Below, one piece after another: positions 1 through 64,000 of a stretch of DNA of 64,000 nt. How positions within the stretch are numbered: position 1 is the first letter of the stretch; each line of letters starts with the position of its first letter. The notes under the pieces were generated by a model. That model searched no databases and was not told where the DNA came from. It was given only the letters and a program-made list of their open reading frames with translations. The DNA lies in NCBI GenBank assembly GCA_965230295.1, contig OZ246001.1, positions 1,184,001 through 1,248,000 on the forward strand, written 5' to 3'. The translations under genes were made by a program, and so were the position numbers. The stretch comes from Marinicella sp. GTDB lineage: Bacteria; Pseudomonadota; Gammaproteobacteria; Xanthomonadales; Marinicellaceae.

Positions 1-275
1 AAACCATTTTTCTCCAACAACTGGTAACTCAATTCGATCAACTCATCGACACTCAAGCCCACATCGATGTGCATGGTGCGGGCTGAATACAGCAAGCGCT
101 CATAGTGTTCATGGGCCCGCAGAATTTTGGTACCCTGGTCAGTGGCGTAAGCACGAATGCCTTCGAACACGCCATTGCCATAATGAAATGATTGTTGGTA
201 TAAGCCAGTTCTGGTGTCCTTGGCCAATTGCCATTGCCCATTCAAGTAAATGATTGTGTTGTTATCGTAGTACAT
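1..275 (-). CDS. ilvE: Branched-chain amino acid aminotransferase (5' part; runs off the window)
   Basis: Manual translation from ATG at 275: MYYDNNTIIYLNGQWQLAKD...SFHYGNGVFEGIRAY...HEHYERLLYSA. HYGxGVFEGIRAY is the class IV aminotransferase signature. Not in the ORF track. Confidence 0.9.
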   Translation of the reverse strand, partial: MYYDNNTIIYLNGQWQLAKDTRTGLYQQSFHYGNGVFEGIRAYATDQGTKILRAHEHYERLLYSARTMHIDVGLSVDELIELSYQLLEKNG

Positions 276-325
276 GGTTTCGCTCTTTTTCAATTGTCGT
301 TTTTTTGCTTAATAAAAATTAAAGT

Positions 326-360
326 AAAAAAAAAGCCCTTCTTGGTGAGAAGGGCTTTTT
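326..360 (-). terminator. Attenuator terminator hairpin upstream of ilvE
   Basis: Minus strand reads AAAAAGCCCTTC-TCACCAA-GAAGGGC followed by a T9 tract, between the leader ORF and ilvE. Confidence 0.85.
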
Positions 361-385
361 TGGGGTTACCAATTGTTTGCCGAAC

Positions 386-463
386 TCACCACACACGTGG
401 GCCGATAATCACGAGAATGACTACGACGACGTTGATGAGGTTGATGTTGGCAATTAAATTCAT
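386..463 (-). CDS. ilv attenuator leader peptide (25 aa, Ile/Val/Leu-rich)
   Basis: MNLIANINLINVVVVILVIIGPRVW*, followed by an intrinsic terminator; same architecture as enterobacterial ilvL. Confidence 0.85.
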   Translation of the reverse strand: MNLIANINLINVVVVILVIIGPRVW

Positions 464-700
464 GTTTGGATTTTTCAGTTTTATGTTTTTAAAATTGGTA
501 AAAGTTTGTTCGTTTCGGCGTATGTTGGTACAAGAAAAATTGAATGTCAACGATTAATTTAAGAAATTTTCTTATGCATTTTTGATCTATAAAAAAAGCT
601 TTTCATTTTTCACAACTCTGTGTTAGCTTAGAAAAAGGCGTTGGTTTTTATGCACAGCCAACAATATTTTTATGCTTAATTTAACACCCAGGAGCTTGCC

Positions 701-823
701 ATGAAACGGCCAGATAACAGCACCAAGTACCATCGAACTTCTGTTCGCACATTCCCTGTCACCACCCAATCAAGTACCGCCCTCATTGCCCTCCTCAGCC
801 TCCTCATTCTGATTAGAATCTAA
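701..823 (+). CDS. Putative leu operon leader peptide (40 aa, Leu/Ile-rich C-terminus)
   Basis: AGGAG RBS, then MKRPDNSTKYHRTSVRTFPVTTQSSTALIALLSLLILIRI*; five CTC Leu codons clustered; ends 155 nt before leuA. Confidence 0.7.
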   Translation: MKRPDNSTKYHRTSVRTFPVTTQSSTALIALLSLLILIRI

Positions 824-978
824 TTTCGAATCAATCACTTAGGCCCGTTCTGATCATCAGAACAAATACCAAAAAATAATTTATTAAACTGACGTGAAGC
901 ATTCGAAGTTTACACTTTGGATACAGCCTTTTTGTATCTGCGTTTTGTGTCACTGCAGTCAACCAAGAGTAAAGAATA

Positions 979-2595
979 ATGAAACAAGTTAAAATTTTTG
1001 ATACCACATTGAGAGATGGGCAGCAATGCCCAGGCGCTGGTATGAGTTACACCAAAAACATTGAATACGCCCAATTAGCCAGCCGCATCAATGTCGATAT
1101 TTTAGAAGCAGGGTTTCCCAGCGCCAGTGCTGAAGACTTTAAAATTGTCAATCAGATTGCCAAGATGTATGCCCAACAAGCACACAGTCCAAAAGTGGCG
1201 GCTTTGAGCCAATTGAGAGAAGACCAGGTCAAACAAACCATCAAAGCATTGGACCCGCTGATTCCATCAGGACGCGCCATCTTGCATGTCTATTTGCCCG
1301 TGGCCCCGGCCTTGATGCAAGCCTCCTTAGGCAGCTATGCACAAGACCAGCAACAAATTTTAAAAGATGTACAGCGCATGGTTCAAATGGGCATTAAAGC
1401 CGGCCTGGAAGTTGAATTCAGCCCTGAAGCCTACTCACAAATGGCAGAAAACTTTGATTTCACCACCGAGTTGATCAGTGCTGCCATAGCCGCAGGTGCT
1501 TCGACCATCAATTGCCCTGACACCATCGGTCGGGCCTGTTATTTACAGGGTGATGATTACTTTGTGAATCACATGAACCAGCATGCTGAAATCATGAAAG
1601 CCCGATTCCCCAGCCGAGAAATCACTTGGTCGGTGCATTGTCACAATGACTTTGGCTTGGCTTTGGACAACAGCATGCGGGCCGTGTTTGAAGGCCCGGC
1701 CACACAAGTAGAAGGCTGTTTCAACGGCATTGGTGAACGGGCTGGTAATGCGGCTTTGGAACAATGCATCATGTACATTAAAACCTTCGGCGAAAGCCGT
1801 TCTGGCGAAAGCTACCGCACCCAGTGTCGCAGTCAACAAATCAGAAAAATTTCTGATTTCGTTGGCCAACACATGTTGTCCAGACAAGCCCATTGGCCCA
1901 TCAGTGGCGACAACGCCGCCAAACATTCTTCCGGCGGGCACACCAATGCCATTTTGAAAAATGCACACATCTATCAGCCCTTTAAACCCAGTGAAGTGGG
2001 ACAAAGTCTGTCATTTGTGTTTGGGCCATTAAGCGGCAGCAACCATGCCCAGTCGATCATTCGCAAGCATGGATACGTGTGCGAAGATCGAGAACGACAG
2101 AAAATCATGCAGCACATCAAAGACTTCCATCGCAACCGCCGCAAAGGGTTGACTGATGCCGAATTCATGATGGCTTATTTTGATTATCGAGCACCCATCA
2201 AAGTTGAAAACATCAGCTTTGAAAGTCGTGAGGATGGCAAACATTTTTCCATGCAGGCCCAAGTTTATGAGGAACCTGAAACCATTGACTTTGTGTGTAA
2301 GGACAGTGACACAGCCACCACCGCTTTACACCGGTTTTTAACAGAACGATTTGCGCCGTTCAAGATACAATCGTATCGCAGTGAATCCAAAGAACCTGGC
2401 CGTCATGCTGAAGCCCACGCCACCATCAGCATTGAAGTCGGCGGTGAATATTACCAGGGTAAAGCCCATGATCACGACATCGAATCGGCGGCATTGAAAG
2501 CGTTGGTGGATGCTTACAATCAATCCTTGATTGAACAACACCATGCCAGCGAACAGGAAGAAGAGGCTTATGTGGCTGTCGGTATGAGGGATTGA
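979..2595 (+). CDS. leuA: 2-isopropylmalate synthase
   Basis: IFDTTLRDGQQ, HCHNDFG and GIGERAGNA motifs; C-terminal regulatory domain. Confidence 0.93.
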   Translation: MKQVKIFDTTLRDGQQCPGAGMSYTKNIEYAQLASRINVDILEAGFPSASAEDFKIVNQIAKMYAQQAHSPKVAALSQLREDQVKQTIKALDPLIPSGRAILHVYLPVAPALMQASLGSYAQDQQQILKDVQRMVQMGIKAGLEVEFSPEAYSQMAENFDFTTELISAAIAAGASTINCPDTIGRACYLQGDDYFVNHMNQHAEIMKARFPSREITWSVHCHNDFGLALDNSMRAVFEGPATQVEGCFNGIGERAGNAALEQCIMYIKTFGESRSGESYRTQCRSQQIRKISDFVGQHMLSRQAHWPISGDNAAKHSSGGHTNAILKNAHIYQPFKPSEVGQSLSFVFGPLSGSNHAQSIIRKHGYVCEDRERQKIMQHIKDFHRNRRKGLTDAEFMMAYFDYRAPIKVENISFESREDGKHFSMQAQVYEEPETIDFVCKDSDTATTALHRFLTERFAPFKIQSYRSESKEPGRHAEAHATISIEVGGEYYQGKAHDHDIESAALKALVDAYNQSLIEQHHASEQEEEAYVAVGMRD

Positions 2596-2596
2596 C

Positions 2597-4006
2597 ATGA
2601 AACCCAAGATGAAAAACAATTTGGTAGAAAAAATTTGGCACCAGCATGTGGTGCATCAACAACCAGGTTTTCCTGATGTGCTGGCCATCGACTTTGCCCT
2701 GCTGCATGAAGTGACTTCTGCTCAAGCATTTGCAATGATTGAACAACAAGGGTTGTCAGTACACAACCCCAAACAATTCTTAGCCACCATTGATCACAGC
2801 ATACCTACGCGCCACAACCGCCATGAAGTGTTTGATGAAACCGCCAAAGAACAAATGCAACTGTTGCGTGATAACTGTCGGAAACACCTCATTCCCATTT
2901 GTGATTTAGACAGTCAACACCAAGGCATTGTGCATGTCATTGGACCTGAATTGGGCATCACCCAACCTGGCATGACTCTGGTTTGTGGCGATTCACATAC
3001 CGCCACTCACGGTGCCTTTGGGGCACTGGCCTTTGGTATTGGCACCTCCACTTTGGCACATGTTTTTGCCGCCGGTGCCGTTTTGATGAAAAAACCCAAA
3101 GTGATGCAAGTTCATTTCAATGGACAGCGACCTGCAGGTACCTATGCCAAAGACATGATCATGTATTTAATTGCAAAAATTGGCATTGGTGGTGCCACAG
3201 GTCATGTGATTGAATACACCGGCGAAGCCATAAAAGCACTGTCCATGGAACAACGCATGACTTTGTGTAACATGAGTATTGAATGCGGCGCCATAGCAGG
3301 TTTGATTGAGCCTGATGAAACCACCTTCGAGTACATCAAAGGCCGACCTTATGCACCCAAAGGTGCTGCCTGGTCTGAGGCAGTTGCTCACTGGCAAAGC
3401 CTGAAGAGCGATGTTGAATGCACTTATGATCAAGTCATTGAAATAGACATCAGCCATTTGAAACCGATGGTCAGCTGGGGTACCAATCCAGAACAAAGCA
3501 TTCACATCGATCAGCAAACCCCTAAAACTGATGCCAATAATCAAGATGCTTTTTCATACGTCAAACTCCAGGGTCAACAGCCCTTATTGGGCACACCCGT
3601 CGATTGGGCATTTGTAGGTTCCTGCACCAATGGTCGCATTGAAGACTTGCGAGTGGTTGCCGACATCCTGACAGGCCACCAAGTCGCTGAACATGTGACC
3701 ATGTATGTGGTACCAGGCTCTGAACAAGTGATGCAACAAGCCATCAAAGAAGGCTTGGATCAGGTATTTAATGACGCCGGCGCAGAATTTCGCATGCCTG
3801 GCTGTTCCATGTGTTTGGGCATGAATGATGACAAAGTACCAGCCGGTGCACGCTGTATCAGTTCCACCAATCGCAATTTTATCGGCCGTCAGGGTACTGG
3901 CAGCATCACCCATTTGGCATCACCTGCCACAGTGGCCTACAGTGCCATAGCCGGTTTCATCACCAGTGAATACCACCAACCCGTTAAACAACAGGAGGCC
4001 TCATGA
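2597..4006 (+). CDS. leuC: 3-isopropylmalate dehydratase large subunit
   Basis: LHEVTSAQAF, GDSHT, GSCTNGR, PGCSMCLGMN, STNRNF; alternative start at 2609. Confidence 0.96.
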   Translation: MKPKMKNNLVEKIWHQHVVHQQPGFPDVLAIDFALLHEVTSAQAFAMIEQQGLSVHNPKQFLATIDHSIPTRHNRHEVFDETAKEQMQLLRDNCRKHLIPICDLDSQHQGIVHVIGPELGITQPGMTLVCGDSHTATHGAFGALAFGIGTSTLAHVFAAGAVLMKKPKVMQVHFNGQRPAGTYAKDMIMYLIAKIGIGGATGHVIEYTGEAIKALSMEQRMTLCNMSIECGAIAGLIEPDETTFEYIKGRPYAPKGAAWSEAVAHWQSLKSDVECTYDQVIEIDISHLKPMVSWGTNPEQSIHIDQQTPKTDANNQDAFSYVKLQGQQPLLGTPVDWAFVGSCTNGRIEDLRVVADILTGHQVAEHVTMYVVPGSEQVMQQAIKEGLDQVFNDAGAEFRMPGCSMCLGMNDDKVPAGARCISSTNRNFIGRQGTGSITHLASPATVAYSAIAGFITSEYHQPVKQQEAS

Positions 4007-4638
4007 GCCATCAGCAAAATCAAGGCATCAAAACCATTCAAGGATTGTGTGCACCGATGATGATCAACGACATCGATACCGACATCATCATTCCGGCACA
4101 GCATTTAACCCAAACTTCTAAAAGTGGCTATGGTCAGCATGCTTTCGCTCGATTGAAACAAGCCGATCCCGACTTTGTCCTCAATCAAGACAAGTATCAA
4201 CAGGCCAAAGTGCTGGTCACTGGTGATAATTTTGGTTGTGGGTCTTCCCGTGAACATGCGGTATGGGCCATACAAGAACTGGGATTTGCGGCCATCATTG
4301 CACCTTCATTTGCAGATATATTCAGTAACAATGCCCGCAAAAACGGCCTGGTGTTGATCACTCAGAACATGGATCGATGCCTTGAATTGGCTGCGGCCTG
4401 TCAATCCACTGACCTACATGTTTCCATTGATTTGGTAGATACCAAAGTCAGTGCAGAACAGTTGAGTTTCAACTTTGAGATGAATCCTTTTTTTCAACAT
4501 TGCATCACCCAGGGACACAGTGAGTTGGATTACCTGATGGGTCACAAGACAGCCATACATACACGCCACCAACAAGCCGTTAACAACAAGCTTTTCATTG
4601 ACTTGAATGGTTATGAACATCGGAGCATACCCTCATGA
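4003..4638 (+). CDS. leuD: 3-isopropylmalate dehydratase small subunit
   Basis: IDTDIIIP and NFGCGSSREHA; ATGA overlap with leuC. Confidence 0.96.
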   Translation: MSHQQNQGIKTIQGLCAPMMINDIDTDIIIPAQHLTQTSKSGYGQHAFARLKQADPDFVLNQDKYQQAKVLVTGDNFGCGSSREHAVWAIQELGFAAIIAPSFADIFSNNARKNGLVLITQNMDRCLELAAACQSTDLHVSIDLVDTKVSAEQLSFNFEMNPFFQHCITQGHSELDYLMGHKTAIHTRHQQAVNNKLFIDLNGYEHRSIPS

Positions 4639-5702
4639 GCAGTTACCACATAGCCGTACTGCCCGGGGATGGCATTGGTCCGGAGGTGATGGAACAAACA
4701 TTGCGGGTGTTACATCAAGTGGCTCCACAAATCAGCGTTGAAACTGGCCTGATCGGAGGTGCCGCATATCTGAAACATGAAAACCACTTTCCAGATGTAA
4801 CCAAGTCATTGATTGATCGCAGTGAGGCGGTGTTATTTGGCTCAGTCGGTGGGCCCATAGATCAGGCCGAGGAACCTCAATGGAAAAACTGCGAGGTGAA
4901 TTCAATCCTGGCACTGCGCAACCACTTGCAACTGTCTGCCAATTACCGGCCTGCCAAATTTTATCCGGCCCTCAGGGACATCTCTCCCCTGAAAAATGAG
5001 CGGCTCGAAAACTGTGATGAAATACTGATCATCCGGGAACTGTTGGGTGATATTTATTTTGGTGCAAAACGCACGTTCAGCCACAATGGCTTTCAAGTGG
5101 CTGAAGACACCGCCACTTACGGTGAGCCATTAATCACCAAACTGGCTCATCAGGCCTTTCAAACAGCAGGTAAACGCAAAGGACAACTGGTGTCGGTCGA
5201 TAAAGCCAATGTGTTGGACACCTCAAAACTGTGGCGCCATGTCTTTAATCAGGTAGCTACTGAATACCCTGAAGTGCGTTTGACTCACATGTTGGTGGAT
5301 AACTGTGCCATGCAACTGATCATCAAACCGGGACAGTTCGATTTGATTGCCACCAGCAACCTGTTCGGTGACATTTTGTCAGATGCCGCCAGCGCACTGC
5401 CTGGCTCTTTGGGCATGATGCCATCAGCCAGCTTCAATGACCAAGGGTTCGGGTTGTATGAGCCTTCAGGTGGTTCTGCACCTGAATTAACGGGTCAAGA
5501 TGTGGCCAATCCCATGGCCCAATTGCTGTCAGCAGCGATGATGCTCAGACATTCATTTGGCCTAATCCATGAAGCCACAGCAATCGAACGAGCCATTGAT
5601 GCCACATTAGCTGCCGGATTCAGAACCGCTGACATCATGCAAACGGGGTGCCAGCAAGTTGGAACCACAGCGTTCACTGATCAAGTTCTATTTATGTTGT
5701 AA
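4635..5702 (+). CDS. leuB: 3-isopropylmalate dehydrogenase
   Basis: LPGDGIGPEV, VDKANVL, NLFGDILSD, YEPSGGSAP. Confidence 0.96.
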   Translation: MSSYHIAVLPGDGIGPEVMEQTLRVLHQVAPQISVETGLIGGAAYLKHENHFPDVTKSLIDRSEAVLFGSVGGPIDQAEEPQWKNCEVNSILALRNHLQLSANYRPAKFYPALRDISPLKNERLENCDEILIIRELLGDIYFGAKRTFSHNGFQVAEDTATYGEPLITKLAHQAFQTAGKRKGQLVSVDKANVLDTSKLWRHVFNQVATEYPEVRLTHMLVDNCAMQLIIKPGQFDLIATSNLFGDILSDAASALPGSLGMMPSASFNDQGFGLYEPSGGSAPELTGQDVANPMAQLLSAAMMLRHSFGLIHEATAIERAIDATLAAGFRTADIMQTGCQQVGTTAFTDQVLFML

Positions 5703-5735
5703 ATGAGGATTGATTTTCAGCGATCAGATGCCTGT

Positions 5736-6161
5736 TCAGTGGCTAGGTTCAGGCATCTTGTTATATTTTCGTAAACGAAAGGTCAGTAAGATTAAAGTAG
5801 ATAAGATCAATGAAAGGTAACATTTTGGCCAACCATTTGAAGTTTTTGGGCACACATCGTGGCCGAACAGTGTAGCCAATGAGCCTGCCAGAGCCAGTAT
5901 GAAAATCGGTAACCACCCTGAATAAAACAACCCATTACTTCTGGTGATTACTGAAACCATCATCAACCCATAAGCCAGAGCTACCAGATAACATAATGGC
6001 AGCACCCAAAATTCAGGACATGCATTGCCTTCTTGTACATGCTGAAAAGTCAGTTGAATTGCGCTGATAAAGCCTAAACTTGATAACAACATCAACACAA
6101 TGTGATATCTTGTGAGTGGTTTTTTTCTGAATGATTCATGCATCTGTGGATTTATGCTCAC
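5736..6161 (-). CDS. Four-TM membrane protein with two Cys pairs (DsbB/VKOR-like topology)
   Basis: Hydrophobic helices; loop cysteine pairs CPEFWVLPLC and CPKTSNGWPKC. Confidence 0.6.
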   Translation of the reverse strand: MSINPQMHESFRKKPLTRYHIVLMLLSSLGFISAIQLTFQHVQEGNACPEFWVLPLCYLVALAYGLMMVSVITRSNGLFYSGWLPIFILALAGSLATLFGHDVCPKTSNGWPKCYLSLILSTLILLTFRLRKYNKMPEPSH

Positions 6162-6429
6162 TGCCTTCTGGACGTGTTTTCTTCAGGGCATCACCCATTA
6201 TTTGAACGCGTTTTCCTACTTTGCTTTCAATCCAAAAAACAACTCGATTGAACCAACTCAGCCTACTTCTCATGTACTGAATACAAAATTGAGCCTTTGG
6301 ACTGGTACAGATTAAAGTGGTTAAACCACCAGCAATCATCACCGTCCCACCAGGAACTGGCGTCAACAAAGAAACCACGCCCAATAGCAGCATCAAGGAA
6401 GCCAAAATAGATAGCAGTAAATTCAACAC
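6136..6429 (-). CDS. Small membrane protein (PGPGW-like)
   Basis: Two hydrophobic segments joined by TPVPGG. Confidence 0.6.
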   Translation of the reverse strand: MLNLLLSILASLMLLLGVVSLLTPVPGGTVMIAGGLTTLICTSPKAQFCIQYMRSRLSWFNRVVFWIESKVGKRVQIMGDALKKTRPEGSEHKSTDA

Positions 6430-6452
6430 AACTGATACCGGTACAATTTAAA

Positions 6453-8147
6453 TCAGCCAGATACTGCTTGATCGTCTTTGAATACCGACTCATTTTCAGG
6501 TTCATCGGTTGACTTCAACTCTTCGATCACCGGAGTTTGGAATACCAATGTTTCATTCTGGAAAGGGCCATTCATTGAATCACTCATACCATTGATGTAT
6601 TGCACCGTAACTTCAGCCGCCTGAGACTGACCCAAACCAAATATCAAGGTGTGAGATTGGTCTGAACATAAGCCTTCACCCGATAAAAATGTCTGGTTCA
6701 CAGTGGTACCATCTGTTCTCTGCACCGAAACATTCGCTGCGATTGAACCAATGTTGTTTGGCAATTTCACTTTTAAGTAATTGGCATCACCTCCTCTGGA
6801 AATGAATGCTTTTGATTTGCCTGCCAGATTGATGTGGACCAAATCCGGGTAACCATCTTGATTAAAATCTGCAGTCACTGGTGCGATGCTGTATTGTTTA
6901 TTCTCAATACCAGCTTCTGCGCCAACAGCGGCAAACTCACCACCAGCAGTTTGTACCAAAAAGCGACCTGGTAAGCGTAAAAAAGGTATTTTATGAGGTG
7001 GCAGACCAATGTAGTTTTCAGAAACCACCAGATCATCACGACCATCCAGGTTAAAATCCTCAAACACTGCGCCCCAGGAGAATTCATAATCAGCCAACTT
7101 GTATTTATCTGCTACATCTTCAAAATCAAAACCTCCTTTGTTTTCAAACAGAATCCAATCAAAATTAGGCGTTTGGTCATCTCGTAAATCACCTTTGACC
7201 ATGAATCGAGGTGGTGTAGAACCCACATTTGAAAAGAACATGTCCAAATCACCATCATTGCCAAGATCACTGACTGCTATCCCCATCGGATAGGAGTAGA
7301 CTTGAGAGTTTGGATTGGGCATGTCTTTGAATTGATTGTTACCTAAATTTTTCCAGGTTTTTACATGGCCCGTGTCATGCGCTACAGTTAAATCTTCCAA
7401 CCCATCATTGTCCAAATCAGCAAAAACACCCATAAAAGTGTTGTGGACATAATAAAGCCCTGATGACCGAGTAATGTCAGTAAAGGTATTGTCACCATTG
7501 TTCAGCAGCATCAAACTGGTCCCACCATAACCTTCTTTGTTGAAGATGTTTTGACCCTCGACCAATTCCTTTTTGATGTAACCAGCCACATACATATCAA
7601 AGTGCCCATCTCGATTGATGTCAGCAATGGCCACGGACATAGGGCTGGTTTTGTCATTCAAAGGAATGTCTAATTGGGTCGATGAAAATTGCCCGCTACT
7701 GTTTTTATACAGCCATATTCCATTGGTTCTTGAAACGATCAAATCCGCATAGCCATTGTTATCCACATCAATGACTGAGGCCGCGAACGTCGCATCATTC
7801 AAAGGCGGTTTGATATACTTTGCTGATTTTGTGATGTTAACGAATTCGCCACCCCTATAAGCCATAATGGCATCATTTTGTCCAGGTCCACCCCCAATAA
7901 ACAGCTCTTCCACACCGTCATTATCGACATCTATCACCGCTCCTGCGGTGAATGGCAAAGAGGTACTGTCATCCAATGTGTTTTCAAAATCTATGATCTC
8001 TTCATTGAATGTTGGGATCTCGGTGCCTCCCAAAGCCACATCATAGTCTATACCTCTGTCATTAATCATTTTTACAGAAACCATCACCACCATCAAAATG
8101 ATCAAGATTGGAATCGCTTTCAACATAAACTTTAAAATCTTTTTCAT
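6453..8147 (-). CDS. CRTAC1-family protein (FG-GAP/VCBS repeats plus ASPIC/UnbV domain)
   Basis: Repeated DxDxDGxxD motifs (DVDNDG, DINRDG, DLDNDG, DFNLDG, DFNQDG); C-terminal QSHTLIFGLG; N-terminal anchor. Confidence 0.85.
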   Translation of the reverse strand: MKKILKFMLKAIPILIILMVVMVSVKMINDRGIDYDVALGGTEIPTFNEEIIDFENTLDDSTSLPFTAGAVIDVDNDGVEELFIGGGPGQNDAIMAYRGGEFVNITKSAKYIKPPLNDATFAASVIDVDNNGYADLIVSRTNGIWLYKNSSGQFSSTQLDIPLNDKTSPMSVAIADINRDGHFDMYVAGYIKKELVEGQNIFNKEGYGGTSLMLLNNGDNTFTDITRSSGLYYVHNTFMGVFADLDNDGLEDLTVAHDTGHVKTWKNLGNNQFKDMPNPNSQVYSYPMGIAVSDLGNDGDLDMFFSNVGSTPPRFMVKGDLRDDQTPNFDWILFENKGGFDFEDVADKYKLADYEFSWGAVFEDFNLDGRDDLVVSENYIGLPPHKIPFLRLPGRFLVQTAGGEFAAVGAEAGIENKQYSIAPVTADFNQDGYPDLVHINLAGKSKAFISRGGDANYLKVKLPNNIGSIAANVSVQRTDGTTVNQTFLSGEGLCSDQSHTLIFGLGQSQAAEVTVQYINGMSDSMNGPFQNETLVFQTPVIEELKSTDEPENESVFKDDQAVSG

Positions 8148-8824
8148 TCAGTCCTCTCCTCTCTTACTTTGATTTGTTTTACATGCCACATTGACATAAC
8201 AAAAAACACTAAAAATGCCACATTTAAGGCTATGGGCATTAAGTACTTTCCTACAGAAGGGATCACTAGAAATATCAAAAAGCACAGAATGATCCACAAG
8301 ATAGGGTTAAACAAACCCGCCCATTTCCGGTAATATGATCGACCAGTTAATACCAAATGCAAAAAAGACAATGACAACAGCAGTGTGGTGATGCGAGTGA
8401 TGGTCAGTAAATTTTCATAACGCATTTCATACAATGGAATTAAAGTCTCGACATCTACGCCCGAAACCAATAAGTGGTAAATGCTGCCTATTTGAGCCCG
8501 TGATCCTATCCACACCCCTCCAATCACAAAACCATAGGCACCGACCAACAGAGTGATCAGAGCTATTCTATGATTGGCCGGTTTCAGCATTAAATAAATG
8601 TGCCAGCAGCCCAACAAATACAATGGCAAACCTAATACGGCCAAAAAGTGTCCTTGGCTTAACCGATCTTCTGACACGTCTATCATGAACGAATAACCCA
8701 GGTCAGGTGAATACCTGGCCAAGGCATCAAAGTGCAAAAGAAACTCGCCCATACCAACCAAAACTGCACCCATCAAGCCTGCCACTCCGGTCAGAATCAG
8801 AATCTGATGCTGGTCTTTTTTCAT
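8144..8824 (-). CDS. Multi-pass membrane protein (DUF6796-like)
   Basis: About six hydrophobic helices; LVGMGEFLLH motif; overlaps the CRTAC1 start. Confidence 0.6.
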   Translation of the reverse strand: MKKDQHQILILTGVAGLMGAVLVGMGEFLLHFDALARYSPDLGYSFMIDVSEDRLSQGHFLAVLGLPLYLLGCWHIYLMLKPANHRIALITLLVGAYGFVIGGVWIGSRAQIGSIYHLLVSGVDVETLIPLYEMRYENLLTITRITTLLLSLSFLHLVLTGRSYYRKWAGLFNPILWIILCFLIFLVIPSVGKYLMPIALNVAFLVFFVMSMWHVKQIKVREERTE

Positions 8825-8990
8825 GTCATTCAATCCTCTGCTTTTCTTTTGATCGTACACTTCAGTTTTTATTCTGGCTGAATAGTGTGGTTATAATGAT
8901 TTGGAATTTTATCGAAATGAAACGATACAAAAGACTCCAATTAACTTTAAGTCTTGTCCAGTCTGCTCATTTCAGAAACAAAGAGGAAAC

Positions 8991-9917
8991 ATGGATATTT
9001 TGAGTGATTTACTACAGCAAAGCCAATTAACCGGCGGGGTGTATTATTGCCATGCCTTTGATGACCGTTGGGGCCTGGATATTGATGCTTCAATCCATGG
9101 CACTTTTCATATTTTAATCAGGGGTGCTGCACAATTGTCCTATCAAAACAAAATCATCAAAATGAAGGCTGGCGACATCATCGCCTTGCCGAATGGTCAC
9201 GCCCATTGGATTGGTTTAGATAAAAACTGTAGACGAGTTTCAATGTCAGACATCATCACTCTGTATCAAAAACCGATGATGGCCATGCCTGATATGGATT
9301 CTGTGGTATCGATCCTCTTGTCTGGCCACTTCAGCTTCAATAACCCAACACAATTTCCATTATTTAACGGCCTGCCTGATTGTATCCAAGTGGCATCCGC
9401 ATCGAATAAACACCTTGAATGGCTTCGAGCGCTGGTTATCAAAATGAATATGGAAGCCATTGAAAAGTCCATGGGTTCTGAACTGTTTCTAAATCGACAA
9501 GTTGAATTGTTATTTATCGAGCTGATGAGGCATTGGCTTCGAAAGAATAAAAGAAACAATGTCTTGTTAAAAGCCGCCAAGAATAAATTTGTATTCCAGG
9601 CTTTGACTCGTTTTCATGAATCCCCTGAGCAAGACCATAGATTAGAAGAGTTGGCTATAGAAGTAGGCACCAGCAGGGCCAACCTGACTAAAAAGTTCAC
9701 CAAAATTGTGGGTGTTGCTCCCATGACTTACCTGAACCGGTGGCGTATCCATAAAGCTTGTCATTTGTTAATCACGACCGACCTAAATGTTATGGAAGTG
9801 GCTTACAAAGTCGGTTACCAATCTGACTCTGCTCTGGCTAAAGTGTTCCGCAACGAACTTGGTATGTCACCTGGAACCTACCGGAAAAACAGTAAAAATA
9901 CAGTTCATTTGATTTAA
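8991..9917 (+). CDS. AraC-family transcriptional regulator with N-terminal cupin domain
   Basis: GAGG RBS before MDILSDLL; C-terminal HTH VAYKVGYQSDSALAKVFRNELGMSPGTYR. Confidence 0.92.
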   Translation: MDILSDLLQQSQLTGGVYYCHAFDDRWGLDIDASIHGTFHILIRGAAQLSYQNKIIKMKAGDIIALPNGHAHWIGLDKNCRRVSMSDIITLYQKPMMAMPDMDSVVSILLSGHFSFNNPTQFPLFNGLPDCIQVASASNKHLEWLRALVIKMNMEAIEKSMGSELFLNRQVELLFIELMRHWLRKNKRNNVLLKAAKNKFVFQALTRFHESPEQDHRLEELAIEVGTSRANLTKKFTKIVGVAPMTYLNRWRIHKACHLLITTDLNVMEVAYKVGYQSDSALAKVFRNELGMSPGTYRKNSKNTVHLI

Positions 9918-9949
9918 AAAAGGTGAGCAGCACCATGCTGCACACCTTC
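9918..9949. terminator. Hairpin between convergent genes
   Basis: AAGGTGAGCAGCA-CCA-TGCTGCACACCTT. Confidence 0.6.
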
Positions 9950-9974
9950 GTTTGGAGTGACCTGATAAGTCTTT

Positions 9975-10250
9975 TTACATGGCTTTTTTGGCGCAAGCTT
10001 CAGCGACTTTTAAAGCGTCTTGTTGCACTTTTTCAGAGTCACCAGATTTTTGAGCGGCCAATACAGCTGCATAATCGGTATTGTTAACATTACACTCACA
10101 GACTTTCTTGGTCTTTTCTCGCATGTTTTCAGGCACGCTGTCAACTTGTGAGGCACAAGCTTTCAATGCGGCTTCTTTCAATTGACTGGCATCCATAGAG
10201 AATCCCACTGTGGTCATCATCAGCATGATTATGATGGTCGTTTTCTTCAT
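9975..10250 (-). CDS. Small secreted protein (four Cys)
   Basis: Signal peptide MKKTTIIIMLMMTTVGFS; C, CxC and C pattern. Confidence 0.7.
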   Translation of the reverse strand: MKKTTIIIMLMMTTVGFSMDASQLKEAALKACASQVDSVPENMREKTKKVCECNVNNTDYAAVLAAQKSGDSEKVQQDALKVAEACAKKAM

Positions 10251-10429
10251 ATTTAATTTCCTAGATTAAAGGGATGCCCAAGGTAGCATGCGCTGATGAA
10301 GGAATTTTATGACAGCCATCACAGAACGGTTTTTTGGCCCTGTTTTTAACGGCTAAATGACTGAATATTAACGATAATATAATGAATAAATCGATTATTT
10401 TTTATTGTGCTTTGGTGCTGACATCTGTA

Positions 10430-10876
10430 TCAACTGGCTGTTTTTAAATGTTCCACATGGCAAGCATTCAAATACTCATTCTTAACGATTTCAACCGCTT
10501 CATCAAACTTTTCATCCAAATAATGCATGATCTTGTCTGACAACAAAGTATCAGGGTCATGGTGACCACTCCATTTAATCAGTTGTAACACAGAGGGGAT
10601 TAAATCCAATCCTTTTTCAGTCAAGTGGTACAGTTTCTGGCGGCCGTTTTCTGGGTCTTTGCATTGTGTGATCAAACCATGCTGGGTCAGTTTTTTCAGG
10701 CGGTTGGCCAGAATGTTGGTGGCCACACCTTCTTCGCTTTCAATGAATTGTTTATAGCGACAACAGCCTTTGAATAGCATGTCTCTGATGACCAGGAAAC
10801 TCCATTTGTCACCAAATATTTCTAACACATAGGTCATTGGGCAAACAGTCATTTTATAAGTCTTGTTTTTCGTCAT
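10430..10876 (-). CDS. HxlR-family winged-helix regulator
   Basis: CPMTYVLEIFGDKWSFLVIRD, NILANRLKKL, YHLTEKGLDL. Confidence 0.92.
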   Translation of the reverse strand: MTKNKTYKMTVCPMTYVLEIFGDKWSFLVIRDMLFKGCCRYKQFIESEEGVATNILANRLKKLTQHGLITQCKDPENGRQKLYHLTEKGLDLIPSVLQLIKWSGHHDPDTLLSDKIMHYLDEKFDEAVEIVKNEYLNACHVEHLKTAS

Positions 10877-10896
10877 GCACAAATTCTAAACAAAAA

Positions 10897-10951
10897 GCTT
10901 GCATTTTGCAAGTATTTAAGTAAACTGGAATTACTTTCATATTGCAAGTAA
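10897..10951. promoter_or_regulatory. Two palindromic operators (ACTTGCA-N3-TGCAAGT-like) for the HxlR regulator
   Basis: GCTTGCATTTTGCAAGT (10897-10913) and TTACTTTCATATTGCAAGTAA (10931-10951) in the divergent spacer. Confidence 0.7.
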
Positions 10952-10963
10952 TAGAGAATCGCC

Positions 10964-11416
10964 ATGAAAAAGTACTATATATATTCAACTTTGTCATTTG
11001 TTATGGTTTCCTTGTTGGTAGAAATCATGATGTCTTCGCAAGCAGGTTTCACCACATTTGCTGGCTTCAATTGGTTCATCAGCACTGAATTGATTTCAAT
11101 GAACAACTTACTGAGTTGGTCACTGGAAGGTTTTGCCCTGAGTTTTGCTGCCTTCTTATACATCAAGCAAAAATCAGCCTTATCAGATGGTTTCCGTTTC
11201 GGCCTGATCACTGGATTGTTGTTCACTTTGATTGTCTTATTCAACATGATGTGGCAAATAGACCACAGTTTCTATCCATTTTTGGCAGACTCATTGTTGG
11301 CATTAACTGGCATACAACTGTTGGGCTTTGCTGTCAGCGGCTGGGTATTTGGGCTGTTGTATGAAATCTATTCACCTGAATTACCCACCAACAAAAGCCT
11401 TTGGTCATTGGCTTGA
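10964..11416 (+). CDS. Four-TM membrane protein
   Basis: Hydrophobic helices; GFRFGLITGL; divergent from HxlR. Confidence 0.7.
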   Translation: MKKYYIYSTLSFVMVSLLVEIMMSSQAGFTTFAGFNWFISTELISMNNLLSWSLEGFALSFAAFLYIKQKSALSDGFRFGLITGLLFTLIVLFNMMWQIDHSFYPFLADSLLALTGIQLLGFAVSGWVFGLLYEIYSPELPTNKSLWSLA

Positions 11417-11505
11417 TCCAAGACCACTTACTTCACCTTGCAGACCACCCAGGTCAGTCCCCCCAAAATTAAACAACTCCTGGGCCTGCAAGGTGGGTTT
11501 AAGGA

Positions 11506-11808
11506 ATGTTCTTGGGGCTTCATTTCATCGGTTTTTGTATCGGCAACCAAGCCACCGCAGAAGTACAGGTTTTGGCGTTACGGCCTGAGCACGAAGGCCA
11601 GGGAATTGCAGCTCGGTTGATGAACCAATTGCAATCCGCTTTGTTCGAGTATGGACACCCAAAGCTTTGGTTACTGACGACCCCAGATACAAAATTAAGG
11701 GCTTATGGTTTTTATCAACATATGGGTTGGCAAGCCACCGGTGAAATGATCAATGGTGAAGAAAAGTTTATGCTAACAGATCAGTCCAATCACCAGAAAG
11801 ACTGGTGA
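11506..11808 (+). CDS. GNAT acetyltransferase, N-terminally short (possible pseudogene)
   Basis: LALRPEHEGQGIAARL acetyl-CoA motif and RAYGFYQHMGW; only 100 aa, with an in-frame TAA at 11500. Confidence 0.6.
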   Translation: MFLGLHFIGFCIGNQATAEVQVLALRPEHEGQGIAARLMNQLQSALFEYGHPKLWLLTTPDTKLRAYGFYQHMGWQATGEMINGEEKFMLTDQSNHQKDW

Positions 11809-12257
11809 ATCGCCAGGCCTTCTGCCTCTAGTAACGGCCCGATCACAGTCACGGCCCGGTGTCCTTTTTGCAACACATCTCGACAAGGGATGACCAGGCT
11901 TCCACCAGTCAGTTGGCCCAATCCAACAGCAGAACAACCGTAAATCACCTCAGCAACCCCACTCCAATAAATGGCTCCAGCACACATCGCACAGGGTTCG
12001 GTGGATGTATATAAAGTGGCTCTATTTAAATCTTCTTGTGTCAACACTTTGGCAGCAGAGCGAAGCAACTCAAGTTCAGCATGTCGGGTGTTATCACCAG
12101 AGCTGACCACTTGGTTTTGGCTCTGCAAAACCGCCTGACCATCAACCACCAAAATGGCTCCAAAAGGGTGGTTACCTACATTGACTGCATCCTTGGCCAA
12201 TTGGTAACAGCGGTGGATGAAAGATGCATGATCTTTCGAAGATAGTTCATTGCCCAT
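11790..12257 (-). CDS. Nucleoside/nucleotide deaminase (TadA/guanine deaminase-like)
   Basis: HPFGA, HAE and EPCAMC zinc motifs. Confidence 0.9.
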   Translation of the reverse strand: MGNELSSKDHASFIHRCYQLAKDAVNVGNHPFGAILVVDGQAVLQSQNQVVSSGDNTRHAELELLRSAAKVLTQEDLNRATLYTSTEPCAMCAGAIYWSGVAEVIYGCSAVGLGQLTGGSLVIPCRDVLQKGHRAVTVIGPLLEAEGLAIHQSFW

Positions 12258-12589
12258 AACTTTATGATCTCAACCAATAATTCTCTTTATATCATTTAAA
12301 CGACCTTTAGATGCTGGAAAAATACCAAACTTGAAATCAGCTGATAACTGACAAATATCAGCCTATAGAGTTCTTTTGATCAGCTGAGAAACTTTCAAAA
12401 CTGCTTTTTTTGTGAAAAGCGTCACATTTTGTGACATTATTTTACAGTTTTTTGCAAATTTGCATTGCCATTTTAAATGACCGGACTTTTTGTTAATTAA
12501 GTATACCCAAAAAGCAACTAATTATATCTGTTAACAGTTTCATCCATTACAATCAATCAGACTAGTTAAAAAGAAAAGAGGTGTAAATT

Positions 12590-13405
12590 ATGAAAAAAAG
12601 GACAATCTTGATCATGGGCATTGCCATGAATGTCAGTGCTGTTGCTGATTCAGGCGATGCAAACTTACTGGGTGGACCAACACTCATGACGGAAGATCTG
12701 GTGATTGGAACAGGTGGTTTTGGCGGTGGTGTTGCCAATGATACTTTCATTGTAGAATCACAAACTGGCACCAATGTTTCGCTGTTGACAGGCGTGCCAT
12801 TTTGGGGATCCACGTATGACCCTGCGGGAAACAGGGTTCTTTATACCACCAGTGGTGGCACCACGGATGGTGCGGATTTGTTGGCCATAGATGTAGATAC
12901 CGGGGCGACCAGTTCATTAGGGACGATCACAGCCAATACATTCGAACTAAGGATTGATGGTCTTGCTATTTCAAGAGGCGTTTTATACGGTGTTCATCAA
13001 TTTGATGACGACAATGTTTCTGGTTTATACAGCATTGATCTTGGTACCTTTGAAGCCACGTTTATTGCCTCCATACCTTCTGGTAATGTGAGCGGTATTG
13101 ATGCAGACCCATCTACAGGAATCATCTATGCAGTCGATGACACTGCAGCACAAGTACAACAAATTGATCTGGATGGCACCATCACCAACTTGGTAGCCTA
13201 CCCAGCAGGTTATACAGATGTTGATGGCTTGGCTCTAGGTTATGGTGTGGCGTATTTAATTGCTGATGAGGCTCAAGATATAGTGCCTCTTGACCTCAGT
13301 ACTCTTACCTATGGAACCCCCATCACCACACCCTTTACCGTGGCAGATACATTTTCTGGCGGCGCGTTTGTGCATGATGTTATTTTTGCGAATGGATTTC
13401 AATAA
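12590..13405 (+). CDS. Secreted beta-propeller-like protein with C-terminal DVIFANGFQ tag
   Basis: Signal peptide; repeated beta blades (IDGLA, SGIDAD, VDGLA); terminal tag. Confidence 0.75.
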   Translation: MKKRTILIMGIAMNVSAVADSGDANLLGGPTLMTEDLVIGTGGFGGGVANDTFIVESQTGTNVSLLTGVPFWGSTYDPAGNRVLYTTSGGTTDGADLLAIDVDTGATSSLGTITANTFELRIDGLAISRGVLYGVHQFDDDNVSGLYSIDLGTFEATFIASIPSGNVSGIDADPSTGIIYAVDDTAAQVQQIDLDGTITNLVAYPAGYTDVDGLALGYGVAYLIADEAQDIVPLDLSTLTYGTPITTPFTVADTFSGGAFVHDVIFANGFQ

Positions 13406-13447
13406 TTGATAGATGACTCATCCAATAGGTTGAGTTATTCCTGATTT

Positions 13448-13494
13448 AACAGGCTGTTCCGGTGTGACTGACATCAATCGGGGCAGCCTGTTTT
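13448..13494 (+). terminator. Intrinsic terminator
   Basis: AACAGGCTGTTCCGG...TCGGGGCAGCCTGTTTT. Confidence 0.65.
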
Positions 13495-13594
13495 CATTGT
13501 GATAAGCAACCTTGTTGGCCACAAAAAAACTTCCATCAATCAAGTGACCCCTTCGACCATTAAAGGTTTTTAACCCGGTTGAAGAGACAATGAC

Positions 13595-14158
13595 TCAGTG
13601 ACCATACAAAACCGTTAGAGAACTAAGCGCCATCTGCGCTTCTCTACATTTTTTATCCAACTGTTGTTGATTGGCGACTTGGTGCTCTTGATCCAATTCT
13701 TCAGTCATTGTTAACAAGCCGGCAGTCAAATCTGCTCCGGACTGACTGAAATCCTGGTCACCTAATTGGGCTTCAATTCCATGCTGGTAATAATAGCGCC
13801 CCAAGGCAATGATGTTACTGGCACGGGATTCATAAGTTGATAATGCGGCAGCCACTTCTGGGCCACAATATTGAGCTGATACCCCATAAACTTGTGTGAA
13901 GGCATAACTTTTAGCGGCATCTGTTTTCGCCAACACCTGCATGGCTTTGAGTTTATCAGGGTCACTGATGCCTTGGGATTTATCTTTAAAAATTTGGTCC
14001 AGGGTGGCTTGCATGGCGGCTGTAAATTCAGCTTCATGTAACTGTTCAAAGGCCTTCAGATCTTCACTTTGGCAACCTTCGCAAGACTCAATGGGCCCTT
14101 GATTTGTGGCACAAGCCATGAGCATCAAAAAAAGTCCACAGACGATCAGTTTCATCAT
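13595..14158 (-). CDS. Hypothetical lipoprotein
   Basis: Lipobox LMAC at residue 16; CxxC near the N-terminus. Confidence 0.7.
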   Translation of the reverse strand: MMKLIVCGLFLMLMACATNQGPIESCEGCQSEDLKAFEQLHEAEFTAAMQATLDQIFKDKSQGISDPDKLKAMQVLAKTDAAKSYAFTQVYGVSAQYCGPEVAAALSTYESRASNIIALGRYYYQHGIEAQLGDQDFSQSGADLTAGLLTMTEELDQEHQVANQQQLDKKCREAQMALSSLTVLYGH

Positions 14159-14808
14159 TACACTGCCTGCATAACGATGTTATACAGTAAGTTGGACTTA
14201 TCACCTTTGACTGATTGGGCCACCATCATCTTTTGTTCATCTTTGGTTTTACTCTGTAACAGACGATCCACTTGGTTCAATTCATGATCCGGAAAATACA
14301 TTTGGGTGGTCACTTCATCATAGCCTGATTTGCTGACTTTAAAGTGGATGTGTGGTGGGCGGGTCCAGGAATCTGAGACAGGGTATGGTCCGGGAATGAT
14401 GGTTTTGAACTTAAATCCACCTTGTTCACCACTTTGCACGATGGCCCAGCCTTGAAAGTTTGCGTCTAAGGGTGCCGGGTTGGCGTCGTGCGGGTGACGG
14501 TAACGCCCAGCTGCATTGGCTTGCCAAATGTCCACAGTGGCACCTTCCACTGGATTGCCGTCTATGTCGAGAACTTGACCTTGGATGGTCACCACTTCGC
14601 CTAAAGCCTTTTCGTCTTTACCTGTTACTTGAGTTAAATCAAAATCCTGGTCTTTTTGCGGGGTTATCGGGTAAAACGGGCCTTCAATTTCATCCGGGGT
14701 GATGGCATTGGCAGCCAAAACATTGGGCGTGATGGCAGTAATGGCACCGCCCGCCAATCCCATGCGAACAAACGAACGTCGATCTTGGTTGGGTTTATCT
14801 GTAGACAT
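14158..14808 (-). CDS. Tat-exported intradiol ring-cleavage dioxygenase (protocatechuate 3,4-dioxygenase-like)
   Basis: DRRSFVR Tat motif; EGPFYP, WQANAAGRY, PGPYP, RPPHIHF, TTQMYF. Confidence 0.88.
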   Translation of the reverse strand: MSTDKPNQDRRSFVRMGLAGGAITAITPNVLAANAITPDEIEGPFYPITPQKDQDFDLTQVTGKDEKALGEVVTIQGQVLDIDGNPVEGATVDIWQANAAGRYRHPHDANPAPLDANFQGWAIVQSGEQGGFKFKTIIPGPYPVSDSWTRPPHIHFKVSKSGYDEVTTQMYFPDHELNQVDRLLQSKTKDEQKMMVAQSVKGDKSNLLYNIVMQAV

Positions 14809-14817
14809 ATATGTACC

Positions 14818-15549
14818 TCATTTTTCAGGGGGTTGCTCAAACCCATCAACAAAAATAAAATCTCCATTGGCGGTGTTAACAATCAGTTGATCAAATGCCA
14901 TGAATTCATTGTCATCGGTGTGGTTGTTGTTGGATATCACAACGATTTGTTCTACCGTTTGACCAAAAGGCACACCGCCCAGAGCAGAATAAATCAACTG
15001 ACCATTGATGAAATAATCGATTTCATTGGTTTGGGTCCTGGTTGCCACATACAGGGTGATATATTCACCGGTGGGATAATCGAAACCAGTGTCATAAAAA
15101 CCATTGACACCACCTGGTGAATCAAATACCAACAAATCACCGGTATTGGTGAATCGCAGGCGCCAAGTGATCAGGTTCTGAACCACCGATTGAGCCAACA
15201 AATCATAGGCTGCCCCATTCAAATCGCTGAAATACAGATCAACATATACCGAAGGAGACAGGTCAGATACTGCTGTATTGAATGTAGGACTGAATGCACC
15301 ACTTTGTGTTCCTGGTACCACTTGGCTGTCTCGACTGATGCGAGCATGTTGTGACCCAGAAGATGGCTGATTGGTATCCACCGTGGGTTGTTCTGGAATG
15401 TTGGGGAAATTGGACCAACCATTTTGGTCGACCAAGGGACCGGTTACAAAACCCTCTTCTGACTCAAAATCGATGAAATAAACGTCAGCTGATAATGCTG
15501 TCACGACAGTGAGCAAAACCAACAACGTGAATATTTTTAGCATGATCAA
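14818..15549 (-). CDS. Secreted jelly-roll-like protein with near-terminal DFIFVDGFE tag
   Basis: Signal peptide; mature start DVYFIDFES; tag followed by QPPEK. Confidence 0.72.
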   Translation of the reverse strand: MIMLKIFTLLVLLTVVTALSADVYFIDFESEEGFVTGPLVDQNGWSNFPNIPEQPTVDTNQPSSGSQHARISRDSQVVPGTQSGAFSPTFNTAVSDLSPSVYVDLYFSDLNGAAYDLLAQSVVQNLITWRLRFTNTGDLLVFDSPGGVNGFYDTGFDYPTGEYITLYVATRTQTNEIDYFINGQLIYSALGGVPFGQTVEQIVVISNNNHTDDNEFMAFDQLIVNTANGDFIFVDGFEQPPEK

Positions 15550-15633
15550 TCCTTATTTTGTGTTCACAGGCTTGGAATTGTACTGCAAAAAGCGTTATTT
15601 AACTGTTACCTGATTCACTGTTGTTACGATTTC

Positions 15634-15660
15634 TAGGAAAGCTGCTGAGCAGCTTTCCTA
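15634..15660. terminator. Hairpin at the rlmB stop
   Basis: TAGGAAAGCTGC-TGA-GCAGCTTTCCTA. Confidence 0.55.
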
Positions 15661-16407
15661 TGAATTAGCTGACCTTTGACGCAACACTTCGAATAAAGTG
15701 ATGCCTGTTGCCACAGAAACATTCAGGCTTTGCACCTCACCGGCCATAGGTAGGTGGATCAAGTGATCGCAGGATTGTTTAACCAGGTGACGCAAACCTT
15801 TACCCTCGTTACCCATCACGATGGCCACAGCACCAGTCAGATCGGTTTGGTAAATGTCTTGGCTGTCTGCATCCAATGCTGTGCCGTAAACCCAAACACC
15901 AGCTGCTTTGATCGCCTCAATTGCACGCACCAAATTGGTCACCTGAAACAGCGCCAAGTGTTCCACTGCACCGGCGGCTGTTTTGTGGGTGATGGGAGTG
16001 ATGGATGCTGACTTGTCTTTACTGAACACCACGGCAGTCACTCCGGCGGCATCTGCGCTGCGCAAACAAGCGCCTAAGTTCCTCGGGTCCTCGATACAAT
16101 CCAACACCAATATCAATGGGTTTTGCCATTCTGCCAATGCCTGCTTCAATTCTTTTTCTGATTTCAGCTTTGCGGCATGAATACTGGCCACAACGCCTTG
16201 GTGACGGTCACCACACATGCGATCAAGCTCTTGTAGGCTGACCCGTTGCATGGGCAGGCGGTTTTTTTCTATTGCACCTTGTAACTTCAGCAGTCGCTTG
16301 TTTTGGGCGTCTTTTTGTAACCACACAGTCTTGACTTGGTCTCCGGCTTTGAGCGCCATTTCCACTGCATGGATACCAAAAATCAAGTTGTCTTGTGGGT
16401 CATTCAT
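15658..16407 (-). CDS. rlmB: 23S rRNA Gm2251 methyltransferase
   Basis: HQGV, DPRNLGACLRSADAAG, MGNEGKGLR, SLNVSVA; directly downstream of rnr. Confidence 0.96.
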   Translation of the reverse strand: MNDPQDNLIFGIHAVEMALKAGDQVKTVWLQKDAQNKRLLKLQGAIEKNRLPMQRVSLQELDRMCGDRHQGVVASIHAAKLKSEKELKQALAEWQNPLILVLDCIEDPRNLGACLRSADAAGVTAVVFSKDKSASITPITHKTAAGAVEHLALFQVTNLVRAIEAIKAAGVWVYGTALDADSQDIYQTDLTGAVAIVMGNEGKGLRHLVKQSCDHLIHLPMAGEVQSLNVSVATGITLFEVLRQRSANS

Positions 16408-18698
16408 TTTTTACCCTTGCGGCGCCTTTTACTTTTACCAGACTTATTGCGCTGTTTTGATTTTTTCCCTTTTTGTTCAGCATGTACCTGCTCGGATGAT
16501 ACTGCCCTTTTCAGCTCACCTTTGGCATTGATTTTTCCTACATAATCAAAATCAATGCGGCGGTCATCTAAATCAACGGCCGCAATTTTAACCATCAATT
16601 GATCGGTTAAACGAAAACGGTTACCGCCACGCTCTCCGGTTAATTGGTGTTTGATGCCATCATGGTGGTAGTAATCATTAGGCAATGAAGTGACATGGAT
16701 CAAACCATCAACCTGGTATTGCTCCAATTGCACAAATAAACCGAAACGGGTAACGCCTGAAACGGTACCAACCATCTCATCACCAATAAACTGTTGCATG
16801 AACAAACATTTCAACCGGGCATCCACTTCACGTGACGCTGTTTCTGCCCGCCGTTCAGTCATTGAACATTGTTTGTTCATTTCTTCAGCTTGCCCATCGG
16901 TATAACGGTATGGCTTACCTTTGTGGTAAACAATGTGATCAATGGCTCGATGCACCATCAAATCAGGATAACGCCTGATGGGTGAAGTGAAATGTGCGTA
17001 ATGTGTTAACGCCAAACCAAAATGTCCGGCATTACCAGCTTCATAGCTGGCCAAAGATTGAGAACGCAGTACCACCTGCTCAATCAGGCTCTTGTCTTCC
17101 CGATGTTGAATTTGGCTCAACAATTTGGCCAAATCTTTGGGTGTCGGGTTGTCCATGAATGTGGGTGTCACACCCAAGCCTTTCAAAAAAGTGGTTAAGT
17201 CCCTGACCTTACTTTCTGGTGGCGGATTATGGCACCTGAAAGAAGCCGGCACCCCATGTTTCTCAATGAATTTAGCCGCACACACATTGGCTGAGATCAT
17301 GAAATTTTCGATCAACTTATGTGCATCATTGCGGCTGTATGGTTGGATGTCATCCACCATGCCATCTTCGCCAATGTGGATAAAGACATCTGTTGAATTG
17401 AATTCGATACCACCTCTGACGTGTTTTTCTTGCTGCAATATTTTGAATAAGTGGTATTGGTGATCCAACGATTCCCGCACAGGTGATGGCCACTCTTTGG
17501 CATTTTGGCCACCCGAAAGATAGGCCCAAGCCTCATCATAGGTGATGCGTGCATGAGAATGCATCAACCCCCGGTAAAATTCATAGGACTGGATTTCACC
17601 GGTACCATTGATGTGCATTTCGCACACCATACTCAGTCGGTCGACATTGGGATTCAGTGAACAAATACCGTTTGACAATTCTAACGGCAACATGGGTATC
17701 ACCCTACCAGGGAAATAAACCGATGTACCACGGTTATAGGCCTCTTTATCCAGTGGGTTATCCGGTTTGACGTACGTTGACACATCAGCAATGGCCACCA
17801 ACAATTTATACCCGGTGGCTGTGGGTTCGGCATAAACCGCATCATCAAAATCCCTGGCGTCGGCACCATCAATGGTTACCAAGGGTAAATGCCGGATGTC
17901 TTTATGCGGACCCAAATTGGCTTCATCAACCGTTTTGGGAATCTGTGCCCGGTGTTCTTCCACGGCTTCTGGCCACTCATGTGGCAGCCCTTCTGAAACG
18001 ATGGTTAATTGCATGGACAGTTCATGATTTAACTGCTGGCCCAAAATGGCAATCACTTCACCAAAAGCCGGTCGGTGTTTATCAGGGTATTTCTTAATGC
18101 TGACGGTGACATAGTCATTGTGCTTGGCACTGCCCATGGCCTCTTTTGGAATCATGATGTCACTGATTCTGGAATTGTCGGCTTTCACATAAGCCAATCC
18201 TTCTTCGTCAACCAAACGACCGGCCACTGTGGCGTGCGCCCTTTGTAAGACTTCAACGATGAAAGCATCGTGTTTGCCATTGCCTTTGTGGGCAGGTTGG
18301 ACATCTGCCAAAACCACATCACCATCCATCACCATGCGCATTTGTTTCGGTGTGATGAAGGCATCTTCTTCCAACTCATCTGATATCAGAAAACCAAAAC
18401 CATCACTGTGGGCACTGATGCGACCTTGGGTCAGTTCTAATTTTTTTCTGACCCCATAACCGCCTCGGCGATTTACCAAGAGCTGACCATCACGAACCAT
18501 AGAACGCAAACGAATGCGCAGACCTTCAAATTGTTCATCATTCTGAATACCGATTTTTATGGCGATACTTTCTAATTTGAGTAACTTTTTTTCTTGTTCT
18601 AGAAATTGAATCAGGGCTGTTCTTGAGGGGATGGGGTTTTTATATTGTTTTACTTGATCCGCAAATTCCGGATCAGGGATATTAAAAGGGTTTTTCAT
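16404..18698 (-). CDS. rnr: Ribonuclease R
   Basis: TIDGADARDFDDA, HFTSPIRRYPDL, S1 domain, basic tail. Confidence 0.97.
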   Translation of the reverse strand: MKNPFNIPDPEFADQVKQYKNPIPSRTALIQFLEQEKKLLKLESIAIKIGIQNDEQFEGLRIRLRSMVRDGQLLVNRRGGYGVRKKLELTQGRISAHSDGFGFLISDELEEDAFITPKQMRMVMDGDVVLADVQPAHKGNGKHDAFIVEVLQRAHATVAGRLVDEEGLAYVKADNSRISDIMIPKEAMGSAKHNDYVTVSIKKYPDKHRPAFGEVIAILGQQLNHELSMQLTIVSEGLPHEWPEAVEEHRAQIPKTVDEANLGPHKDIRHLPLVTIDGADARDFDDAVYAEPTATGYKLLVAIADVSTYVKPDNPLDKEAYNRGTSVYFPGRVIPMLPLELSNGICSLNPNVDRLSMVCEMHINGTGEIQSYEFYRGLMHSHARITYDEAWAYLSGGQNAKEWPSPVRESLDHQYHLFKILQQEKHVRGGIEFNSTDVFIHIGEDGMVDDIQPYSRNDAHKLIENFMISANVCAAKFIEKHGVPASFRCHNPPPESKVRDLTTFLKGLGVTPTFMDNPTPKDLAKLLSQIQHREDKSLIEQVVLRSQSLASYEAGNAGHFGLALTHYAHFTSPIRRYPDLMVHRAIDHIVYHKGKPYRYTDGQAEEMNKQCSMTERRAETASREVDARLKCLFMQQFIGDEMVGTVSGVTRFGLFVQLEQYQVDGLIHVTSLPNDYYHHDGIKHQLTGERGGNRFRLTDQLMVKIAAVDLDDRRIDFDYVGKINAKGELKRAVSSEQVHAEQKGKKSKQRNKSGKSKRRRKGKK

Positions 18699-18785
18699 GC
18701 TGCGTATTATACCTGTTTTAACTGGTGTGTTTTTTATAACTGCTGATTGATGTTAAAATAAAGCAAACCACAAGATGAACCCCCC

Positions 18786-19022
18786 ATGATCAAAGCAGAA
18801 GTTGTTGAAGACATTGTTAATAAAGTTGAGCAATTCATCCCTGAAGACCTCAAAACCATGCGCCAGGATTTCACCCGAAACATGAGATCCATCCTGACAG
18901 CAACTTTACAAAAAGCCGACTTGGTCACCCGTGAAGAATTTGAAGTACAAAAGGCTGTTCTGGCCAAAACCAGGGCCAAGCTTGAAGCCCTGGAAAAACA
19001 GTTGGATCAAATCAACCCCTAA
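18786..19022 (+). CDS. ubiK: Ubiquinone biosynthesis accessory factor UbiK (BMFP family)
   Basis: DLVTREEFEVQKAVLAKTRAKLEALE. Confidence 0.92.
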   Translation: MIKAEVVEDIVNKVEQFIPEDLKTMRQDFTRNMRSILTATLQKADLVTREEFEVQKAVLAKTRAKLEALEKQLDQINP

Positions 19023-19042
19023 CCCACCCTGAGATCTTTACC

Positions 19043-21436
19043 ATGAAAAAATCAGTTTTACTGACCGTGTTGCTGTCACTCATGTGTGCCCCAAGCCTAT
19101 GGGCCATCGACACCAAACCATTGAGCAGTATAGATAAACTACAGTATCCAGTCATCCTGAGGATCTATTTTGATGAAACCAGTCAACTACAAACGTTGTC
19201 TGACAACAGCGATGTGTGGACCATCAACCCAAGCCAAAAATTTGCTGTGGTTTATGTCACTGACTCAACCAGCATGCAAGCCATCAACCAATTGGGCATG
19301 CCGATGCGCCCAGACCTACAGTTGATGAAGCAATACGAAGCCGATTTACGCCAAATTAACCAAGCCAAACAAGGTGGTGGCATACCAGGCTTTTCATGCT
19401 ATGGAACGGTGGCTGAAACTTTTCAACGCATGGATCAAATGGTTCTTGACCACCCTGATCTGGCTGAAATTGTTGACATTGGCGACAGCTGGGAAAAAAT
19501 TCAAAACGGTGCCCAAGGCGATGATTTAAAGATCATCAAAATAACCAATCAAAACACCAACGGTGATAAACCGGTGCTTTTCATGGCCTCCTCTATTCAT
19601 GCCAGAGAATACACCACAGCGGAATTGAACACACGATTCGCCGAATACCTGTTGGATAATTACGGTACTGATGCTGATGTCACATGGATCATTGATAACC
19701 ATGAAATTCATTTGTCTTTGATCACCAACCCGGATGGTCGTCACCGGGCTCAAACTGGCATCCTGTGGCGGAAAAACGCCAACAATAATTTTTGTGCAAA
19801 CTCCAATGATCGGGGTGTAGACTTGAACCGAAACTATCCATATGAATGGGGCATTGGTGGTTCTACTTCTGCATGCAGTGAAGTATTCATCGGACCCAGC
19901 AGTGGCTCTGAACCAGAAATCATGGCCCAAATGGATTACCTCAGAACCATATTTGATGACAACCGAGGGCCTGGTGCCAATGACCCTGCACCAGCAGACA
20001 CACCCGGCATATTCGTTGACATCCACAGTTTCAGTCAGCTGGTATTGTGGCCTTGGGGTTATACCAACAACAACACCCCCAATGACAATCAGCTACAAGC
20101 ACTCGGCAAGCGCACAGCGTTCTTCAACAATTACCGCCCTCAACCGGTGAATGACCTGGTTCTGACCGGTGGCGGGTCTATTGATGCCACTTATGGAGAG
20201 TTAGGCATGGCTTCATTGGCATTCGAACTGGGCACTGCATTCTTTCAGGATTGTGCCACATTTGAAGATCGCATCTTTCCAGATAACTTACAAGCCCTGC
20301 TGTATTTAGCCAGAGTGACCCAGGCACCTTATACACAGTCACTAGGACCTGACGTTGAAGACTTGTTGGTCATACCCAATGTCATCACATCAGACACCAG
20401 CATTCAAGTCACTGGTGTGGCTGATGATGACCGTTACAACCAGACCAACGGCGCCCAGTCTACCGACTCCATACAAAGTGTTACTGCCTACATCAATGAA
20501 TTACCCATCCATGCAGTCAGCGGCCAGTCCTTGAGTCCGGTTGATGGGGCTTTTAATGAAAGCCGCGAAGCATTCAGCGGCCTGATCAACACCAACGGCT
20601 TAGCACCAGGCAAAAACCTGCTCTATGTGCAAGCCAGTGACAACGCCCAAGGCGGTGGCACATTTGCCCAGTTTATCGATGTGGTTGAACCCCAAGATGT
20701 GGCTCAACTGTCCGGTACTGTACGCAATGCACTCACAGGAGAAACCATCGAGAATGCCTTATTAACCATCAACCAATCCCAAGCTTTGTCCAGTGCCAAC
20801 GGCAGCTATGTACAGTTTGTCCAACCCGGGACAGCGGACTTGTTGGTTTCAGCCGATGAATTCGCTGACTTTACTTTGTCAGGATTGAATCTGGCTGCCA
20901 ATACACAAACCACTCAAGACATCAGCCTACAACCGTTTTGCGATCTACTGAATGACGATGTCGAGTCAGGCAACACAGGCTGGCAAGCAGAAAGTCCATG
21001 GGCCATCAGTACCGATCAAAGCACCAGCCCCACACATGCCTGGACTGACAGTCCCGGTGGCGAATACAGCAACAACATCAACATCAGCCTGACCTCACCG
21101 GTCATCGAAATATCTGATGCCGATGCTGTGGAAGTCAGCTACATGAGCCTGTGTGACACCGAAGCCACTTTTGACTTTGGCTATTTAGAAGCCCAATTTG
21201 ACAATGGCACTTGGCAAGAAATCAACCGATGTGACAACCAACCTAACTGGCAACAAGCAACACATCAGCTGGCCTTACCTGGAGGTACCCAAAATCTCAG
21301 AATCCGTTTCCGCTTAGAATCCGATGGTTTTGTTACCCAAGATGGTTGGCATGTAGATGACATCGCCATCAAGGCCTCAGGTGCTGCTTGTGGTGATGTG
21401 TTGGATGACGTGATTTTTGAAGATGATTTCGAATAA
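19043..21436 (+). CDS. Secreted M14 zinc carboxypeptidase with carboxypeptidase-regulatory and jelly-roll domains and a C-terminal DVIFEDDFE tag
   Basis: HARE, NPDG, WRKN, GVDLNRNY, DIHSF and FEL motifs; signal peptide. Confidence 0.92.
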   Translation: MKKSVLLTVLLSLMCAPSLWAIDTKPLSSIDKLQYPVILRIYFDETSQLQTLSDNSDVWTINPSQKFAVVYVTDSTSMQAINQLGMPMRPDLQLMKQYEADLRQINQAKQGGGIPGFSCYGTVAETFQRMDQMVLDHPDLAEIVDIGDSWEKIQNGAQGDDLKIIKITNQNTNGDKPVLFMASSIHAREYTTAELNTRFAEYLLDNYGTDADVTWIIDNHEIHLSLITNPDGRHRAQTGILWRKNANNNFCANSNDRGVDLNRNYPYEWGIGGSTSACSEVFIGPSSGSEPEIMAQMDYLRTIFDDNRGPGANDPAPADTPGIFVDIHSFSQLVLWPWGYTNNNTPNDNQLQALGKRTAFFNNYRPQPVNDLVLTGGGSIDATYGELGMASLAFELGTAFFQDCATFEDRIFPDNLQALLYLARVTQAPYTQSLGPDVEDLLVIPNVITSDTSIQVTGVADDDRYNQTNGAQSTDSIQSVTAYINELPIHAVSGQSLSPVDGAFNESREAFSGLINTNGLAPGKNLLYVQASDNAQGGGTFAQFIDVVEPQDVAQLSGTVRNALTGETIENALLTINQSQALSSANGSYVQFVQPGTADLLVSADEFADFTLSGLNLAANTQTTQDISLQPFCDLLNDDVESGNTGWQAESPWAISTDQSTSPTHAWTDSPGGEYSNNINISLTSPVIEISDADAVEVSYMSLCDTEATFDFGYLEAQFDNGTWQEINRCDNQPNWQQATHQLALPGGTQNLRIRFRLESDGFVTQDGWHVDDIAIKASGAACGDVLDDVIFEDDFE

Positions 21437-21484
21437 AGCACTGATTTTGACAATATAATGCAGATAATGGGTGGTTTATCTCTC

Positions 21485-21560
21485 TGACTTCGGGTAAAGT
21501 ACGCGTCCCGCTGATGCAGCGGATGATTTAGGGTCTTATACCCACAGCGTGCGCGAAACA
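21485..21560 (+). ncRNA. Candidate structured cis-regulatory RNA in the rhlE leader
   Basis: GTACGC/GCGTGC stem enclosing CCGCTG-ATG-CAGCGG and GGGT-CTTAT-ACCC hairpins; GC-rich patch in a ~200-nt leader. Confidence 0.45.
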
Positions 21561-21682
21561 GCAATCCAATGAAGTTTTCCTGATATTTGTCGCACAACAT
21601 AAAAAAACGTGCAGACATGGCCAAAGAAAAGCCTTGTCTTTTGGGGCTTTAAAACCAGCCCCAAACAAAATCAGAGAATACC

Positions 21683-23374
21683 ATGAAATTCACCGAACTC
21701 GGTTTGTCCAAGTCGCTGCAACAAGCTGTGGCTGACCAGGGCTATGACACCCCTTCACCCATTCAGGCACAAGCCATTCCCGCAGTTTTATCTGGCAAGG
21801 ACGTGATGGCAGCCGCCCAAACCGGCACGGGTAAAACTGCTGGCTTCACTCTACCCATCCTGGAAAACCTGAGCAAAGGCAGAAGCGCAAAATTCAACAG
21901 TGCCCGTGCTTTGATCCTGACACCCACTCGTGAACTGGCCGCTCAAGTAGAAGCCAGTGTTAAAACTTACGGCAAACACATGAATTTACGTTCAGCGGTG
22001 GTTTTTGGTGGCGTTAAAATCAATCCACAAATGCAAAAATTACGCCGCGGCGTCGATGTCTTGGTGGCCACTCCAGGTCGGTTGTTGGACTTATACAATC
22101 AAAATGCGGTGCGCTTTGATGACCTGGAAGTGTTGGTACTTGACGAAGCAGACCGCATGCTAGACATGGGCTTCATTCACGACATCAAACGCATCATTCA
22201 CTTGTTACCCAACAAACGACAAAACCTGATGTTTTCAGCCACTTTCTCAACAGAGATCCGACAACTGGCAAAAACCATCACCAAGCACCCGGTGGAAATT
22301 TCAGTTTCTCCGAAACAAACCACTGCTGAAAAAGTGGCACAAAAAATGCACCCGGTTGACAAAAAACGCAAAAAGGAATTGCTGTTACATTTGGTGGCTG
22401 ATGGCCAATGGCAACAAGTATTGGTATTTTGTCGCACCAAACATGGCTCCAACAAACTGTCAGATTATCTGAATAAATTTGGCGTCACATCTTTGGCCAT
22501 CCATGGCAACAAAAGTCAAGGTGCCAGAACCCGTGCCTTGGCCGAATTCAAACAAGGCAAAGTGCGTGTGTTGGTGGCAACCGACATAGCTGCTCGCGGC
22601 ATTGACATTGACTTATTGCCACATGTGGTGAATTTTGATTTACCGAATGTACCGGAAGATTATGTGCATCGCATCGGCCGCACTGGCCGTGCTGGTGCTG
22701 AAGGTGAAGCCGTTTCGTTGGTCAGCGCCGATGAGTTTGTTCAATTATTCGATATTGAAAAATTATTGGGCCACCCTTTGAAACGTGAATTTGTTGATGA
22801 CTTTGAACCCATTCATGATGTACCTGAGTCCAAACAAGCCATGCGTGGTCAATATGCCAGCAAACCCAAAAGACCCAAGGCATACAAACCTGCCGCCAAG
22901 GCTAAAAACCGCAGATCCCCCAATCATGGCCACAATGGCAACCACAATGCATCTCTAGAACCACAAGGGCTGCGCAAGAAAAAACCCAAAAAGCCCAAAA
23001 CAAGACCATTTGTTAAAGCATCTGTCAAAGCAAAGTGGGCCAACCGTTCAGAAGAAGAAAATCAAGCGGCTTTTGCAAGGAGCCAAATGGCCAAAGAAGG
23101 CCAAGGCAAAAAAGCCCACAACCCATGGCAAAAAGATGAAGAAGATCGTGGCAACAAAAAATCATCGGCCAAAGGCAAAAATAACCACAAGAAGCGATTC
23201 AAGAAACGCAACGGCTCTGGCAAACCAGCGACTGAAGAACGCCATTCAAGAAGTGGGTACCAAGGAAAGAAAAATAACAAAAAACACGGCAGACCCAGTG
23301 GCCAGGGTTCAGGCAACAGCAGGTCAGCTCAATCACGATCTGCCCGTAACCGAACAGGCGGCCACAGAAAATAA
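21683..23374 (+). CDS. rhlE: DEAD-box RNA helicase, RhlE type, with a long basic tail
   Basis: [31 protein letters not shown]. Confidence 0.9.
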
Positions 23375-23850
23375 TGAAGATCGGTGTTTTTGTTGATGTG
23401 CAAAACATCTATTACACCACCCGTGATGTTTATGGTCGGGCTTTCAACTACCGAGCCTTTTGGCAGCACTTGTCCCAACAAGGTGACATCACCACAGCCA
23501 ATGCCTATGCCATCAATCGGAACATGGATGATCAGAAAAAATTCCAAAGTGCCCTCAGGCACATTGGCTTTGAAGTCAAACTCAAGCCTTACATACAACG
23601 CAGTGATGGTTCAGCAAAAGGAGATTGGGATGTCGGCATCACCATTGACATCATGGAAGCAGCAGCCAGCTTGGATCAAATAGTGTTGTTATCAGGCGAT
23701 GGTGATTTTGCCATCTTGTTAAAACATGTGATGAAAAAATTTACGGTAAAAACCCACGTCATTGGAGTGCCCCAATTAACCGCAGATGCCTTGATCAATG
23801 CAGCCACTGAATTCACACCCATCAGAACAGCCTGGTTGCTGTACCACTGA
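23374..23850 (+). CDS. NYN-domain (LabA/DUF88) protein
   Basis: FVDVQNI, KGDWDV, LLSGDGDF; TAATG overlap with rhlE. Confidence 0.92.
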   Translation: MKIGVFVDVQNIYYTTRDVYGRAFNYRAFWQHLSQQGDITTANAYAINRNMDDQKKFQSALRHIGFEVKLKPYIQRSDGSAKGDWDVGITIDIMEAAASLDQIVLLSGDGDFAILLKHVMKKFTVKTHVIGVPQLTADALINAATEFTPIRTAWLLYH

Positions 23851-24267
23851 TTAAACACCCCTCACTCCTCCATCAGCAGCCAGTTGGCTTCAATGCCTCT
23901 GCTGGCACACAATAAATACATAACTGAACATTTGAATCAGGAAATAAATGGCGAAATTATTTTTTCGGGAAACTTTTTGAAAATATTTTTTAAAAAGTTT
24001 CCAAAAAGTGTAGCTTTAACCAAATAATGTGCTATATTTGCTTACCAAGAAAAAACAACAACCAAATTCACATGTTTATTTGCTAAAGTATTGATATATA
24101 TACTTTTCATTGATTAAAAAATATCTCATGCGTGCAACCAATACCGGATAAACCATTGAGATAAAATAAATTTTCAATAAAGCTGATATTTATTTTTTTG
24201 ACAATCGAAATAAACATTTTCTTTGTTGTTTCATATTTTTTAGCATCACGGTCATCGGGGACAACAC

Positions 24268-26808
24268 ATGCAAGCAACACAAATATCAGGTATTGGTCAA
24301 GTATTCACCCAAGATGAAGCCTACCAAACGGCTTTGGAATACTTCAAAGGGGATGACTTAGCTGCCAGGGTCTGGGTCAATAAATATGCGCTTAAAGATT
24401 CAGAGGGTCATGTCTATGAACAAACACCTGATGACATGCACCAACGATTGGCAGCAGAAATTGCGCGGATAGAAAAAAAATACCCCAACCCACTGTCTCA
24501 AGCAGATGTTTTTGCACTGATTCAAAACTTTAAATATTTGGTTCCACAAGGCGGACCCATGACCGGTATTGGCAATCCTCATCAAATTGCCTCGCTGTCG
24601 AATTGTTTTGTGATAGGTAATGAAGGCGCTTCAGACTCCTATGGTGGCATCATGAAGATTGACCAAGAGCAGGTTCAACTGATGAAACGCCGAGGCGGTG
24701 TTGGCCATGATTTATCTCATGTCCGTCCTCGAGGATCAGCGGTAAAGAATTCGGCATTGACGTCCACCGGAATCGTACCTTTTATGGAACGCTATTCCAA
24801 CTCGACCAGAGAGGTGGCGCAAGACGGTCGACGGGGTGCTTTGATGCTGTCAGTATCAATCAACCACCCGGATGCGGAAGACTTCATTGATGCCAAAATG
24901 GAACAAGGTAAAGTCACTGGAGCCAATGTTTCGGTTCGCATCGACGATGCATTCATGCAAGCTGTGACCAACAACAAAGAATACGTACAGAAATACCCTA
25001 TTTTCAGTGACAACCCGCAATTCACCCAGAGTATCAAAGCCAAAAAACTGTGGAAGAAAATCATTCACAATGCGTGGCAATCAGCTGAACCAGGCATTTT
25101 ATTCTGGGACACCATCAGCAGAGAATCGGTTCCGGATTGTTATGCGGATTTGGGCTATAAAACAGTTTCTACCAACCCATGTGGTGAAATCCCACTGTGC
25201 CCTTATGATTCTTGCCGTTTATTGGCGATCAATTTATTTTCCTATGTAGACAAACCCTTTACTGAAGATGCAGCTTTCAACCATACATTGTTCAAAGATC
25301 ATGTGGCCAAAGCCCAGCGCTTGATGGATGACATCATCGATCTCGAACTGGAGAAAATAGACCAAATTCTGGCCAAAATCGATGCCGATCCAGAAGGTGA
25401 TGAAGTCAAACGCACCGAGAAAAACTTGTGGCTCAACATCCGCAAAAAAGCCGAAGAAGGTCGACGAACCGGCATTGGCATCACCGCTGAAGGTGACATG
25501 CTTGCCGCACTGGGCATTCGTTATGGCAGTCAGGTAGGCAATGAGTTTTCGGAAGAGATTCATAAAATCATTGCCGTTGAAACATACCGCGCTTCGGTAG
25601 AAATGGCCAAAGAACGAGGCCCCTTCAGTATCTATGACAGTGCACGCGAACAAGACAACCCATTCATTCAACGACTGAAAGAAGCAGATGCCAGCTTGTA
25701 TGAAGCCATGGTCAAACATGGTCGACGCAACATTGCCTTATTGACCATTGCGCCCACTGGCACCACCAGTTTGATGACCCAAACCACTTCAGGAATTGAA
25801 CCGGTATTCTTACCGGTATACAAAAGACGCCGGAAAGTGAACCCCAACGACAAAGGTGCACGGGTTGATTTTGTCGATGAAGTGGGCGATTCATGGGAAG
25901 AATACACTGTTTTTCATCACCGCTTTAAACAGTGGATGGAAACCAACAACCATGACACTGAAAAGAATTACAGTGAAAAAGAACTCAAGGCATTGATAAA
26001 AAAATCACCTTACCACAAAGCCACTTCCAATGATGTGGATTGGCTGAGCAAGGTGCGCATGCAAGGTGCGGTGCAAAAGTGGGTGGATCACAGCATCAGT
26101 GTCACCATCAACTTACCTGAAGATGTCACTGAAAATCTGGTCGGCAGGCTTTATTTAGAGGCCTGGCGAGTCGGCTGCAAAGGCGTCACGGTTTATCGCG
26201 ATGGCTCACGATCGGGGGTCTTGGTTTCAAATGAAGAGAAATCTGAAGAACTGGTCGACTTTCCCACCATCAGACCCGAAGTACTGGATGCCGAGGTGGT
26301 GAGGTTTCACAACAACAAAGAAAAATGGATTGCCTTTGTCGGCACCATCAATGGCAAACCGTATGAAATTTTCACCGGTTTGGCCGACGATGAAGACGGC
26401 ATCTTTCTACCTCGTTCAGTACAGACAGGCTTGATCATCAAGAGTTTTATGGAAGATGGTTCTTCGCGCTATGACTTTCAATTCACCAATAAGCGTGGTT
26501 ACAAAACCACCATCGAAGGGCTGTCACACAAATTCAATCCTGAATACTGGAATTATGCCAAGCTGATTTCCAGTACCCTCAGACATGGCATGCCCATTGA
26601 AAAAGTGGTGGAGTTGATCAACAGCTTACAATTAGACAGTGAGTCGATCAATACCTGGAAGAATGGTGTTACCCGGGCTTTGAAAAAGTACATTGAAGAT
26701 GGCACCAAAGTCGGCAAAGGCACCTGTGATAATTGTCAATCCACTGACCTGGTTTACCAAGAAGGCTGTTTGACTTGCAACAGTTGCGGCTCTTCCAAGT
26801 GTGGATAA
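24268..26808 (+). CDS. nrdJ: Adenosylcobalamin-dependent (class II) ribonucleotide reductase
   Basis: SLSNCFV, TNPCGEIPL, IAPTGTTS, GCKGVTVYRDGSR, C-terminal CxxC..CxxC..C; no adjacent nrdB. Confidence 0.9.
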   Translation: MQATQISGIGQVFTQDEAYQTALEYFKGDDLAARVWVNKYALKDSEGHVYEQTPDDMHQRLAAEIARIEKKYPNPLSQADVFALIQNFKYLVPQGGPMTGIGNPHQIASLSNCFVIGNEGASDSYGGIMKIDQEQVQLMKRRGGVGHDLSHVRPRGSAVKNSALTSTGIVPFMERYSNSTREVAQDGRRGALMLSVSINHPDAEDFIDAKMEQGKVTGANVSVRIDDAFMQAVTNNKEYVQKYPIFSDNPQFTQSIKAKKLWKKIIHNAWQSAEPGILFWDTISRESVPDCYADLGYKTVSTNPCGEIPLCPYDSCRLLAINLFSYVDKPFTEDAAFNHTLFKDHVAKAQRLMDDIIDLELEKIDQILAKIDADPEGDEVKRTEKNLWLNIRKKAEEGRRTGIGITAEGDMLAALGIRYGSQVGNEFSEEIHKIIAVETYRASVEMAKERGPFSIYDSAREQDNPFIQRLKEADASLYEAMVKHGRRNIALLTIAPTGTTSLMTQTTSGIEPVFLPVYKRRRKVNPNDKGARVDFVDEVGDSWEEYTVFHHRFKQWMETNNHDTEKNYSEKELKALIKKSPYHKATSNDVDWLSKVRMQGAVQKWVDHSISVTINLPEDVTENLVGRLYLEAWRVGCKGVTVYRDGSRSGVLVSNEEKSEELVDFPTIRPEVLDAEVVRFHNNKEKWIAFVGTINGKPYEIFTGLADDEDGIFLPRSVQTGLIIKSFMEDGSSRYDFQFTNKRGYKTTIEGLSHKFNPEYWNYAKLISSTLRHGMPIEKVVELINSLQLDSESINTWKNGVTRALKKYIEDGTKVGKGTCDNCQSTDLVYQEGCLTCNSCGSSKCG

Positions 26809-26824
26809 TCAAAACCAACAATCG

Positions 26825-26858
26825 ATAAAAAAAGCACCGGTAAAGGTGCTTTTTTTAT
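26825..26858. terminator. Bidirectional intrinsic terminator
   Basis: ATAAAAAAAGCACC-GGTAAA-GGTGCTTTTTTTAT. Confidence 0.85.
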
Positions 26859-26874
26859 GGTCAAAATAGTGAAT

Positions 26875-27020
26875 GTCCTTGGGACTTCATTCACTTTTGT
26901 TCCTGACAAAAGCGAAAGCGGCCTCGGCGGACATGGCTTACTACTTCGGGCCTGCACTCTCTGACTCAGGAGGGCTTCGCCAACCGAGTGCGCCGGTCGA
27001 ACTGTCCGACAGCTCTCCGA
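26875..27020. repeat. Putative GC-rich intergenic palindromic element (REP/MITE-like)
   Basis: Hairpin TTCACTTTTGT-TCCTG-ACAAAAGCGAA inside a GC-rich stretch between convergent genes; single copy in this window. Confidence 0.35.
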
Positions 27021-27022
27021 TT

Positions 27023-27442
27023 TCAACTGAAATGAATCAGATACAAAGCCACCGAAAAACACATGAATGAAATGATTGCACCAATGAGCGGTAATGAAAA
27101 CCAGTATTTTTTAGCGAGGATGGCATAACACAGTGCCATGAAGGGCAGCAGTGCCACCAACCAAATGTTCAACTGTAACACCTCGAAATGGCCAATGATC
27201 AATGGCACGTAAATAAAAGGCACCCAAATCACCCCCAAGGCATGACTGTAGTTGAAACCGATCCATGCTTTCCACAAGTTGGTGTTTTTGCTGATTTGAG
27301 GCACAGCATTTTGCATTGACTTAACCACTTCTTTGTCGATGGCATCAAATTTATGGGTGGCAAAAACATAAATAAAGTGCCACGCAGCAATGACGCCAAA
27401 GATGGCACAGCCAATAATCAGCAACATTTGTGCCAACGTCAT
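27023..27442 (-). CDS. Membrane protein (LIC_13387-like), paralogue 1
   Basis: LWKAWIGFNYSHALG and KKYWF; closely similar to 27579..27992. Confidence 0.75.
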   Translation of the reverse strand: MTLAQMLLIIGCAIFGVIAAWHFIYVFATHKFDAIDKEVVKSMQNAVPQISKNTNLWKAWIGFNYSHALGVIWVPFIYVPLIIGHFEVLQLNIWLVALLPFMALCYAILAKKYWFSLPLIGAIISFMCFSVALYLIHFS

Positions 27443-27578
27443 TTGGCACCTATTTGAACAGCTTGCATGATATTCTACTCAAGTCAACAAGTTGACATCC
27501 AATTTAGGCCAGCCCAATTGGATGGTTTACTTAAACAAATATCATAACATGATCACCGAACTCTGCAAATTGCCTTGA

Positions 27579-27992
27579 TCACATGTGCATTTGGTAAAAG
27601 GCCACTACAAAACACAGCAGTGATACCAAAGAACCCAGCAATGGGATTTTAAACCAATACAATTTGGCCAAAACGGCATAAGCCAAGGCCATCATTGGTA
27701 ACAACAATGCCAAGAACATGCTATTTTGTAACACCGATATGTGATTGATGGCCAATGGTATGAAAATCAGTGGTATCCACAACACCCCGATTGAATGGCT
27801 GTAATTAAACCCCACCCAGGCTCTCCACATGGTGGTCTCTTTGGTTAAGACAGGTGTGGTTTGTTGCATGGCTGTGGTGACTTTACCGTCGTAAGCATTG
27901 AACTTGTTGGTGGATATAACATAGATGAAATGAACCAAACCCAAAACTCCGATCACCACAGATCCAATGATGATTAACAGTTGTGCTGACAT
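27579..27992 (-). CDS. Membrane protein (LIC_13387-like), paralogue 2
   Basis: MWRAWVGFNYSHSIG and KLYWF. Confidence 0.75.
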   Translation of the reverse strand: MSAQLLIIIGSVVIGVLGLVHFIYVISTNKFNAYDGKVTTAMQQTTPVLTKETTMWRAWVGFNYSHSIGVLWIPLIFIPLAINHISVLQNSMFLALLLPMMALAYAVLAKLYWFKIPLLGSLVSLLCFVVAFYQMHM

Positions 27993-28016
27993 GAAAATAC
28001 CCCTAATTGATGTTTA

Positions 28017-28502
28017 TTATTTAAACTGTTGACCAGTCATCTGACCGATGTAAACCGGCTTATAATCAACGATTTCAAATTCTCGAATGTTGGCCATATC
28101 ACGCCACATCATGGCATGCCCCTTGGTGTACTTAAAAACACTGACTCGACGTTTAAATTTCAGTGCTTCTGCTTCAGAAGCTTCTCTTAACTGTCCCAAC
28201 TTCACCACCAGGCGCATAGCTGGTGGTGATATAAATTGCCCCCTAAGCAAAGCTTTCAGCCAAAACCACCTACCTGCATCAACCGCCATAATAGTTGCAT
28301 ATTCACAGTGGTCAGCATTGGCAGGAATTTGCTTGGTGAATTTCTGAAAAAACCACCCTGAATTTTTATCTTTTAAAACAACACTGCCGATTGGCGACAC
28401 ATGAGGCTGGCCTGCGGCATTGACTGTAGACACAGAACAGAACATGGCTTGTGAGAACAAAGGCCTGATTTTTTCATTAAACAAGCGATCATCAATTTGC
28501 AT
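28017..28502 (-). CDS. Pyridoxamine 5'-phosphate oxidase-like (FMN split-barrel) protein
   Basis: CSVSTVNAAGQPHVSPIGS. Confidence 0.8.
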   Translation of the reverse strand: MQIDDRLFNEKIRPLFSQAMFCSVSTVNAAGQPHVSPIGSVVLKDKNSGWFFQKFTKQIPANADHCEYATIMAVDAGRWFWLKALLRGQFISPPAMRLVVKLGQLREASEAEALKFKRRVSVFKYTKGHAMMWRDMANIREFEIVDYKPVYIGQMTGQQFK

Positions 28503-28522
28503 TACTTTCTCCTGATTAAAAA

Positions 28523-28575
28523 AACATACCTTGTGGTATGTTGGACTGATAATGTAACATACCTTGAGGTATGCT
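28523..28575. promoter_or_regulatory. Two TetR operator palindromes
   Basis: AACATACC-TTGT-GGTATGTT (28523-28542) and AACATACC-TTGA-GGTATGCT (28556-28575) in the divergent spacer. Confidence 0.8.
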
Positions 28576-28646
28576 GCAAGGTATTTTGATCAGAATCACT
28601 GCAAAGAAAAACAGCGAATTGAAACCAATAACAGGACCAGAGAATC

Positions 28647-29183
28647 ATGACAAACGACAACAACAGCCAGCTGGCCTGGCTAAAAATGGGCATCCAAACA
28701 TTGGATACAGTGGGCTGGCGTGCGCTGAAAATCAATGAGCTGTGCCAACAGTTGAAGGTCACCAAAGGCAGTTTCTATCACTGGTTTACATCCAAACGAG
28801 ATTATGAAATGCAGGTTTTAAACTATTGGAAACTCAGATTCACACAAGGGTTTATTGAGCAAGCAGAATCTGGCAAAACCAGTCAGGAAAAGCTTTCATT
28901 GCTGGGTCGCCAAATCATTCAAGGTTGCATCGATGGCAACCGTTTGGAAATTGAAATCAATGCCTGGTCCACCCAAGATGATGAGGTCAAGACTTTTGTC
29001 ACTTCGGTCTATGAACAGCGATACGAGTACTTGATCAAGTTACTCAGTGATATTTATGATGACCCTGTTGAAGTTAAAAAGCATGGCCTCATCTTATACT
29101 CCCTGGTGGTCGGCATAGATTTCTTCTACCGCCAATTAGACCCACATGAACTGGAACTGGTTTTTTCTGATTACCTACAATAA
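28647..29183 (+). CDS. TetR/AcrR-family regulator
   Basis: HTH LCQQLKVTKGSFYHWF. Confidence 0.92.
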   Translation: MTNDNNSQLAWLKMGIQTLDTVGWRALKINELCQQLKVTKGSFYHWFTSKRDYEMQVLNYWKLRFTQGFIEQAESGKTSQEKLSLLGRQIIQGCIDGNRLEIEINAWSTQDDEVKTFVTSVYEQRYEYLIKLLSDIYDDPVEVKKHGLILYSLVVGIDFFYRQLDPHELELVFSDYLQ

Positions 29184-29193
29184 ATTGTGTCTA

Positions 29194-29931
29194 TCACCCT
29201 TTCTTAGATTTCTTTTTCTTCACGGCTCGGACCAAGCCTTGTTTTATGAAATCAAACCGATCTTTATGTATGGCTCGGCCCAGCGCTCTTAACATTGACT
29301 TCCTGGATCTGAGTTTACTGCCTCGGTGGGCATCCATATCCAATGAAACAAAGTGTTTGGCCCAATGTTGAGCAGTGGCATTGAGCTCTTCTTTGGCCAC
29401 CACCTGATCCAAGAAACCTGCTTCAACAGCCGTATTTGGGTCACATAATTCAGAAAGCAAAACAGCCCTATCATGATGTGATGTATTCAACCTTTGGCGA
29501 CAGATCTCAATGGCAGAATGTGGCATGGTTAAACCCAACTGAACCTCGTTGGCCACAATCTTGAATTCGCCTTCAACCCCAATGCGATAATCACCGGACA
29601 GCAACAAGAATGACCCCATGGCGATTGCATGACCATTGTTGGCAATGATGACAGGGGTAGGAAATGACAACAAGCGCTTTGATAAAGTGAAACCACCAAT
29701 CAACATGTCTAGGGTGTTTTTGGCACCAGTTTTCAATATATTTAAATCAAATCCGGCACTGAACACTTCGGCACGGCCAGTCAGTACAACCACAGCACCA
29801 GCCTCTTCAGCCTGATCCAAAGCCTGATTCAAATGGGCAATCATTTTCGGTGAAATCAGGTTGTTCTTGCCGTCATCCATCATGATCCAGGCAATGTTAT
29901 TTTCAATTTGATGTTTAACCAGTTTTTCCAT
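29194..29931 (-). CDS. Crotonase/enoyl-CoA hydratase family protein
   Basis: MDDGKNN, FSAGFDL, GHAIAMG, NEVQLG. Confidence 0.9.
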   Translation of the reverse strand: MEKLVKHQIENNIAWIMMDDGKNNLISPKMIAHLNQALDQAEEAGAVVVLTGRAEVFSAGFDLNILKTGAKNTLDMLIGGFTLSKRLLSFPTPVIIANNGHAIAMGSFLLLSGDYRIGVEGEFKIVANEVQLGLTMPHSAIEICRQRLNTSHHDRAVLLSELCDPNTAVEAGFLDQVVAKEELNATAQHWAKHFVSLDMDAHRGSKLRSRKSMLRALGRAIHKDRFDFIKQGLVRAVKKKKSKKG

Positions 29932-30015
29932 CTAAACTCCTAAGTGTTAAGCAACATGCCACTGAAATAGTATCAACAGCTTAGCATATGCTTGGTTAAG
30001 TCCTCATAAATATCA

Positions 30016-30882
30016 TCAATCAAAACCAGTCGCAAAAATCACATCGGAGCCATAATAAATTTGATGGTTATTGGGTTCTGAAACAGTGATCAACTGGTTA
30101 AAATCAGCATTGAAAGTGAAACCCTCCACCTGATTCTGCGGCAAAATCAATTGCGCATACTGCTGCCCGGAAAGGTCCACATCAATGATCCTGTGTGCCA
30201 AATGAGACATCAACAACAATCGACCAGTCCCCTCATCGAAATAACAACTGGACAAATCAGCACCGGCGCCCAAAAGACCGCTGAGCTGATTGAAAGACAA
30301 AGTTTCCGAGACCACCAAAGAGCCATCAGCAAAGGTCACATCTTCGCTGTTCGCTGGCCTGTTGAATTGCAACACCTGCATTTGCGGGTCTTCGATACAA
30401 ACATAAAAGACCTGATTGAAAGGATCATAGGCCACCCCTTCTCCCGAGTCACCGCCTGCCGTGTTGGCGTATGTCAGGGTTTGGGTGTCGACTTGATCCA
30501 AACGGATGTTGTGTGTATTCATCGGCGATTGCACAATAATCACTGAACCTTCAGCCCCTCCTTCTTCAACCAACGCATATTCATAGAAGTTACCATTGGC
30601 TCCTATGAATGTAATGCCTTCACAGTCTCCACAGGCCAATGAGCCGCAAAACTGCTCAGTCAATTGGCTGTCATAGCGGCAATATTGGTTTTGATGCACA
30701 GTTATGTATTGATCAGCTATCCAGTTGTAAGTGATGCCTGATAAATTGGCCACTGATGACAAGGAAGCTGCGGATGTGGGGTTTTGATAATGACTTAATG
30801 GCAGGGGTGATACGTTAATACCACCAGCTTGCGACATTAAAACCACAAACATAACTGCAAAAAGGCAGGCGTTTTTTTCCAT
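30016..30882 (-). CDS. SdiA-regulated (YjiK-like) beta-propeller with C-terminal DVIFATGFD tag
   Basis: LSGITYN, DCEGIT, GEGVAYD, DLSS, QVEG, VSEPN; signal peptide. Confidence 0.8.
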   Translation of the reverse strand: MEKNACLFAVMFVVLMSQAGGINVSPLPLSHYQNPTSAASLSSVANLSGITYNWIADQYITVHQNQYCRYDSQLTEQFCGSLACGDCEGITFIGANGNFYEYALVEEGGAEGSVIIVQSPMNTHNIRLDQVDTQTLTYANTAGGDSGEGVAYDPFNQVFYVCIEDPQMQVLQFNRPANSEDVTFADGSLVVSETLSFNQLSGLLGAGADLSSCYFDEGTGRLLLMSHLAHRIIDVDLSGQQYAQLILPQNQVEGFTFNADFNQLITVSEPNNHQIYYGSDVIFATGFD

Positions 30883-31180
30883 AATGGCTTAATCCGGTTG
30901 CTGGTATTGTTCCAGCGTCATGCCGTATTGCTTTGGAGAACTGTCAGACAGTTCGGCTGTTTGAAAATATTCATTGACACACCATGCTAAAAACCATGTT
31001 CCATTGTAATGTTGCACCCAGACGTCAACAGAGAACTTAATCACAAAACACATGCACGGTAACTTGAAACAACAAGATTTCCTCAGAAAAATGTTAGCCA
31101 GTGCTCAAAATTTGACATAATCTGGTTCTTCAAGCCCACATCACTCGTAATCTGCAGCCATTGGTATTAAATTAAATGTC

Positions 31181-32122
31181 ATGGAAGAGCTAAACAAACA
31201 AATGTTTGCACATATCGGGTTGTTTATTTTGACGCTGCTGCTCAGTTCTCCAACGGTTATTGCATCTACCGGAAACCCGACACCATTCTCGGACGAATTT
31301 GATGGTGCTGTTGACTTACTCAACAACAACACCAGTGGTTGGTCGGTTTTGGGCAGCAGCGTGATGGATGAACGAGCCACAACTGTCGAAATCAATGGTG
31401 GATTGTTAACCGTGATTCCTGAAGTGTTTGCCATGAATGCCTGGTTTGAGGATGAATACGGGCCATTGGTGTATCAGTTGGTCACCGGCAATTTTGCTGC
31501 TGTCATCAATTTGAGGGTCACACAAACCAACAACATCGACATGCCACCTGATTTGGGTTTCAATGCCGGTGGCTTTGTGATCAGAGACGCCAGCGGTACG
31601 CACAACAACGATGAAAACTGGTTGATGTATAACATGGGCGGGCAAGGCGCTGATGGCGTGACCTATGCCCGTGAAATGAAAAAAACCGTCAGCTCAGTTT
31701 CGAACCTTTACTTGACCGAACAAGTGGGATTGGAAGAGTATCTTCTGGCCTGTCGGGTGGGGGATGATTTTTATTTCTATTATTGGGCCGACGCCATCAA
31801 TGCATGGCGACAAGAAACTTATTACAACCAATTCGATGTCGATGGTACCGAAACAACCACATGGCGCAACTCAGGATCAGTGACCCCAGAAATCACACCG
31901 GCAGGCATTGGCCAAGCCAACCCCATGCATTTCAACCACCCGGCCATGCCTGCTGAGGTTCAGGTTGGTATCATGGGCCACACTTGGAGTAACGGAAATA
32001 ACGGGACACGAGCTGATTTTGACTTCATTCGATTTGCCCAATCACCGCCCCAATCGCAATCAGAATGTACCACTGCATTCAATAACATCAACGACTTGAT
32101 TTTTGCCGATGATTTTGAGTGA
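31181..32122 (+). CDS. Secreted ConA-like (DUF1349-like) protein with C-terminal DLIFADDFE tag
   Basis: Signal peptide; FSDEFDG start, GPLVYQLVTGNF, EVQVGIM, ADFDFIRF. Confidence 0.72.
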   Translation: MEELNKQMFAHIGLFILTLLLSSPTVIASTGNPTPFSDEFDGAVDLLNNNTSGWSVLGSSVMDERATTVEINGGLLTVIPEVFAMNAWFEDEYGPLVYQLVTGNFAAVINLRVTQTNNIDMPPDLGFNAGGFVIRDASGTHNNDENWLMYNMGGQGADGVTYAREMKKTVSSVSNLYLTEQVGLEEYLLACRVGDDFYFYYWADAINAWRQETYYNQFDVDGTETTTWRNSGSVTPEITPAGIGQANPMHFNHPAMPAEVQVGIMGHTWSNGNNGTRADFDFIRFAQSPPQSQSECTTAFNNINDLIFADDFE

Positions 32123-32168
32123 TGGGTCGTTGGGTTAAAATACCCTTTTTGTCTGAATCGCATCAATC

Positions 32169-32942
32169 ATGTCACATCTGAAAACCAACAGAGAATCATG
32201 GAATCAACGGGTCGAAACCCATTTCAATTCAAAATTTTATGATGTGCCTGGCTTTCTTGCTGGCAACACTTCATTGAATGACATTGAGTTAAGCGGCCTG
32301 ACAGATGTTGCCGGTAAAACCTTGCTGCATTTACAGTGCCATTTCGGCTTAGACTCTTTATCTTGGGCCAGATTGGGGGCCAATGTCACGGGTGTGGACA
32401 TTTCTGATGTCGCCATCACCAAAGCCAATGACTTGCAAACCAAAACTGGCTTGAATGCAAAGTTCGTTGCGGCTGATGTTTATCAATTTGGCCTGATCAA
32501 TCAACAACAATTTGATGTCGTTTTCACTTCATACGGTGCCATCTGCTGGTTACCGGATTTAACTCAATGGGCTCAAGTGGTGGCCAGCAGTTTAAATACT
32601 GGAGGCTCATTTTTTATGGCGGAATTCCATCCAGTCATGGATTTAATCAGTGGCTACAGTTATTTCCACAACCCGGATCCAGATTTGTCGATGGAGGACA
32701 CATACACCGAAAACGCTGATGGATCACAGCATGAGTTTGCGGTTTGGTCACATCCCATCAGTGATGTGTTGAATGCTTTGATCGAGGCTGGAATGCAGAT
32801 TGAAGCTTATCATGAATATGATTACAGCCCCTATAACTGCTTCCCAAACATGCAAGAAAGTCATCCAGGTCAATTTTCAATCCTTCACGAAGGCCAAAAA
32901 GTACCCGTGGTGTACGCTGTTAAGGCCACCAAAACAAAATGA
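32169..32942 (+). CDS. Class I SAM-dependent methyltransferase
   Basis: LLHLQCHFG, VTGVDIS, FDVVFTSYGAICWLPD. Confidence 0.9.
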   Translation: MSHLKTNRESWNQRVETHFNSKFYDVPGFLAGNTSLNDIELSGLTDVAGKTLLHLQCHFGLDSLSWARLGANVTGVDISDVAITKANDLQTKTGLNAKFVAADVYQFGLINQQQFDVVFTSYGAICWLPDLTQWAQVVASSLNTGGSFFMAEFHPVMDLISGYSYFHNPDPDLSMEDTYTENADGSQHEFAVWSHPISDVLNALIEAGMQIEAYHEYDYSPYNCFPNMQESHPGQFSILHEGQKVPVVYAVKATKTK

Positions 32943-32970
32943 AACCACCCAGAATAAAACTGGGTGGTTT
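32942..32970. terminator. Hairpin terminator between convergent genes
   Basis: AAACCACCCAG-AATAAAA-CTGGGTGGTTT. Confidence 0.7.
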
Positions 32971-32987
32971 GCAGTCAGAACGGTCTA

Positions 32988-35900
32988 TTAATCTATGCCT
33001 TGATTGCGTTTAAACTTGGGCACCAGCAGCCACAATAAATAAGCCGCCCCTCCAACCAAGGCGGCGCTCAAGGGCATCACAGGGCTGGCTTTAAAATACG
33101 ACAATGAAAAGATCAATCCCAACAATCCTGTGGTGAATATTGGCAACAAAACCCGAGGCTTCATGGCTGAGGTTTTGAATGCAAATATCACCAACCAAAT
33201 CATAACCACACTGATCAGGCTGATCATCAAGCCCACCAGGTTGCCTTGTTCTGAGGCATAACGGATGGCGAATCCAGCCACTGCGTCTGACTGGTTGGCA
33301 TAGAGTTTTTCAAATCGATACAAAATACCTTGCTTGGGCACGGTCATGCGCAGGGGTTTACCCATTTGAATTGATCCATTCAAGTCATTGGAGCGATCAT
33401 TCATACCCATTTTATGTGGGTTGACCATGCGCTTGGCGCTGATCACATTCATGTTGGTGTCGACTGCCTGGTAATTGGGACCTTGAGGTAAATACACATC
33501 CCAAAAACTGTGTGTCACCACCATGTCTGGTATAGGCAGTTGGGCTTTGAGCGTGCCAAACAAACCCATTTTTGCAATCGGCACTGCATACACCACTTCA
33601 ACCGGAAAGCCAGTGGCTGAATTGAGCATCTTGATCAGAATATCCTGGCTCAAATCAGATTGGTTTTTGGCGTTGGCAGGTTTTTCCGCTTGACCATCAA
33701 CAAACACCGACCACACTTCGGCTTCTGCCGGTAAACTCAAACGCAAAAACTGCAACCTGGAATTGCGCACATCAAACCTCGCCGTGGTAACAGCCAGACC
33801 GTCATCGGTGACCAATGTTTGGTAATCAGCCGTTTCAATCGCAGCGACTTGGGTGGCCAATTCTTGGTGGCGGGTCATCTTCAAACTCAGTTGATGGGGA
33901 GAGTCGGCATTGACGTATTTGAAGGCCAACAAAATGGGGTTGGTGGTTTTCAACACCAGCTGCTGTGGCAATTCATTGATTTCCAAAGTCGACAACTGGG
34001 TCGTTTTGGCAGCTTGGATTTCTACCGCTGTCAAAGCTTCAACGGCAATGCGCCCATGTTGAACTTCCGCACCTGAGACTTGAATCGTGGGTACTGCCAG
34101 TTCGGACTGGCTGTCACTGAGGATGTATTCGTAGTTAACTTCCAATTGAAATTGTCCGGTCATTTCCTGGGTGAATTCCACTTCAATGGTTTGACCGTCT
34201 TCCTGACCTTCGACTTGGTGGTTTCGCAATGAAGGTCCGGTCACATTCAGCACATTGACACCTTTCGGGATGGATAAATTCAGATCAACCAAACTCCCTG
34301 ATTTCACATCAATTTGAATCCCAGCGCTGCCACGCATGGTCACTTCCCCCAATGAAACCAAGGTATCTACTTGGGCATCGTATTTGCCTTGCTTGCGGAT
34401 CGGTGCCATGGTGTTGACAGTCAACAAAGGCTGCGCACTGGTGTATTTAAAGGTGTGGGCAATGGTTTGGCTGATTTGGTTGCGGAAAAATGCCGGCAGC
34501 TGGTTTTCTCCCACTCGGGATACGCCTTGCTCCTTGATCGGTTTTAAAGTCAATTCATTACCCACCAACAAAGCCACAATGCCACGTTGTCGGTGCATGT
34601 TATTGGCCCGAATGATGGGCACTTTGATCGCTTGTGCCGCTTCTGGATCCGTTGACTGGCCTAACAGTTGCTCATATTCGACGTGTAATTGAAACTGGGA
34701 TTTGACTTTGCGGTCCAGATACACGTTGATGGTTTTTACAACCTCCCCTGCTTCTTCAGTCCAGTCAGAAATACCTGCCGTTTGAGCCTTGATGCGATTC
34801 ACCTGTGCCGCCACCGGCAGCTCAAAAGACAGCATGGATGTTTCACCTTGCGTGATTTCATAATCAATCAAACCACGGCCATACAACACCCCTTCTTCGG
34901 CTGAAATGGCATGGTAGATGTTGGCATTGGCCCTGACTTTTTCGAGGATGTCTTTGGGAATGGCGTCAATCCATGAAATGTTGACCGCTTCAGACAAGGG
35001 AATGAATGCCTGGCCGGTGGTGAAGTCATCATCGCTCTGGGTCAGCACCTGACTCTTGGGAGAAAAAGTGATGTCCTTCTTACCAGGCAGCTTCAGTTCA
35101 AATTCTGAAATGGCCACTTGTGGGATCGGGAATGACACCGCAGGCGGCCCTTGTTGTTGCACCACCGGGGTTTGAAATGTGACATCCAATTGGTGTTGGC
35201 CACGGCCCTGGATCATGACTTTAAAGTAACCTTCATCTAACAGCACCGTCGCGGGTTGTTGATCGATCAACACCTCATTGAGGATCACCGAATCCGGCAT
35301 GATGGGCAATTCCACCGATTCGCCAGTAAACAGTTCCACCTGATAATTGGCTGCAAAGGTAAAGGCTTGATCGATCAATTCACCTGAGTACTTGGCGCGA
35401 CTGACCACATAGGGTCGTTTGGTGGGAACCCGCCAAGTAATCAAGAATGCCGATGTGGTGGGTATGTCAGCAGTCAGGGTGTTGGTGTCATTTTGGCTGA
35501 CCATCAGCTGATCAGATGACGGGATAACGGCCATGTCTAATTCTTGGCCATTGAAATGCACGGTCAACTCGGTGGATGAAGCCCGTGGTATGGGCACCGG
35601 TAATACAAAACCTTGGTCAGATCGTTGGGCATCGATGGTGTAGTTGATCACCAAACGTGAAATACCTGATTGTTGGGTACTCCATGACATCCATTCAGCA
35701 TCTTGTACCAATTGAATGGCCTGCCCGTCAATCATCACCGATGAAATCGCAGCCCCATAGGGTAAAACGGGAATCAGCGTCCACTGGTCCTCGAACACCT
35801 CAATGCTGGCACTGATTTGGACTTCAGCTGTGGTGCGATCTTCCTGTTCGGTTAACACCACTGTGGCTGCTGACTGCCCGATGGCATAAGCCACCGGCGC

Positions 35901-36080
35901 CGAATCTTCGGGTTTCCTGGCATCTTCAATCAGCTTGATGTAGTTGGCCAAGGGAACCCTGACATCCCCTCCAGGAACAGTCAAGTCAGTGGTTGTTAGA
36001 GTTCCGTTGGCTGGGTTAATGGTTTTGGCTGAGGCCAAATTGGTCAGCATCAACAACAGGATTAAGCATAAATTTTTCAT
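32988..36080 (-). CDS. Large exported beta-rich repeat protein with C-terminal TM helices, function unknown
   Basis: GAGG RBS, signal peptide MKNLCLILLLMLTNLASA; ~170-aa internal repeats; three hydrophobic C-terminal segments. Confidence 0.75.
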   Translation of the reverse strand: MKNLCLILLLMLTNLASAKTINPANGTLTTTDLTVPGGDVRVPLANYIKLIEDARKPEDSAPVAYAIGQSAATVVLTEQEDRTTAEVQISASIEVFEDQWTLIPVLPYGAAISSVMIDGQAIQLVQDAEWMSWSTQQSGISRLVINYTIDAQRSDQGFVLPVPIPRASSTELTVHFNGQELDMAVIPSSDQLMVSQNDTNTLTADIPTTSAFLITWRVPTKRPYVVSRAKYSGELIDQAFTFAANYQVELFTGESVELPIMPDSVILNEVLIDQQPATVLLDEGYFKVMIQGRGQHQLDVTFQTPVVQQQGPPAVSFPIPQVAISEFELKLPGKKDITFSPKSQVLTQSDDDFTTGQAFIPLSEAVNISWIDAIPKDILEKVRANANIYHAISAEEGVLYGRGLIDYEITQGETSMLSFELPVAAQVNRIKAQTAGISDWTEEAGEVVKTINVYLDRKVKSQFQLHVEYEQLLGQSTDPEAAQAIKVPIIRANNMHRQRGIVALLVGNELTLKPIKEQGVSRVGENQLPAFFRNQISQTIAHTFKYTSAQPLLTVNTMAPIRKQGKYDAQVDTLVSLGEVTMRGSAGIQIDVKSGSLVDLNLSIPKGVNVLNVTGPSLRNHQVEGQEDGQTIEVEFTQEMTGQFQLEVNYEYILSDSQSELAVPTIQVSGAEVQHGRIAVEALTAVEIQAAKTTQLSTLEINELPQQLVLKTTNPILLAFKYVNADSPHQLSLKMTRHQELATQVAAIETADYQTLVTDDGLAVTTARFDVRNSRLQFLRLSLPAEAEVWSVFVDGQAEKPANAKNQSDLSQDILIKMLNSATGFPVEVVYAVPIAKMGLFGTLKAQLPIPDMVVTHSFWDVYLPQGPNYQAVDTNMNVISAKRMVNPHKMGMNDRSNDLNGSIQMGKPLRMTVPKQGILYRFEKLYANQSDAVAGFAIRYASEQGNLVGLMISLISVVMIWLVIFAFKTSAMKPRVLLPIFTTGLLGLIFSLSYFKASPVMPLSAALVGGAAYLLWLLVPKFKRNQGID

Positions 36081-36172
36081 GGTCTTGTCCTCATTCTTCA
36101 GGCGCAAGGGCGCCCAGTGGTTACAAAATAGGGTTTAACAAATGGTGTTCCGGGTTTGGTTAGGTCAGCCGA

Positions 36173-38977
36173 TCATGGGCTGTGGGTCAATAATCGCCGC
36201 CAACTGTTGACATTCATCGACGTCACAATCAATTGGTATTGCTCAGGGTTGATACTGGACTGTGTGGTCAACAATTTCGCATATTGTTTGATCACCTGTT
36301 CATCTTGCATGATTTCCCGGTCTTCTTTCCATGCTGGAATCTGTGTCCGCATGGCTTGTAACAAGCGCAACATGTTTGACAACTCCTGTATCGCCTCATC
36401 GTGTTTGTTCTCATGCAACAAGCTTGCTGCTTGTTTCATGGTTGTGGCGAAGCGGTGGGCCAATACATTTTTCATCACATTCAGCTCCAAGGGTGAAAGT
36501 TGATTGGATCCCATGGCCAAATCCAGGGTTTTGCTGCTGCTGGCGTTGCGCAAGTAGATCAGGTCTTTGTACTTGGCATTCACTTCCACAACCGGTACAG
36601 CCTGGCGGCTACCGCTGTGATTGACCAACACATCCAACAGCACCACATGAGTGTCGCCTGCAAAGAAGCTGGGGATCACCATTTGGATGCCGTCTTCGTC
36701 TTCTCCCCGATCAGCTTGGATGCCGAGGTTTTTGGCCATGCGTTGATCCAGACTTTGTTCGGCCTCCCTGACTTGTTGTGCCTGGGCATCATCCAGGGAA
36801 TAAGAACCCAGCACATCGACCAGTTGCACGCCTTCAGCCAAACGGATTTGTAAGCGCAAGGCCCTGGCTACGGCCCGGGATGCTGCCATCATTTCGGCCT
36901 GAATCACCCGCTCGGCATCATTGACACCGGTCATCACCCGGCTATGCCCTTGTCCTTGTAAGGCCAATCGTTCCAAAGGATCGCGTTGGAAAGCGTCACC
37001 CATGGCCAAGGTACTGAAGGTGATGCCTTCGGTGGCATGGCGATGCACCGCATGTTCCAATGGTTTGGTTACCAAGGCATTGCTGTTGGCAGAAACCAAC
37101 CAAACTGCACTGGAACCCAACACGGCATTGGGGTCGTCCTGGGTTTTCAGCCATTGGGTGGCCGCTTGGATGCTCTGCTCCAGGCTGACGTGGGTTTGTT
37201 CAACTTCAACTGGTTTGGTGAACAAATTATTCAACATCACTTGAATGGGGCCATGCCTGAAATCACTGGCTTGGATCAACTGCCCCCCACCTGCGCCGGT
37301 GAAGAACACCGACACTTGGTCAGAAGATCTTTTGTTTTTCAACAAGGCATCCAGCAGTGCTTTCAGTTCGTCTTGGACGGGTTGCTCACCCAGGTCCAAG
37401 ACCAAGGCCAAATTCAAGGCTGAACGGTGGCCCCCTTTTTGTTTGCCTGCTTGCAGACCCACTTGTAGCCGCATGCGGGTGGGGCCAGTGGCCTCCAGAC
37501 TGTTGCGATCACTGTTCACATACAAGGCCAGGGCCGAGTTACTGGGTGCATCAAAAGGCTGTGCGTTTTGTCTGACTGCAGGCAGTTCAAGCGAACTTGA
37601 TTGTGCCAATTGCGCTTGCAGCCAACGCATGTTCGAATCACCAGGAATGTAGGTGTTGGCCCAATAACCAGTGGCGGCTTTGAAACTCAGACCTTCGGTG
37701 TTGGCCAGCTGGTCCAGGTAGGTTTGAGCATCCCTTTGTCTGATTGACAGCGGCGCCTGTTCTACCGCAGCAGATTCTTCGGTCATTTCGACATCAGATC
37801 GTTTGATCCTGGAACCAGTGACTCTGATGCGCTCTGTCACCACATCGTCTTGCTCATCATCCCGACCTGCCCCTGCCAAGTTCGCTTGACGGTTGTCTTT
37901 GCGCAGGTAGCCTTTGTTGGCTTCGTCCAGGCTTTGACGCCGCGGTGCGGGGGCGTTGTTACTGACCAAACCATCTGCTGGCATGCTGTCTGCTTTCAGC
38001 TTGGCTTGCTCTTCTCTTTGTGCACGAAATTCTGTTTCTCTTTTAGAATCAACTTGAGGTGAAACTTTTCCAACTCGATCTACACCCAACTCTTCTAAAG
38101 ATCTGTTAACATGTATTTGGTCTTTTGAAATCGGACTTGAGAATTCATTTCCAGATATAACGGATTCATCCAAATCAACTGCATCAGGCTTAGACTCCTT
38201 CTTCTTTTCAGCCGCTTTGGCTTTGTCTTCAAACCAGGCTGCTTCCTGACTGGATTCGGCTTCTTCTATCATGGCACCAAGTTTCGGCTCGGTTCGAGTT
38301 AACATGTCCATATCCGGGGATTCACGCAACAGATCCGGCATGGGTGGCGCAGCCAAATGTGGTATGGCTTCAGTCGCAGGTTCGGGGGTAACAAAAGCAC
38401 CGGGCTCAGTCCCTTGCAGTTGCTTCAGTGTTTCACCTACTGAAGCTGACTCACTAGGTGCTGCCACATTCATGCTTTGAACCCGTCTGTTTCGTTCGAT
38501 GTTCACTTCATCAATGTCCACCAACTCTACGGTGATGTCATCGACGGCCTCACCTTCAGGGTCTATCCATGGGGTTTCTTTCGATGCCTCGGGTTTGGCC
38601 TGTTCAGTGGCAACCGTGACTTCACCGAAGTCACCCTGGAATTCAGAAATGGTGCCGTCGTACAACAAACCGACCACAGCCACCAGCACAAAAGAGGCGG
38701 CCAGGCCTGAGGCCCATTGTTGGTTGATTCTTTTGCGGTTGACCGGTTGGTTGTTGTTGGCTTCTTGTTGGACCGCAGCCAAAGTCCTGGCAAACACGTC
38801 ATCACTGACATCGTGTTCGGGCAGTTGGTCCACTTGCTGTTGTAGGCTCAATAAGTCTTCATAATAAGCCGCACATGCACTGCATTGCTTAAGGTGTTGT
38901 TCCAGAGCTGGATCCTGGATGGTCATCGACACATCCAGATCGAGCAGCTGCTGTCTGATGTGATCGCATTTATTCAT
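36173..38977 (-). CDS. Zinc-finger (zf-HC2) anti-sigma factor fused to a degenerate vWA/YfbK-like domain
   Basis: MNKCDHIR..HLKQCSAC; one TM helix; acidic linker; ALNLALVLD vWA strand; ERLALQGQG; start overlaps the ECF stop. Confidence 0.8.
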   Translation of the reverse strand: MNKCDHIRQQLLDLDVSMTIQDPALEQHLKQCSACAAYYEDLLSLQQQVDQLPEHDVSDDVFARTLAAVQQEANNNQPVNRKRINQQWASGLAASFVLVAVVGLLYDGTISEFQGDFGEVTVATEQAKPEASKETPWIDPEGEAVDDITVELVDIDEVNIERNRRVQSMNVAAPSESASVGETLKQLQGTEPGAFVTPEPATEAIPHLAAPPMPDLLRESPDMDMLTRTEPKLGAMIEEAESSQEAAWFEDKAKAAEKKKESKPDAVDLDESVISGNEFSSPISKDQIHVNRSLEELGVDRVGKVSPQVDSKRETEFRAQREEQAKLKADSMPADGLVSNNAPAPRRQSLDEANKGYLRKDNRQANLAGAGRDDEQDDVVTERIRVTGSRIKRSDVEMTEESAAVEQAPLSIRQRDAQTYLDQLANTEGLSFKAATGYWANTYIPGDSNMRWLQAQLAQSSSLELPAVRQNAQPFDAPSNSALALYVNSDRNSLEATGPTRMRLQVGLQAGKQKGGHRSALNLALVLDLGEQPVQDELKALLDALLKNKRSSDQVSVFFTGAGGGQLIQASDFRHGPIQVMLNNLFTKPVEVEQTHVSLEQSIQAATQWLKTQDDPNAVLGSSAVWLVSANSNALVTKPLEHAVHRHATEGITFSTLAMGDAFQRDPLERLALQGQGHSRVMTGVNDAERVIQAEMMAASRAVARALRLQIRLAEGVQLVDVLGSYSLDDAQAQQVREAEQSLDQRMAKNLGIQADRGEDEDGIQMVIPSFFAGDTHVVLLDVLVNHSGSRQAVPVVEVNAKYKDLIYLRNASSSKTLDLAMGSNQLSPLELNVMKNVLAHRFATTMKQAASLLHENKHDEAIQELSNMLRLLQAMRTQIPAWKEDREIMQDEQVIKQYAKLLTTQSSINPEQYQLIVTSMNVNSWRRLLTHSP

Positions 38978-39605
38978 GGTTGACTCCTGATGGACGCACT
39001 TGGGTTTCAGGCGCATTTTGTTGGGCCTGAAAAGCCGACAATAAAGTTTGTCGAGCACGTCTGAGTTGTGATTTGATGGTGTTGATGGGCAGCCCCAATG
39101 CGGCCCCCACTTCTTTGATTTTCATGCCCTTAACAACAGACAATGTAAAGGCTTCCGCTTGGGCTTGTGGCAGCTTGATTACAGCCTGTTCCAACCAGTT
39201 GATGGTCTCGTCCAATTGTGCTGATTTTTCAGGTGTGGGCTGCTCGTCTTCAATCGTCTCGGCATCTTCTATTGCATAGCCCTTCAGTTGCTTTTTTCGT
39301 TGGAAATCTCGCAATGTGTTGACTGCAATGGTGAAAATCCAGGGACCCAAGGGTCGATTGGGTTGGTAGGTATGAGCGGCTTTGTGGATTTTTAGAAAAA
39401 TCTCCTGAAACACATCGTCTCTTTGTTGTGACTCCAAGCCGTGACGGACCAAAAATGAGTAGAGTGGTTTGCGGTAGGCTTGCATCAGTTTAACAAAAGC
39501 CTGTTGATCACCCCGCAAATGAGCAGCCAGCCAGGTACGCTCTTCGAGATCCACCACTCGGGGTTCGGTTTTATGTTGGCTGGTTAGTTGCGGCATGGTT
39601 GGCAC
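38970..39605 (-). CDS. ECF RNA polymerase sigma factor
   Basis: GDQQAF, DDVFQEIFLKIH, WIFTIAVN, TIKSQLRRAR. Confidence 0.93.
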   Translation of the reverse strand: MPTMPQLTSQHKTEPRVVDLEERTWLAAHLRGDQQAFVKLMQAYRKPLYSFLVRHGLESQQRDDVFQEIFLKIHKAAHTYQPNRPLGPWIFTIAVNTLRDFQRKKQLKGYAIEDAETIEDEQPTPEKSAQLDETINWLEQAVIKLPQAQAEAFTLSVVKGMKIKEVGAALGLPINTIKSQLRRARQTLLSAFQAQQNAPETQVRPSGVNHE

Positions 39606-39634
39606 TGTCTGTTTTCAAGCTGTACATACCCCAC

Positions 39635-39662
39635 TATACCCCTGCCAACCAAAAAGGTTGCA
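39635..39662 (-). promoter_or_regulatory. Putative autoregulatory ECF promoter
   Basis: Minus strand TGCAAC-N16-GGTATA about 30 nt upstream of the sigma start; resembles SigW-type TGAAAC-N16-CGTA. Confidence 0.55.
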
Positions 39663-39677
39663 TTTTGAGTGAAAAAA

Positions 39678-40280
39678 TTACTGACAGCTTTTAACTTCTT
39701 GTTGAACAGCTTGCTCATCCACCACATAACACTGGTCTAACATGGAACAATAACAGGCCTCAAAGCCAAAATCAAAACGGATGTCATTCAACAACTCCCA
39801 CAACTCACTGGTGTCTTCAGCATATTTGAATTTCAGAAACACATGCACATCTTGACCGGCAATGATGGTGTTGGTCAAAGGACTGGTAATGAACCAGGGT
39901 AATTCGCCAGCGGCCTGCTTTTCTTGGGTATAAAATTTCTTGACCACCGATTCACAACAATCATGTAACAACCTGAAAATATTGGGGTAGGATTTATTTC
40001 GATAACTGAATTCAACAGAGCGTATCAAAGCAGGCCCAATGCCGGCATTTTTCAAGGAAAAATTGATCACCCTTTCATCGTCTCCCATGGCATTGCCATG
40101 TCCATATTGCAACATCGGCAAGGTCATGGCTTTGACTTGCTTGTTGGCGGCATCGGCTTGCAAATAAGTGGCATAGAAAGAAGCGGCTGAAATCAAAATG
40201 GCACACACCGCAATGATAAAGTTCAAACGTTCACCACTGGGTTTTTCAGTTTGGTGAATAATCTCTTCGGGTTCTGACAT
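39678..40280 (-). CDS. Hypothetical single-TM protein
   Basis: TM IIAVCAILISAASF; NAGIGPA; CYCSMLDQC. Confidence 0.7.
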   Translation of the reverse strand: MSEPEEIIHQTEKPSGERLNFIIAVCAILISAASFYATYLQADAANKQVKAMTLPMLQYGHGNAMGDDERVINFSLKNAGIGPALIRSVEFSYRNKSYPNIFRLLHDCCESVVKKFYTQEKQAAGELPWFITSPLTNTIIAGQDVHVFLKFKYAEDTSELWELLNDIRFDFGFEACYCSMLDQCYVVDEQAVQQEVKSCQ

Positions 40281-40382
40281 AAGTGACTAACCTCTGTGCT
40301 TGGTTGTTATTTTTCTGAATAAATCATTTACTTTCAACGCTGGTGAACTATGATATTCAGGATCAGACAATAAGGATATCAC

Positions 40383-40922
40383 ATGCACATAGTATTGGCA
40401 CTGGCTGGAGCCATCATCACCATCTTAATTCTCATGCGCCGCTTGGGCGATGCAGGCATTACCCTCGATAGCTTTAATCCGTTTGCATGGTATCGCAAAC
40501 ACAAGTGGTTGAGACGTTACCACACCAAACCATTATTCACCATTGACGACCCACAAAAAGTCGCGGCATTGTTGATTGTCTCTGTCGCCAAAGCTGATGG
40601 CCTCATTTCAATTGAAGAAAAAAATCAAATACTTGATATGTTTGAAAAAGAATTTGGCCACAGCAAAGAAGACGCTTCAGGTCTGTTTACCTCAAGTGCA
40701 TTTTTCTTGAAAGATGAAGATGAAATATCACCCCTTGTCCCAAAAATTCTTGAAATATCCGCTGCTAAATTCACAGAAAATCAAATCACATTTACTGTCG
40801 AGTGCATGAATAAAATATCTTCACTGAGTGCAGAAAACGCAACCAGCAAAGATAAAATCATCCATGAGTTCAAAAAGTACTTTGAAAGGCTTCACAAGAA
40901 ATCAAAATTTGACAGTGTCTGA
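40383..40922 (+). CDS. TerB-family protein
   Basis: ALLIVSVAKADGLISIEEK; N-terminal anchor. Confidence 0.75.
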   Translation: MHIVLALAGAIITILILMRRLGDAGITLDSFNPFAWYRKHKWLRRYHTKPLFTIDDPQKVAALLIVSVAKADGLISIEEKNQILDMFEKEFGHSKEDASGLFTSSAFFLKDEDEISPLVPKILEISAAKFTENQITFTVECMNKISSLSAENATSKDKIIHEFKKYFERLHKKSKFDSV

Positions 40923-41547
40923 TCTATTTTATAATACCAGCCAATCGATCGATGAAATCTACCCAGATCTTTTCTTACTGAGAAAATTCACATCCTTGGA
41001 ATCTTTATTGGACGACATCAAAAAAACAGTGTCCGCCGCCCCTTTCAGGTTCATGTACACACCAGGTGGTAAACGACTGAACATTTCCATGACCAACTGT
41101 GGTGATGTGGGTTGGATCAGCGAAGCCAGTGGATACCGTTATTCAGCATCAGACCCGACATCTGACCAACCTTGGCCTGAAATGCCAGCTTCATTCAAGT
41201 CTTTGGCCAAACAAGCTGCCAACTTGGCAGATTTTCCGGGGTTCGAACCCAATGCCTGCTTGATTAACCATTACAAAATGGGTCAAGAGTTAACCGCTCA
41301 TCAAGACAAAAACGAACCCGATCTGTCCCAACCCATCGTGTCTGTTTCCCTTGGCATGAGTGCCCGTTTTCAAATTTATGGTGATGCCAGAAACAACAAA
41401 CCGCAAGACATAGAACTGTATGACGGCGATGTGTTGGTTTGGGGTCGCACGGCGCGTTTGATCTACCATGGGGTGAAAACCAACCGCAGCCAACCACACC
41501 CTGTCTTGGGACCCCATCGGATTAACCTCACCTTGCGCAAGGTTTAA
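40915..41547 (+). CDS. alkB: DNA oxidative demethylase AlkB
   Basis: TPGG..SMTNCG, GYRYS, ACLINHY, HQD, VSLG, YHGV, RINLTLR; probable GTG start at 40915. Confidence 0.92.
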   Translation: MSDLFYNTSQSIDEIYPDLFLLRKFTSLESLLDDIKKTVSAAPFRFMYTPGGKRLNISMTNCGDVGWISEASGYRYSASDPTSDQPWPEMPASFKSLAKQAANLADFPGFEPNACLINHYKMGQELTAHQDKNEPDLSQPIVSVSLGMSARFQIYGDARNNKPQDIELYDGDVLVWGRTARLIYHGVKTNRSQPHPVLGPHRINLTLRKV

Positions 41548-41580
41548 CCGTCTATTTATCAAAATGCCCTAACCGCACAC

Positions 41581-41625
41581 TGAGCGGAGTCGAAGTGAGC
41601 GGAGTCGAAGTGAGCAGAGTCGAGA
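41581..41625 (+). repeat. 15-bp tandem repeat, three copies (REP-like half site)
   Basis: TGAGCGGAGTCGAAG x2 plus TGAGCAGAGTCGAGA. Confidence 0.85.
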
Positions 41626-41711
41626 TAAAACTAACCTTGAAATGAAAAAATCTTTGGCGCAATCTCTTGTTAGATTACGCATGTATGTATATACACTGGA
41701 CGAGAACCAAC

Positions 41712-43157
41712 ATGACACATAAATTTGGCCTGTTTTTTTTACTGTTAGTTATAAGCGTTGCATGGGCCGGACCTTCAATTTGGAATCTGGGAACCTCACC
41801 CACTTCAGAAGTATTCAATGGTATCGCATCGGCTGATGGTAATTTTATTATCGCGGTGGGTGAGAATGGCACCATTGTCCATTTCAAAGACGGTGACAGC
41901 GGCACACTGATACCTTCAGGCACCACCGAGGAGTTATATGATGTCTATGTTGCTTCCCCCAATATGGCTGTAGCTGCCGGAGAGGACATTGTATTGTTGT
42001 GGGATGGCATCCAATGGGACCCCATTCAAACTGGCAACACCGACACCATTTATACCGGCGCTTGGATTTCACCCGAACAAGACGTGGTGCTGTTTGAATC
42101 CTTGGGCCAGTTCAATGTGATATGCCCCTATTTACCTGATGAAACCAACCAGCCCTTTTGTCGCGCGTATTCACAACCCATGCTCACTGCTTGCGGTAAC
42201 AGCAACGACATCAAAATGTTGATGGCCAGCGGTGACATTCAACATGTGGATAACTTCTTAGGTGATTTAAGTAACGGACAACCTTTACATACCGAAGCTG
42301 TGCCTTTGTTTTTAACAGCCATTTGGGCACCACCTCTGGCCTGCCTGCCAGGCTCCATTGAGCCTGAAGAGCTGTTTGCCATCAGGAGTGGCAATGAATT
42401 TTGGCATTTTGATGGTGCTGAATGGTCCAACATGAATGCCAATGTGCCTTTCGGCCAAACCCTCACCTGGCTCAGCGGCACCAGTAACCGCAACATCATT
42501 GCCATTGGATTCAAAGACGATGGCATGGGTGGTAATGAAGGGGTGGTATGGATCTACGATGGGCAAAACTGGACTGAAGACTCCAACCTGCCTGCTGGCA
42601 CCCCAGGTTTGACGGATATCGTGGCACATATCAATTTGCCGGATTTAATTTTTGCGACAGGTTTTGAATCTGGAACGCTCAACAGGACGATAGACGACTC
42701 CAGGATAGACATATTGGCAGCAGCAGAAAATGGTCGATATATTTTTACCAATCAACTCTTCCCTCCGACACCCACTGACTTATCCATCGACAAGCGCTTG
42801 CTGACACCAGAACCCATCACCCAGGGACAACAAGTCATCTTTGAAATTGAGGCGCAAAATTTGGGCAGTGAAACCGCCACCAATGTACGCATGACTGATG
42901 CCTACAACCCCAATTTACAGTTGGTGACTGACAATTGTGGCATGACTCAATTCAATGTTTATGTGGGCTGGCGTTATCGTGAACTGAATCTCCCATCGAT
43001 GGATGCAGGTGAGGTATTTACTTGTACCATGGTGTTTGCGGCCGTTGGTGTACCTGGTGATAATTTATATAATTACGCCCAAATTGATGGTGTAGCCGAC
43101 AACAATTACAGCAATAACCGCAGCGATGTCAAAAATGTATTTATTCAAGCGCCATGA
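41712..43157 (+). CDS. Secreted beta-propeller protein with an internal DLIFATGFE tag and C-terminal DUF11 domain
   Basis: Signal peptide; AVGENGTIVHF, WDG.QW and HFDGAEW blades; DLSIDK..N.G...ATNV..NN DUF11 pattern. Confidence 0.78.
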   Translation: MTHKFGLFFLLLVISVAWAGPSIWNLGTSPTSEVFNGIASADGNFIIAVGENGTIVHFKDGDSGTLIPSGTTEELYDVYVASPNMAVAAGEDIVLLWDGIQWDPIQTGNTDTIYTGAWISPEQDVVLFESLGQFNVICPYLPDETNQPFCRAYSQPMLTACGNSNDIKMLMASGDIQHVDNFLGDLSNGQPLHTEAVPLFLTAIWAPPLACLPGSIEPEELFAIRSGNEFWHFDGAEWSNMNANVPFGQTLTWLSGTSNRNIIAIGFKDDGMGGNEGVVWIYDGQNWTEDSNLPAGTPGLTDIVAHINLPDLIFATGFESGTLNRTIDDSRIDILAAAENGRYIFTNQLFPPTPTDLSIDKRLLTPEPITQGQQVIFEIEAQNLGSETATNVRMTDAYNPNLQLVTDNCGMTQFNVYVGWRYRELNLPSMDAGEVFTCTMVFAAVGVPGDNLYNYAQIDGVADNNYSNNRSDVKNVFIQAP

Positions 43158-43290
43158 ATTGAAATAAGTAGCTGAGCTATCATTGTGGTTTAAACCGAAT
43201 GACATCACTCACAGTTTTTCAACATACCAACGCAGTTAACACACATCAAAATAGCGTTGTCTCTAACAAACTGTGGGTGATTTCTTACTA

Positions 43291-43452
43291 ACTCATCTAA
43301 TACATCTTTCGCAGCCGGTTTTTCCGCAGGAAAAGAAGGGAAGAAAGATACACCCATGGATGCGGTTGGATTGCGCAGCAATTCAGAGCAGACTCATCTG
43401 ATGCATCTTTCGCAGCCGGTTTTTCAGCAGGGAAAGAAGGGAAGAAAGATAC
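43291..43452 (+). repeat. 61-bp imperfect direct repeat, two copies (period 101 bp)
   Basis: ACTCATCT..CATCTTTCGCAGCCGGTTTTTC.GCAGG.AAAGAAGGGAAGAAAGATAC at 43291-43351 and 43392-43452. Confidence 0.85.
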
Positions 43453-43841
43453 TAACGATGCTGGTCTATGAGAATCGCATTGCCATCCGGATCCACCAAA
43501 CTGATGTGTCCAGGACCGGTGGCTTCATCAATATTTGAATCTTTGATAGTGACTCCGGCATCAACCAGGTGCTGATGTATGGCTCTGACATCGGTGAAAT
43601 CATCCACATTGTTACATTTGCTGTCCCAACCCGGATTGAAGGTCAAGATGTTGCTATCGAACATGCCTTGAAACAAACCGATGGTGTGGTCACCATTGCG
43701 CAGAATTAACCAGTTTTGATCTTGTTCACCACCAATCACTTCGAAACCGAGGTGTCCATAAAATGCTTTAGAAGTGGCGATGTCTTTGACCGCCAGACTG
43801 ACTGAAAACGCCCCCAGTGGCATGGTTTTTTGAGCTGTCAT
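43452..43841 (-). CDS. VOC/glyoxalase family protein
   Basis: LGAFSVSLAVKDI, IGLFQGMF, DPDGNAILIDQH. Confidence 0.9.
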   Translation of the reverse strand: MTAQKTMPLGAFSVSLAVKDIATSKAFYGHLGFEVIGGEQDQNWLILRNGDHTIGLFQGMFDSNILTFNPGWDSKCNNVDDFTDVRAIHQHLVDAGVTIKDSNIDEATGPGHISLVDPDGNAILIDQHR

Positions 43842-43988
43842 ATTGACCTCCATAAAATATTGAACAGGTCCATATACTAACCACAAACGAATTAAGCTGC
43901 ATCACCCATGTGGGTGAAATACCACTTTCAAGTCATTTTTTGGCCTGTTCATGTTAAAATTTTTTGTTCAAAACAGCGGCTATTTCTC

Positions 43989-44855
43989 ATGAATAATGAC
44001 CTCATCAAACGTATCATAGAACCCAGACTGAAAGACCTGGGAGGCTTTTCAGTGCGACGGGTATTGCCCATCGCCCAACAAAAAACCATTGGTCCCTGGA
44101 TCTTTTTCGACCACATGGGTCCGGCAAATTTCCCAGCCGGCAAAGGCATTGATGTCAGACCCCATCCGCACATAAACCTGGCGACCGTCACTTATTTATT
44201 TGAAGGTGAGATCCTGCATCGGGACTCGTTGGGTTCCTTGGCATCCATTGTTCCTGGAGACATCAACTTGATGGTGGCTGGTAAGGGCATTGTACATTCT
44301 GAACGTGAACGGGACGAAATCAGAAACCAAGACCATCGCTTGCACGGCTTGCAATTGTGGTTAGCACTGCCTGAAGCCGACGAAGAAACAGAGCCTGCTT
44401 TTTACCATTATGACCGAGCAGACATACCTGGAACACGGATCGATGACATTCCTGTCAGGGTGTTGATGGGTTCAGCATATGGCATCACTTCTCCTGTCAA
44501 AGTGTTCGCTGAGACCCTTTATATTGAAGCGACTTTACAACAAGGACAATCACTGATATTACCTGAAACTGAAGAACGTGGACTCTACATAGCCAAAGGT
44601 CAAGTTCGATTGTCAGGTAACCTCATTGAGACTTACCACATGGTTGTCATGAACCCTGGTGAAGCCAAAATCACTGCTTTAGGAGATGACACCCGCATTG
44701 CGCTGGTGGGTGGTGCACACATCGGCAAACGCTACATTGATTGGAATTTTGTCTCATCTCGTCCACAACGCATTGAACAAGCCAAAGATGACTGGCAGGC
44801 GCAACGGTTCCCTAAAGTGCCTGGTGACGAAGAAGAGTACATCCCGTTGCCTTGA
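43989..44855 (+). CDS. Pirin family protein
   Basis: FFDHMGP, HPH, HRDSLG, GIVHSE, LQLW, WNFVSS. Confidence 0.95.
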   Translation: MNNDLIKRIIEPRLKDLGGFSVRRVLPIAQQKTIGPWIFFDHMGPANFPAGKGIDVRPHPHINLATVTYLFEGEILHRDSLGSLASIVPGDINLMVAGKGIVHSERERDEIRNQDHRLHGLQLWLALPEADEETEPAFYHYDRADIPGTRIDDIPVRVLMGSAYGITSPVKVFAETLYIEATLQQGQSLILPETEERGLYIAKGQVRLSGNLIETYHMVVMNPGEAKITALGDDTRIALVGGAHIGKRYIDWNFVSSRPQRIEQAKDDWQAQRFPKVPGDEEEYIPLP

Positions 44856-46007
44856 TCAGGCTTCAACCTGGGGCTGCTCAATCGGCTGTAAAAATGCTTT
44901 GATTTCACTGGCTTGGTTCATGGCATCTTGGTGGCCCAGGTCGATCAAAGCCTTGGTGTAACTGGGTTCAAAAAGCAAATATGAAGGCATGCGCCAGTCT
45001 TTTCCCCAACCCCCAATCATTTTCAATAAAGTCTTGACCGGGCTGGGTATACAATCAGCATGGGCTGCAGTGATGTCCCTGACATCCACACTGGGTTTGA
45101 TAATCAGGGTTTGGATGGGTCGCAAATGAACTTGCTTGCGATTTTTTTCCGGTATCATATCTAATGTACGGTTGATGCGTTTCAATCGTGACAAGTCAGC
45201 CATCATGGTGTCCATAAAAATGGTGTCTAACATATAACCACCCAATTCACCCATACTCGGATATTCCCCTGGCTCGTCAGGCACGTTGATTGGGCTTTCA
45301 TCTCGGGTACCAATGACCAATATACGATCAGCACCTAAGTGAACAGCCGGTGACAAGGGTGCTGTCATACGCAAACCACCATCACCGTAGTATTCATTAC
45401 CTATCAGTTGAGCAGGAAACAAAAATGGTAAGGCAGTTGATGCCATGATGTGTTCAACAGTGATGTCCTCGCGCAAGCCCACTCGACGCGTGCGGTGCCA
45501 GGGAATTGCCGCTTCGTTGGCCTGGAAAAAACATTTGGCTATGGCAGTGTCGTATGAAGAGGCGGTGATCGATAACCCATCTAATACACCTTCATCAATC
45601 GCTTCTTGAATTTGTGGCAGCCGCAATTCACGCCGCAGTAATTCTGCCAACGGTGCATTGTCTAGCAAGGAATTGGGTGGTTTGACACCAAACCGACCCA
45701 ACAACACCGATCCGATCACTTTGGCCATGGTTTTGAAAATTTGTCTGGCATCGGTTCGGTAAACATCCGGACAATGGATGGTTGACCAAAAATGATGTAA
45801 ACGGGCGATCCCATGGCGCTGATTTTTGGCATGAGAGGCCATCACCACCGCATTGATTGCACCCGCAGAGGTGCCATTGACGATGGGGAAATGAAATCCT
45901 TCTGGCATGAATTCCATAATGGCCTTGATGACCCCGACCTGATAAGCACCACGAGCGCCACCGCCAGGCAGCATCAATGCTGTCTTGTGTAATACCGAAT
46001 CCAACAT
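44856..46007 (-). CDS. Patatin-like phospholipase
   Basis: GGGARGAYQ, GTSAG, DGG. Confidence 0.93.
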   Translation of the reverse strand: MLDSVLHKTALMLPGGGARGAYQVGVIKAIMEFMPEGFHFPIVNGTSAGAINAVVMASHAKNQRHGIARLHHFWSTIHCPDVYRTDARQIFKTMAKVIGSVLLGRFGVKPPNSLLDNAPLAELLRRELRLPQIQEAIDEGVLDGLSITASSYDTAIAKCFFQANEAAIPWHRTRRVGLREDITVEHIMASTALPFLFPAQLIGNEYYGDGGLRMTAPLSPAVHLGADRILVIGTRDESPINVPDEPGEYPSMGELGGYMLDTIFMDTMMADLSRLKRINRTLDMIPEKNRKQVHLRPIQTLIIKPSVDVRDITAAHADCIPSPVKTLLKMIGGWGKDWRMPSYLLFEPSYTKALIDLGHQDAMNQASEIKAFLQPIEQPQVEA

Positions 46008-46035
46008 CCCATCATTATAACCAGAAGCCCCGCTG

Positions 46036-47550
46036 TCAGCTGAGCTTTTCTCTGACTTGCGGCAGGATGCGCTTACTGACGGGCACAACAGCACCCTGAG
46101 AAAGCACCAATTGACCCGCCCCGGATGGGTTGCGCTCAAGTGAGTTGATTAAAGTGGTGTTGACCAGATAAGATCGGTGGGTTTTTAGAAACGTGGTTGG
46201 CAGACGCAATGACAATTCTGTGATGCTGCCATGAAACAATTTCACGTCGCCGTTGACGTCAAATAATTCAACATAATCACCCGCACCTTTGCAATAAGCC
46301 AAATCTCTGATCAGTTGCCACTCGGTCTTGCCGGCACTGCGAATCTCAATTTTTTCAGTGCTGTCCTGCATGGTTTTTTGTTCAATAATCTGTTGCAACT
46401 GATCAGCCCTGGCTTGGTATTTCAACTGCAATTTTTTGTCTAACGCGGCCTGTTTGGCTTGTTGGGCCATCAACAAGAAAATCAACAAAGCAACGAAATA
46501 GTAATAGACCGTATCGATAAAACTATACGCACTCAAAAAGATCATCAAAATAAAACCCAACAACAAAAACAACACAAACCTGGCTTGGGGTTGACCCAAG
46601 TACCAGGCTCTGCTTGAATAGGCCATGGCCACCGCTACTGACAACATGATGGCCAACAAGCTTTTTGAATCAAAACCTGGGATCACCCAAATGACACCCA
46701 TCAACACAACGGCTGTCACCAACCAATGAATCATTCGTTTCTTGATGGGCATTGTTTGGAGTACATAAGCCAATAAGCTGAGCCCGAAACCCAAGGAAAA
46801 CAGCAAGATGGCCATCAGGCGCAAGTCGTGCCATGGGTAGGAATATGCATGTATACCTCTGATGACTTCCACAAACAGTTGGGCGGCAGCCAACACAGCC
46901 ATTAATGGCAACAAAAACACATGTCGCGGCATGCGATTCAGCCAGGCCATTAAAGTTAAATAGAAAAATCCCAATAACAACACCCCAAAAGGCAACAGTG
47001 AAGGCCAGTAATAGCGCAAGATGCCGTTGGTCGGGCGCTGATAGGTTCCCAATGATATGCTGTGAATGGGGTGGGCCAGGCGAATGAATCCATGGTGTGC
47101 GGACAACAGCAATTGCAGTTGATTATCGACCGGTTGCAAAAGATCAATGGGTAGATGTATCACGGCATCAATTTGTCCTGCCACCTCATTCTCTGCCATG
47201 CGGGCCGGCTGGCCATTGTTGCCTAAGATTTGTCCATTGAAATACACCTGTGCGCTGGTTTTACCAGAAATGAACAAACCCAGCGGTTGCATTGAATGCA
47301 AGGTGTCCATTTCCACATCCAAATCCACGGCCACCCATAACAGTCGACCTTGCGGGTCCAGTTGGTCAATGTTCAGGTCATGGCAGTTGGCCGACAAAAA
47401 ATCCGGTTGGGTGGTGGCAGTGATCACTGTACCATCCACCACACAGACTCGTGCCATACCGGTTTGGTTCAAACTGATGGCCACAGCTGCTGCGCATGAG
47501 CACAGTAAGATCAGCAAGATCAGGATTTTAAAATGCCATGAATCATTCAT
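46036..47550 (-). CDS. Membrane-bound one-component LytTR regulator (periplasmic domain, 7TM region, LytTR)
   Basis: About seven TM helices; GAGDYVE, FLKTHRSYLVN, VPVSKR. Confidence 0.85.
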   Translation of the reverse strand: MNDSWHFKILILLILLCSCAAAVAISLNQTGMARVCVVDGTVITATTQPDFLSANCHDLNIDQLDPQGRLLWVAVDLDVEMDTLHSMQPLGLFISGKTSAQVYFNGQILGNNGQPARMAENEVAGQIDAVIHLPIDLLQPVDNQLQLLLSAHHGFIRLAHPIHSISLGTYQRPTNGILRYYWPSLLPFGVLLLGFFYLTLMAWLNRMPRHVFLLPLMAVLAAAQLFVEVIRGIHAYSYPWHDLRLMAILLFSLGFGLSLLAYVLQTMPIKKRMIHWLVTAVVLMGVIWVIPGFDSKSLLAIMLSVAVAMAYSSRAWYLGQPQARFVLFLLLGFILMIFLSAYSFIDTVYYYFVALLIFLLMAQQAKQAALDKKLQLKYQARADQLQQIIEQKTMQDSTEKIEIRSAGKTEWQLIRDLAYCKGAGDYVELFDVNGDVKLFHGSITELSLRLPTTFLKTHRSYLVNTTLINSLERNPSGAGQLVLSQGAVVPVSKRILPQVREKLS

Positions 47551-47587
47551 CCGAACATACTATCGTGTTTTTAAAACCTCGCCAAGC

Positions 47588-47621
47588 CCGTTGACCGAAA
47601 ATACCTGACCGTTGACCGAAA
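47588..47621 (+). promoter_or_regulatory. LytTR-type direct-repeat operator
   Basis: CCGTTGACCGAAA x2 at a 21-bp period between the LytTR gene and the hydrolase. Confidence 0.75.
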
Positions 47622-47681
47622 CACTGAGTCAGGTGGCATTTGGCTTTGTTACAGTGGTTATTTTAAACACGGGTATTACAC

Positions 47682-49112
47682 ATGAAAATCTGCCAAATAA
47701 CCTTATTGATGGCCTGTTCTTTGATTCCTTTCAACACCTCAGCGGCTTCAATTGCCAATGAAGGGGCCATTGTCTTTGCCTCTGAAGACGGTACCAGTAA
47801 AGGACAAACCGTTGAGGCATTCGAAGGTCATTTTTCGGTCACTGAAAACCGCCAGGCTGCCAACAGCCGTCAATTGAAACTGAAGTATGTGAGGTTCCCC
47901 AGCACCAGTAACCACCCTGGGCCACCGATTGTTTATCTTGCTGGCGGCCCTGGTGGCTCTGGTATAGCCACCGCCAAGCACCGCCGGTTTGAATTGTTTA
48001 TGGCCATGCGCGCTGTGGCAGATGTGATTGCTCTGGACCAACGGGGTACCGGGCAATCGAATGATTTGCCACGCTGTGAATCCAAGCAGGTCATTCCACA
48101 AGATCGTGCCATCGATGATGCTGAATTCATTGAATTGAATCGCCAGGCTTTGGGCGAATGTATGGATTTTTGGGGTGACCAAGGAGTGGATCTGGCTGCC
48201 TACAACACCCAAGAGAGCGTCAAAGACCTGGATGCTTTGAGACGACACCTTGGGGTTAAAAAAATCAGCCTGTGGGGCATTTCTTATGGCAGCCACCTGG
48301 CCTTGGCCACCCTTAAAAAACAACCTGAAATACTGCACAAAGTGATCATCGCCAGTGCTGAAGGGTTGGCCCAAACCATAAAATACCCAGCCAGGACCGA
48401 TGCTTATTTTGACCGCCTACAAAATTACATCAACAACAAGACCCAACAAGACACCGACATCAAAACCATCATGCGAACCGTCCACCAGCAACTGGATGAA
48501 AAGCCGGTGTTGTTTCAGTGGAAAAACAAACAACAACAGACTGTCAGTTATTATTTGCAAGCCAGAGACATGCAACAGATGACTTCCGCCATGATATCTG
48601 ATCCATCTCGAGCGCAACAGGTGTTGCCGTTGTATTTCGCTTTACAAGCAGGCTTCCATGCGCCAGTACAAAACATTTTGGAAAAATACATGAATCCAGA
48701 AAAGCCGATCAGTTTCAGCCCCATGAGTACGGCCATGGATTTGGCCTCCGGGATCAGCCTCAAACGATTCATTGAAATTGAAAACCAAGCCAAAACTTCA
48801 CTGTTGGGTGGCTATCTGAATTTCAGTTACTACTTCACTGACCTGGCGAAAAAACACCAACTGGATTTGGGTGAAGCTTTTCGCAGCAAGCCGATCAGCG
48901 ATGTCCCCACCTTGTTACTCTCTGGGACTTTAGATGGCAGAACGTATATTGAAAGCCAGCTGGAAGCGACCTCTGGCTTGAGTCAGCGCACAGCCATTAA
49001 AGTGGTCAATGCCGGACATAATTTATTCAAATCTTCACCATTGGTGATCAAAAACATGCTGTTGTTTATGCAAGACCAGCCCATCACTGACCCTGTCATC
49101 ACAGTGGAATAA
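47682..49112 (+). CDS. Secreted alpha/beta hydrolase (TAP-like peptidase)
   Basis: LAGGPG, DQRGTG, GISYG nucleophile, NAGH. Confidence 0.88.
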   Translation: MKICQITLLMACSLIPFNTSAASIANEGAIVFASEDGTSKGQTVEAFEGHFSVTENRQAANSRQLKLKYVRFPSTSNHPGPPIVYLAGGPGGSGIATAKHRRFELFMAMRAVADVIALDQRGTGQSNDLPRCESKQVIPQDRAIDDAEFIELNRQALGECMDFWGDQGVDLAAYNTQESVKDLDALRRHLGVKKISLWGISYGSHLALATLKKQPEILHKVIIASAEGLAQTIKYPARTDAYFDRLQNYINNKTQQDTDIKTIMRTVHQQLDEKPVLFQWKNKQQQTVSYYLQARDMQQMTSAMISDPSRAQQVLPLYFALQAGFHAPVQNILEKYMNPEKPISFSPMSTAMDLASGISLKRFIEIENQAKTSLLGGYLNFSYYFTDLAKKHQLDLGEAFRSKPISDVPTLLLSGTLDGRTYIESQLEATSGLSQRTAIKVVNAGHNLFKSSPLVIKNMLLFMQDQPITDPVITVE

Positions 49113-49200
49113 CCTCAAACCTGCCATCAGTTGCGCACCAGGCTGTAGTTTCACAGCCTGATGTTTGATATAGTGATTGACTGTTTAACCGACTATCACT

Positions 49201-50034
49201 ATGCGATACACCACACTTTTCACATTGTTTTTGGTTGTTGTTATCATCTACGAAGTAGATGCAAAAACCATTGATTATGATTCAGCACCTGCACAAGTCA
49301 GTTTCAGCGCTGTCACTCAATTGGCCGTTGACCAGCCCGATGAAAAAATTACCTATGGCGAAGACCCTTTACAATTTGGGTGGTTGTGGCAAACAGACCT
49401 GACCAACAGCAAACCGCTGATCATCTTGGTTCACGGAGGTTGTTGGCTGAATGCTTTCGGGGTCGATCATTCATTCCCAATGGCCACGGCCTTGTCCCAA
49501 CAAGGGCACCCCGTATGGTCACTGGAATACCGCAGAACCGGTGATGCGGGCGGTGGTTGGCCAGGCAGTTTCAACGACATCAAACAAGCCTTGTTGTCTA
49601 TAGAACAATTGAATAATCACGGCATCAATACAGAATCCGTGATCTTAATGGGCCATTCAGCAGGTGGTCATTTGGCCTTGTTAGCGGCCAGTGACTTACC
49701 AGAAATCAAGTTTAAGCAAGTGATTGGTCTGGCTGCAATCACTGACATCAGCCGCTATGCATTGGGTGAGAACAGCTGCCAAATGGCCACGCCTCAATTT
49801 ATGCGCGGTATGCCAAACGAACAGAGTACGGCCTACCAACAAGCCAACCTGATTTACCGCCGACTGCCTAAACAGGTTTTGTTGTTGCAAGGTGATGCCG
49901 ATCGGATTGTGCCCACCATCCAGTCTAAACTGCATGATGTCAAAGTTGAAATTCTGAAAGATGCAGGACATTTCGACTGGATTCATCCTGGTTCACCCGC
50001 TTTCAAACAATTACTGTTGGCATTGGATCCATGA
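49201..50034 (+). CDS. Alpha/beta hydrolase (esterase, HGG type)
   Basis: HGGCW, EYRR, GHSAGG, GDAD, AGHF. Confidence 0.88.
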   Translation: MRYTTLFTLFLVVVIIYEVDAKTIDYDSAPAQVSFSAVTQLAVDQPDEKITYGEDPLQFGWLWQTDLTNSKPLIILVHGGCWLNAFGVDHSFPMATALSQQGHPVWSLEYRRTGDAGGGWPGSFNDIKQALLSIEQLNNHGINTESVILMGHSAGGHLALLAASDLPEIKFKQVIGLAAITDISRYALGENSCQMATPQFMRGMPNEQSTAYQQANLIYRRLPKQVLLLQGDADRIVPTIQSKLHDVKVEILKDAGHFDWIHPGSPAFKQLLLALDP

Positions 50035-50366
50035 ATGAAAAGCAACTTCAGGCTTTCAAACAGCAGTTATTGGAACTAAAATCAATAACTGAACAGCGTG
50101 CCAGCAGCAATCAAGATGCGCTGGATACGGTTGAACTGGACCAAAACAGGGTGGGTCGTTTGAGCCGCATGGATGCCTTGCAAGGTCAGCAAATGGCGCA
50201 AGAAGCTGAACGGCGACGCTTGCTCAAACTCAAACAAATTGAAGGTGCCTTGTTGCGCATCAAACAGGGTGATTATGGTGACTGCTTTGTCTGTGATTGT
50301 GAAATTCAATACGCTCGACTGCAGTTCGACCCAACCATCACACGCTGTGTTGATTGCAGTGAATAG
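50031..50366 (+). CDS. TraR/DksA C4-type zinc-finger protein
   Basis: GRLSRMDALQGQ; CFVC...CVDC. Confidence 0.88.
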   Translation: MNEKQLQAFKQQLLELKSITEQRASSNQDALDTVELDQNRVGRLSRMDALQGQQMAQEAERRRLLKLKQIEGALLRIKQGDYGDCFVCDCEIQYARLQFDPTITRCVDCSE

Positions 50367-50386
50367 TTCAGTTAAGGGGGGACTTT

Positions 50387-51679
50387 ATGGAAAATGATTT
50401 GCTGATACAGAATGTGGTTTTTTCTCTGGTGATTCTGATCATCGCCAGCTTACTGGCTGAACCTTTGGCCCGTTTATTCAGACTTCCATTTGTGGCTTTC
50501 TTAATTGTGGTCGGCTATTTGGGTTCAGAACTGGTGGTGATTCTTGGATATGACACCGGTATCAGAGCCAGTAATTTCAACCTACTGGTCTTTTATGTAT
50601 TCCTACCGATCATCATTTTTGAGTCAGCTTACCGAATCAATCAGAAAGCCCTGATCCGATGCCTGCTGCCGATTTTGATGCTGGCCATGCCCATCATGTT
50701 CATCTCCGCCGGGATAGCTGCTTTGTTGATTTACTGGGGCATTGGACACAGCACCGGTTTCCCGATCTACACCGCCCTGGTGGCCGGTGCTTTGCTGGTG
50801 GCCACCGACCCCATGGCCGTGGTCAGTCATTTAAAAAGGATCAAAGCCCCAACCGAAGTCACCACCTTGATCGAAGGTGAAAGCTTGTTCAACGATGCCA
50901 TCGCTGTGGTGTTGTTCATCACTTTATTAAACCTGGCATTGGCCACCGAACAAGTGGGCATGGACGGTCATACTGTGATGCTGAGTGATCAGGTGCTCAA
51001 TTTTTTAAAAATGTTTTTTGGTGGACTTATATTTGGCGCCATCTGTGGTGCGATTGGCGCCTTTCTCAGTTACCTGATTGTGACCAGGATTTTAGAAAAT
51101 GTGTTGTTGGTTTCAGTGGCATATGGGTCTTTTCTGATTGCTGAAGATTTCATCGGCGTTTCTGGGATGATGGCTGTGTTGGCCTCAGGTTTGATCATGA
51201 ACAAAGCCCATGAAAAATTCATCCCGGCAGAAGACCGCACCTTTATCCATTATTGGTGGGAAGTGATCAGTTTTTTTGCCAATTCGATGATTTTTATCTT
51301 ATTGGGTGTCACCATCACCGCCAGCATGTTCCAAGAACGTTGGCTGGCGATGCTGATCGCCATTGGAGCCGTTTTGATCACCCGCGCCATTGCCATATTT
51401 GGCTTGTTGCCCTTATTCACTTTGGGCAGCAAGAATCCGGTCAATGAACCGACCAAGAAAATCCTGTTTTGGGGTGGTACCCGAGGCGCTGTGACTGTGG
51501 CATTGGCCCTGTCGCTACCCATCGAACTGGACGCCTGGTGGACCATCCAATCGATGGCTTTTGGTGTGGTGCTGTTCACCTTGTTTGTGCAAGCTCCGAC
51601 TGTCCCGATGTTGCTGTCAAAGACCCACCCCAAACACACCGCCAGCCACATCAACCTGATGGGTCATAAAAGCGATTGA
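50387..51679 (+). CDS. CPA1-family Na+/H+ antiporter
   Basis: FLPIIIFES, ATDP, GESLFNDA, GGTRGAV. Confidence 0.92.
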   Translation: MENDLLIQNVVFSLVILIIASLLAEPLARLFRLPFVAFLIVVGYLGSELVVILGYDTGIRASNFNLLVFYVFLPIIIFESAYRINQKALIRCLLPILMLAMPIMFISAGIAALLIYWGIGHSTGFPIYTALVAGALLVATDPMAVVSHLKRIKAPTEVTTLIEGESLFNDAIAVVLFITLLNLALATEQVGMDGHTVMLSDQVLNFLKMFFGGLIFGAICGAIGAFLSYLIVTRILENVLLVSVAYGSFLIAEDFIGVSGMMAVLASGLIMNKAHEKFIPAEDRTFIHYWWEVISFFANSMIFILLGVTITASMFQERWLAMLIAIGAVLITRAIAIFGLLPLFTLGSKNPVNEPTKKILFWGGTRGAVTVALALSLPIELDAWWTIQSMAFGVVLFTLFVQAPTVPMLLSKTHPKHTASHINLMGHKSD

Positions 51680-51766
51680 ATCATTCAACTGTATGATCAA
51701 AAAAACAAAAAACTTTTTTGTTTGGATATGCCCAGCTCCTTATCTGGTGTTTTCTCACTGGCTTAC

Positions 51767-52063
51767 TTAGTCATGTGGACAATTACAATGGTTTAAGCAG
51801 CGATTGAAAATATTGCGGCAGGCCTCCCTTTTAAATTGGTCATTTCCTGCAATATCCAAGCAACCTACATAGGAGTTAAAGCAACCTGTCTCACAGGTGG
51901 CGATGCTATTGGTGGTCGTGATGTTACTGCTTGTTATCAGAGTAGTTTGCTGAGGTGCTTTATTGGACAGAAACTCATCAAATGCCGTGTAGCTGTTATT
52001 CTGCTGAGCTGCAGCTGAACCAATAGCGAATAAGATGTAACACATCAATAATATTTTTTTCAT
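51767..52063 (-). CDS. Small secreted Cys-rich protein
   Basis: GAGG RBS; signal peptide; C-x3-C-x6-C...C-x6-C-x3-C-x-C at the C-terminus. Confidence 0.7.
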   Translation of the reverse strand: MKKILLMCYILFAIGSAAAQQNNSYTAFDEFLSNKAPQQTTLITSSNITTTNSIATCETGCFNSYVGCLDIAGNDQFKREACRNIFNRCLNHCNCPHD

Positions 52064-52380
52064 GGATCTTCCTCATTGTAGTTAATAATAAAAATGGTCA
52101 ATATCAATTGACAACGCTCCCAGCAGCATACTTTCGTGGTACTGCCAGTGCTTTTCAGTTTATAAGCGATCAACCGTCAAGAGTTAGATCAAAAAAGGAC
52201 AGGAAAGCGCAAAATGGCGACATATTTATGAACTATTCGGTCAGCAACTGAAAATTTAAGGACAACAGTTTGGTCTAAACCATGGCATAAATCACATTTT
52301 CTTACACCATGGTCAGAAAACAACTGCTGTCAAAATGTCAGGTAAACAATACACTGACAACTTTATCTGACAATATAATC

Positions 52381-52481
52381 ATGACCAAACTGGCGGTGGT
52401 GTTATCCAGGGCTGAATTTGGGGTGCAAGCACCGCAGGTTCGGGTGGAAGTACACATTTCTCGGGGCTTACCCGCATTGAA
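52381..52481 (+). pseudogene. comM: Duplicated 5' fragment of comM (direct repeat of 55485-55585)
   Basis: 101-bp match with two synonymous differences; diverges after ...LPALN and stops at 52503. Confidence 0.9.
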
Positions 52482-52710
52482 TAATATAGGGTACATTAAT
52501 TAAACTTGTTGCAACAGATTGAATCAACCACAACAAGTTGATCTTGTGGTCTATTAAATTTTTCACAGATTAAGTATTCATAGAAGTTTCATTCTCTGAT
52601 AGTAATGGTATTAACTGTAAGGAATAAATCAGGAGTTCGTCAGGTATATAGAATTTTTTTTAACTAATATTTGGTAATACGCGTACAAGGAATTTTTTAG
52701 GAACAAATGG

Positions 52711-55296
52711 ATGAACACCATGAAATTTTTATTACCAATAATAACAATTTTCTTATTTTCAAACAGCAATGCGGCTTCGATGGATGATTTTGTCATTACT
52801 GTAAATACTGGCATTAATGATGATGGCTCTTCACAGTTTTCAATCTACACCAACCCAAGCTACCAATACAATTTTAATGTAGATTGTAACAATGACGGCA
52901 TAAATGAAGCTGAAAATCAAACCACGGACTTTACATGCCAGTATGAAAGTTTTGGGGGGCCTGGGATTTATACCATCAGGATAAAGGACAATGTTGGCGA
53001 TGGTACTGGGTTTCCTCATTTTTGTTTTTGCGCTGAAACAATTTCCGAATACGCTAGTATAAAAAACGCAATAAAAATAATTTCTTTAGACCAGTGGGGT
53101 ACTGGACAATGGAAGAGTATGCAAAGGGCTTTTCGAAATGCTCTAAATATGGTCATATTGGCAACTGATAAACCCAACTTAACTCAAACTACTGATTTAA
53201 CAGAAATGTTTTTACTTGCTAATTTAGCAGATCCAAATGTTAAATTCTGGAATGTATCTTCAATAACTGACATGAGCAGTATGTTCGCATTTGCTAAATC
53301 AGCAAACCCTGATGTGAGTAACTGGGATGTATCATCCGTTATTGATATGTCATGGATGTTTGCATGGTCAAATGCAAATCCTGATGTGAGTAAATGGGAT
53401 GTGTCATCAGTAACAAACATGGATGCTATGTTCTGGAAAGCTCAATCTGCAAACCCTGATGTGAGTAAATGGGATGTGTCTTCTGTAACAGACATGTCTT
53501 TGATGTTCGCACATACTAATGCCGACCCTGATGTCAGTGATTGGGATGTGTCATCAGTAAAATCAATGTATGCAATGTTCGAGGAAGCTGAATATGCAGC
53601 CCCTGATGTAACTAATTGGGACGTTTCTTCCGTAAATTATATGACTGGAATGTTTTATGGCACTGACTCTACCAACCTAGATGTGAGCAAATGGGATGTA
53701 TCTTCTGTAACCAATATGGGTTTTATGTTTGCACATACTAATGCCGATCCTGATGTCAGTGATTGGGATGTGTCTTCAGTAACAGGCATGGGTGAAATGT
53801 TCTCTGGAGCCGAATCTGCTAATCCTGATGTGAGTGATTGGGATGTGTCTTCTGTCAATAGCATGTTCAGGATGTTCTCTGATGCCGAATCAGCTACACC
53901 AAATATTACTAATTGGCAAATCAGCAATACGGTTAATATGAGAGAAATGTTTACAGGAATTGCACTGCCGCCGCGCCTGTATGATCAAGTCTTGATGAGT
54001 TTCAGACATCAGTCATTACAAAGCGATGTTACATTTGGTGCTGGAAATTCTTATTACTGCCAAGCCGCAATTGCCAGAAACATAATCCGCAACACTTACA
54101 ACTGGGATATTACTGACAGTGGATTCAACTGTGGTTCTGATGTTGCAATCGAATTTGGCTCACATGATGTAAACGCTGAACTTAACCAACTAAAACTGTA
54201 CACAAAAAATATTGGTTATCAAGATGAAAGTCATATCGCAGTAGCAACGGAATTCTCTGATAATTTCAGCAATTTATCATGGGTATGTGAGGTATCGGAA
54301 GGTTCTGCAACCTGCCCTGAAAACAATGGGACTGGCGATTTAATTGAGTTTTTAGATTTAAGAGTAGGTGATGAGTTGATGTTTACTTTTCAATTTGAAA
54401 TCAATGGCTCTGGAGGTGGTTTGGATGCTATAGCAAGTATCACACTCAACACGCCTACAGATGACATCTACACTCGAAACAATCAAGACAATATCAACTT
54501 AGTCATATCATCGAATCATTCAGGTTCATGGTACGATCCAGATACACCCGGACATGGTATTTTTTTGGAACGGCTGGATGAAAACACGAATCAAAATGAT
54601 CGTCTGAACATGTATTGGTTTACTCATCATGAGTCAGAACCTGTTTGGATGGGTGGGGTTGGAGCAATCATCGAAAACGAACCTGTTATCATTGACTTAC
54701 ACATAACAGATGGCACTGACTTTCCACCTCATTTCAATGCCAATGAAGTAGACTTAAATGAATGGGGACAAGTTACTTTAGATTTTGAAACCCCACATTC
54801 AATGAGAATGGATTGGTCAGCAGATGCTTCTGAATATGGTACAGGATCCATAAATCTTACTCGTTTGTCAGAAGTTTCTGATTCATCAAAAGGTTGCTTC
54901 AGCGGATCATTTTATGATCCTGATCAATCGGGTCACGGCCTGTTTATTCATATCACTAATAACAATGGCCAAGATCAAATCAATGTGGCTTGGTTTGTTT
55001 ATCATGAAGGACAACAATTCTGGTTAGTCGGCTCTGGCATATTAAACAACGACAACCATTCGTTAGTAACATTAAACCAACTTTCTGGTGCCTCCTTTTT
55101 TGATCCGACGGCTATTGATGGGTGGACATTGAATCAAGATGATTTGATAAGCAGTGAATGGGGGACGCTATCTTTATCCTATATTGACCCAAATAATATG
55201 ACTGTTGAATACTTGCCTAATGACACCAATCAATTTGAAAGTGGGGAAATCAACATGACTCGCCTGACTGAAATCAAGGGACATAAGTGTCAATGA
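52711..55296 (+). CDS. BspA-family (DUF285) repeat surface protein with two C-terminal SGxWYDP modules
   Basis: Signal peptide; about nine PDVSxWDVSSVTxMxxMF repeats; SGSWYDPDTPGHG and SGSFYDPDQSGHG; visibly AT-rich. Confidence 0.88.
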   Translation: MNTMKFLLPIITIFLFSNSNAASMDDFVITVNTGINDDGSSQFSIYTNPSYQYNFNVDCNNDGINEAENQTTDFTCQYESFGGPGIYTIRIKDNVGDGTGFPHFCFCAETISEYASIKNAIKIISLDQWGTGQWKSMQRAFRNALNMVILATDKPNLTQTTDLTEMFLLANLADPNVKFWNVSSITDMSSMFAFAKSANPDVSNWDVSSVIDMSWMFAWSNANPDVSKWDVSSVTNMDAMFWKAQSANPDVSKWDVSSVTDMSLMFAHTNADPDVSDWDVSSVKSMYAMFEEAEYAAPDVTNWDVSSVNYMTGMFYGTDSTNLDVSKWDVSSVTNMGFMFAHTNADPDVSDWDVSSVTGMGEMFSGAESANPDVSDWDVSSVNSMFRMFSDAESATPNITNWQISNTVNMREMFTGIALPPRLYDQVLMSFRHQSLQSDVTFGAGNSYYCQAAIARNIIRNTYNWDITDSGFNCGSDVAIEFGSHDVNAELNQLKLYTKNIGYQDESHIAVATEFSDNFSNLSWVCEVSEGSATCPENNGTGDLIEFLDLRVGDELMFTFQFEINGSGGGLDAIASITLNTPTDDIYTRNNQDNINLVISSNHSGSWYDPDTPGHGIFLERLDENTNQNDRLNMYWFTHHESEPVWMGGVGAIIENEPVIIDLHITDGTDFPPHFNANEVDLNEWGQVTLDFETPHSMRMDWSADASEYGTGSINLTRLSEVSDSSKGCFSGSFYDPDQSGHGLFIHITNNNGQDQINVAWFVYHEGQQFWLVGSGILNNDNHSLVTLNQLSGASFFDPTAIDGWTLNQDDLISSEWGTLSLSYIDPNNMTVEYLPNDTNQFESGEINMTRLTEIKGHKCQ
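53230..53940 (+). repeat. Intragenic 72/75-bp tandem repeats
   Basis: Recurring CCTGATGTGAGT..TGGGATGTGTC unit encoding the DUF285 repeats. Confidence 0.85.
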
Positions 55297-55484
55297 CTTT
55301 TTTTGATCGTGATTTATTGACTGGATATTACGTCACAGAAAAATCAAAGCATAACTAACAAAATGACAATTGATACTCAATAAACCAATAACAGTCAATT
55401 TTCTCTGACACACAGGTAAGAAATTCATCATAGCATTTTGATAACACCACACCTACACTGTCATTTTGTTCAACGGAATGAATT

Positions 55485-56993
55485 ATGACCAAACTGGCAG
55501 TGGTGTTATCCAGGGCTGAATTTGGGGTGCAAGCACCTCAGGTTCGGGTGGAAGTACACATTTCTCGGGGCTTACCCGCATTGAACATTGTTGGCATGCC
55601 GGAAACTGCTGTCAAGGAATCCAAAGACCGGGTGCGGGCAGCCATCATGAATTCAGGTTATGAATTTCCCATGCACCGCATCACCATCAACCTGTCCCCA
55701 GCCGACATCCCCAAGCAAGGTGGCCGTTATGACCTACCCATTGCCGTTGGGGTATTGGCTGCATCTGGGCAGTTACAACGGGATCAATTGTTGGATGTAG
55801 AGTTGGTCGGTGAGCTGGCACTGGGTGGTGACCTCAGGCCCATTCGAGGTATTTTGCCGGTGGTCAGTGCGGTGGCTGAAACCGGCCGCAGCCTGGTATG
55901 TCCGGTTGATAATGGTGTTGAAGCCGCGCTGGTCCAGTCTTGTGATTGCATGCTGGCCAATAATTTGTTGGAAGTGTGCGCCTGGCTGGATGCGGTGGAT
56001 GAATTGCCCAGGGCGGCCATCAAGCAACAAACCAGCCCGTACAACTGCCCTGACCTGATCGATGTCAAAGGTCAGGAACAAGCCAAACGGGCTTTGGTGA
56101 TTGCCGCAGCTGGAAAACACAACCTGCTGTTTTATGGGCCACCTGGCACCGGAAAAACCATGTTGGCCAGTCGCCTGCCGGGCATTTTGCCTGATCTGAC
56201 AGAAGCCGAAGCTTTGGAAACGGCTTCGGTGGCATCGATCAGTGCCCAAGGATTCGACCCTGCTTGTTGGAGCCAACCGCCTTTTAGGGCGCCACACCAC
56301 ACGGCATCGGCACCTGCTTTGGTCGGTGGCGGTTCGAATCCCATGCCTGGCGAAATTTCTTTGGCCCAGAACGGCGTGTTATTTCTGGATGAATTACCTG
56401 AGTTTTCCAGGCATGTGTTGGAAGTGTTGCGAGAACCTTTGGAATCAGGTCGAATCATCATATCAAGGGCAGCCAGAACCGCCGAATTTCCAGCGCGATT
56501 CCAGTTGTTGGCCAGCTTGAACCCTTGCCCCTGTGGGTATTTTGGCGATCCGGACCGTTCTTGCGCCTGTTCTGTGGGCCAAATCCAAAACTACCGCAAC
56601 CGCATCTCGGGGCCACTGCTTGACCGCATCGATTTACAAGTGGAAGTGCCACGCATACCACATCAAGTATTGCGCACGAAAAACCCAGCAGGAAGCAACA
56701 GCCAATCCATCAAACAACAAGTGGTTAACAGCCGTCACATTCAATTGCAAAGGAATCAGGGAAAAAGCAATGCCCAACTTGAAGGCAAGGAAATTGAAAA
56801 GTTCATTCCATTAAATGGAGAACTGCTGGATTTTTTATCGCAAGTTGTCGACCAATTGCGATTATCAGCACGTGCCTATCACCGCATCATTAAAGTGAGT
56901 CGCACCATTGCTGATTTGTCAGGCAGTGAACGGGTACAACAAAAGCATTTGGCTGAGGCCATCAGTTTCAGAGGCTTTGATCGCACCCGCTGA
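55485..56993 (+). CDS. comM: YifB-family Mg-chelatase-like AAA+ ATPase ComM
   Basis: VKESKDRVR, GPPGTGKTM, PFRAPHH, FLDELPEF, SGPLLDRID, LSARAYHRI. Confidence 0.96.
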   Translation: MTKLAVVLSRAEFGVQAPQVRVEVHISRGLPALNIVGMPETAVKESKDRVRAAIMNSGYEFPMHRITINLSPADIPKQGGRYDLPIAVGVLAASGQLQRDQLLDVELVGELALGGDLRPIRGILPVVSAVAETGRSLVCPVDNGVEAALVQSCDCMLANNLLEVCAWLDAVDELPRAAIKQQTSPYNCPDLIDVKGQEQAKRALVIAAAGKHNLLFYGPPGTGKTMLASRLPGILPDLTEAEALETASVASISAQGFDPACWSQPPFRAPHHTASAPALVGGGSNPMPGEISLAQNGVLFLDELPEFSRHVLEVLREPLESGRIIISRAARTAEFPARFQLLASLNPCPCGYFGDPDRSCACSVGQIQNYRNRISGPLLDRIDLQVEVPRIPHQVLRTKNPAGSNSQSIKQQVVNSRHIQLQRNQGKSNAQLEGKEIEKFIPLNGELLDFLSQVVDQLRLSARAYHRIIKVSRTIADLSGSERVQQKHLAEAISFRGFDRTR

Positions 56994-56998
56994 TACCA

Positions 56999-57682
56999 TC
57001 AGAAGTGGATGTTTATACCCACACTGAATTGGGCCAAATCCTGATCAATGCGAGCACGGTAATCATCAACCATAAATTCCGCATTATCGATCAGCAACAC
57101 ACTTTTCTTACCAAAGTCTGTGTAATTGTATTCAGCAAACCATGAGTAAGTTTGGCTGATTCGGTACTCATAACCAAGACCCAATGTGTAACCATCGCGG
57201 CTGGTACTCTTTTGGAAAGCCAAAACCGGAGGCGATGGATCGTCATCATTATAGAGGCTGGATGCCTGTGTGTAACCCAGGTTTCCGTAGACCATGCTTT
57301 TATCAGACAATTTGAAACCGACTTTACCAATCAGTGAAATCACATCATCAGTTTGGTAAGAAACAAAGTTATCAAGTCCGGTGCCACCAATATACAGGTG
57401 TCTGGCATTGATGGTGTGATCGGTGGCAACCAATTTCGCACCCAAGACCCACTCTTGATCTTCATAAAAGTTACAACCCAACTGTGCGCCTATGGAAGTG
57501 TCATCACCACTGGCCGATCCGGCGCTGGCGTTTATGGGGTCATCTTGGAAAAACAGTGTTTCCCATTGATGGTCACCATCCACAAAACTGGCTTGCAGGC
57601 CAAAAAAACAGCCTTTAAAATTGTCTTGGGCGTTTACATTCAAAGCCGTCATTCCTAGGGCCAATAAGATTATTTTTTTCAT
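56999..57682 (-). CDS. Outer-membrane beta-barrel protein (Omp25/OMP_b-brl-like)
   Basis: Signal peptide; GLGYEY, AEYNYTDFG; C-terminal Phe (GINIHF). Confidence 0.85.
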   Translation of the reverse strand: MKKIILLALGMTALNVNAQDNFKGCFFGLQASFVDGDHQWETLFFQDDPINASAGSASGDDTSIGAQLGCNFYEDQEWVLGAKLVATDHTINARHLYIGGTGLDNFVSYQTDDVISLIGKVGFKLSDKSMVYGNLGYTQASSLYNDDDPSPPVLAFQKSTSRDGYTLGLGYEYRISQTYSWFAEYNYTDFGKKSVLLIDNAEFMVDDYRARIDQDLAQFSVGINIHF

Positions 57683-57973
57683 CTTTTATTAAATCCAATT
57701 TACTTAAGAAATGTTGATTATACTGAAATCAATAAATCAAAGAAAAGCACAAAACGTTGCAATAATGTATCAATTTGTAACAGAAATGGCCTTAAAAACT
57801 GTAATTCCTATGGATATAACGAATATATAACACTTAAGAAGGGTTGTTCTTGGGGCCGCAAGAATTTCACCCTCGCACGCACTGCGGCATTCACATAAGG
57901 CCACTTGACTTGGTCAAACCACCATATGCTCATTGGCTATTCTCTTCGCCTCTGATTCGAAGTGCTTGGTATT

Positions 57974-58084
57974 TCACAGCACCCATTTAATGACTGAACT
58001 GATCGTCAACAACACCACCACACCACCCAACCACAATAGACCAAACCACAACCACTGCTTTTGTTTATCACTTAATTTCATCAT
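57974..58084 (-). CDS. Small single-TM protein downstream of cydB (DUF2474-like)
   Basis: Manual translation MMKLSDKQKQWLWFGLLWLGGVVVLLTISSVIKWVL*, starting 4 nt after the cydB stop; not in the ORF track. Confidence 0.72.
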   Translation of the reverse strand: MMKLSDKQKQWLWFGLLWLGGVVVLLTISSVIKWVL

Positions 58085-58088
58085 GGAA

Positions 58089-59093
58089 TCAATGGTAACT
58101 GTCTTCGTTGCTCACTTTACCGCGGAAGACCCAATAAGAATAGGCCGTATAAGCAATGATGGTGGGAATCAACACCCCTGCTCCAACCAATAAAAATTTC
58201 AAACTCGAATCAGGTGAAGCAGCCTCCCAAATATCAATCGAAGGCGGTACTATCTGTGGGTAGAAACTGATACATAACCCAAAAAAGCTCAACGCAAATA
58301 ATCCAATGGACAGTAAAAATGGAGCCAACTCTCGTCCTGTTTTGATCGCTCTGAGTAACCACAGACCCAGGCCTAATGTGATGATAGGCACGGGTGATAA
58401 GTACCAATAGTTTGGGTACTCAAACCAACGATTCATATAAGAGGCTTGCTTAAAAACCATCCAGATGCTTACCACCACTATCATCAGTCCCAAAGCCATG
58501 GCCAAGATAAAAGCCACTTTTTGACTGTATTGCTGTAAATCATCTTCGGTCTTGTAGATTAACCAACAGGCTCCCAATAGCGCATAGCCAATAATCACGG
58601 CAACCCCTGTCATCATACTGAATGGGGTCAACCAATCCCACCAACCACCGGCATAGGCCCGTTCCGCCACAACCACGCCTTGGACCAGAGCTCCTAGAGC
58701 GATGCCCTGAGTTAATGCGGCCACCAATGAACCCAAGGTAAAACCCAAATCCCAGCGCCTCTTTCCTGCTTCCGTCTCAGCTCGCCACCTGAATTCAAAA
58801 GCCACACCTCTGAATATCAAAGCCAACAACATCAAGATCAATGGCACATACAATGCCGGCATGATGATGGCAAATGCCAATGGAAAAGTCGCATAAAGCC
58901 CACCGCCCCCGAGTACCAACCAGGTTTCATTGCCATCCCAAAATGGGGCAATTGAATTCATTGCAGTGGCTTTATGTTCCTGTTGTTTAATGAATGGAAA
59001 CAACACACCTATGCCCAAATCAAATCCATCCAACACCACATATGCAAACACAGCAAATGCCATCAAACCAGCCCAAATCAACACATAATCCAT
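58089..59093 (-). CDS. cydB: Cytochrome bd ubiquinol oxidase subunit II
   Basis: LDGFDLGIG, PFWDGNETWL, RGVAFEFR, YWVFRGK. Confidence 0.96.
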   Translation of the reverse strand: MDYVLIWAGLMAFAVFAYVVLDGFDLGIGVLFPFIKQQEHKATAMNSIAPFWDGNETWLVLGGGGLYATFPLAFAIIMPALYVPLILMLLALIFRGVAFEFRWRAETEAGKRRWDLGFTLGSLVAALTQGIALGALVQGVVVAERAYAGGWWDWLTPFSMMTGVAVIIGYALLGACWLIYKTEDDLQQYSQKVAFILAMALGLMIVVVSIWMVFKQASYMNRWFEYPNYWYLSPVPIITLGLGLWLLRAIKTGRELAPFLLSIGLFALSFFGLCISFYPQIVPPSIDIWEAASPDSSLKFLLVGAGVLIPTIIAYTAYSYWVFRGKVSNEDSYH

Positions 59094-59094
59094 T

Positions 59095-60495
59095 TCACTT
59101 CTCCTCTTCAATCAAACCTTGAATTGGCGTGATACCAGCCGCTTTTCGAGGCAGGCCCAGCTTGATGTCCCGTTCATTGAGGCTCGGTGTACGTTGAAAG
59201 AGTTTGAACAAATAATAAATTCCAGCACCAAAAACCACAAAATAAACCACCACAAAAACCAACAAAGATGCATTCACAGCCGGTGCATCCAATGGCGAAA
59301 CTGAATCAATGGTTCTCAATAGTCCATAGACTGTGTAGGGTTGTCGGCCCACCTCTGTGGTGATCCAGCCAGCCAATATGGCCAATGATCCACTGGGCGC
59401 CATCAAAACGGCCACCCGCTGCAACCATGTAGAATCATAGAGCTTACTTCTGATGCGGGCTATCAAAGACCACAACCCAACCAAAGCCATGGCAAAACCT
59501 ATGGCCACCATCACCCTGAATGACCAAAACACCAAGGGCACATTGGGCCAATCTTCTTCCGGAAAAGCATCCAAACCCGGTAAATATCCATCCGGATCAT
59601 GGGTCAATATCAAACTACCTAATTTGGGTACGGCCACTTTTCCATGGATTGTTTTTTCTTCAGCATCTGGCCAACCGAATAAGATCAATGGTGCGCCATT
59701 TTGACTTTCAAAATGACCTTCCATGGCCGCAATTTTCATCGGCTGGTGTTTCAGGGTGTTGAGCCCATGTAAGTCGCCTGCCACAATTTGGATGGGGGCC
59801 ACAATCAATGCCATCCACATGGCCATTGAAAACATCAGTTTCGCCGCAGAATTGGTCCTGTCCTTCAACAAGTGCCAAGCTGACACACCGCCAACCAAAA
59901 AAGCTGTGGTCAGAAATGCCGCCAACATCATGTGGACAAAACGATAAGGAAAAGATGGATTAAACACCACTTGCCACCAGTCCACTGCAATGAATTGACC
60001 CACATCGTTGATCGCATAGCCAGCAGGTGTTTGCATCCAAGAATTTACCGATAGGATCCAAAATCCTGAGATCATGGTACCTACTGCCACCATGACAGTG
60101 GCAAAGAAATGCAGTTTTCGGCCAACTCGGTTTGAGCCGAATAACATCACACCCAAAAAACCGGCTTCTAAGAAAAAAGCCGTTAGGACTTCGTAACCCA
60201 TCAGTGGTCCCAATATAGGCCCGGTCTTATCAGAAAAGACGCTCCAGTTTGTCCCAATCTGGTAACTCATGACAATCCCGGAAACGACACCCATACCAAA
60301 AACCACAGCAAAAATCTTGATCCAATAACGCCAAATCCTCCGATAGATGTCTCTTTGAGTCTTTAACCACAAACCCTGTAAGACCATTAGATACCAGACC
60401 AGGCCAATCGAAATAGCAGGGAAAATGATGTGAAAAGCAATGGTGAAAGCGAACTGCAAACGGGCGGCCAAAACCGCATCAAACAACTCAAACAT
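59095..60495 (-). CDS. cydA: Cytochrome bd ubiquinol oxidase subunit I (short Q-loop, CIO-like)
   Basis: [38 protein letters not shown]. Confidence 0.96.
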
Positions 60496-60817
60496 CAATG
60501 TGCTCCAGAGGTGAGTAAGGTGTGCCTTATATGTGGCGTCAAGGTATGAATTTTTCAAGTCAAATTCATTCGAAAATCGAACTTCTGAAAATCTGATAAA
60601 CTTATGTATTTAAAACATATTTTTTACCTTTCCACCCAATGTATCTTATGCATTCAAAAAGATTTAAAATCACCAATGAAGTCTCTGAGTACAAAGCAGA
60701 TTAAATGTATCAGGAATAGGAATAATGAACATCATTGAAAATAAGCCTTGAAAAACATGTACATTGCTCTGCAGACCGTTATAATACGCGGCTTTTGAAC
60801 ATCGGATAGGATAAATC

Positions 60818-61366
60818 ATGTCTGTAAAACATATCCCTGTAGGTAATGATGTGCCTCATGACATCAATGTATTGATAGAAATTCCACGCAATGGCGAAGC
60901 CATTAAGTACGAAGTCGACAAAGACTCTGGCATGATTTTGGTTGATCGCGTGTTAAACACCGCATTCAGATACCCATGTAACTACGGTTTTGTACCTCAC
61001 ACCTTATGTGGTGATGGTGACCCTGTGGACGTCTGTGTGATCATGCCTGTTCCTTTGTTACCAGGTTCAGTGATCAAATGTCGCCCTGTTGGTGTGTTGA
61101 AAATGACCGATGAAAGTGGCGAAGATGCGAAAATCATCGCCGTACCGGTCAACAAAGTCAGCGGCTTATACCGCCACGTCAGCGATGTTCGCGATGTGAA
61201 TGCCGAAACTCTGGACAAAATCGCTCACTTTTTTGAGCACTATAAAGACCTGGAAAAAGGCAAGTGGGTTAAGATTGAAGGCTGGGGTGGTGTTGAAGAA
61301 GCCAAACAAGAAATCCTCGACTCAGTTAAAAACTACGAAGAAGCCGAAGAAAAACCACGCTTCTGA
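60818..61366 (+). CDS. ppa: Inorganic pyrophosphatase
   Basis: KYEVDK, YPCNYGF, DGDPVD, HFFEHYKDLE. Confidence 0.97.
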   Translation: MSVKHIPVGNDVPHDINVLIEIPRNGEAIKYEVDKDSGMILVDRVLNTAFRYPCNYGFVPHTLCGDGDPVDVCVIMPVPLLPGSVIKCRPVGVLKMTDESGEDAKIIAVPVNKVSGLYRHVSDVRDVNAETLDKIAHFFEHYKDLEKGKWVKIEGWGGVEEAKQEILDSVKNYEEAEEKPRF

Positions 61367-61385
61367 CCAGTATCAACATGACAAG

Positions 61386-61414
61386 AAAACCCAGCTTCAA
61401 GCTGGGGTTTTTTT
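61386..61414 (+). terminator. Intrinsic terminator after ppa
   Basis: AAACCCAGC-TTCAA-GCTGGGG followed by a T-tract. Confidence 0.85.
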
Positions 61415-61534
61415 GCCTTAATATAATCAGCCAACCGCTTAACCTTGTTCAATTAATAACAAAAAACAGGTGTAATGATTGATAACCAACCACCTGAATG
61501 ATATCTTCTTGTGATAACTGAGAGGAGTTTGATC

Positions 61535-63187
61535 ATGAGCCTGAGCACCAACAAAGCCTATTTCATCAATCAAAGGGATGTGGTGTTGCGCATCCAACCC
61601 CAGGATAAAACCAGCAAAAATGCCGCCAACCACTTGATCCTGGGTGATTACCTCAGGTACCTGGGGGAGACCAATGGCGACTGGGCCAAGGTCAAATGCC
61701 GTGGCGATGAAGGGTGGCTCAAGAAAGACTGGTTCAGTGATCAACGGCTGTTAGAAATCAACTTTGTCGACATTGGTCAGGGCGATGGCTGCCATGTAGT
61801 CACTCCGGATGATGAAGTGATTCTGATCGATGCCGGCGAAGGAGAAGGGTTCACGGGTAAAGGAGGTGACAACATGACACGTTTCATCAGCTGGCGCTAC
61901 AACCTGCGTTGCCGTGACGATGCCGAACCGCCCTTTGACATTCAGCACGCGGTGATCACACACCCGGATTTGGACCACTATTTCGGTTTCCACAACCTGT
62001 TCTGTCACCCCAAACTCAATTTCAAAACCATCAGTCACAATGGCATCGTGGAACGGCCGTTGGCTGGCGCCAGCCAAAGTACCTTCATGTATGATCTGGG
62101 CCGCAAAGTACCCCCTGAACCGCGCAAGAAAACCTACCATTTGTGGGACACTGTTCGAACCCACCAAGACATGATTGACTTACTGGATGCCCATCCGAAT
62201 TCGCAAAAGTTCTATCTATCTACCCTCCGCGGTGCTCGCAACAACAACCCCAACGTCAAATTTAAATTCATTGATCAATCGTTGAAATTTTTCGATAAGT
62301 ACAACCAAAACAATGACCTGCAAATGGAAGTCCTCGGACCCATCACCGAAGACGTCACGTTCAACGGAGAAACCAAAGACTGCTTGATTAAATTAGGCAA
62401 TGAAGGCGAAACCAAGAACGGGCATTCAGTGATTTTCAAATTGAGGTTTGGTAAGTTGAAAGTGCTGTTAGGTGGAGATTTGAATGCCAAATCACAAGAT
62501 TACATCGCCCAATACTATTCTGGCATTGACACCAAAATGAGCGATTTGGAGGATGAGATCAGAGAAATCAGAGAAGATTTGATCAGTGACAACCTCACCA
62601 TCGATGAACGAAAAGCCATGGAACAAAGACTCGATGAGCACAAGAAATTATTGGACCTGATCATCAGCAAAACCCGTGGTGTGTTTCAATGTGACATTGC
62701 CAAAGCCTGCCACCACGGTGCCAGTGATGTGCTTGATTCATTCCTCAAAGCCATCAACCCCATAGCGACAGTGATTTCCAGTGGCGATGAAGAATCGCAC
62801 TCACATCCTAGGCCCGATGCCCTGGGCGCCTTCGGTAAAGCCAGTCGTGGGCATCGACCATTGATCTTTTCCACCGAATTGGCGCGCAGCTCACAAGAGT
62901 TTTCCTACCCCATTAAATCCTATGAGAAACTCAAAGCCCTGGATGCCAAAAAACAAGCGGCCTCCACCCAAGCCGATAAAGATGCCATCCAACAGGAAAT
63001 GGAAGAATTTCGCGACTCCAATGTGGCCCGCTACGGCATGATCACCATCCGCACCGACGGTGAACGGGTCATCATTGCCCAAAAGCTCGAAGAAGAACGA
63101 TCAGCCGGCCAGAAATGGGACATCTATGATTTGTTCTGGAATGAAAAACTGGAAGAGTTTGAGTATCGCAAAAGTGGCGGTCACTGA
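61535..63187 (+). CDS. SH3-like domain fused to a ComEC/Rec2-type metallo-beta-lactamase-fold hydrolase
   Basis: GAGGAG RBS; WAKV..EGW SH3-like segment; FVDIGQGDG, THPDLDH, NGHSV, GGD, HHG and HPR motifs; no signal peptide. Confidence 0.82.
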   Translation: MSLSTNKAYFINQRDVVLRIQPQDKTSKNAANHLILGDYLRYLGETNGDWAKVKCRGDEGWLKKDWFSDQRLLEINFVDIGQGDGCHVVTPDDEVILIDAGEGEGFTGKGGDNMTRFISWRYNLRCRDDAEPPFDIQHAVITHPDLDHYFGFHNLFCHPKLNFKTISHNGIVERPLAGASQSTFMYDLGRKVPPEPRKKTYHLWDTVRTHQDMIDLLDAHPNSQKFYLSTLRGARNNNPNVKFKFIDQSLKFFDKYNQNNDLQMEVLGPITEDVTFNGETKDCLIKLGNEGETKNGHSVIFKLRFGKLKVLLGGDLNAKSQDYIAQYYSGIDTKMSDLEDEIREIREDLISDNLTIDERKAMEQRLDEHKKLLDLIISKTRGVFQCDIAKACHHGASDVLDSFLKAINPIATVISSGDEESHSHPRPDALGAFGKASRGHRPLIFSTELARSSQEFSYPIKSYEKLKALDAKKQAASTQADKDAIQQEMEEFRDSNVARYGMITIRTDGERVIIAQKLEEERSAGQKWDIYDLFWNEKLEEFEYRKSGGH

Positions 63188-63197
63188 CCGGGCCCGC

Positions 63198-63561
63198 CAT
63201 CCCGACCGATGCCGGCCGTTACCACCTCCTGCTCTCAAGGCACGCCTACATCCATGTAGGCGAGGGATCTCACAAGACGAAACCCCATGTCATCCCGAGC
63301 ACAGCCGAGGGATCTCCCTAAGCTGATTTGATGGTTAAATCTATGAGTTTGAAACCTCAATAGCCCTAGAGTCCAAGGTCGACTGAAGTCGACGCTCCGT
63401 ATGGTTTTTTTGGAGCGTTGACTTCATGCTATGAAAAATCTCTGACTTGCATATAAATTCTCTTACAGAAAATCCGTTTTATTCGACTGATCATGCTTTA
63501 GGATAGTTTATATACTGATCAACACTTATTATCGTCATACCGGCGCAAGCCGGTATGACGA
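63198..63561. repeat. Cluster of REP-like palindromes
   Basis: CATCCCGA..CGAGGGATCTC x2; CGCCTACA-TCCA-TGTAGGCG; GTCGAC-TGAA-GTCGACGCTCC..GGAGCGTTGACTTCA; TCGTCATACCGGC-GCAA-GCCGGTATGACGA. Confidence 0.7.
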
Positions 63562-63572
63562 CGTTATTTGGA

Positions 63573-63842
63573 TTAAATGAATTGTATGAAATACCAGGCG
63601 TGTAATATCAGCACTACTTGAGGAAGCATTGAATACCATTTTTTCTTTTGTAGGACCATACCAGCAAAGCCAAACAGTCCACCAAATGCTTGAAGGTATA
63701 AGGCAAACATCAAACCATAACCATGTCTATCAAGTCTGCCAAGTAATTCAATTTCAACCAATATAAAGAATGAATATGCAAACATCAAAATACAAATGAC
63801 GATTTCAATCCAGGAAATTACTTGAAGGATTTTCCTATTCAT
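63573..63842 (-). CDS. Small membrane protein
   Basis: Three hydrophobic segments; overlaps the mpl stop. Confidence 0.6.
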   Translation of the reverse strand: MNRKILQVISWIEIVICILMFAYSFFILVEIELLGRLDRHGYGLMFALYLQAFGGLFGFAGMVLQKKKWYSMLPQVVLILHAWYFIQFI

Positions 63843-64000
63843 TCATCAACTCAAACAGCCTCCTCGGCGCATTCTCAAAGCCGCCGTTGCTCATCATCAC
63901 CACTTGATCGCCAGGTTGGAGGTCTTGCTGCAGGTGCGTCAGTAATTCATCGACTGAGGTCATCACCTCGCATTGGTCAGCCAGTTGGGCTTTGATGTTG
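63835..64000 (-). CDS. mpl: UDP-MurNAc:tripeptide ligase Mpl (3' end only)
   Basis: Manual translation ...VDELLTHLQQDLQPGDQVVMMSNGGFENAPRRLFELMNE*; MSNGGF is the Mpl C-terminal signature. Confidence 0.8.
   Translation of the reverse strand, partial: NIKAQLADQCEVMTSVDELLTHLQQDLQPGDQVVMMSNGGFENAPRRLFELMNE

Follow-up and report, generated by a model that had tools for sequence, protein, structure and literature searches.

Several described systems place a C-terminal element on diverse exported proteins. PEP-CTERM/exosortase and IPTL-CTERM/exosortase H signals are short, are carried by many unrelated exported passengers and show an all-or-none distribution over genomes. In the case of T9SS, the element is a 70-100-residue Ig-like C-terminal domain (CTD) of Bacteroidota; it sits without a transmembrane (TM) helix on many secreted hydrolases and adhesins, and PorU, by removing it and attaching the protein, sets a precedent for processing without a TM anchor. 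In cellulosomes, dockerins are C-terminal modules on diverse secreted enzymes that plug into a cohesin partner. In chaperone-usher pili and in engineered split domains such as SpyTag/SpyCatcher, another polypeptide supplies in trans the strand that an incomplete beta-sandwich lacks. GlyGly-CTERM signals have a TM helix that is cut by an intramembrane protease, rhombosortase. They mark type II secretion (T2SS)-type exoenzymes that stay cell-associated, with VesB of Vibrio cholerae as an example (see PMC12889589).

Here we describe a nine-residue tag, D-x-I-F-x-[DNS]-[GD]-F-[ED], on exported proteins of a Marinicella species. Like the PEP-CTERM and IPTL-CTERM signals, it is short, C-terminal and spread over unrelated passengers, genomes hold dozens of copies or none, and within protein families it can fill the position that these signals take in other members. 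It shares with the T9SS CTD the lack of a TM segment. It differs from the PEP-CTERM type in that no hydrophobic stretch or Arg/Lys cluster follows the motif, and from GlyGly-CTERM in being nine soluble residues. A dockerin is a self-folding, duplicated Ca-binding module of about 60-70 residues, whereas the tag would be one strand of the fold of its partner. In our view the tag is likely to be a true signal for sorting or docking.

Six tagged proteins in one window

The window, a stretch of 64,000 nucleotides, had been read from its sequence alone as encoding six exported proteins with unrelated cores that share one motif. All six motif sites were located in the window:

13376-13402, + strand: DVIFANGFQ followed by the stop; ORF 12590..13405, 271 residues, exported, propeller-like
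14836-14862, - strand: DFIFVDGFE followed by QPPEK; ORF 14818..15549, 243 residues, exported, no known family
21407-21433, + strand: DVIFEDDFE followed by the stop; ORF 19043..21436, 797-residue M14 carboxypeptidase
30019-30045, - strand: DVIFATGFD followed by the stop; ORF 30016..30882, 288 residues, exported, SdiA-regulated (YjiK-like)
32093-32119, + strand: DLIFADDFE followed by the stop; ORF 31181..32122, 313 residues, exported, no family matched
42642-42668, + strand: internal DLIFATGFE, continuing SGTLN...; ORF 41667..43157, 496 residues, exported

Both parts of the earlier claim hold. A signal-peptide-like N-terminus is present in 6/6 translations, and the Pfam matches differ from carrier to carrier: DUF4394 and SdiA-regulated, both weak, in the 271-residue protein; Peptidase_M14, CarboxypepD_reg and MAM-like domains in the 797-residue protein; PF06977 (E 2.5e-18) in the 288-residue protein; and DUF11 at residues 371-488 (E 9.7e-13) in the 496-residue protein. 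Four of the six tags abut the stop, one is followed by the five residues listed above, and the internal one lies 162 residues ahead of the stop, upstream of the DUF11 domain. The window also holds four further loose matches, none of them a strict match.

The tag across the genome

The sequence-only reading predicted a large client set over the genome and a motif commoner at C-termini than elsewhere, and a proteome scan agreed with both. A position matrix scored at least 10 bits in the last 20 residues of 137 among 3087 approximate genes, where the match rate in internal windows would predict 0.2. The pattern D.[ILVM]F..[GDNSA]F[EDQN] occurs in the last 25 residues of 89 ORFs of at least 100 residues in the whole genome, and only 9 times in the remaining 1,287,222 ORF residues, so that the tag is enriched 100-fold or more at C-termini. 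At the DNA level, motif plus stop gives 46 matches and the reversed control 0. Co-occurrence with export is also clear: by a heuristic call, a signal peptide without a TM segment is found in 113/137 tagged and 659/2950 untagged genes.

In the sequence logo the information is limited to nine codons, with third positions free and the flanking DNA unconserved, and the conservation is thus at the peptide level. At the invariant core, Phe occupies positions i and i+4 on either side of a [DN]-G turn, and acidic residues flank the whole. Of 111 tags, 63 have Glu and 38 have Asp as the last motif residue; in 66 of the 111 the stop follows directly, and in the other 45 it comes after 1-7 extra residues. 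About nine copies in the genome are not C-terminal and lie just past the signal peptide or ahead of an extra C-terminal domain. A free C-terminus is therefore not essential, which is compatible with docking.

As the first reading had held, the tag, with neither TM helix nor basic tail, is unlike sortase-type signals, and at nine codons it is far shorter than a T9SS CTD. A search for an existing model found none: the tails matched nothing in Pfam or NCBIfam even at E<=10, and our literature search found no paper that describes the tag. Several assignments were rejected. The curated 27-position IPTL-CTERM model (TIGR04174) has a single match in the genome, at 15.2 bits and thus below its cut-off of 20.5, which lies on a TM-tailed protein and not on a tag. 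A type I dockerin does not fit nine residues without the D-x-N-x-D-G-x-V-N-x-x-D repeat. A T9SS CTD does not fit unconserved upstream residues, tails without a Pfam or NCBIfam domain and a gammaproteobacterial host. The BAM beta-signal ends a beta-barrel protein with Phe or Trp, whereas the motif mostly ends in Glu or Asp, on passengers that are soluble enzymes and adhesins.

Exosortase H is encoded in this genome (TIGR04177 at 2414702-2415169, E 1.3e-47, above the cut-off), as is its associated membrane protein (NF041730 at 868007-868615). Six TM-type tails form a small set separate from the tag, and it is more plausible that these two proteins serve the TM-type tails than the tag.

Passengers and their export

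Among 109 tagged proteins, NCBIfam models identified ten choice-of-anchor Q, three choice-of-anchor J and one choice-of-anchor I protein, and one each of ExeM/NucH, spondin, NF038122 and DNRLRE. Seven match the myxosortase-dependent M36 model; of these, five also match its rhombosortase-dependent and two its T9SS-dependent counterpart. The set overlaps with GlyGly-CTERM passengers, e.g. in the M36 peptidases and the ExeM/NucH nuclease. Proteases, nucleases, beta-helix and FG-GAP/VCBS proteins make up a set that is typical of type II secretion or of surface cargo. Two tagged proteins have clear Tat leaders; the passengers would cross the inner membrane by Sec, as lipoproteins or by Tat before the tag acts. 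Genes recurring beside tagged genes were, by eye from their sequences, ECF sigma factor-like and kinase-like proteins of about 900 residues; none of the recurrent neighbours was machinery-like.

One slot, several signals

The same C-terminal slot is filled differently in different homologues. Among 48 homologues of the 271-residue protein, 6 carry the short tag and 11 a long form of it (described below); 12 end in an IPTL-like motif with TM helix and RR, 4 in a PEP-CTERM-like signal and 9 in other TM tails, and 6 have nothing in the slot. In the case of the 313-residue protein, the tag ends 45 of the 47 closest homologues (P0001-P0047), the other two being fragments without a C-terminus; nine homologues at 44-53% identity end without a tag, and two at 41-42% carry a TM helix and basic tail instead. 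M14 orthologues have the short tag in Marinicella species, the long form in Acidobacteriota MAGs and a type I dockerin-like tail in two gammaproteobacterial MAGs; the one such tail tested, that of L005, was confirmed as a dockerin (E 1.4e-5 to 2y3n_B). The exchange of the tag with PEP-CTERM, IPTL-like TM tails and dockerin in one slot supports a role in sorting or docking.

A slot shared with exosortase-type signals would also suit a site for a sortase-like transpeptidase or a processing protease, through which passengers would become covalently linked to a glycan or lipid at the surface, or would lose C-terminal extensions. The residues past the motif are variable and dispensable, as in a leaving group, internal copies precede C-terminal domains that could be removed, and PorU offers the precedent mentioned above. 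However, the leaving group would measure zero to two residues for most tags, a membrane enzyme would find no TM segment by which to retain its substrate, copies right behind a signal peptide make no sense as attachment sites, and no candidate enzyme was found. We therefore regard cleavage as quite improbable.

Probable origin of the tag in a jelly-roll domain

The long form comprises 18 residues, FxDGFESGDTSAWSxTVP, and its profile matches 6415 cluster representatives. Among the best 150 of these matches, 64 carry 2-6 motif copies, mostly about 190-300 residues apart, which places the motif at the head of a repeated domain. Of the 84 single-copy matches, 63 end exactly 5 residues past the Trp. 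Resemblance of the domain to named families is weak (start of CBM_4_9, E 0.05-0.26; Polysacc_lyase, E 3.2e-5, below cut-off). Judged from its position at the start of the repeated unit, the motif is the predicted first strand of a widespread ConA/CBM-like jelly-roll domain.

Truncation of such a domain could leave the motif behind, and the tag might then be a structural remnant or cap, derived from the first strand of a jelly-roll domain since lost or from a linker end, with no role in sorting or docking. Several observations speak against this. The motif is found on unrelated folds and ends at fixed points in both its short and its long form. In the 288-residue protein it is kept in 27/27 database homologues (57-100% identity) although the preceding linker varies. 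The C-terminal enrichment and the alternation with known sorting signals in one slot are likewise not those of a remnant, and we consider this reading very improbable.

The parent domain also brings to mind a self-contained sticky peptide, a tight hairpin with two Phe and acidic residues, that would need no protein reader and would itself bind a glycan, LPS together with divalent cations, or the cell walls of prey. The two Phe around the turn, the acidic flanks and the weak resemblance to CBM_4_9 and polysaccharide-lyase-type jelly rolls are in favor of this, as is the presence of proteolytic bacteria in the order. According to PMC7691419, Wenzhouxiangella AB-CW3 preys on Gram-positive cells. 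Nine residues are nevertheless very short for specific glycan binding, and a sticky peptide leaves unexplained the all-or-none distribution, the co-loss with the protein family described below and a switch from Gly to Arg in one genus. Thus, this explanation seems improbable.

Phyletic distribution

The tag is spread over most of the GTDB order Xanthomonadales in lineage-specific forms. Motif-plus-stop matches number 11-46 in 12/12 congeners (control 0). The level in about 540 other Pseudomonadota genomes is background, with at most one match in each of 298 other Gammaproteobacteria and at most two in each of 246 Pseudomonadota outside the order. Variant tags were found in G017 (LFxDGFE) and in G068 (FxDRFE, with 16/22 matches within 12 residues of a stop), the latter from the genus in which the conserved Gly is switched to Arg. 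Of 121 Acidobacteriota genomes, three are rich in the long form, with 39-81 copies, and the others have 0-3.

A candidate catcher for the tag

When 105 domain units were compared with this genome (G000), 29 matched one and the same ORF (best E 2.5e-16), which lies outside the window:

1802183-1802929 of G000: g1419, candidate catcher, secreted, 248 residues, single copy

Its alignment to full units starts at the residue just past GFE. All 18 of 18 orthologues show a signal peptide, a Cys, 3-10 residues and a Trp, and none has IFxDGFE. Fifteen homologues of a second subtype (families f4, f7, f9 and f11, genus g10) share this N-terminus and add a C-terminal dockerin (type I, 1daq_A, E 1.7e-5); about half of the sequenced catcher homologues carry a dockerin. 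The dockerins recognised here and on M14 orthologue L005 indicate that the dockerin test can detect them. By alignment, the catcher is thus a predicted jelly-roll domain without exactly the tag strand, and it co-occurs with tags, as would be expected of a split-domain pair. Its gene neighbourhood in this genome (sulfotransferase/acyltransferase, +/-1.5 kb) recurs in only 3 of 17 other genomes.

A comparison of motif-rich with motif-free genomes had been proposed as a way to a reader, and in 81 genomes of the order it yielded the catcher family as a co-distributed candidate. Family and motif are both present in 49 genomes and both absent in 18. In six the family is present at a motif count of 0; the two examined, G017 and G068, carry the variant tags. 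In eight (G028, G038, G039, G048, G066, G078, G082 and G083) the motif is present with no catcher match, by a narrower profile; G028, the only one rechecked with a broader profile, was still negative, and the listed completeness of G038 and of G048 is 100%. With the broader profile, five motif-free genomes gave no match at E<=0.1. Since the genomes of the sample are related and not independent, these counts reflect few independent gain/loss contrasts: family f2, part of f12 and part of f8, including one within-genus pair. Motif-free, catcher-negative G060 has a congener (G051) with tags and catcher.

The main competitor of the catcher is a T2SS component or envelope protein that reads the tag as a dedicated sorting or secretion signal, the catcher being a mere lineage-typical exoprotein. 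The tag statistics, slot swaps and all-or-none distribution fit this equally well. The genome has two T2SS loci, one with a PDZ-bearing GspC; the second locus is Xps-like and flanked by the exosortase H-associated membrane protein. Of the 57 motif-bearing genomes in the sample, 56 have this second cluster. Unlike the tag, however, T2SS-linked markers persist in 12 genomes with a motif count of 0, including G089, G060 and G077, which are motif-free and catcher-negative yet keep the XrtH-associated/T2SS cluster. GspC#1 was not found in nine motif-bearing genomes and was found in six with a motif count of 0. Another reader also sits poorly with the absence of machinery-like genes among the recurrent neighbours, and it leaves unexplained why the tag is the very strand that the co-distributed protein lacks. 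We regard it as unlikely, though clearly worth considering.

Proposed mechanism

Tentatively, we propose the catcher family as the reader of the tag. The tag would correspond to the first beta-strand of a ConA/CBM-like jelly-roll domain, detached from the rest, and would dock by strand complementation into the single-copy secreted catcher. After its signal peptide, the catcher takes up the intact domain exactly behind the tag position, with the Cys, a few residues and the conserved Trp strand. With the dockerin that the second-subtype homologues carry, it would work as an adaptor and bring tagged exoproteins together at the cell, in the manner of dockerin and cohesin in cellulosomes. As outside context, PMC7691419 reports that the culture medium of Wenzhouxiangella AB-CW3 showed no secreted protease activity, and its authors assume cell-anchored proteases. 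From these sequence patterns we infer physical binding, retention at the cell surface and export by the type II system. As the whole explanation, docking of this kind is a possibility that we hold with some reserve.

The roles would be reversed with respect to pili, where a chaperone donates the strand to an incomplete cargo fold: here a single protein would receive strands from about 137 cargos. The resemblance to SpyTag/SpyCatcher would be functional only, with no isopeptide chemistry implied. With one catcher gene for about 137 clients, the catcher would need high abundance or a catalytic or transient action. The same split point cannot apply in Acidobacteriota, where the long form includes the Trp strand that the Xanthomonadales catcher keeps.

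In a wider and more doubtful view, Xanthomonadales outside the Xanthomonadaceae-like family f2 may possess a cellulosome-like plug-in exoproteome, in which more than 100 tagged enzymes per cell would be held at the cell surface by one strand-deficient catcher, dockerin-fused in the second subtype. Other phyla, including some Acidobacteriota lineages and thousands of metagenomic protein clusters, may use the 18-residue version with a putative partner. Such a system, if real, would be a naturally occurring case of split-domain docking and would add a new class to the protein-sorting signals.

The tag in the window and across the genome

The nine-residue C-terminal peptide D-x-I-F-x-[DNS]-[GD]-F-[ED], here called the tag, is a real feature of very wide scope, uncatalogued in Pfam, NCBIfam and the literature searched. 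All six motifs that the sequence-only reading had reported in the window are present. Five of the six close an open reading frame (ORF), one of them with five further residues (QPPEK), and the sixth is internal, 162 residues ahead of the stop. The claims that the carriers are exported and that their cores are unrelated held as well: signal-peptide-like N-termini were found on 6/6 proteins, and the cores gave, in turn, a weak DUF4394/propeller signal, no family, Peptidase_M14, SdiA-regulated (YjiK-like), no family and DUF11.

A large set of clients with C-terminal enrichment had also been expected, and this was borne out on the single contig of 4,008,074 bp (44% G+C; window at 1,184,001-1,248,000) that forms this Marinicella genome. 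The pattern D.[ILVM]F..[GDNSA]F[EDQN] occurs within the last 25 residues of 89 ORFs of at least 100 aa, and only 9 times in the remaining 1,287,222 ORF residues. When a position matrix derived from 109 instances was applied to 3087 approximate genes, 137 scored at least 10 bits in their last 20 residues, compared to 0.2 predicted from random internal 20-residue windows. The tag thus marks about 4% of the genes.

Among 111 regex instances, where Phe4 and Phe8 are constant by definition of the regex, Asp1 is found in 86, Ile3 in 95 and D/N/S at position 6 in 101. Position 7 holds 66 Gly and 24 Asp, and position 9 holds 63 Glu and 38 Asp. The stop follows directly in 66 of these, and in the other 45 after 1-7 residues. 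Information content is at background on either side of the nine codons, and at most tag positions the third base of the codon contributes 0.1-0.35 bits. A repeated DNA element encoding the tag is ruled out by these mostly free third positions, by both flanks being unconserved and by the use of all three stop codons; selection therefore acts on the peptide.

The proposed link with signal peptides was recovered: a signal peptide without a transmembrane (TM) segment was called in 113/137 tagged versus 659/2950 untagged proteins, using a home-made heuristic in place of SignalP, the first version of which flagged 41% of untagged genes and the refined version 22%. Two tagged proteins have clear twin-arginine leaders and one a lipoprotein-like N-terminus. 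Whichever route a passenger takes across the inner membrane, its tag must therefore be read once it is exported.

About nine copies in the genome are not C-terminal, lying either directly behind the signal peptide or ahead of an extra C-terminal domain (e.g. DUF11 in the sixth window protein). In a 2340-aa exported protein (1551084-1558106), DLIFATGFE directly follows the signal peptide, and two more N-terminal copies were seen at 461395-462213 and 3210889-3213927. A 110-aa ORF at 982463-982795 carries the metalloprotease motif HEFGH, ends in DLIFESGFE-stop and overlaps with the beginning of the following ORF, whose product combines a signal peptide with a TM-type tail; truncation or rearrangement of a protease gene is a possible origin. 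At residue 46 of 2184592-2185434, whose N-terminus is not signal-peptide-like, PFIFKSSFD (17.2 bits) appears to be a chance match, indicating the false-positive level outside C-termini.

Phyletic spread and variants

Marinicella is placed by GTDB in the order Xanthomonadales, according to the accessible text of PMC7691419. The tag is order-wide in this major gammaproteobacterial group. A strict motif-plus-stop DNA pattern gave 46 matches in our genome and 11-46 in 12/12 congeners (reversed control 0), with a maximum of 1 match among 298 Gammaproteobacteria of other orders. Independently of position, IFx[DN]GFE gave at most 2 matches among 246 Pseudomonadota outside the order and was found in 57/81 genomes of the order sample. 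The count was 0 in family f2 (0/9), in four genomes of f12 and in several of f7 and f8; the DNA patterns required Ile-Phe or Gly, and variant tags of family f6 and genus g7 score zero under them. By direct inspection, the f6 genome G017 carries LFSNGFE-stop, LFSDGFESP-stop and similar endings at 5/6 loci. In 800 kb of the g7 genome G068, 16/22 six-frame F.[DN][RG]F[ED] matches lie at most 12 residues from the stop of long ORFs, all 16 being FxDRFE. In the case of f5 and f11, 26 of 30 sites lie 0-11 residues from the stop, 2 just behind a signal peptide and 2 internally, and endings often read IFADGFE followed by GP, AP, NP or SP.

An 18-residue long form, FxDGFESGDTSAWSxTVP, is abundant in two Acidobacteriota metagenome-assembled genomes (MAGs) found via M14 orthologues, with 46 and 80 Fx[DN]GFE matches (control 0). 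It typically ends exactly 12 residues past GFE. Across 121 Acidobacteriota genomes, 3 carry 39-81 copies and the others 0-3. The suggested profiling of motif-rich against motif-free genomes thus gave dozens of tags per genome or none; a protein family co-distributed with the tags is described below as the catcher. Such an all-or-none pattern would be expected if a signal relies on dedicated partners; an alternative reading of the tag is a sticky peptide that needs no reader.

Catalogue status and passengers

The search for an existing library model of the motif returned none in Pfam or NCBIfam: no model matches the tails of the six window proteins, and fragments of 29-40 tail residues found no match even at E<=10. 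A description of the motif was not found in the full-text literature searched. A PDB search with the long-form tail gave non-significant matches to a SusD homologue (E 0.27) and to a WD40 blade of SWD3 (E 1.1).

According to NCBIfam, 109 tagged proteins include choice-of-anchor families Q (10), J (3) and I (1), and seven matched the myxosortase-dependent M36 model, of which 5 also matched a rhombosortase-dependent and 2 a T9SS-dependent model. To judge by these names, members elsewhere bear known C-terminal sorting signals. XAC2610-related (13) and PARCEL-repeat (7) proteins were also found, together with one each of an ExeM/NucH nuclease, a spondin-domain protein, an NF038122 metalloprotease and a DNRLRE protein.

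Exchange of endings in the C-terminal slot

The strongest evidence for a probable sorting or docking role comes from comparing homologues, where the tag is exchanged for other endings in one slot. Homologues of the 271-aa window protein (12590-13405) share a core ending in TSPFT.ADTFSG.A and diverge beyond it. Among 48 of them, 6 end in the short tag, 11 in the long form (IFSDGFESGDTxAWSSTVP), 12 in an IPTL-like motif with TM helix and Arg cluster, 4 in a PEP-CTERM-like tail (one so named by its source), 9 in other TM tails and 6 in nothing or a fragment. Two homologues of this protein, P0065 and P0107, end in VPVELQSFSID and VPVGLQSLSVE in the tag slot, which may be yet another recurrent ending.

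M14 orthologues in Marinicella meishanensis and M. sediminis are 65-70% identical to the window protein, which assigns the genome to their genus. Across all orthologues of this peptidase, those from Marinicella end in the short tag, those from two Acidobacteriota MAGs in the long form and those from two gammaproteobacterial MAGs in a dockerin-like tail, which for L005 was confirmed as a type I dockerin (E 1.4e-5 to 2y3n_B). In the case of the 313-aa window protein, the tag ends 45/47 of the closest homologues, the remaining two being fragments; at 44-53% identity nine homologues stop just before the tag position, and at 41-42% two have a TM helix with a basic tail. The SdiA-regulated protein keeps the tag in 27/27 homologues (57-100% identity) behind a variable linker. 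In position, the tag is therefore equivalent to both exosortase-type signals and dockerins. A sorting or docking signal is, in our judgement, very probably what the tag is; an alternative for the same slot is a site of cleavage and attachment.

Origin of the motif in a repeated domain

A profile of 13 long-form tails matched 6415 cluster representatives (E<=1e-3) among 1.84 billion proteins. Among the best 150 of these, 84 have a single copy, and 63 of the 84 end exactly five residues past the Trp, which is a stand-alone C-terminal tag. A further 64 of the best 150 have 2-6 copies, mostly about 190-300 residues apart, and 2 lack a pattern match. In the multi-copy proteins the motif opens a repeated domain. 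Comparison with named families gave weak matches: the motif is covered by the beginning of CBM_4_9 (E 0.05-0.26), and Polysacc_lyase reached E 3.2e-5, under the model cut-off. We read the domain as a probable ConA/CBM-like jelly roll, and these profile alignments show the tag to be homologous to the predicted first strand of this jelly-roll-like domain. An alternative reading of this ancestry is that the tag is a vestigial strand.

In giant metagenomic proteins (P0138, 5213 aa; P0286, 5324 aa; P0142; P0143), 3-6 long motifs recur at a regular spacing of 284-389 aa. These proteins are tandem arrays of the jelly-roll-like domain from which the tag strand derives.

A candidate reader lacking the tag strand

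When 105 domain units were compared with all ORFs of the genome, a single clear match was obtained, which we call the catcher:

1802183-1802929, minus strand: catcher, 248 aa, with signal peptide

It was matched by 29/105 units (best E 2.5e-16). The mature protein starts with QCDNTNGAAWGQ, which lines up with SGNFSAWSS of complete units, so that the catcher begins just past the GFE position; by this alignment, it is the predicted domain minus the strand represented by the tag. The protein ends in YFLDEFESRRQTFIGGSCGP, is single-copy and belongs to a sequence cluster without name, with no Pfam or NCBIfam family.

Full-length orthologues were found in 18 genomes of the order sample, covering 17/21 genomes with at least five strict motif-plus-stop matches. 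All 18 start with a signal peptide, Cys, 3-10 residues and Trp, and none contains IFxDGFE. Fifteen homologues of a second subtype, from families f4, f7, f9 and f11 and genus g10, combine a catcher-like N-terminus (e.g. ACAI-SAWSS) with a C-terminal type I dockerin (PDB profile matches 1daq_A, E 1.7e-5, and 2mte_A, E 1.8e-5); weaker profile matches of this kind also occur in f6. With a profile of both subtypes, matches were obtained in f5 (G016, E 8.6e-54; G049, E 4.8e-57) and f8 (G019, E 1.5e-43; G051, E 6.3e-23), and none in G028. Motif-free G046, G089, G035, G060 and G077 gave nothing at E<=0.1. G051, from the same genus as G060, has both tags and catcher, and G089, G060 and G077 keep the cluster of exosortase H-associated protein and type II secretion system (T2SS) despite having neither tags nor a catcher match.

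Catcher family and IFx[DN]GFE motif in 81 genomes of the order sample
Family found, motif present: 49
Family found, motif count 0: 6 (two examined bear variant tags)
Family not found, motif present: 8 (seven searched with the narrower of two profiles only)
Family not found, motif count 0: 18

These 81 genomes are related and not independent, with few informative contrasts (f2, parts of f12 and parts of f8, the last including one within-genus pair). Altogether, a secreted protein with the domain minus the tag strand exists and is co-distributed with the tags. In genus g7, the change of tag Gly to Arg coincides with catchers reading [D/G/S]-N-W instead of S-A-W, a possible co-variation.

Around the catcher gene lie five sulfotransferase genes, an AT3-SGNH acyltransferase gene and two weak glycosyltransferase matches, a setting that suggests a possible connection with a surface glycan. 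Conserved catcher-sulfotransferase synteny was rejected, as this neighbourhood recurs in only 3/17 other genomes within +/-1.5 kb.

Other candidates and the secretion surroundings

Judged by eye, nothing convincing as machinery adjoins the tagged genes; likely regulators recur there instead, namely kinase-like proteins of about 900 aa (8 copies) and ECF-sigma-like proteins of about 190 aa (5 copies). Such pairs are probably dedicated regulators of the tagged secretome. Examples are:

1157202-1160583: ECF-sigma-like/kinase-like pair
1522272-1525769: ECF-sigma-like/kinase-like pair
2520369-2523807: ECF-sigma-like/kinase-like pair
3244198-3247427: ECF-sigma-like/kinase-like pair

Between tagged genes of the window (32988-39605, minus strand) lie:

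38970-39605, minus strand: ECF-sigma-like ORF
36173-39058, minus strand: 961-aa ORF with anti-sigma-like N-terminus
32988-36107, minus strand: 1039-aa exported protein with C-terminal TM region

A 480-aa family also recurs beside tagged genes.

That the tag has a different reader, for example a T2SS component, is an alternative to the catcher, and several markers were compared with the motif in this respect. The g0680 family (12 paralogues, beside an Xps-like T2SS) is unspecific, being present in 57/57 motif-bearing and also in 12/24 motif-count-0 genomes, and it was not found in the two tag-bearing Acidobacteriota MAGs. The exosortase H-associated protein is equally unspecific (56/57 and 12/24); matches resembling it in these two MAGs are weak, and in the Acidobacteriota sample such matches occur in 2/3 tag-rich versus 3/118 other genomes. 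The GspC PDZ domain fits poorly, with nine motif-bearing genomes lacking a match and six motif-count-0 genomes having one. The loci concerned are:

853,000-869,000: conserved supercluster (locus L107) of exosortase H-associated membrane protein (NF041730, E 4.5e-48) and Xps-ordered T2SS operon
855496-856917: 470-490-aa secreted family, N-terminal GEVLIYPYYTVNNG, with 11 paralogues (e.g. 2432853-2436953, 494696-497414)
2414702-2415169: exosortase H
3056-3868, 820214-821107, 982792-983415, 2285626-2286402, 2778439-2783760, 3946541-3948502: TM-tailed proteins

The T2SS operon of the supercluster comprises E, F, G-M, an N-like gene and D. The supercluster also encodes a PPIase, a small lipoprotein and a secreted protein of 473 aa that has no family and, judged by eye, contains Wzm/Wzt transporter-like and glycosyltransferase-like genes. 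Its end markers lie 12-13 kb apart in all genomes inspected by eye across the order; family f2 and three genomes of f12 lack them. The 470-490-aa family has no Pfam or NCBIfam match and reaches as many as 12 matches in a genome, frequently as tandem arrays; three copies adjoin tagged genes. The six TM-tailed proteins are exported and end in a (V/I)P(V/I)-type motif, TM helix and basic tail, similar to IPTL-CTERM, while staying below the cut-off of TIGR04174 (best 15.2 versus 20.5 bits).

Proposed mechanism and significance

We tentatively propose the catcher as reader of the tag by strand complementation, a possibility that we rate somewhat below an even chance. The tag would insert into the catcher as its missing edge strand, so placing the C-terminal Glu of the tag beside the N-terminal Cys of the catcher. 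Tagged exoproteins, exported across the outer membrane most likely via one of two type II systems, would be gathered by the catcher into a cell-associated assembly. Against this stand the single catcher gene for about 137 clients, the eight motif-bearing genomes in which no catcher was detected and the Acidobacteriota long form, which also contains the Trp strand, so that a different partner or split point would be needed there. Supporting context comes from the accessible text of PMC7691419, which reports that the culture medium of Wenzhouxiangella AB-CW3 showed no protease activity and whose authors assume that its proteases are anchored in the outer membrane.

If strand complementation is true, nature would offer a tag/catcher pair, with a tag of just nine residues, for use in surface display and protein assembly. 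More than once, new envelope machinery such as exosortases, rhombosortase and T9SS has come to light through C-terminal tags on unrelated exported proteins. The tag improves localisation prediction for thousands of ‘hypothetical’ proteins, and it would explain how Marinicella and Wenzhouxiangella, proteolytic and partly predatory bacteria of marine and soda-lake habitats, keep their hydrolases on the cell.
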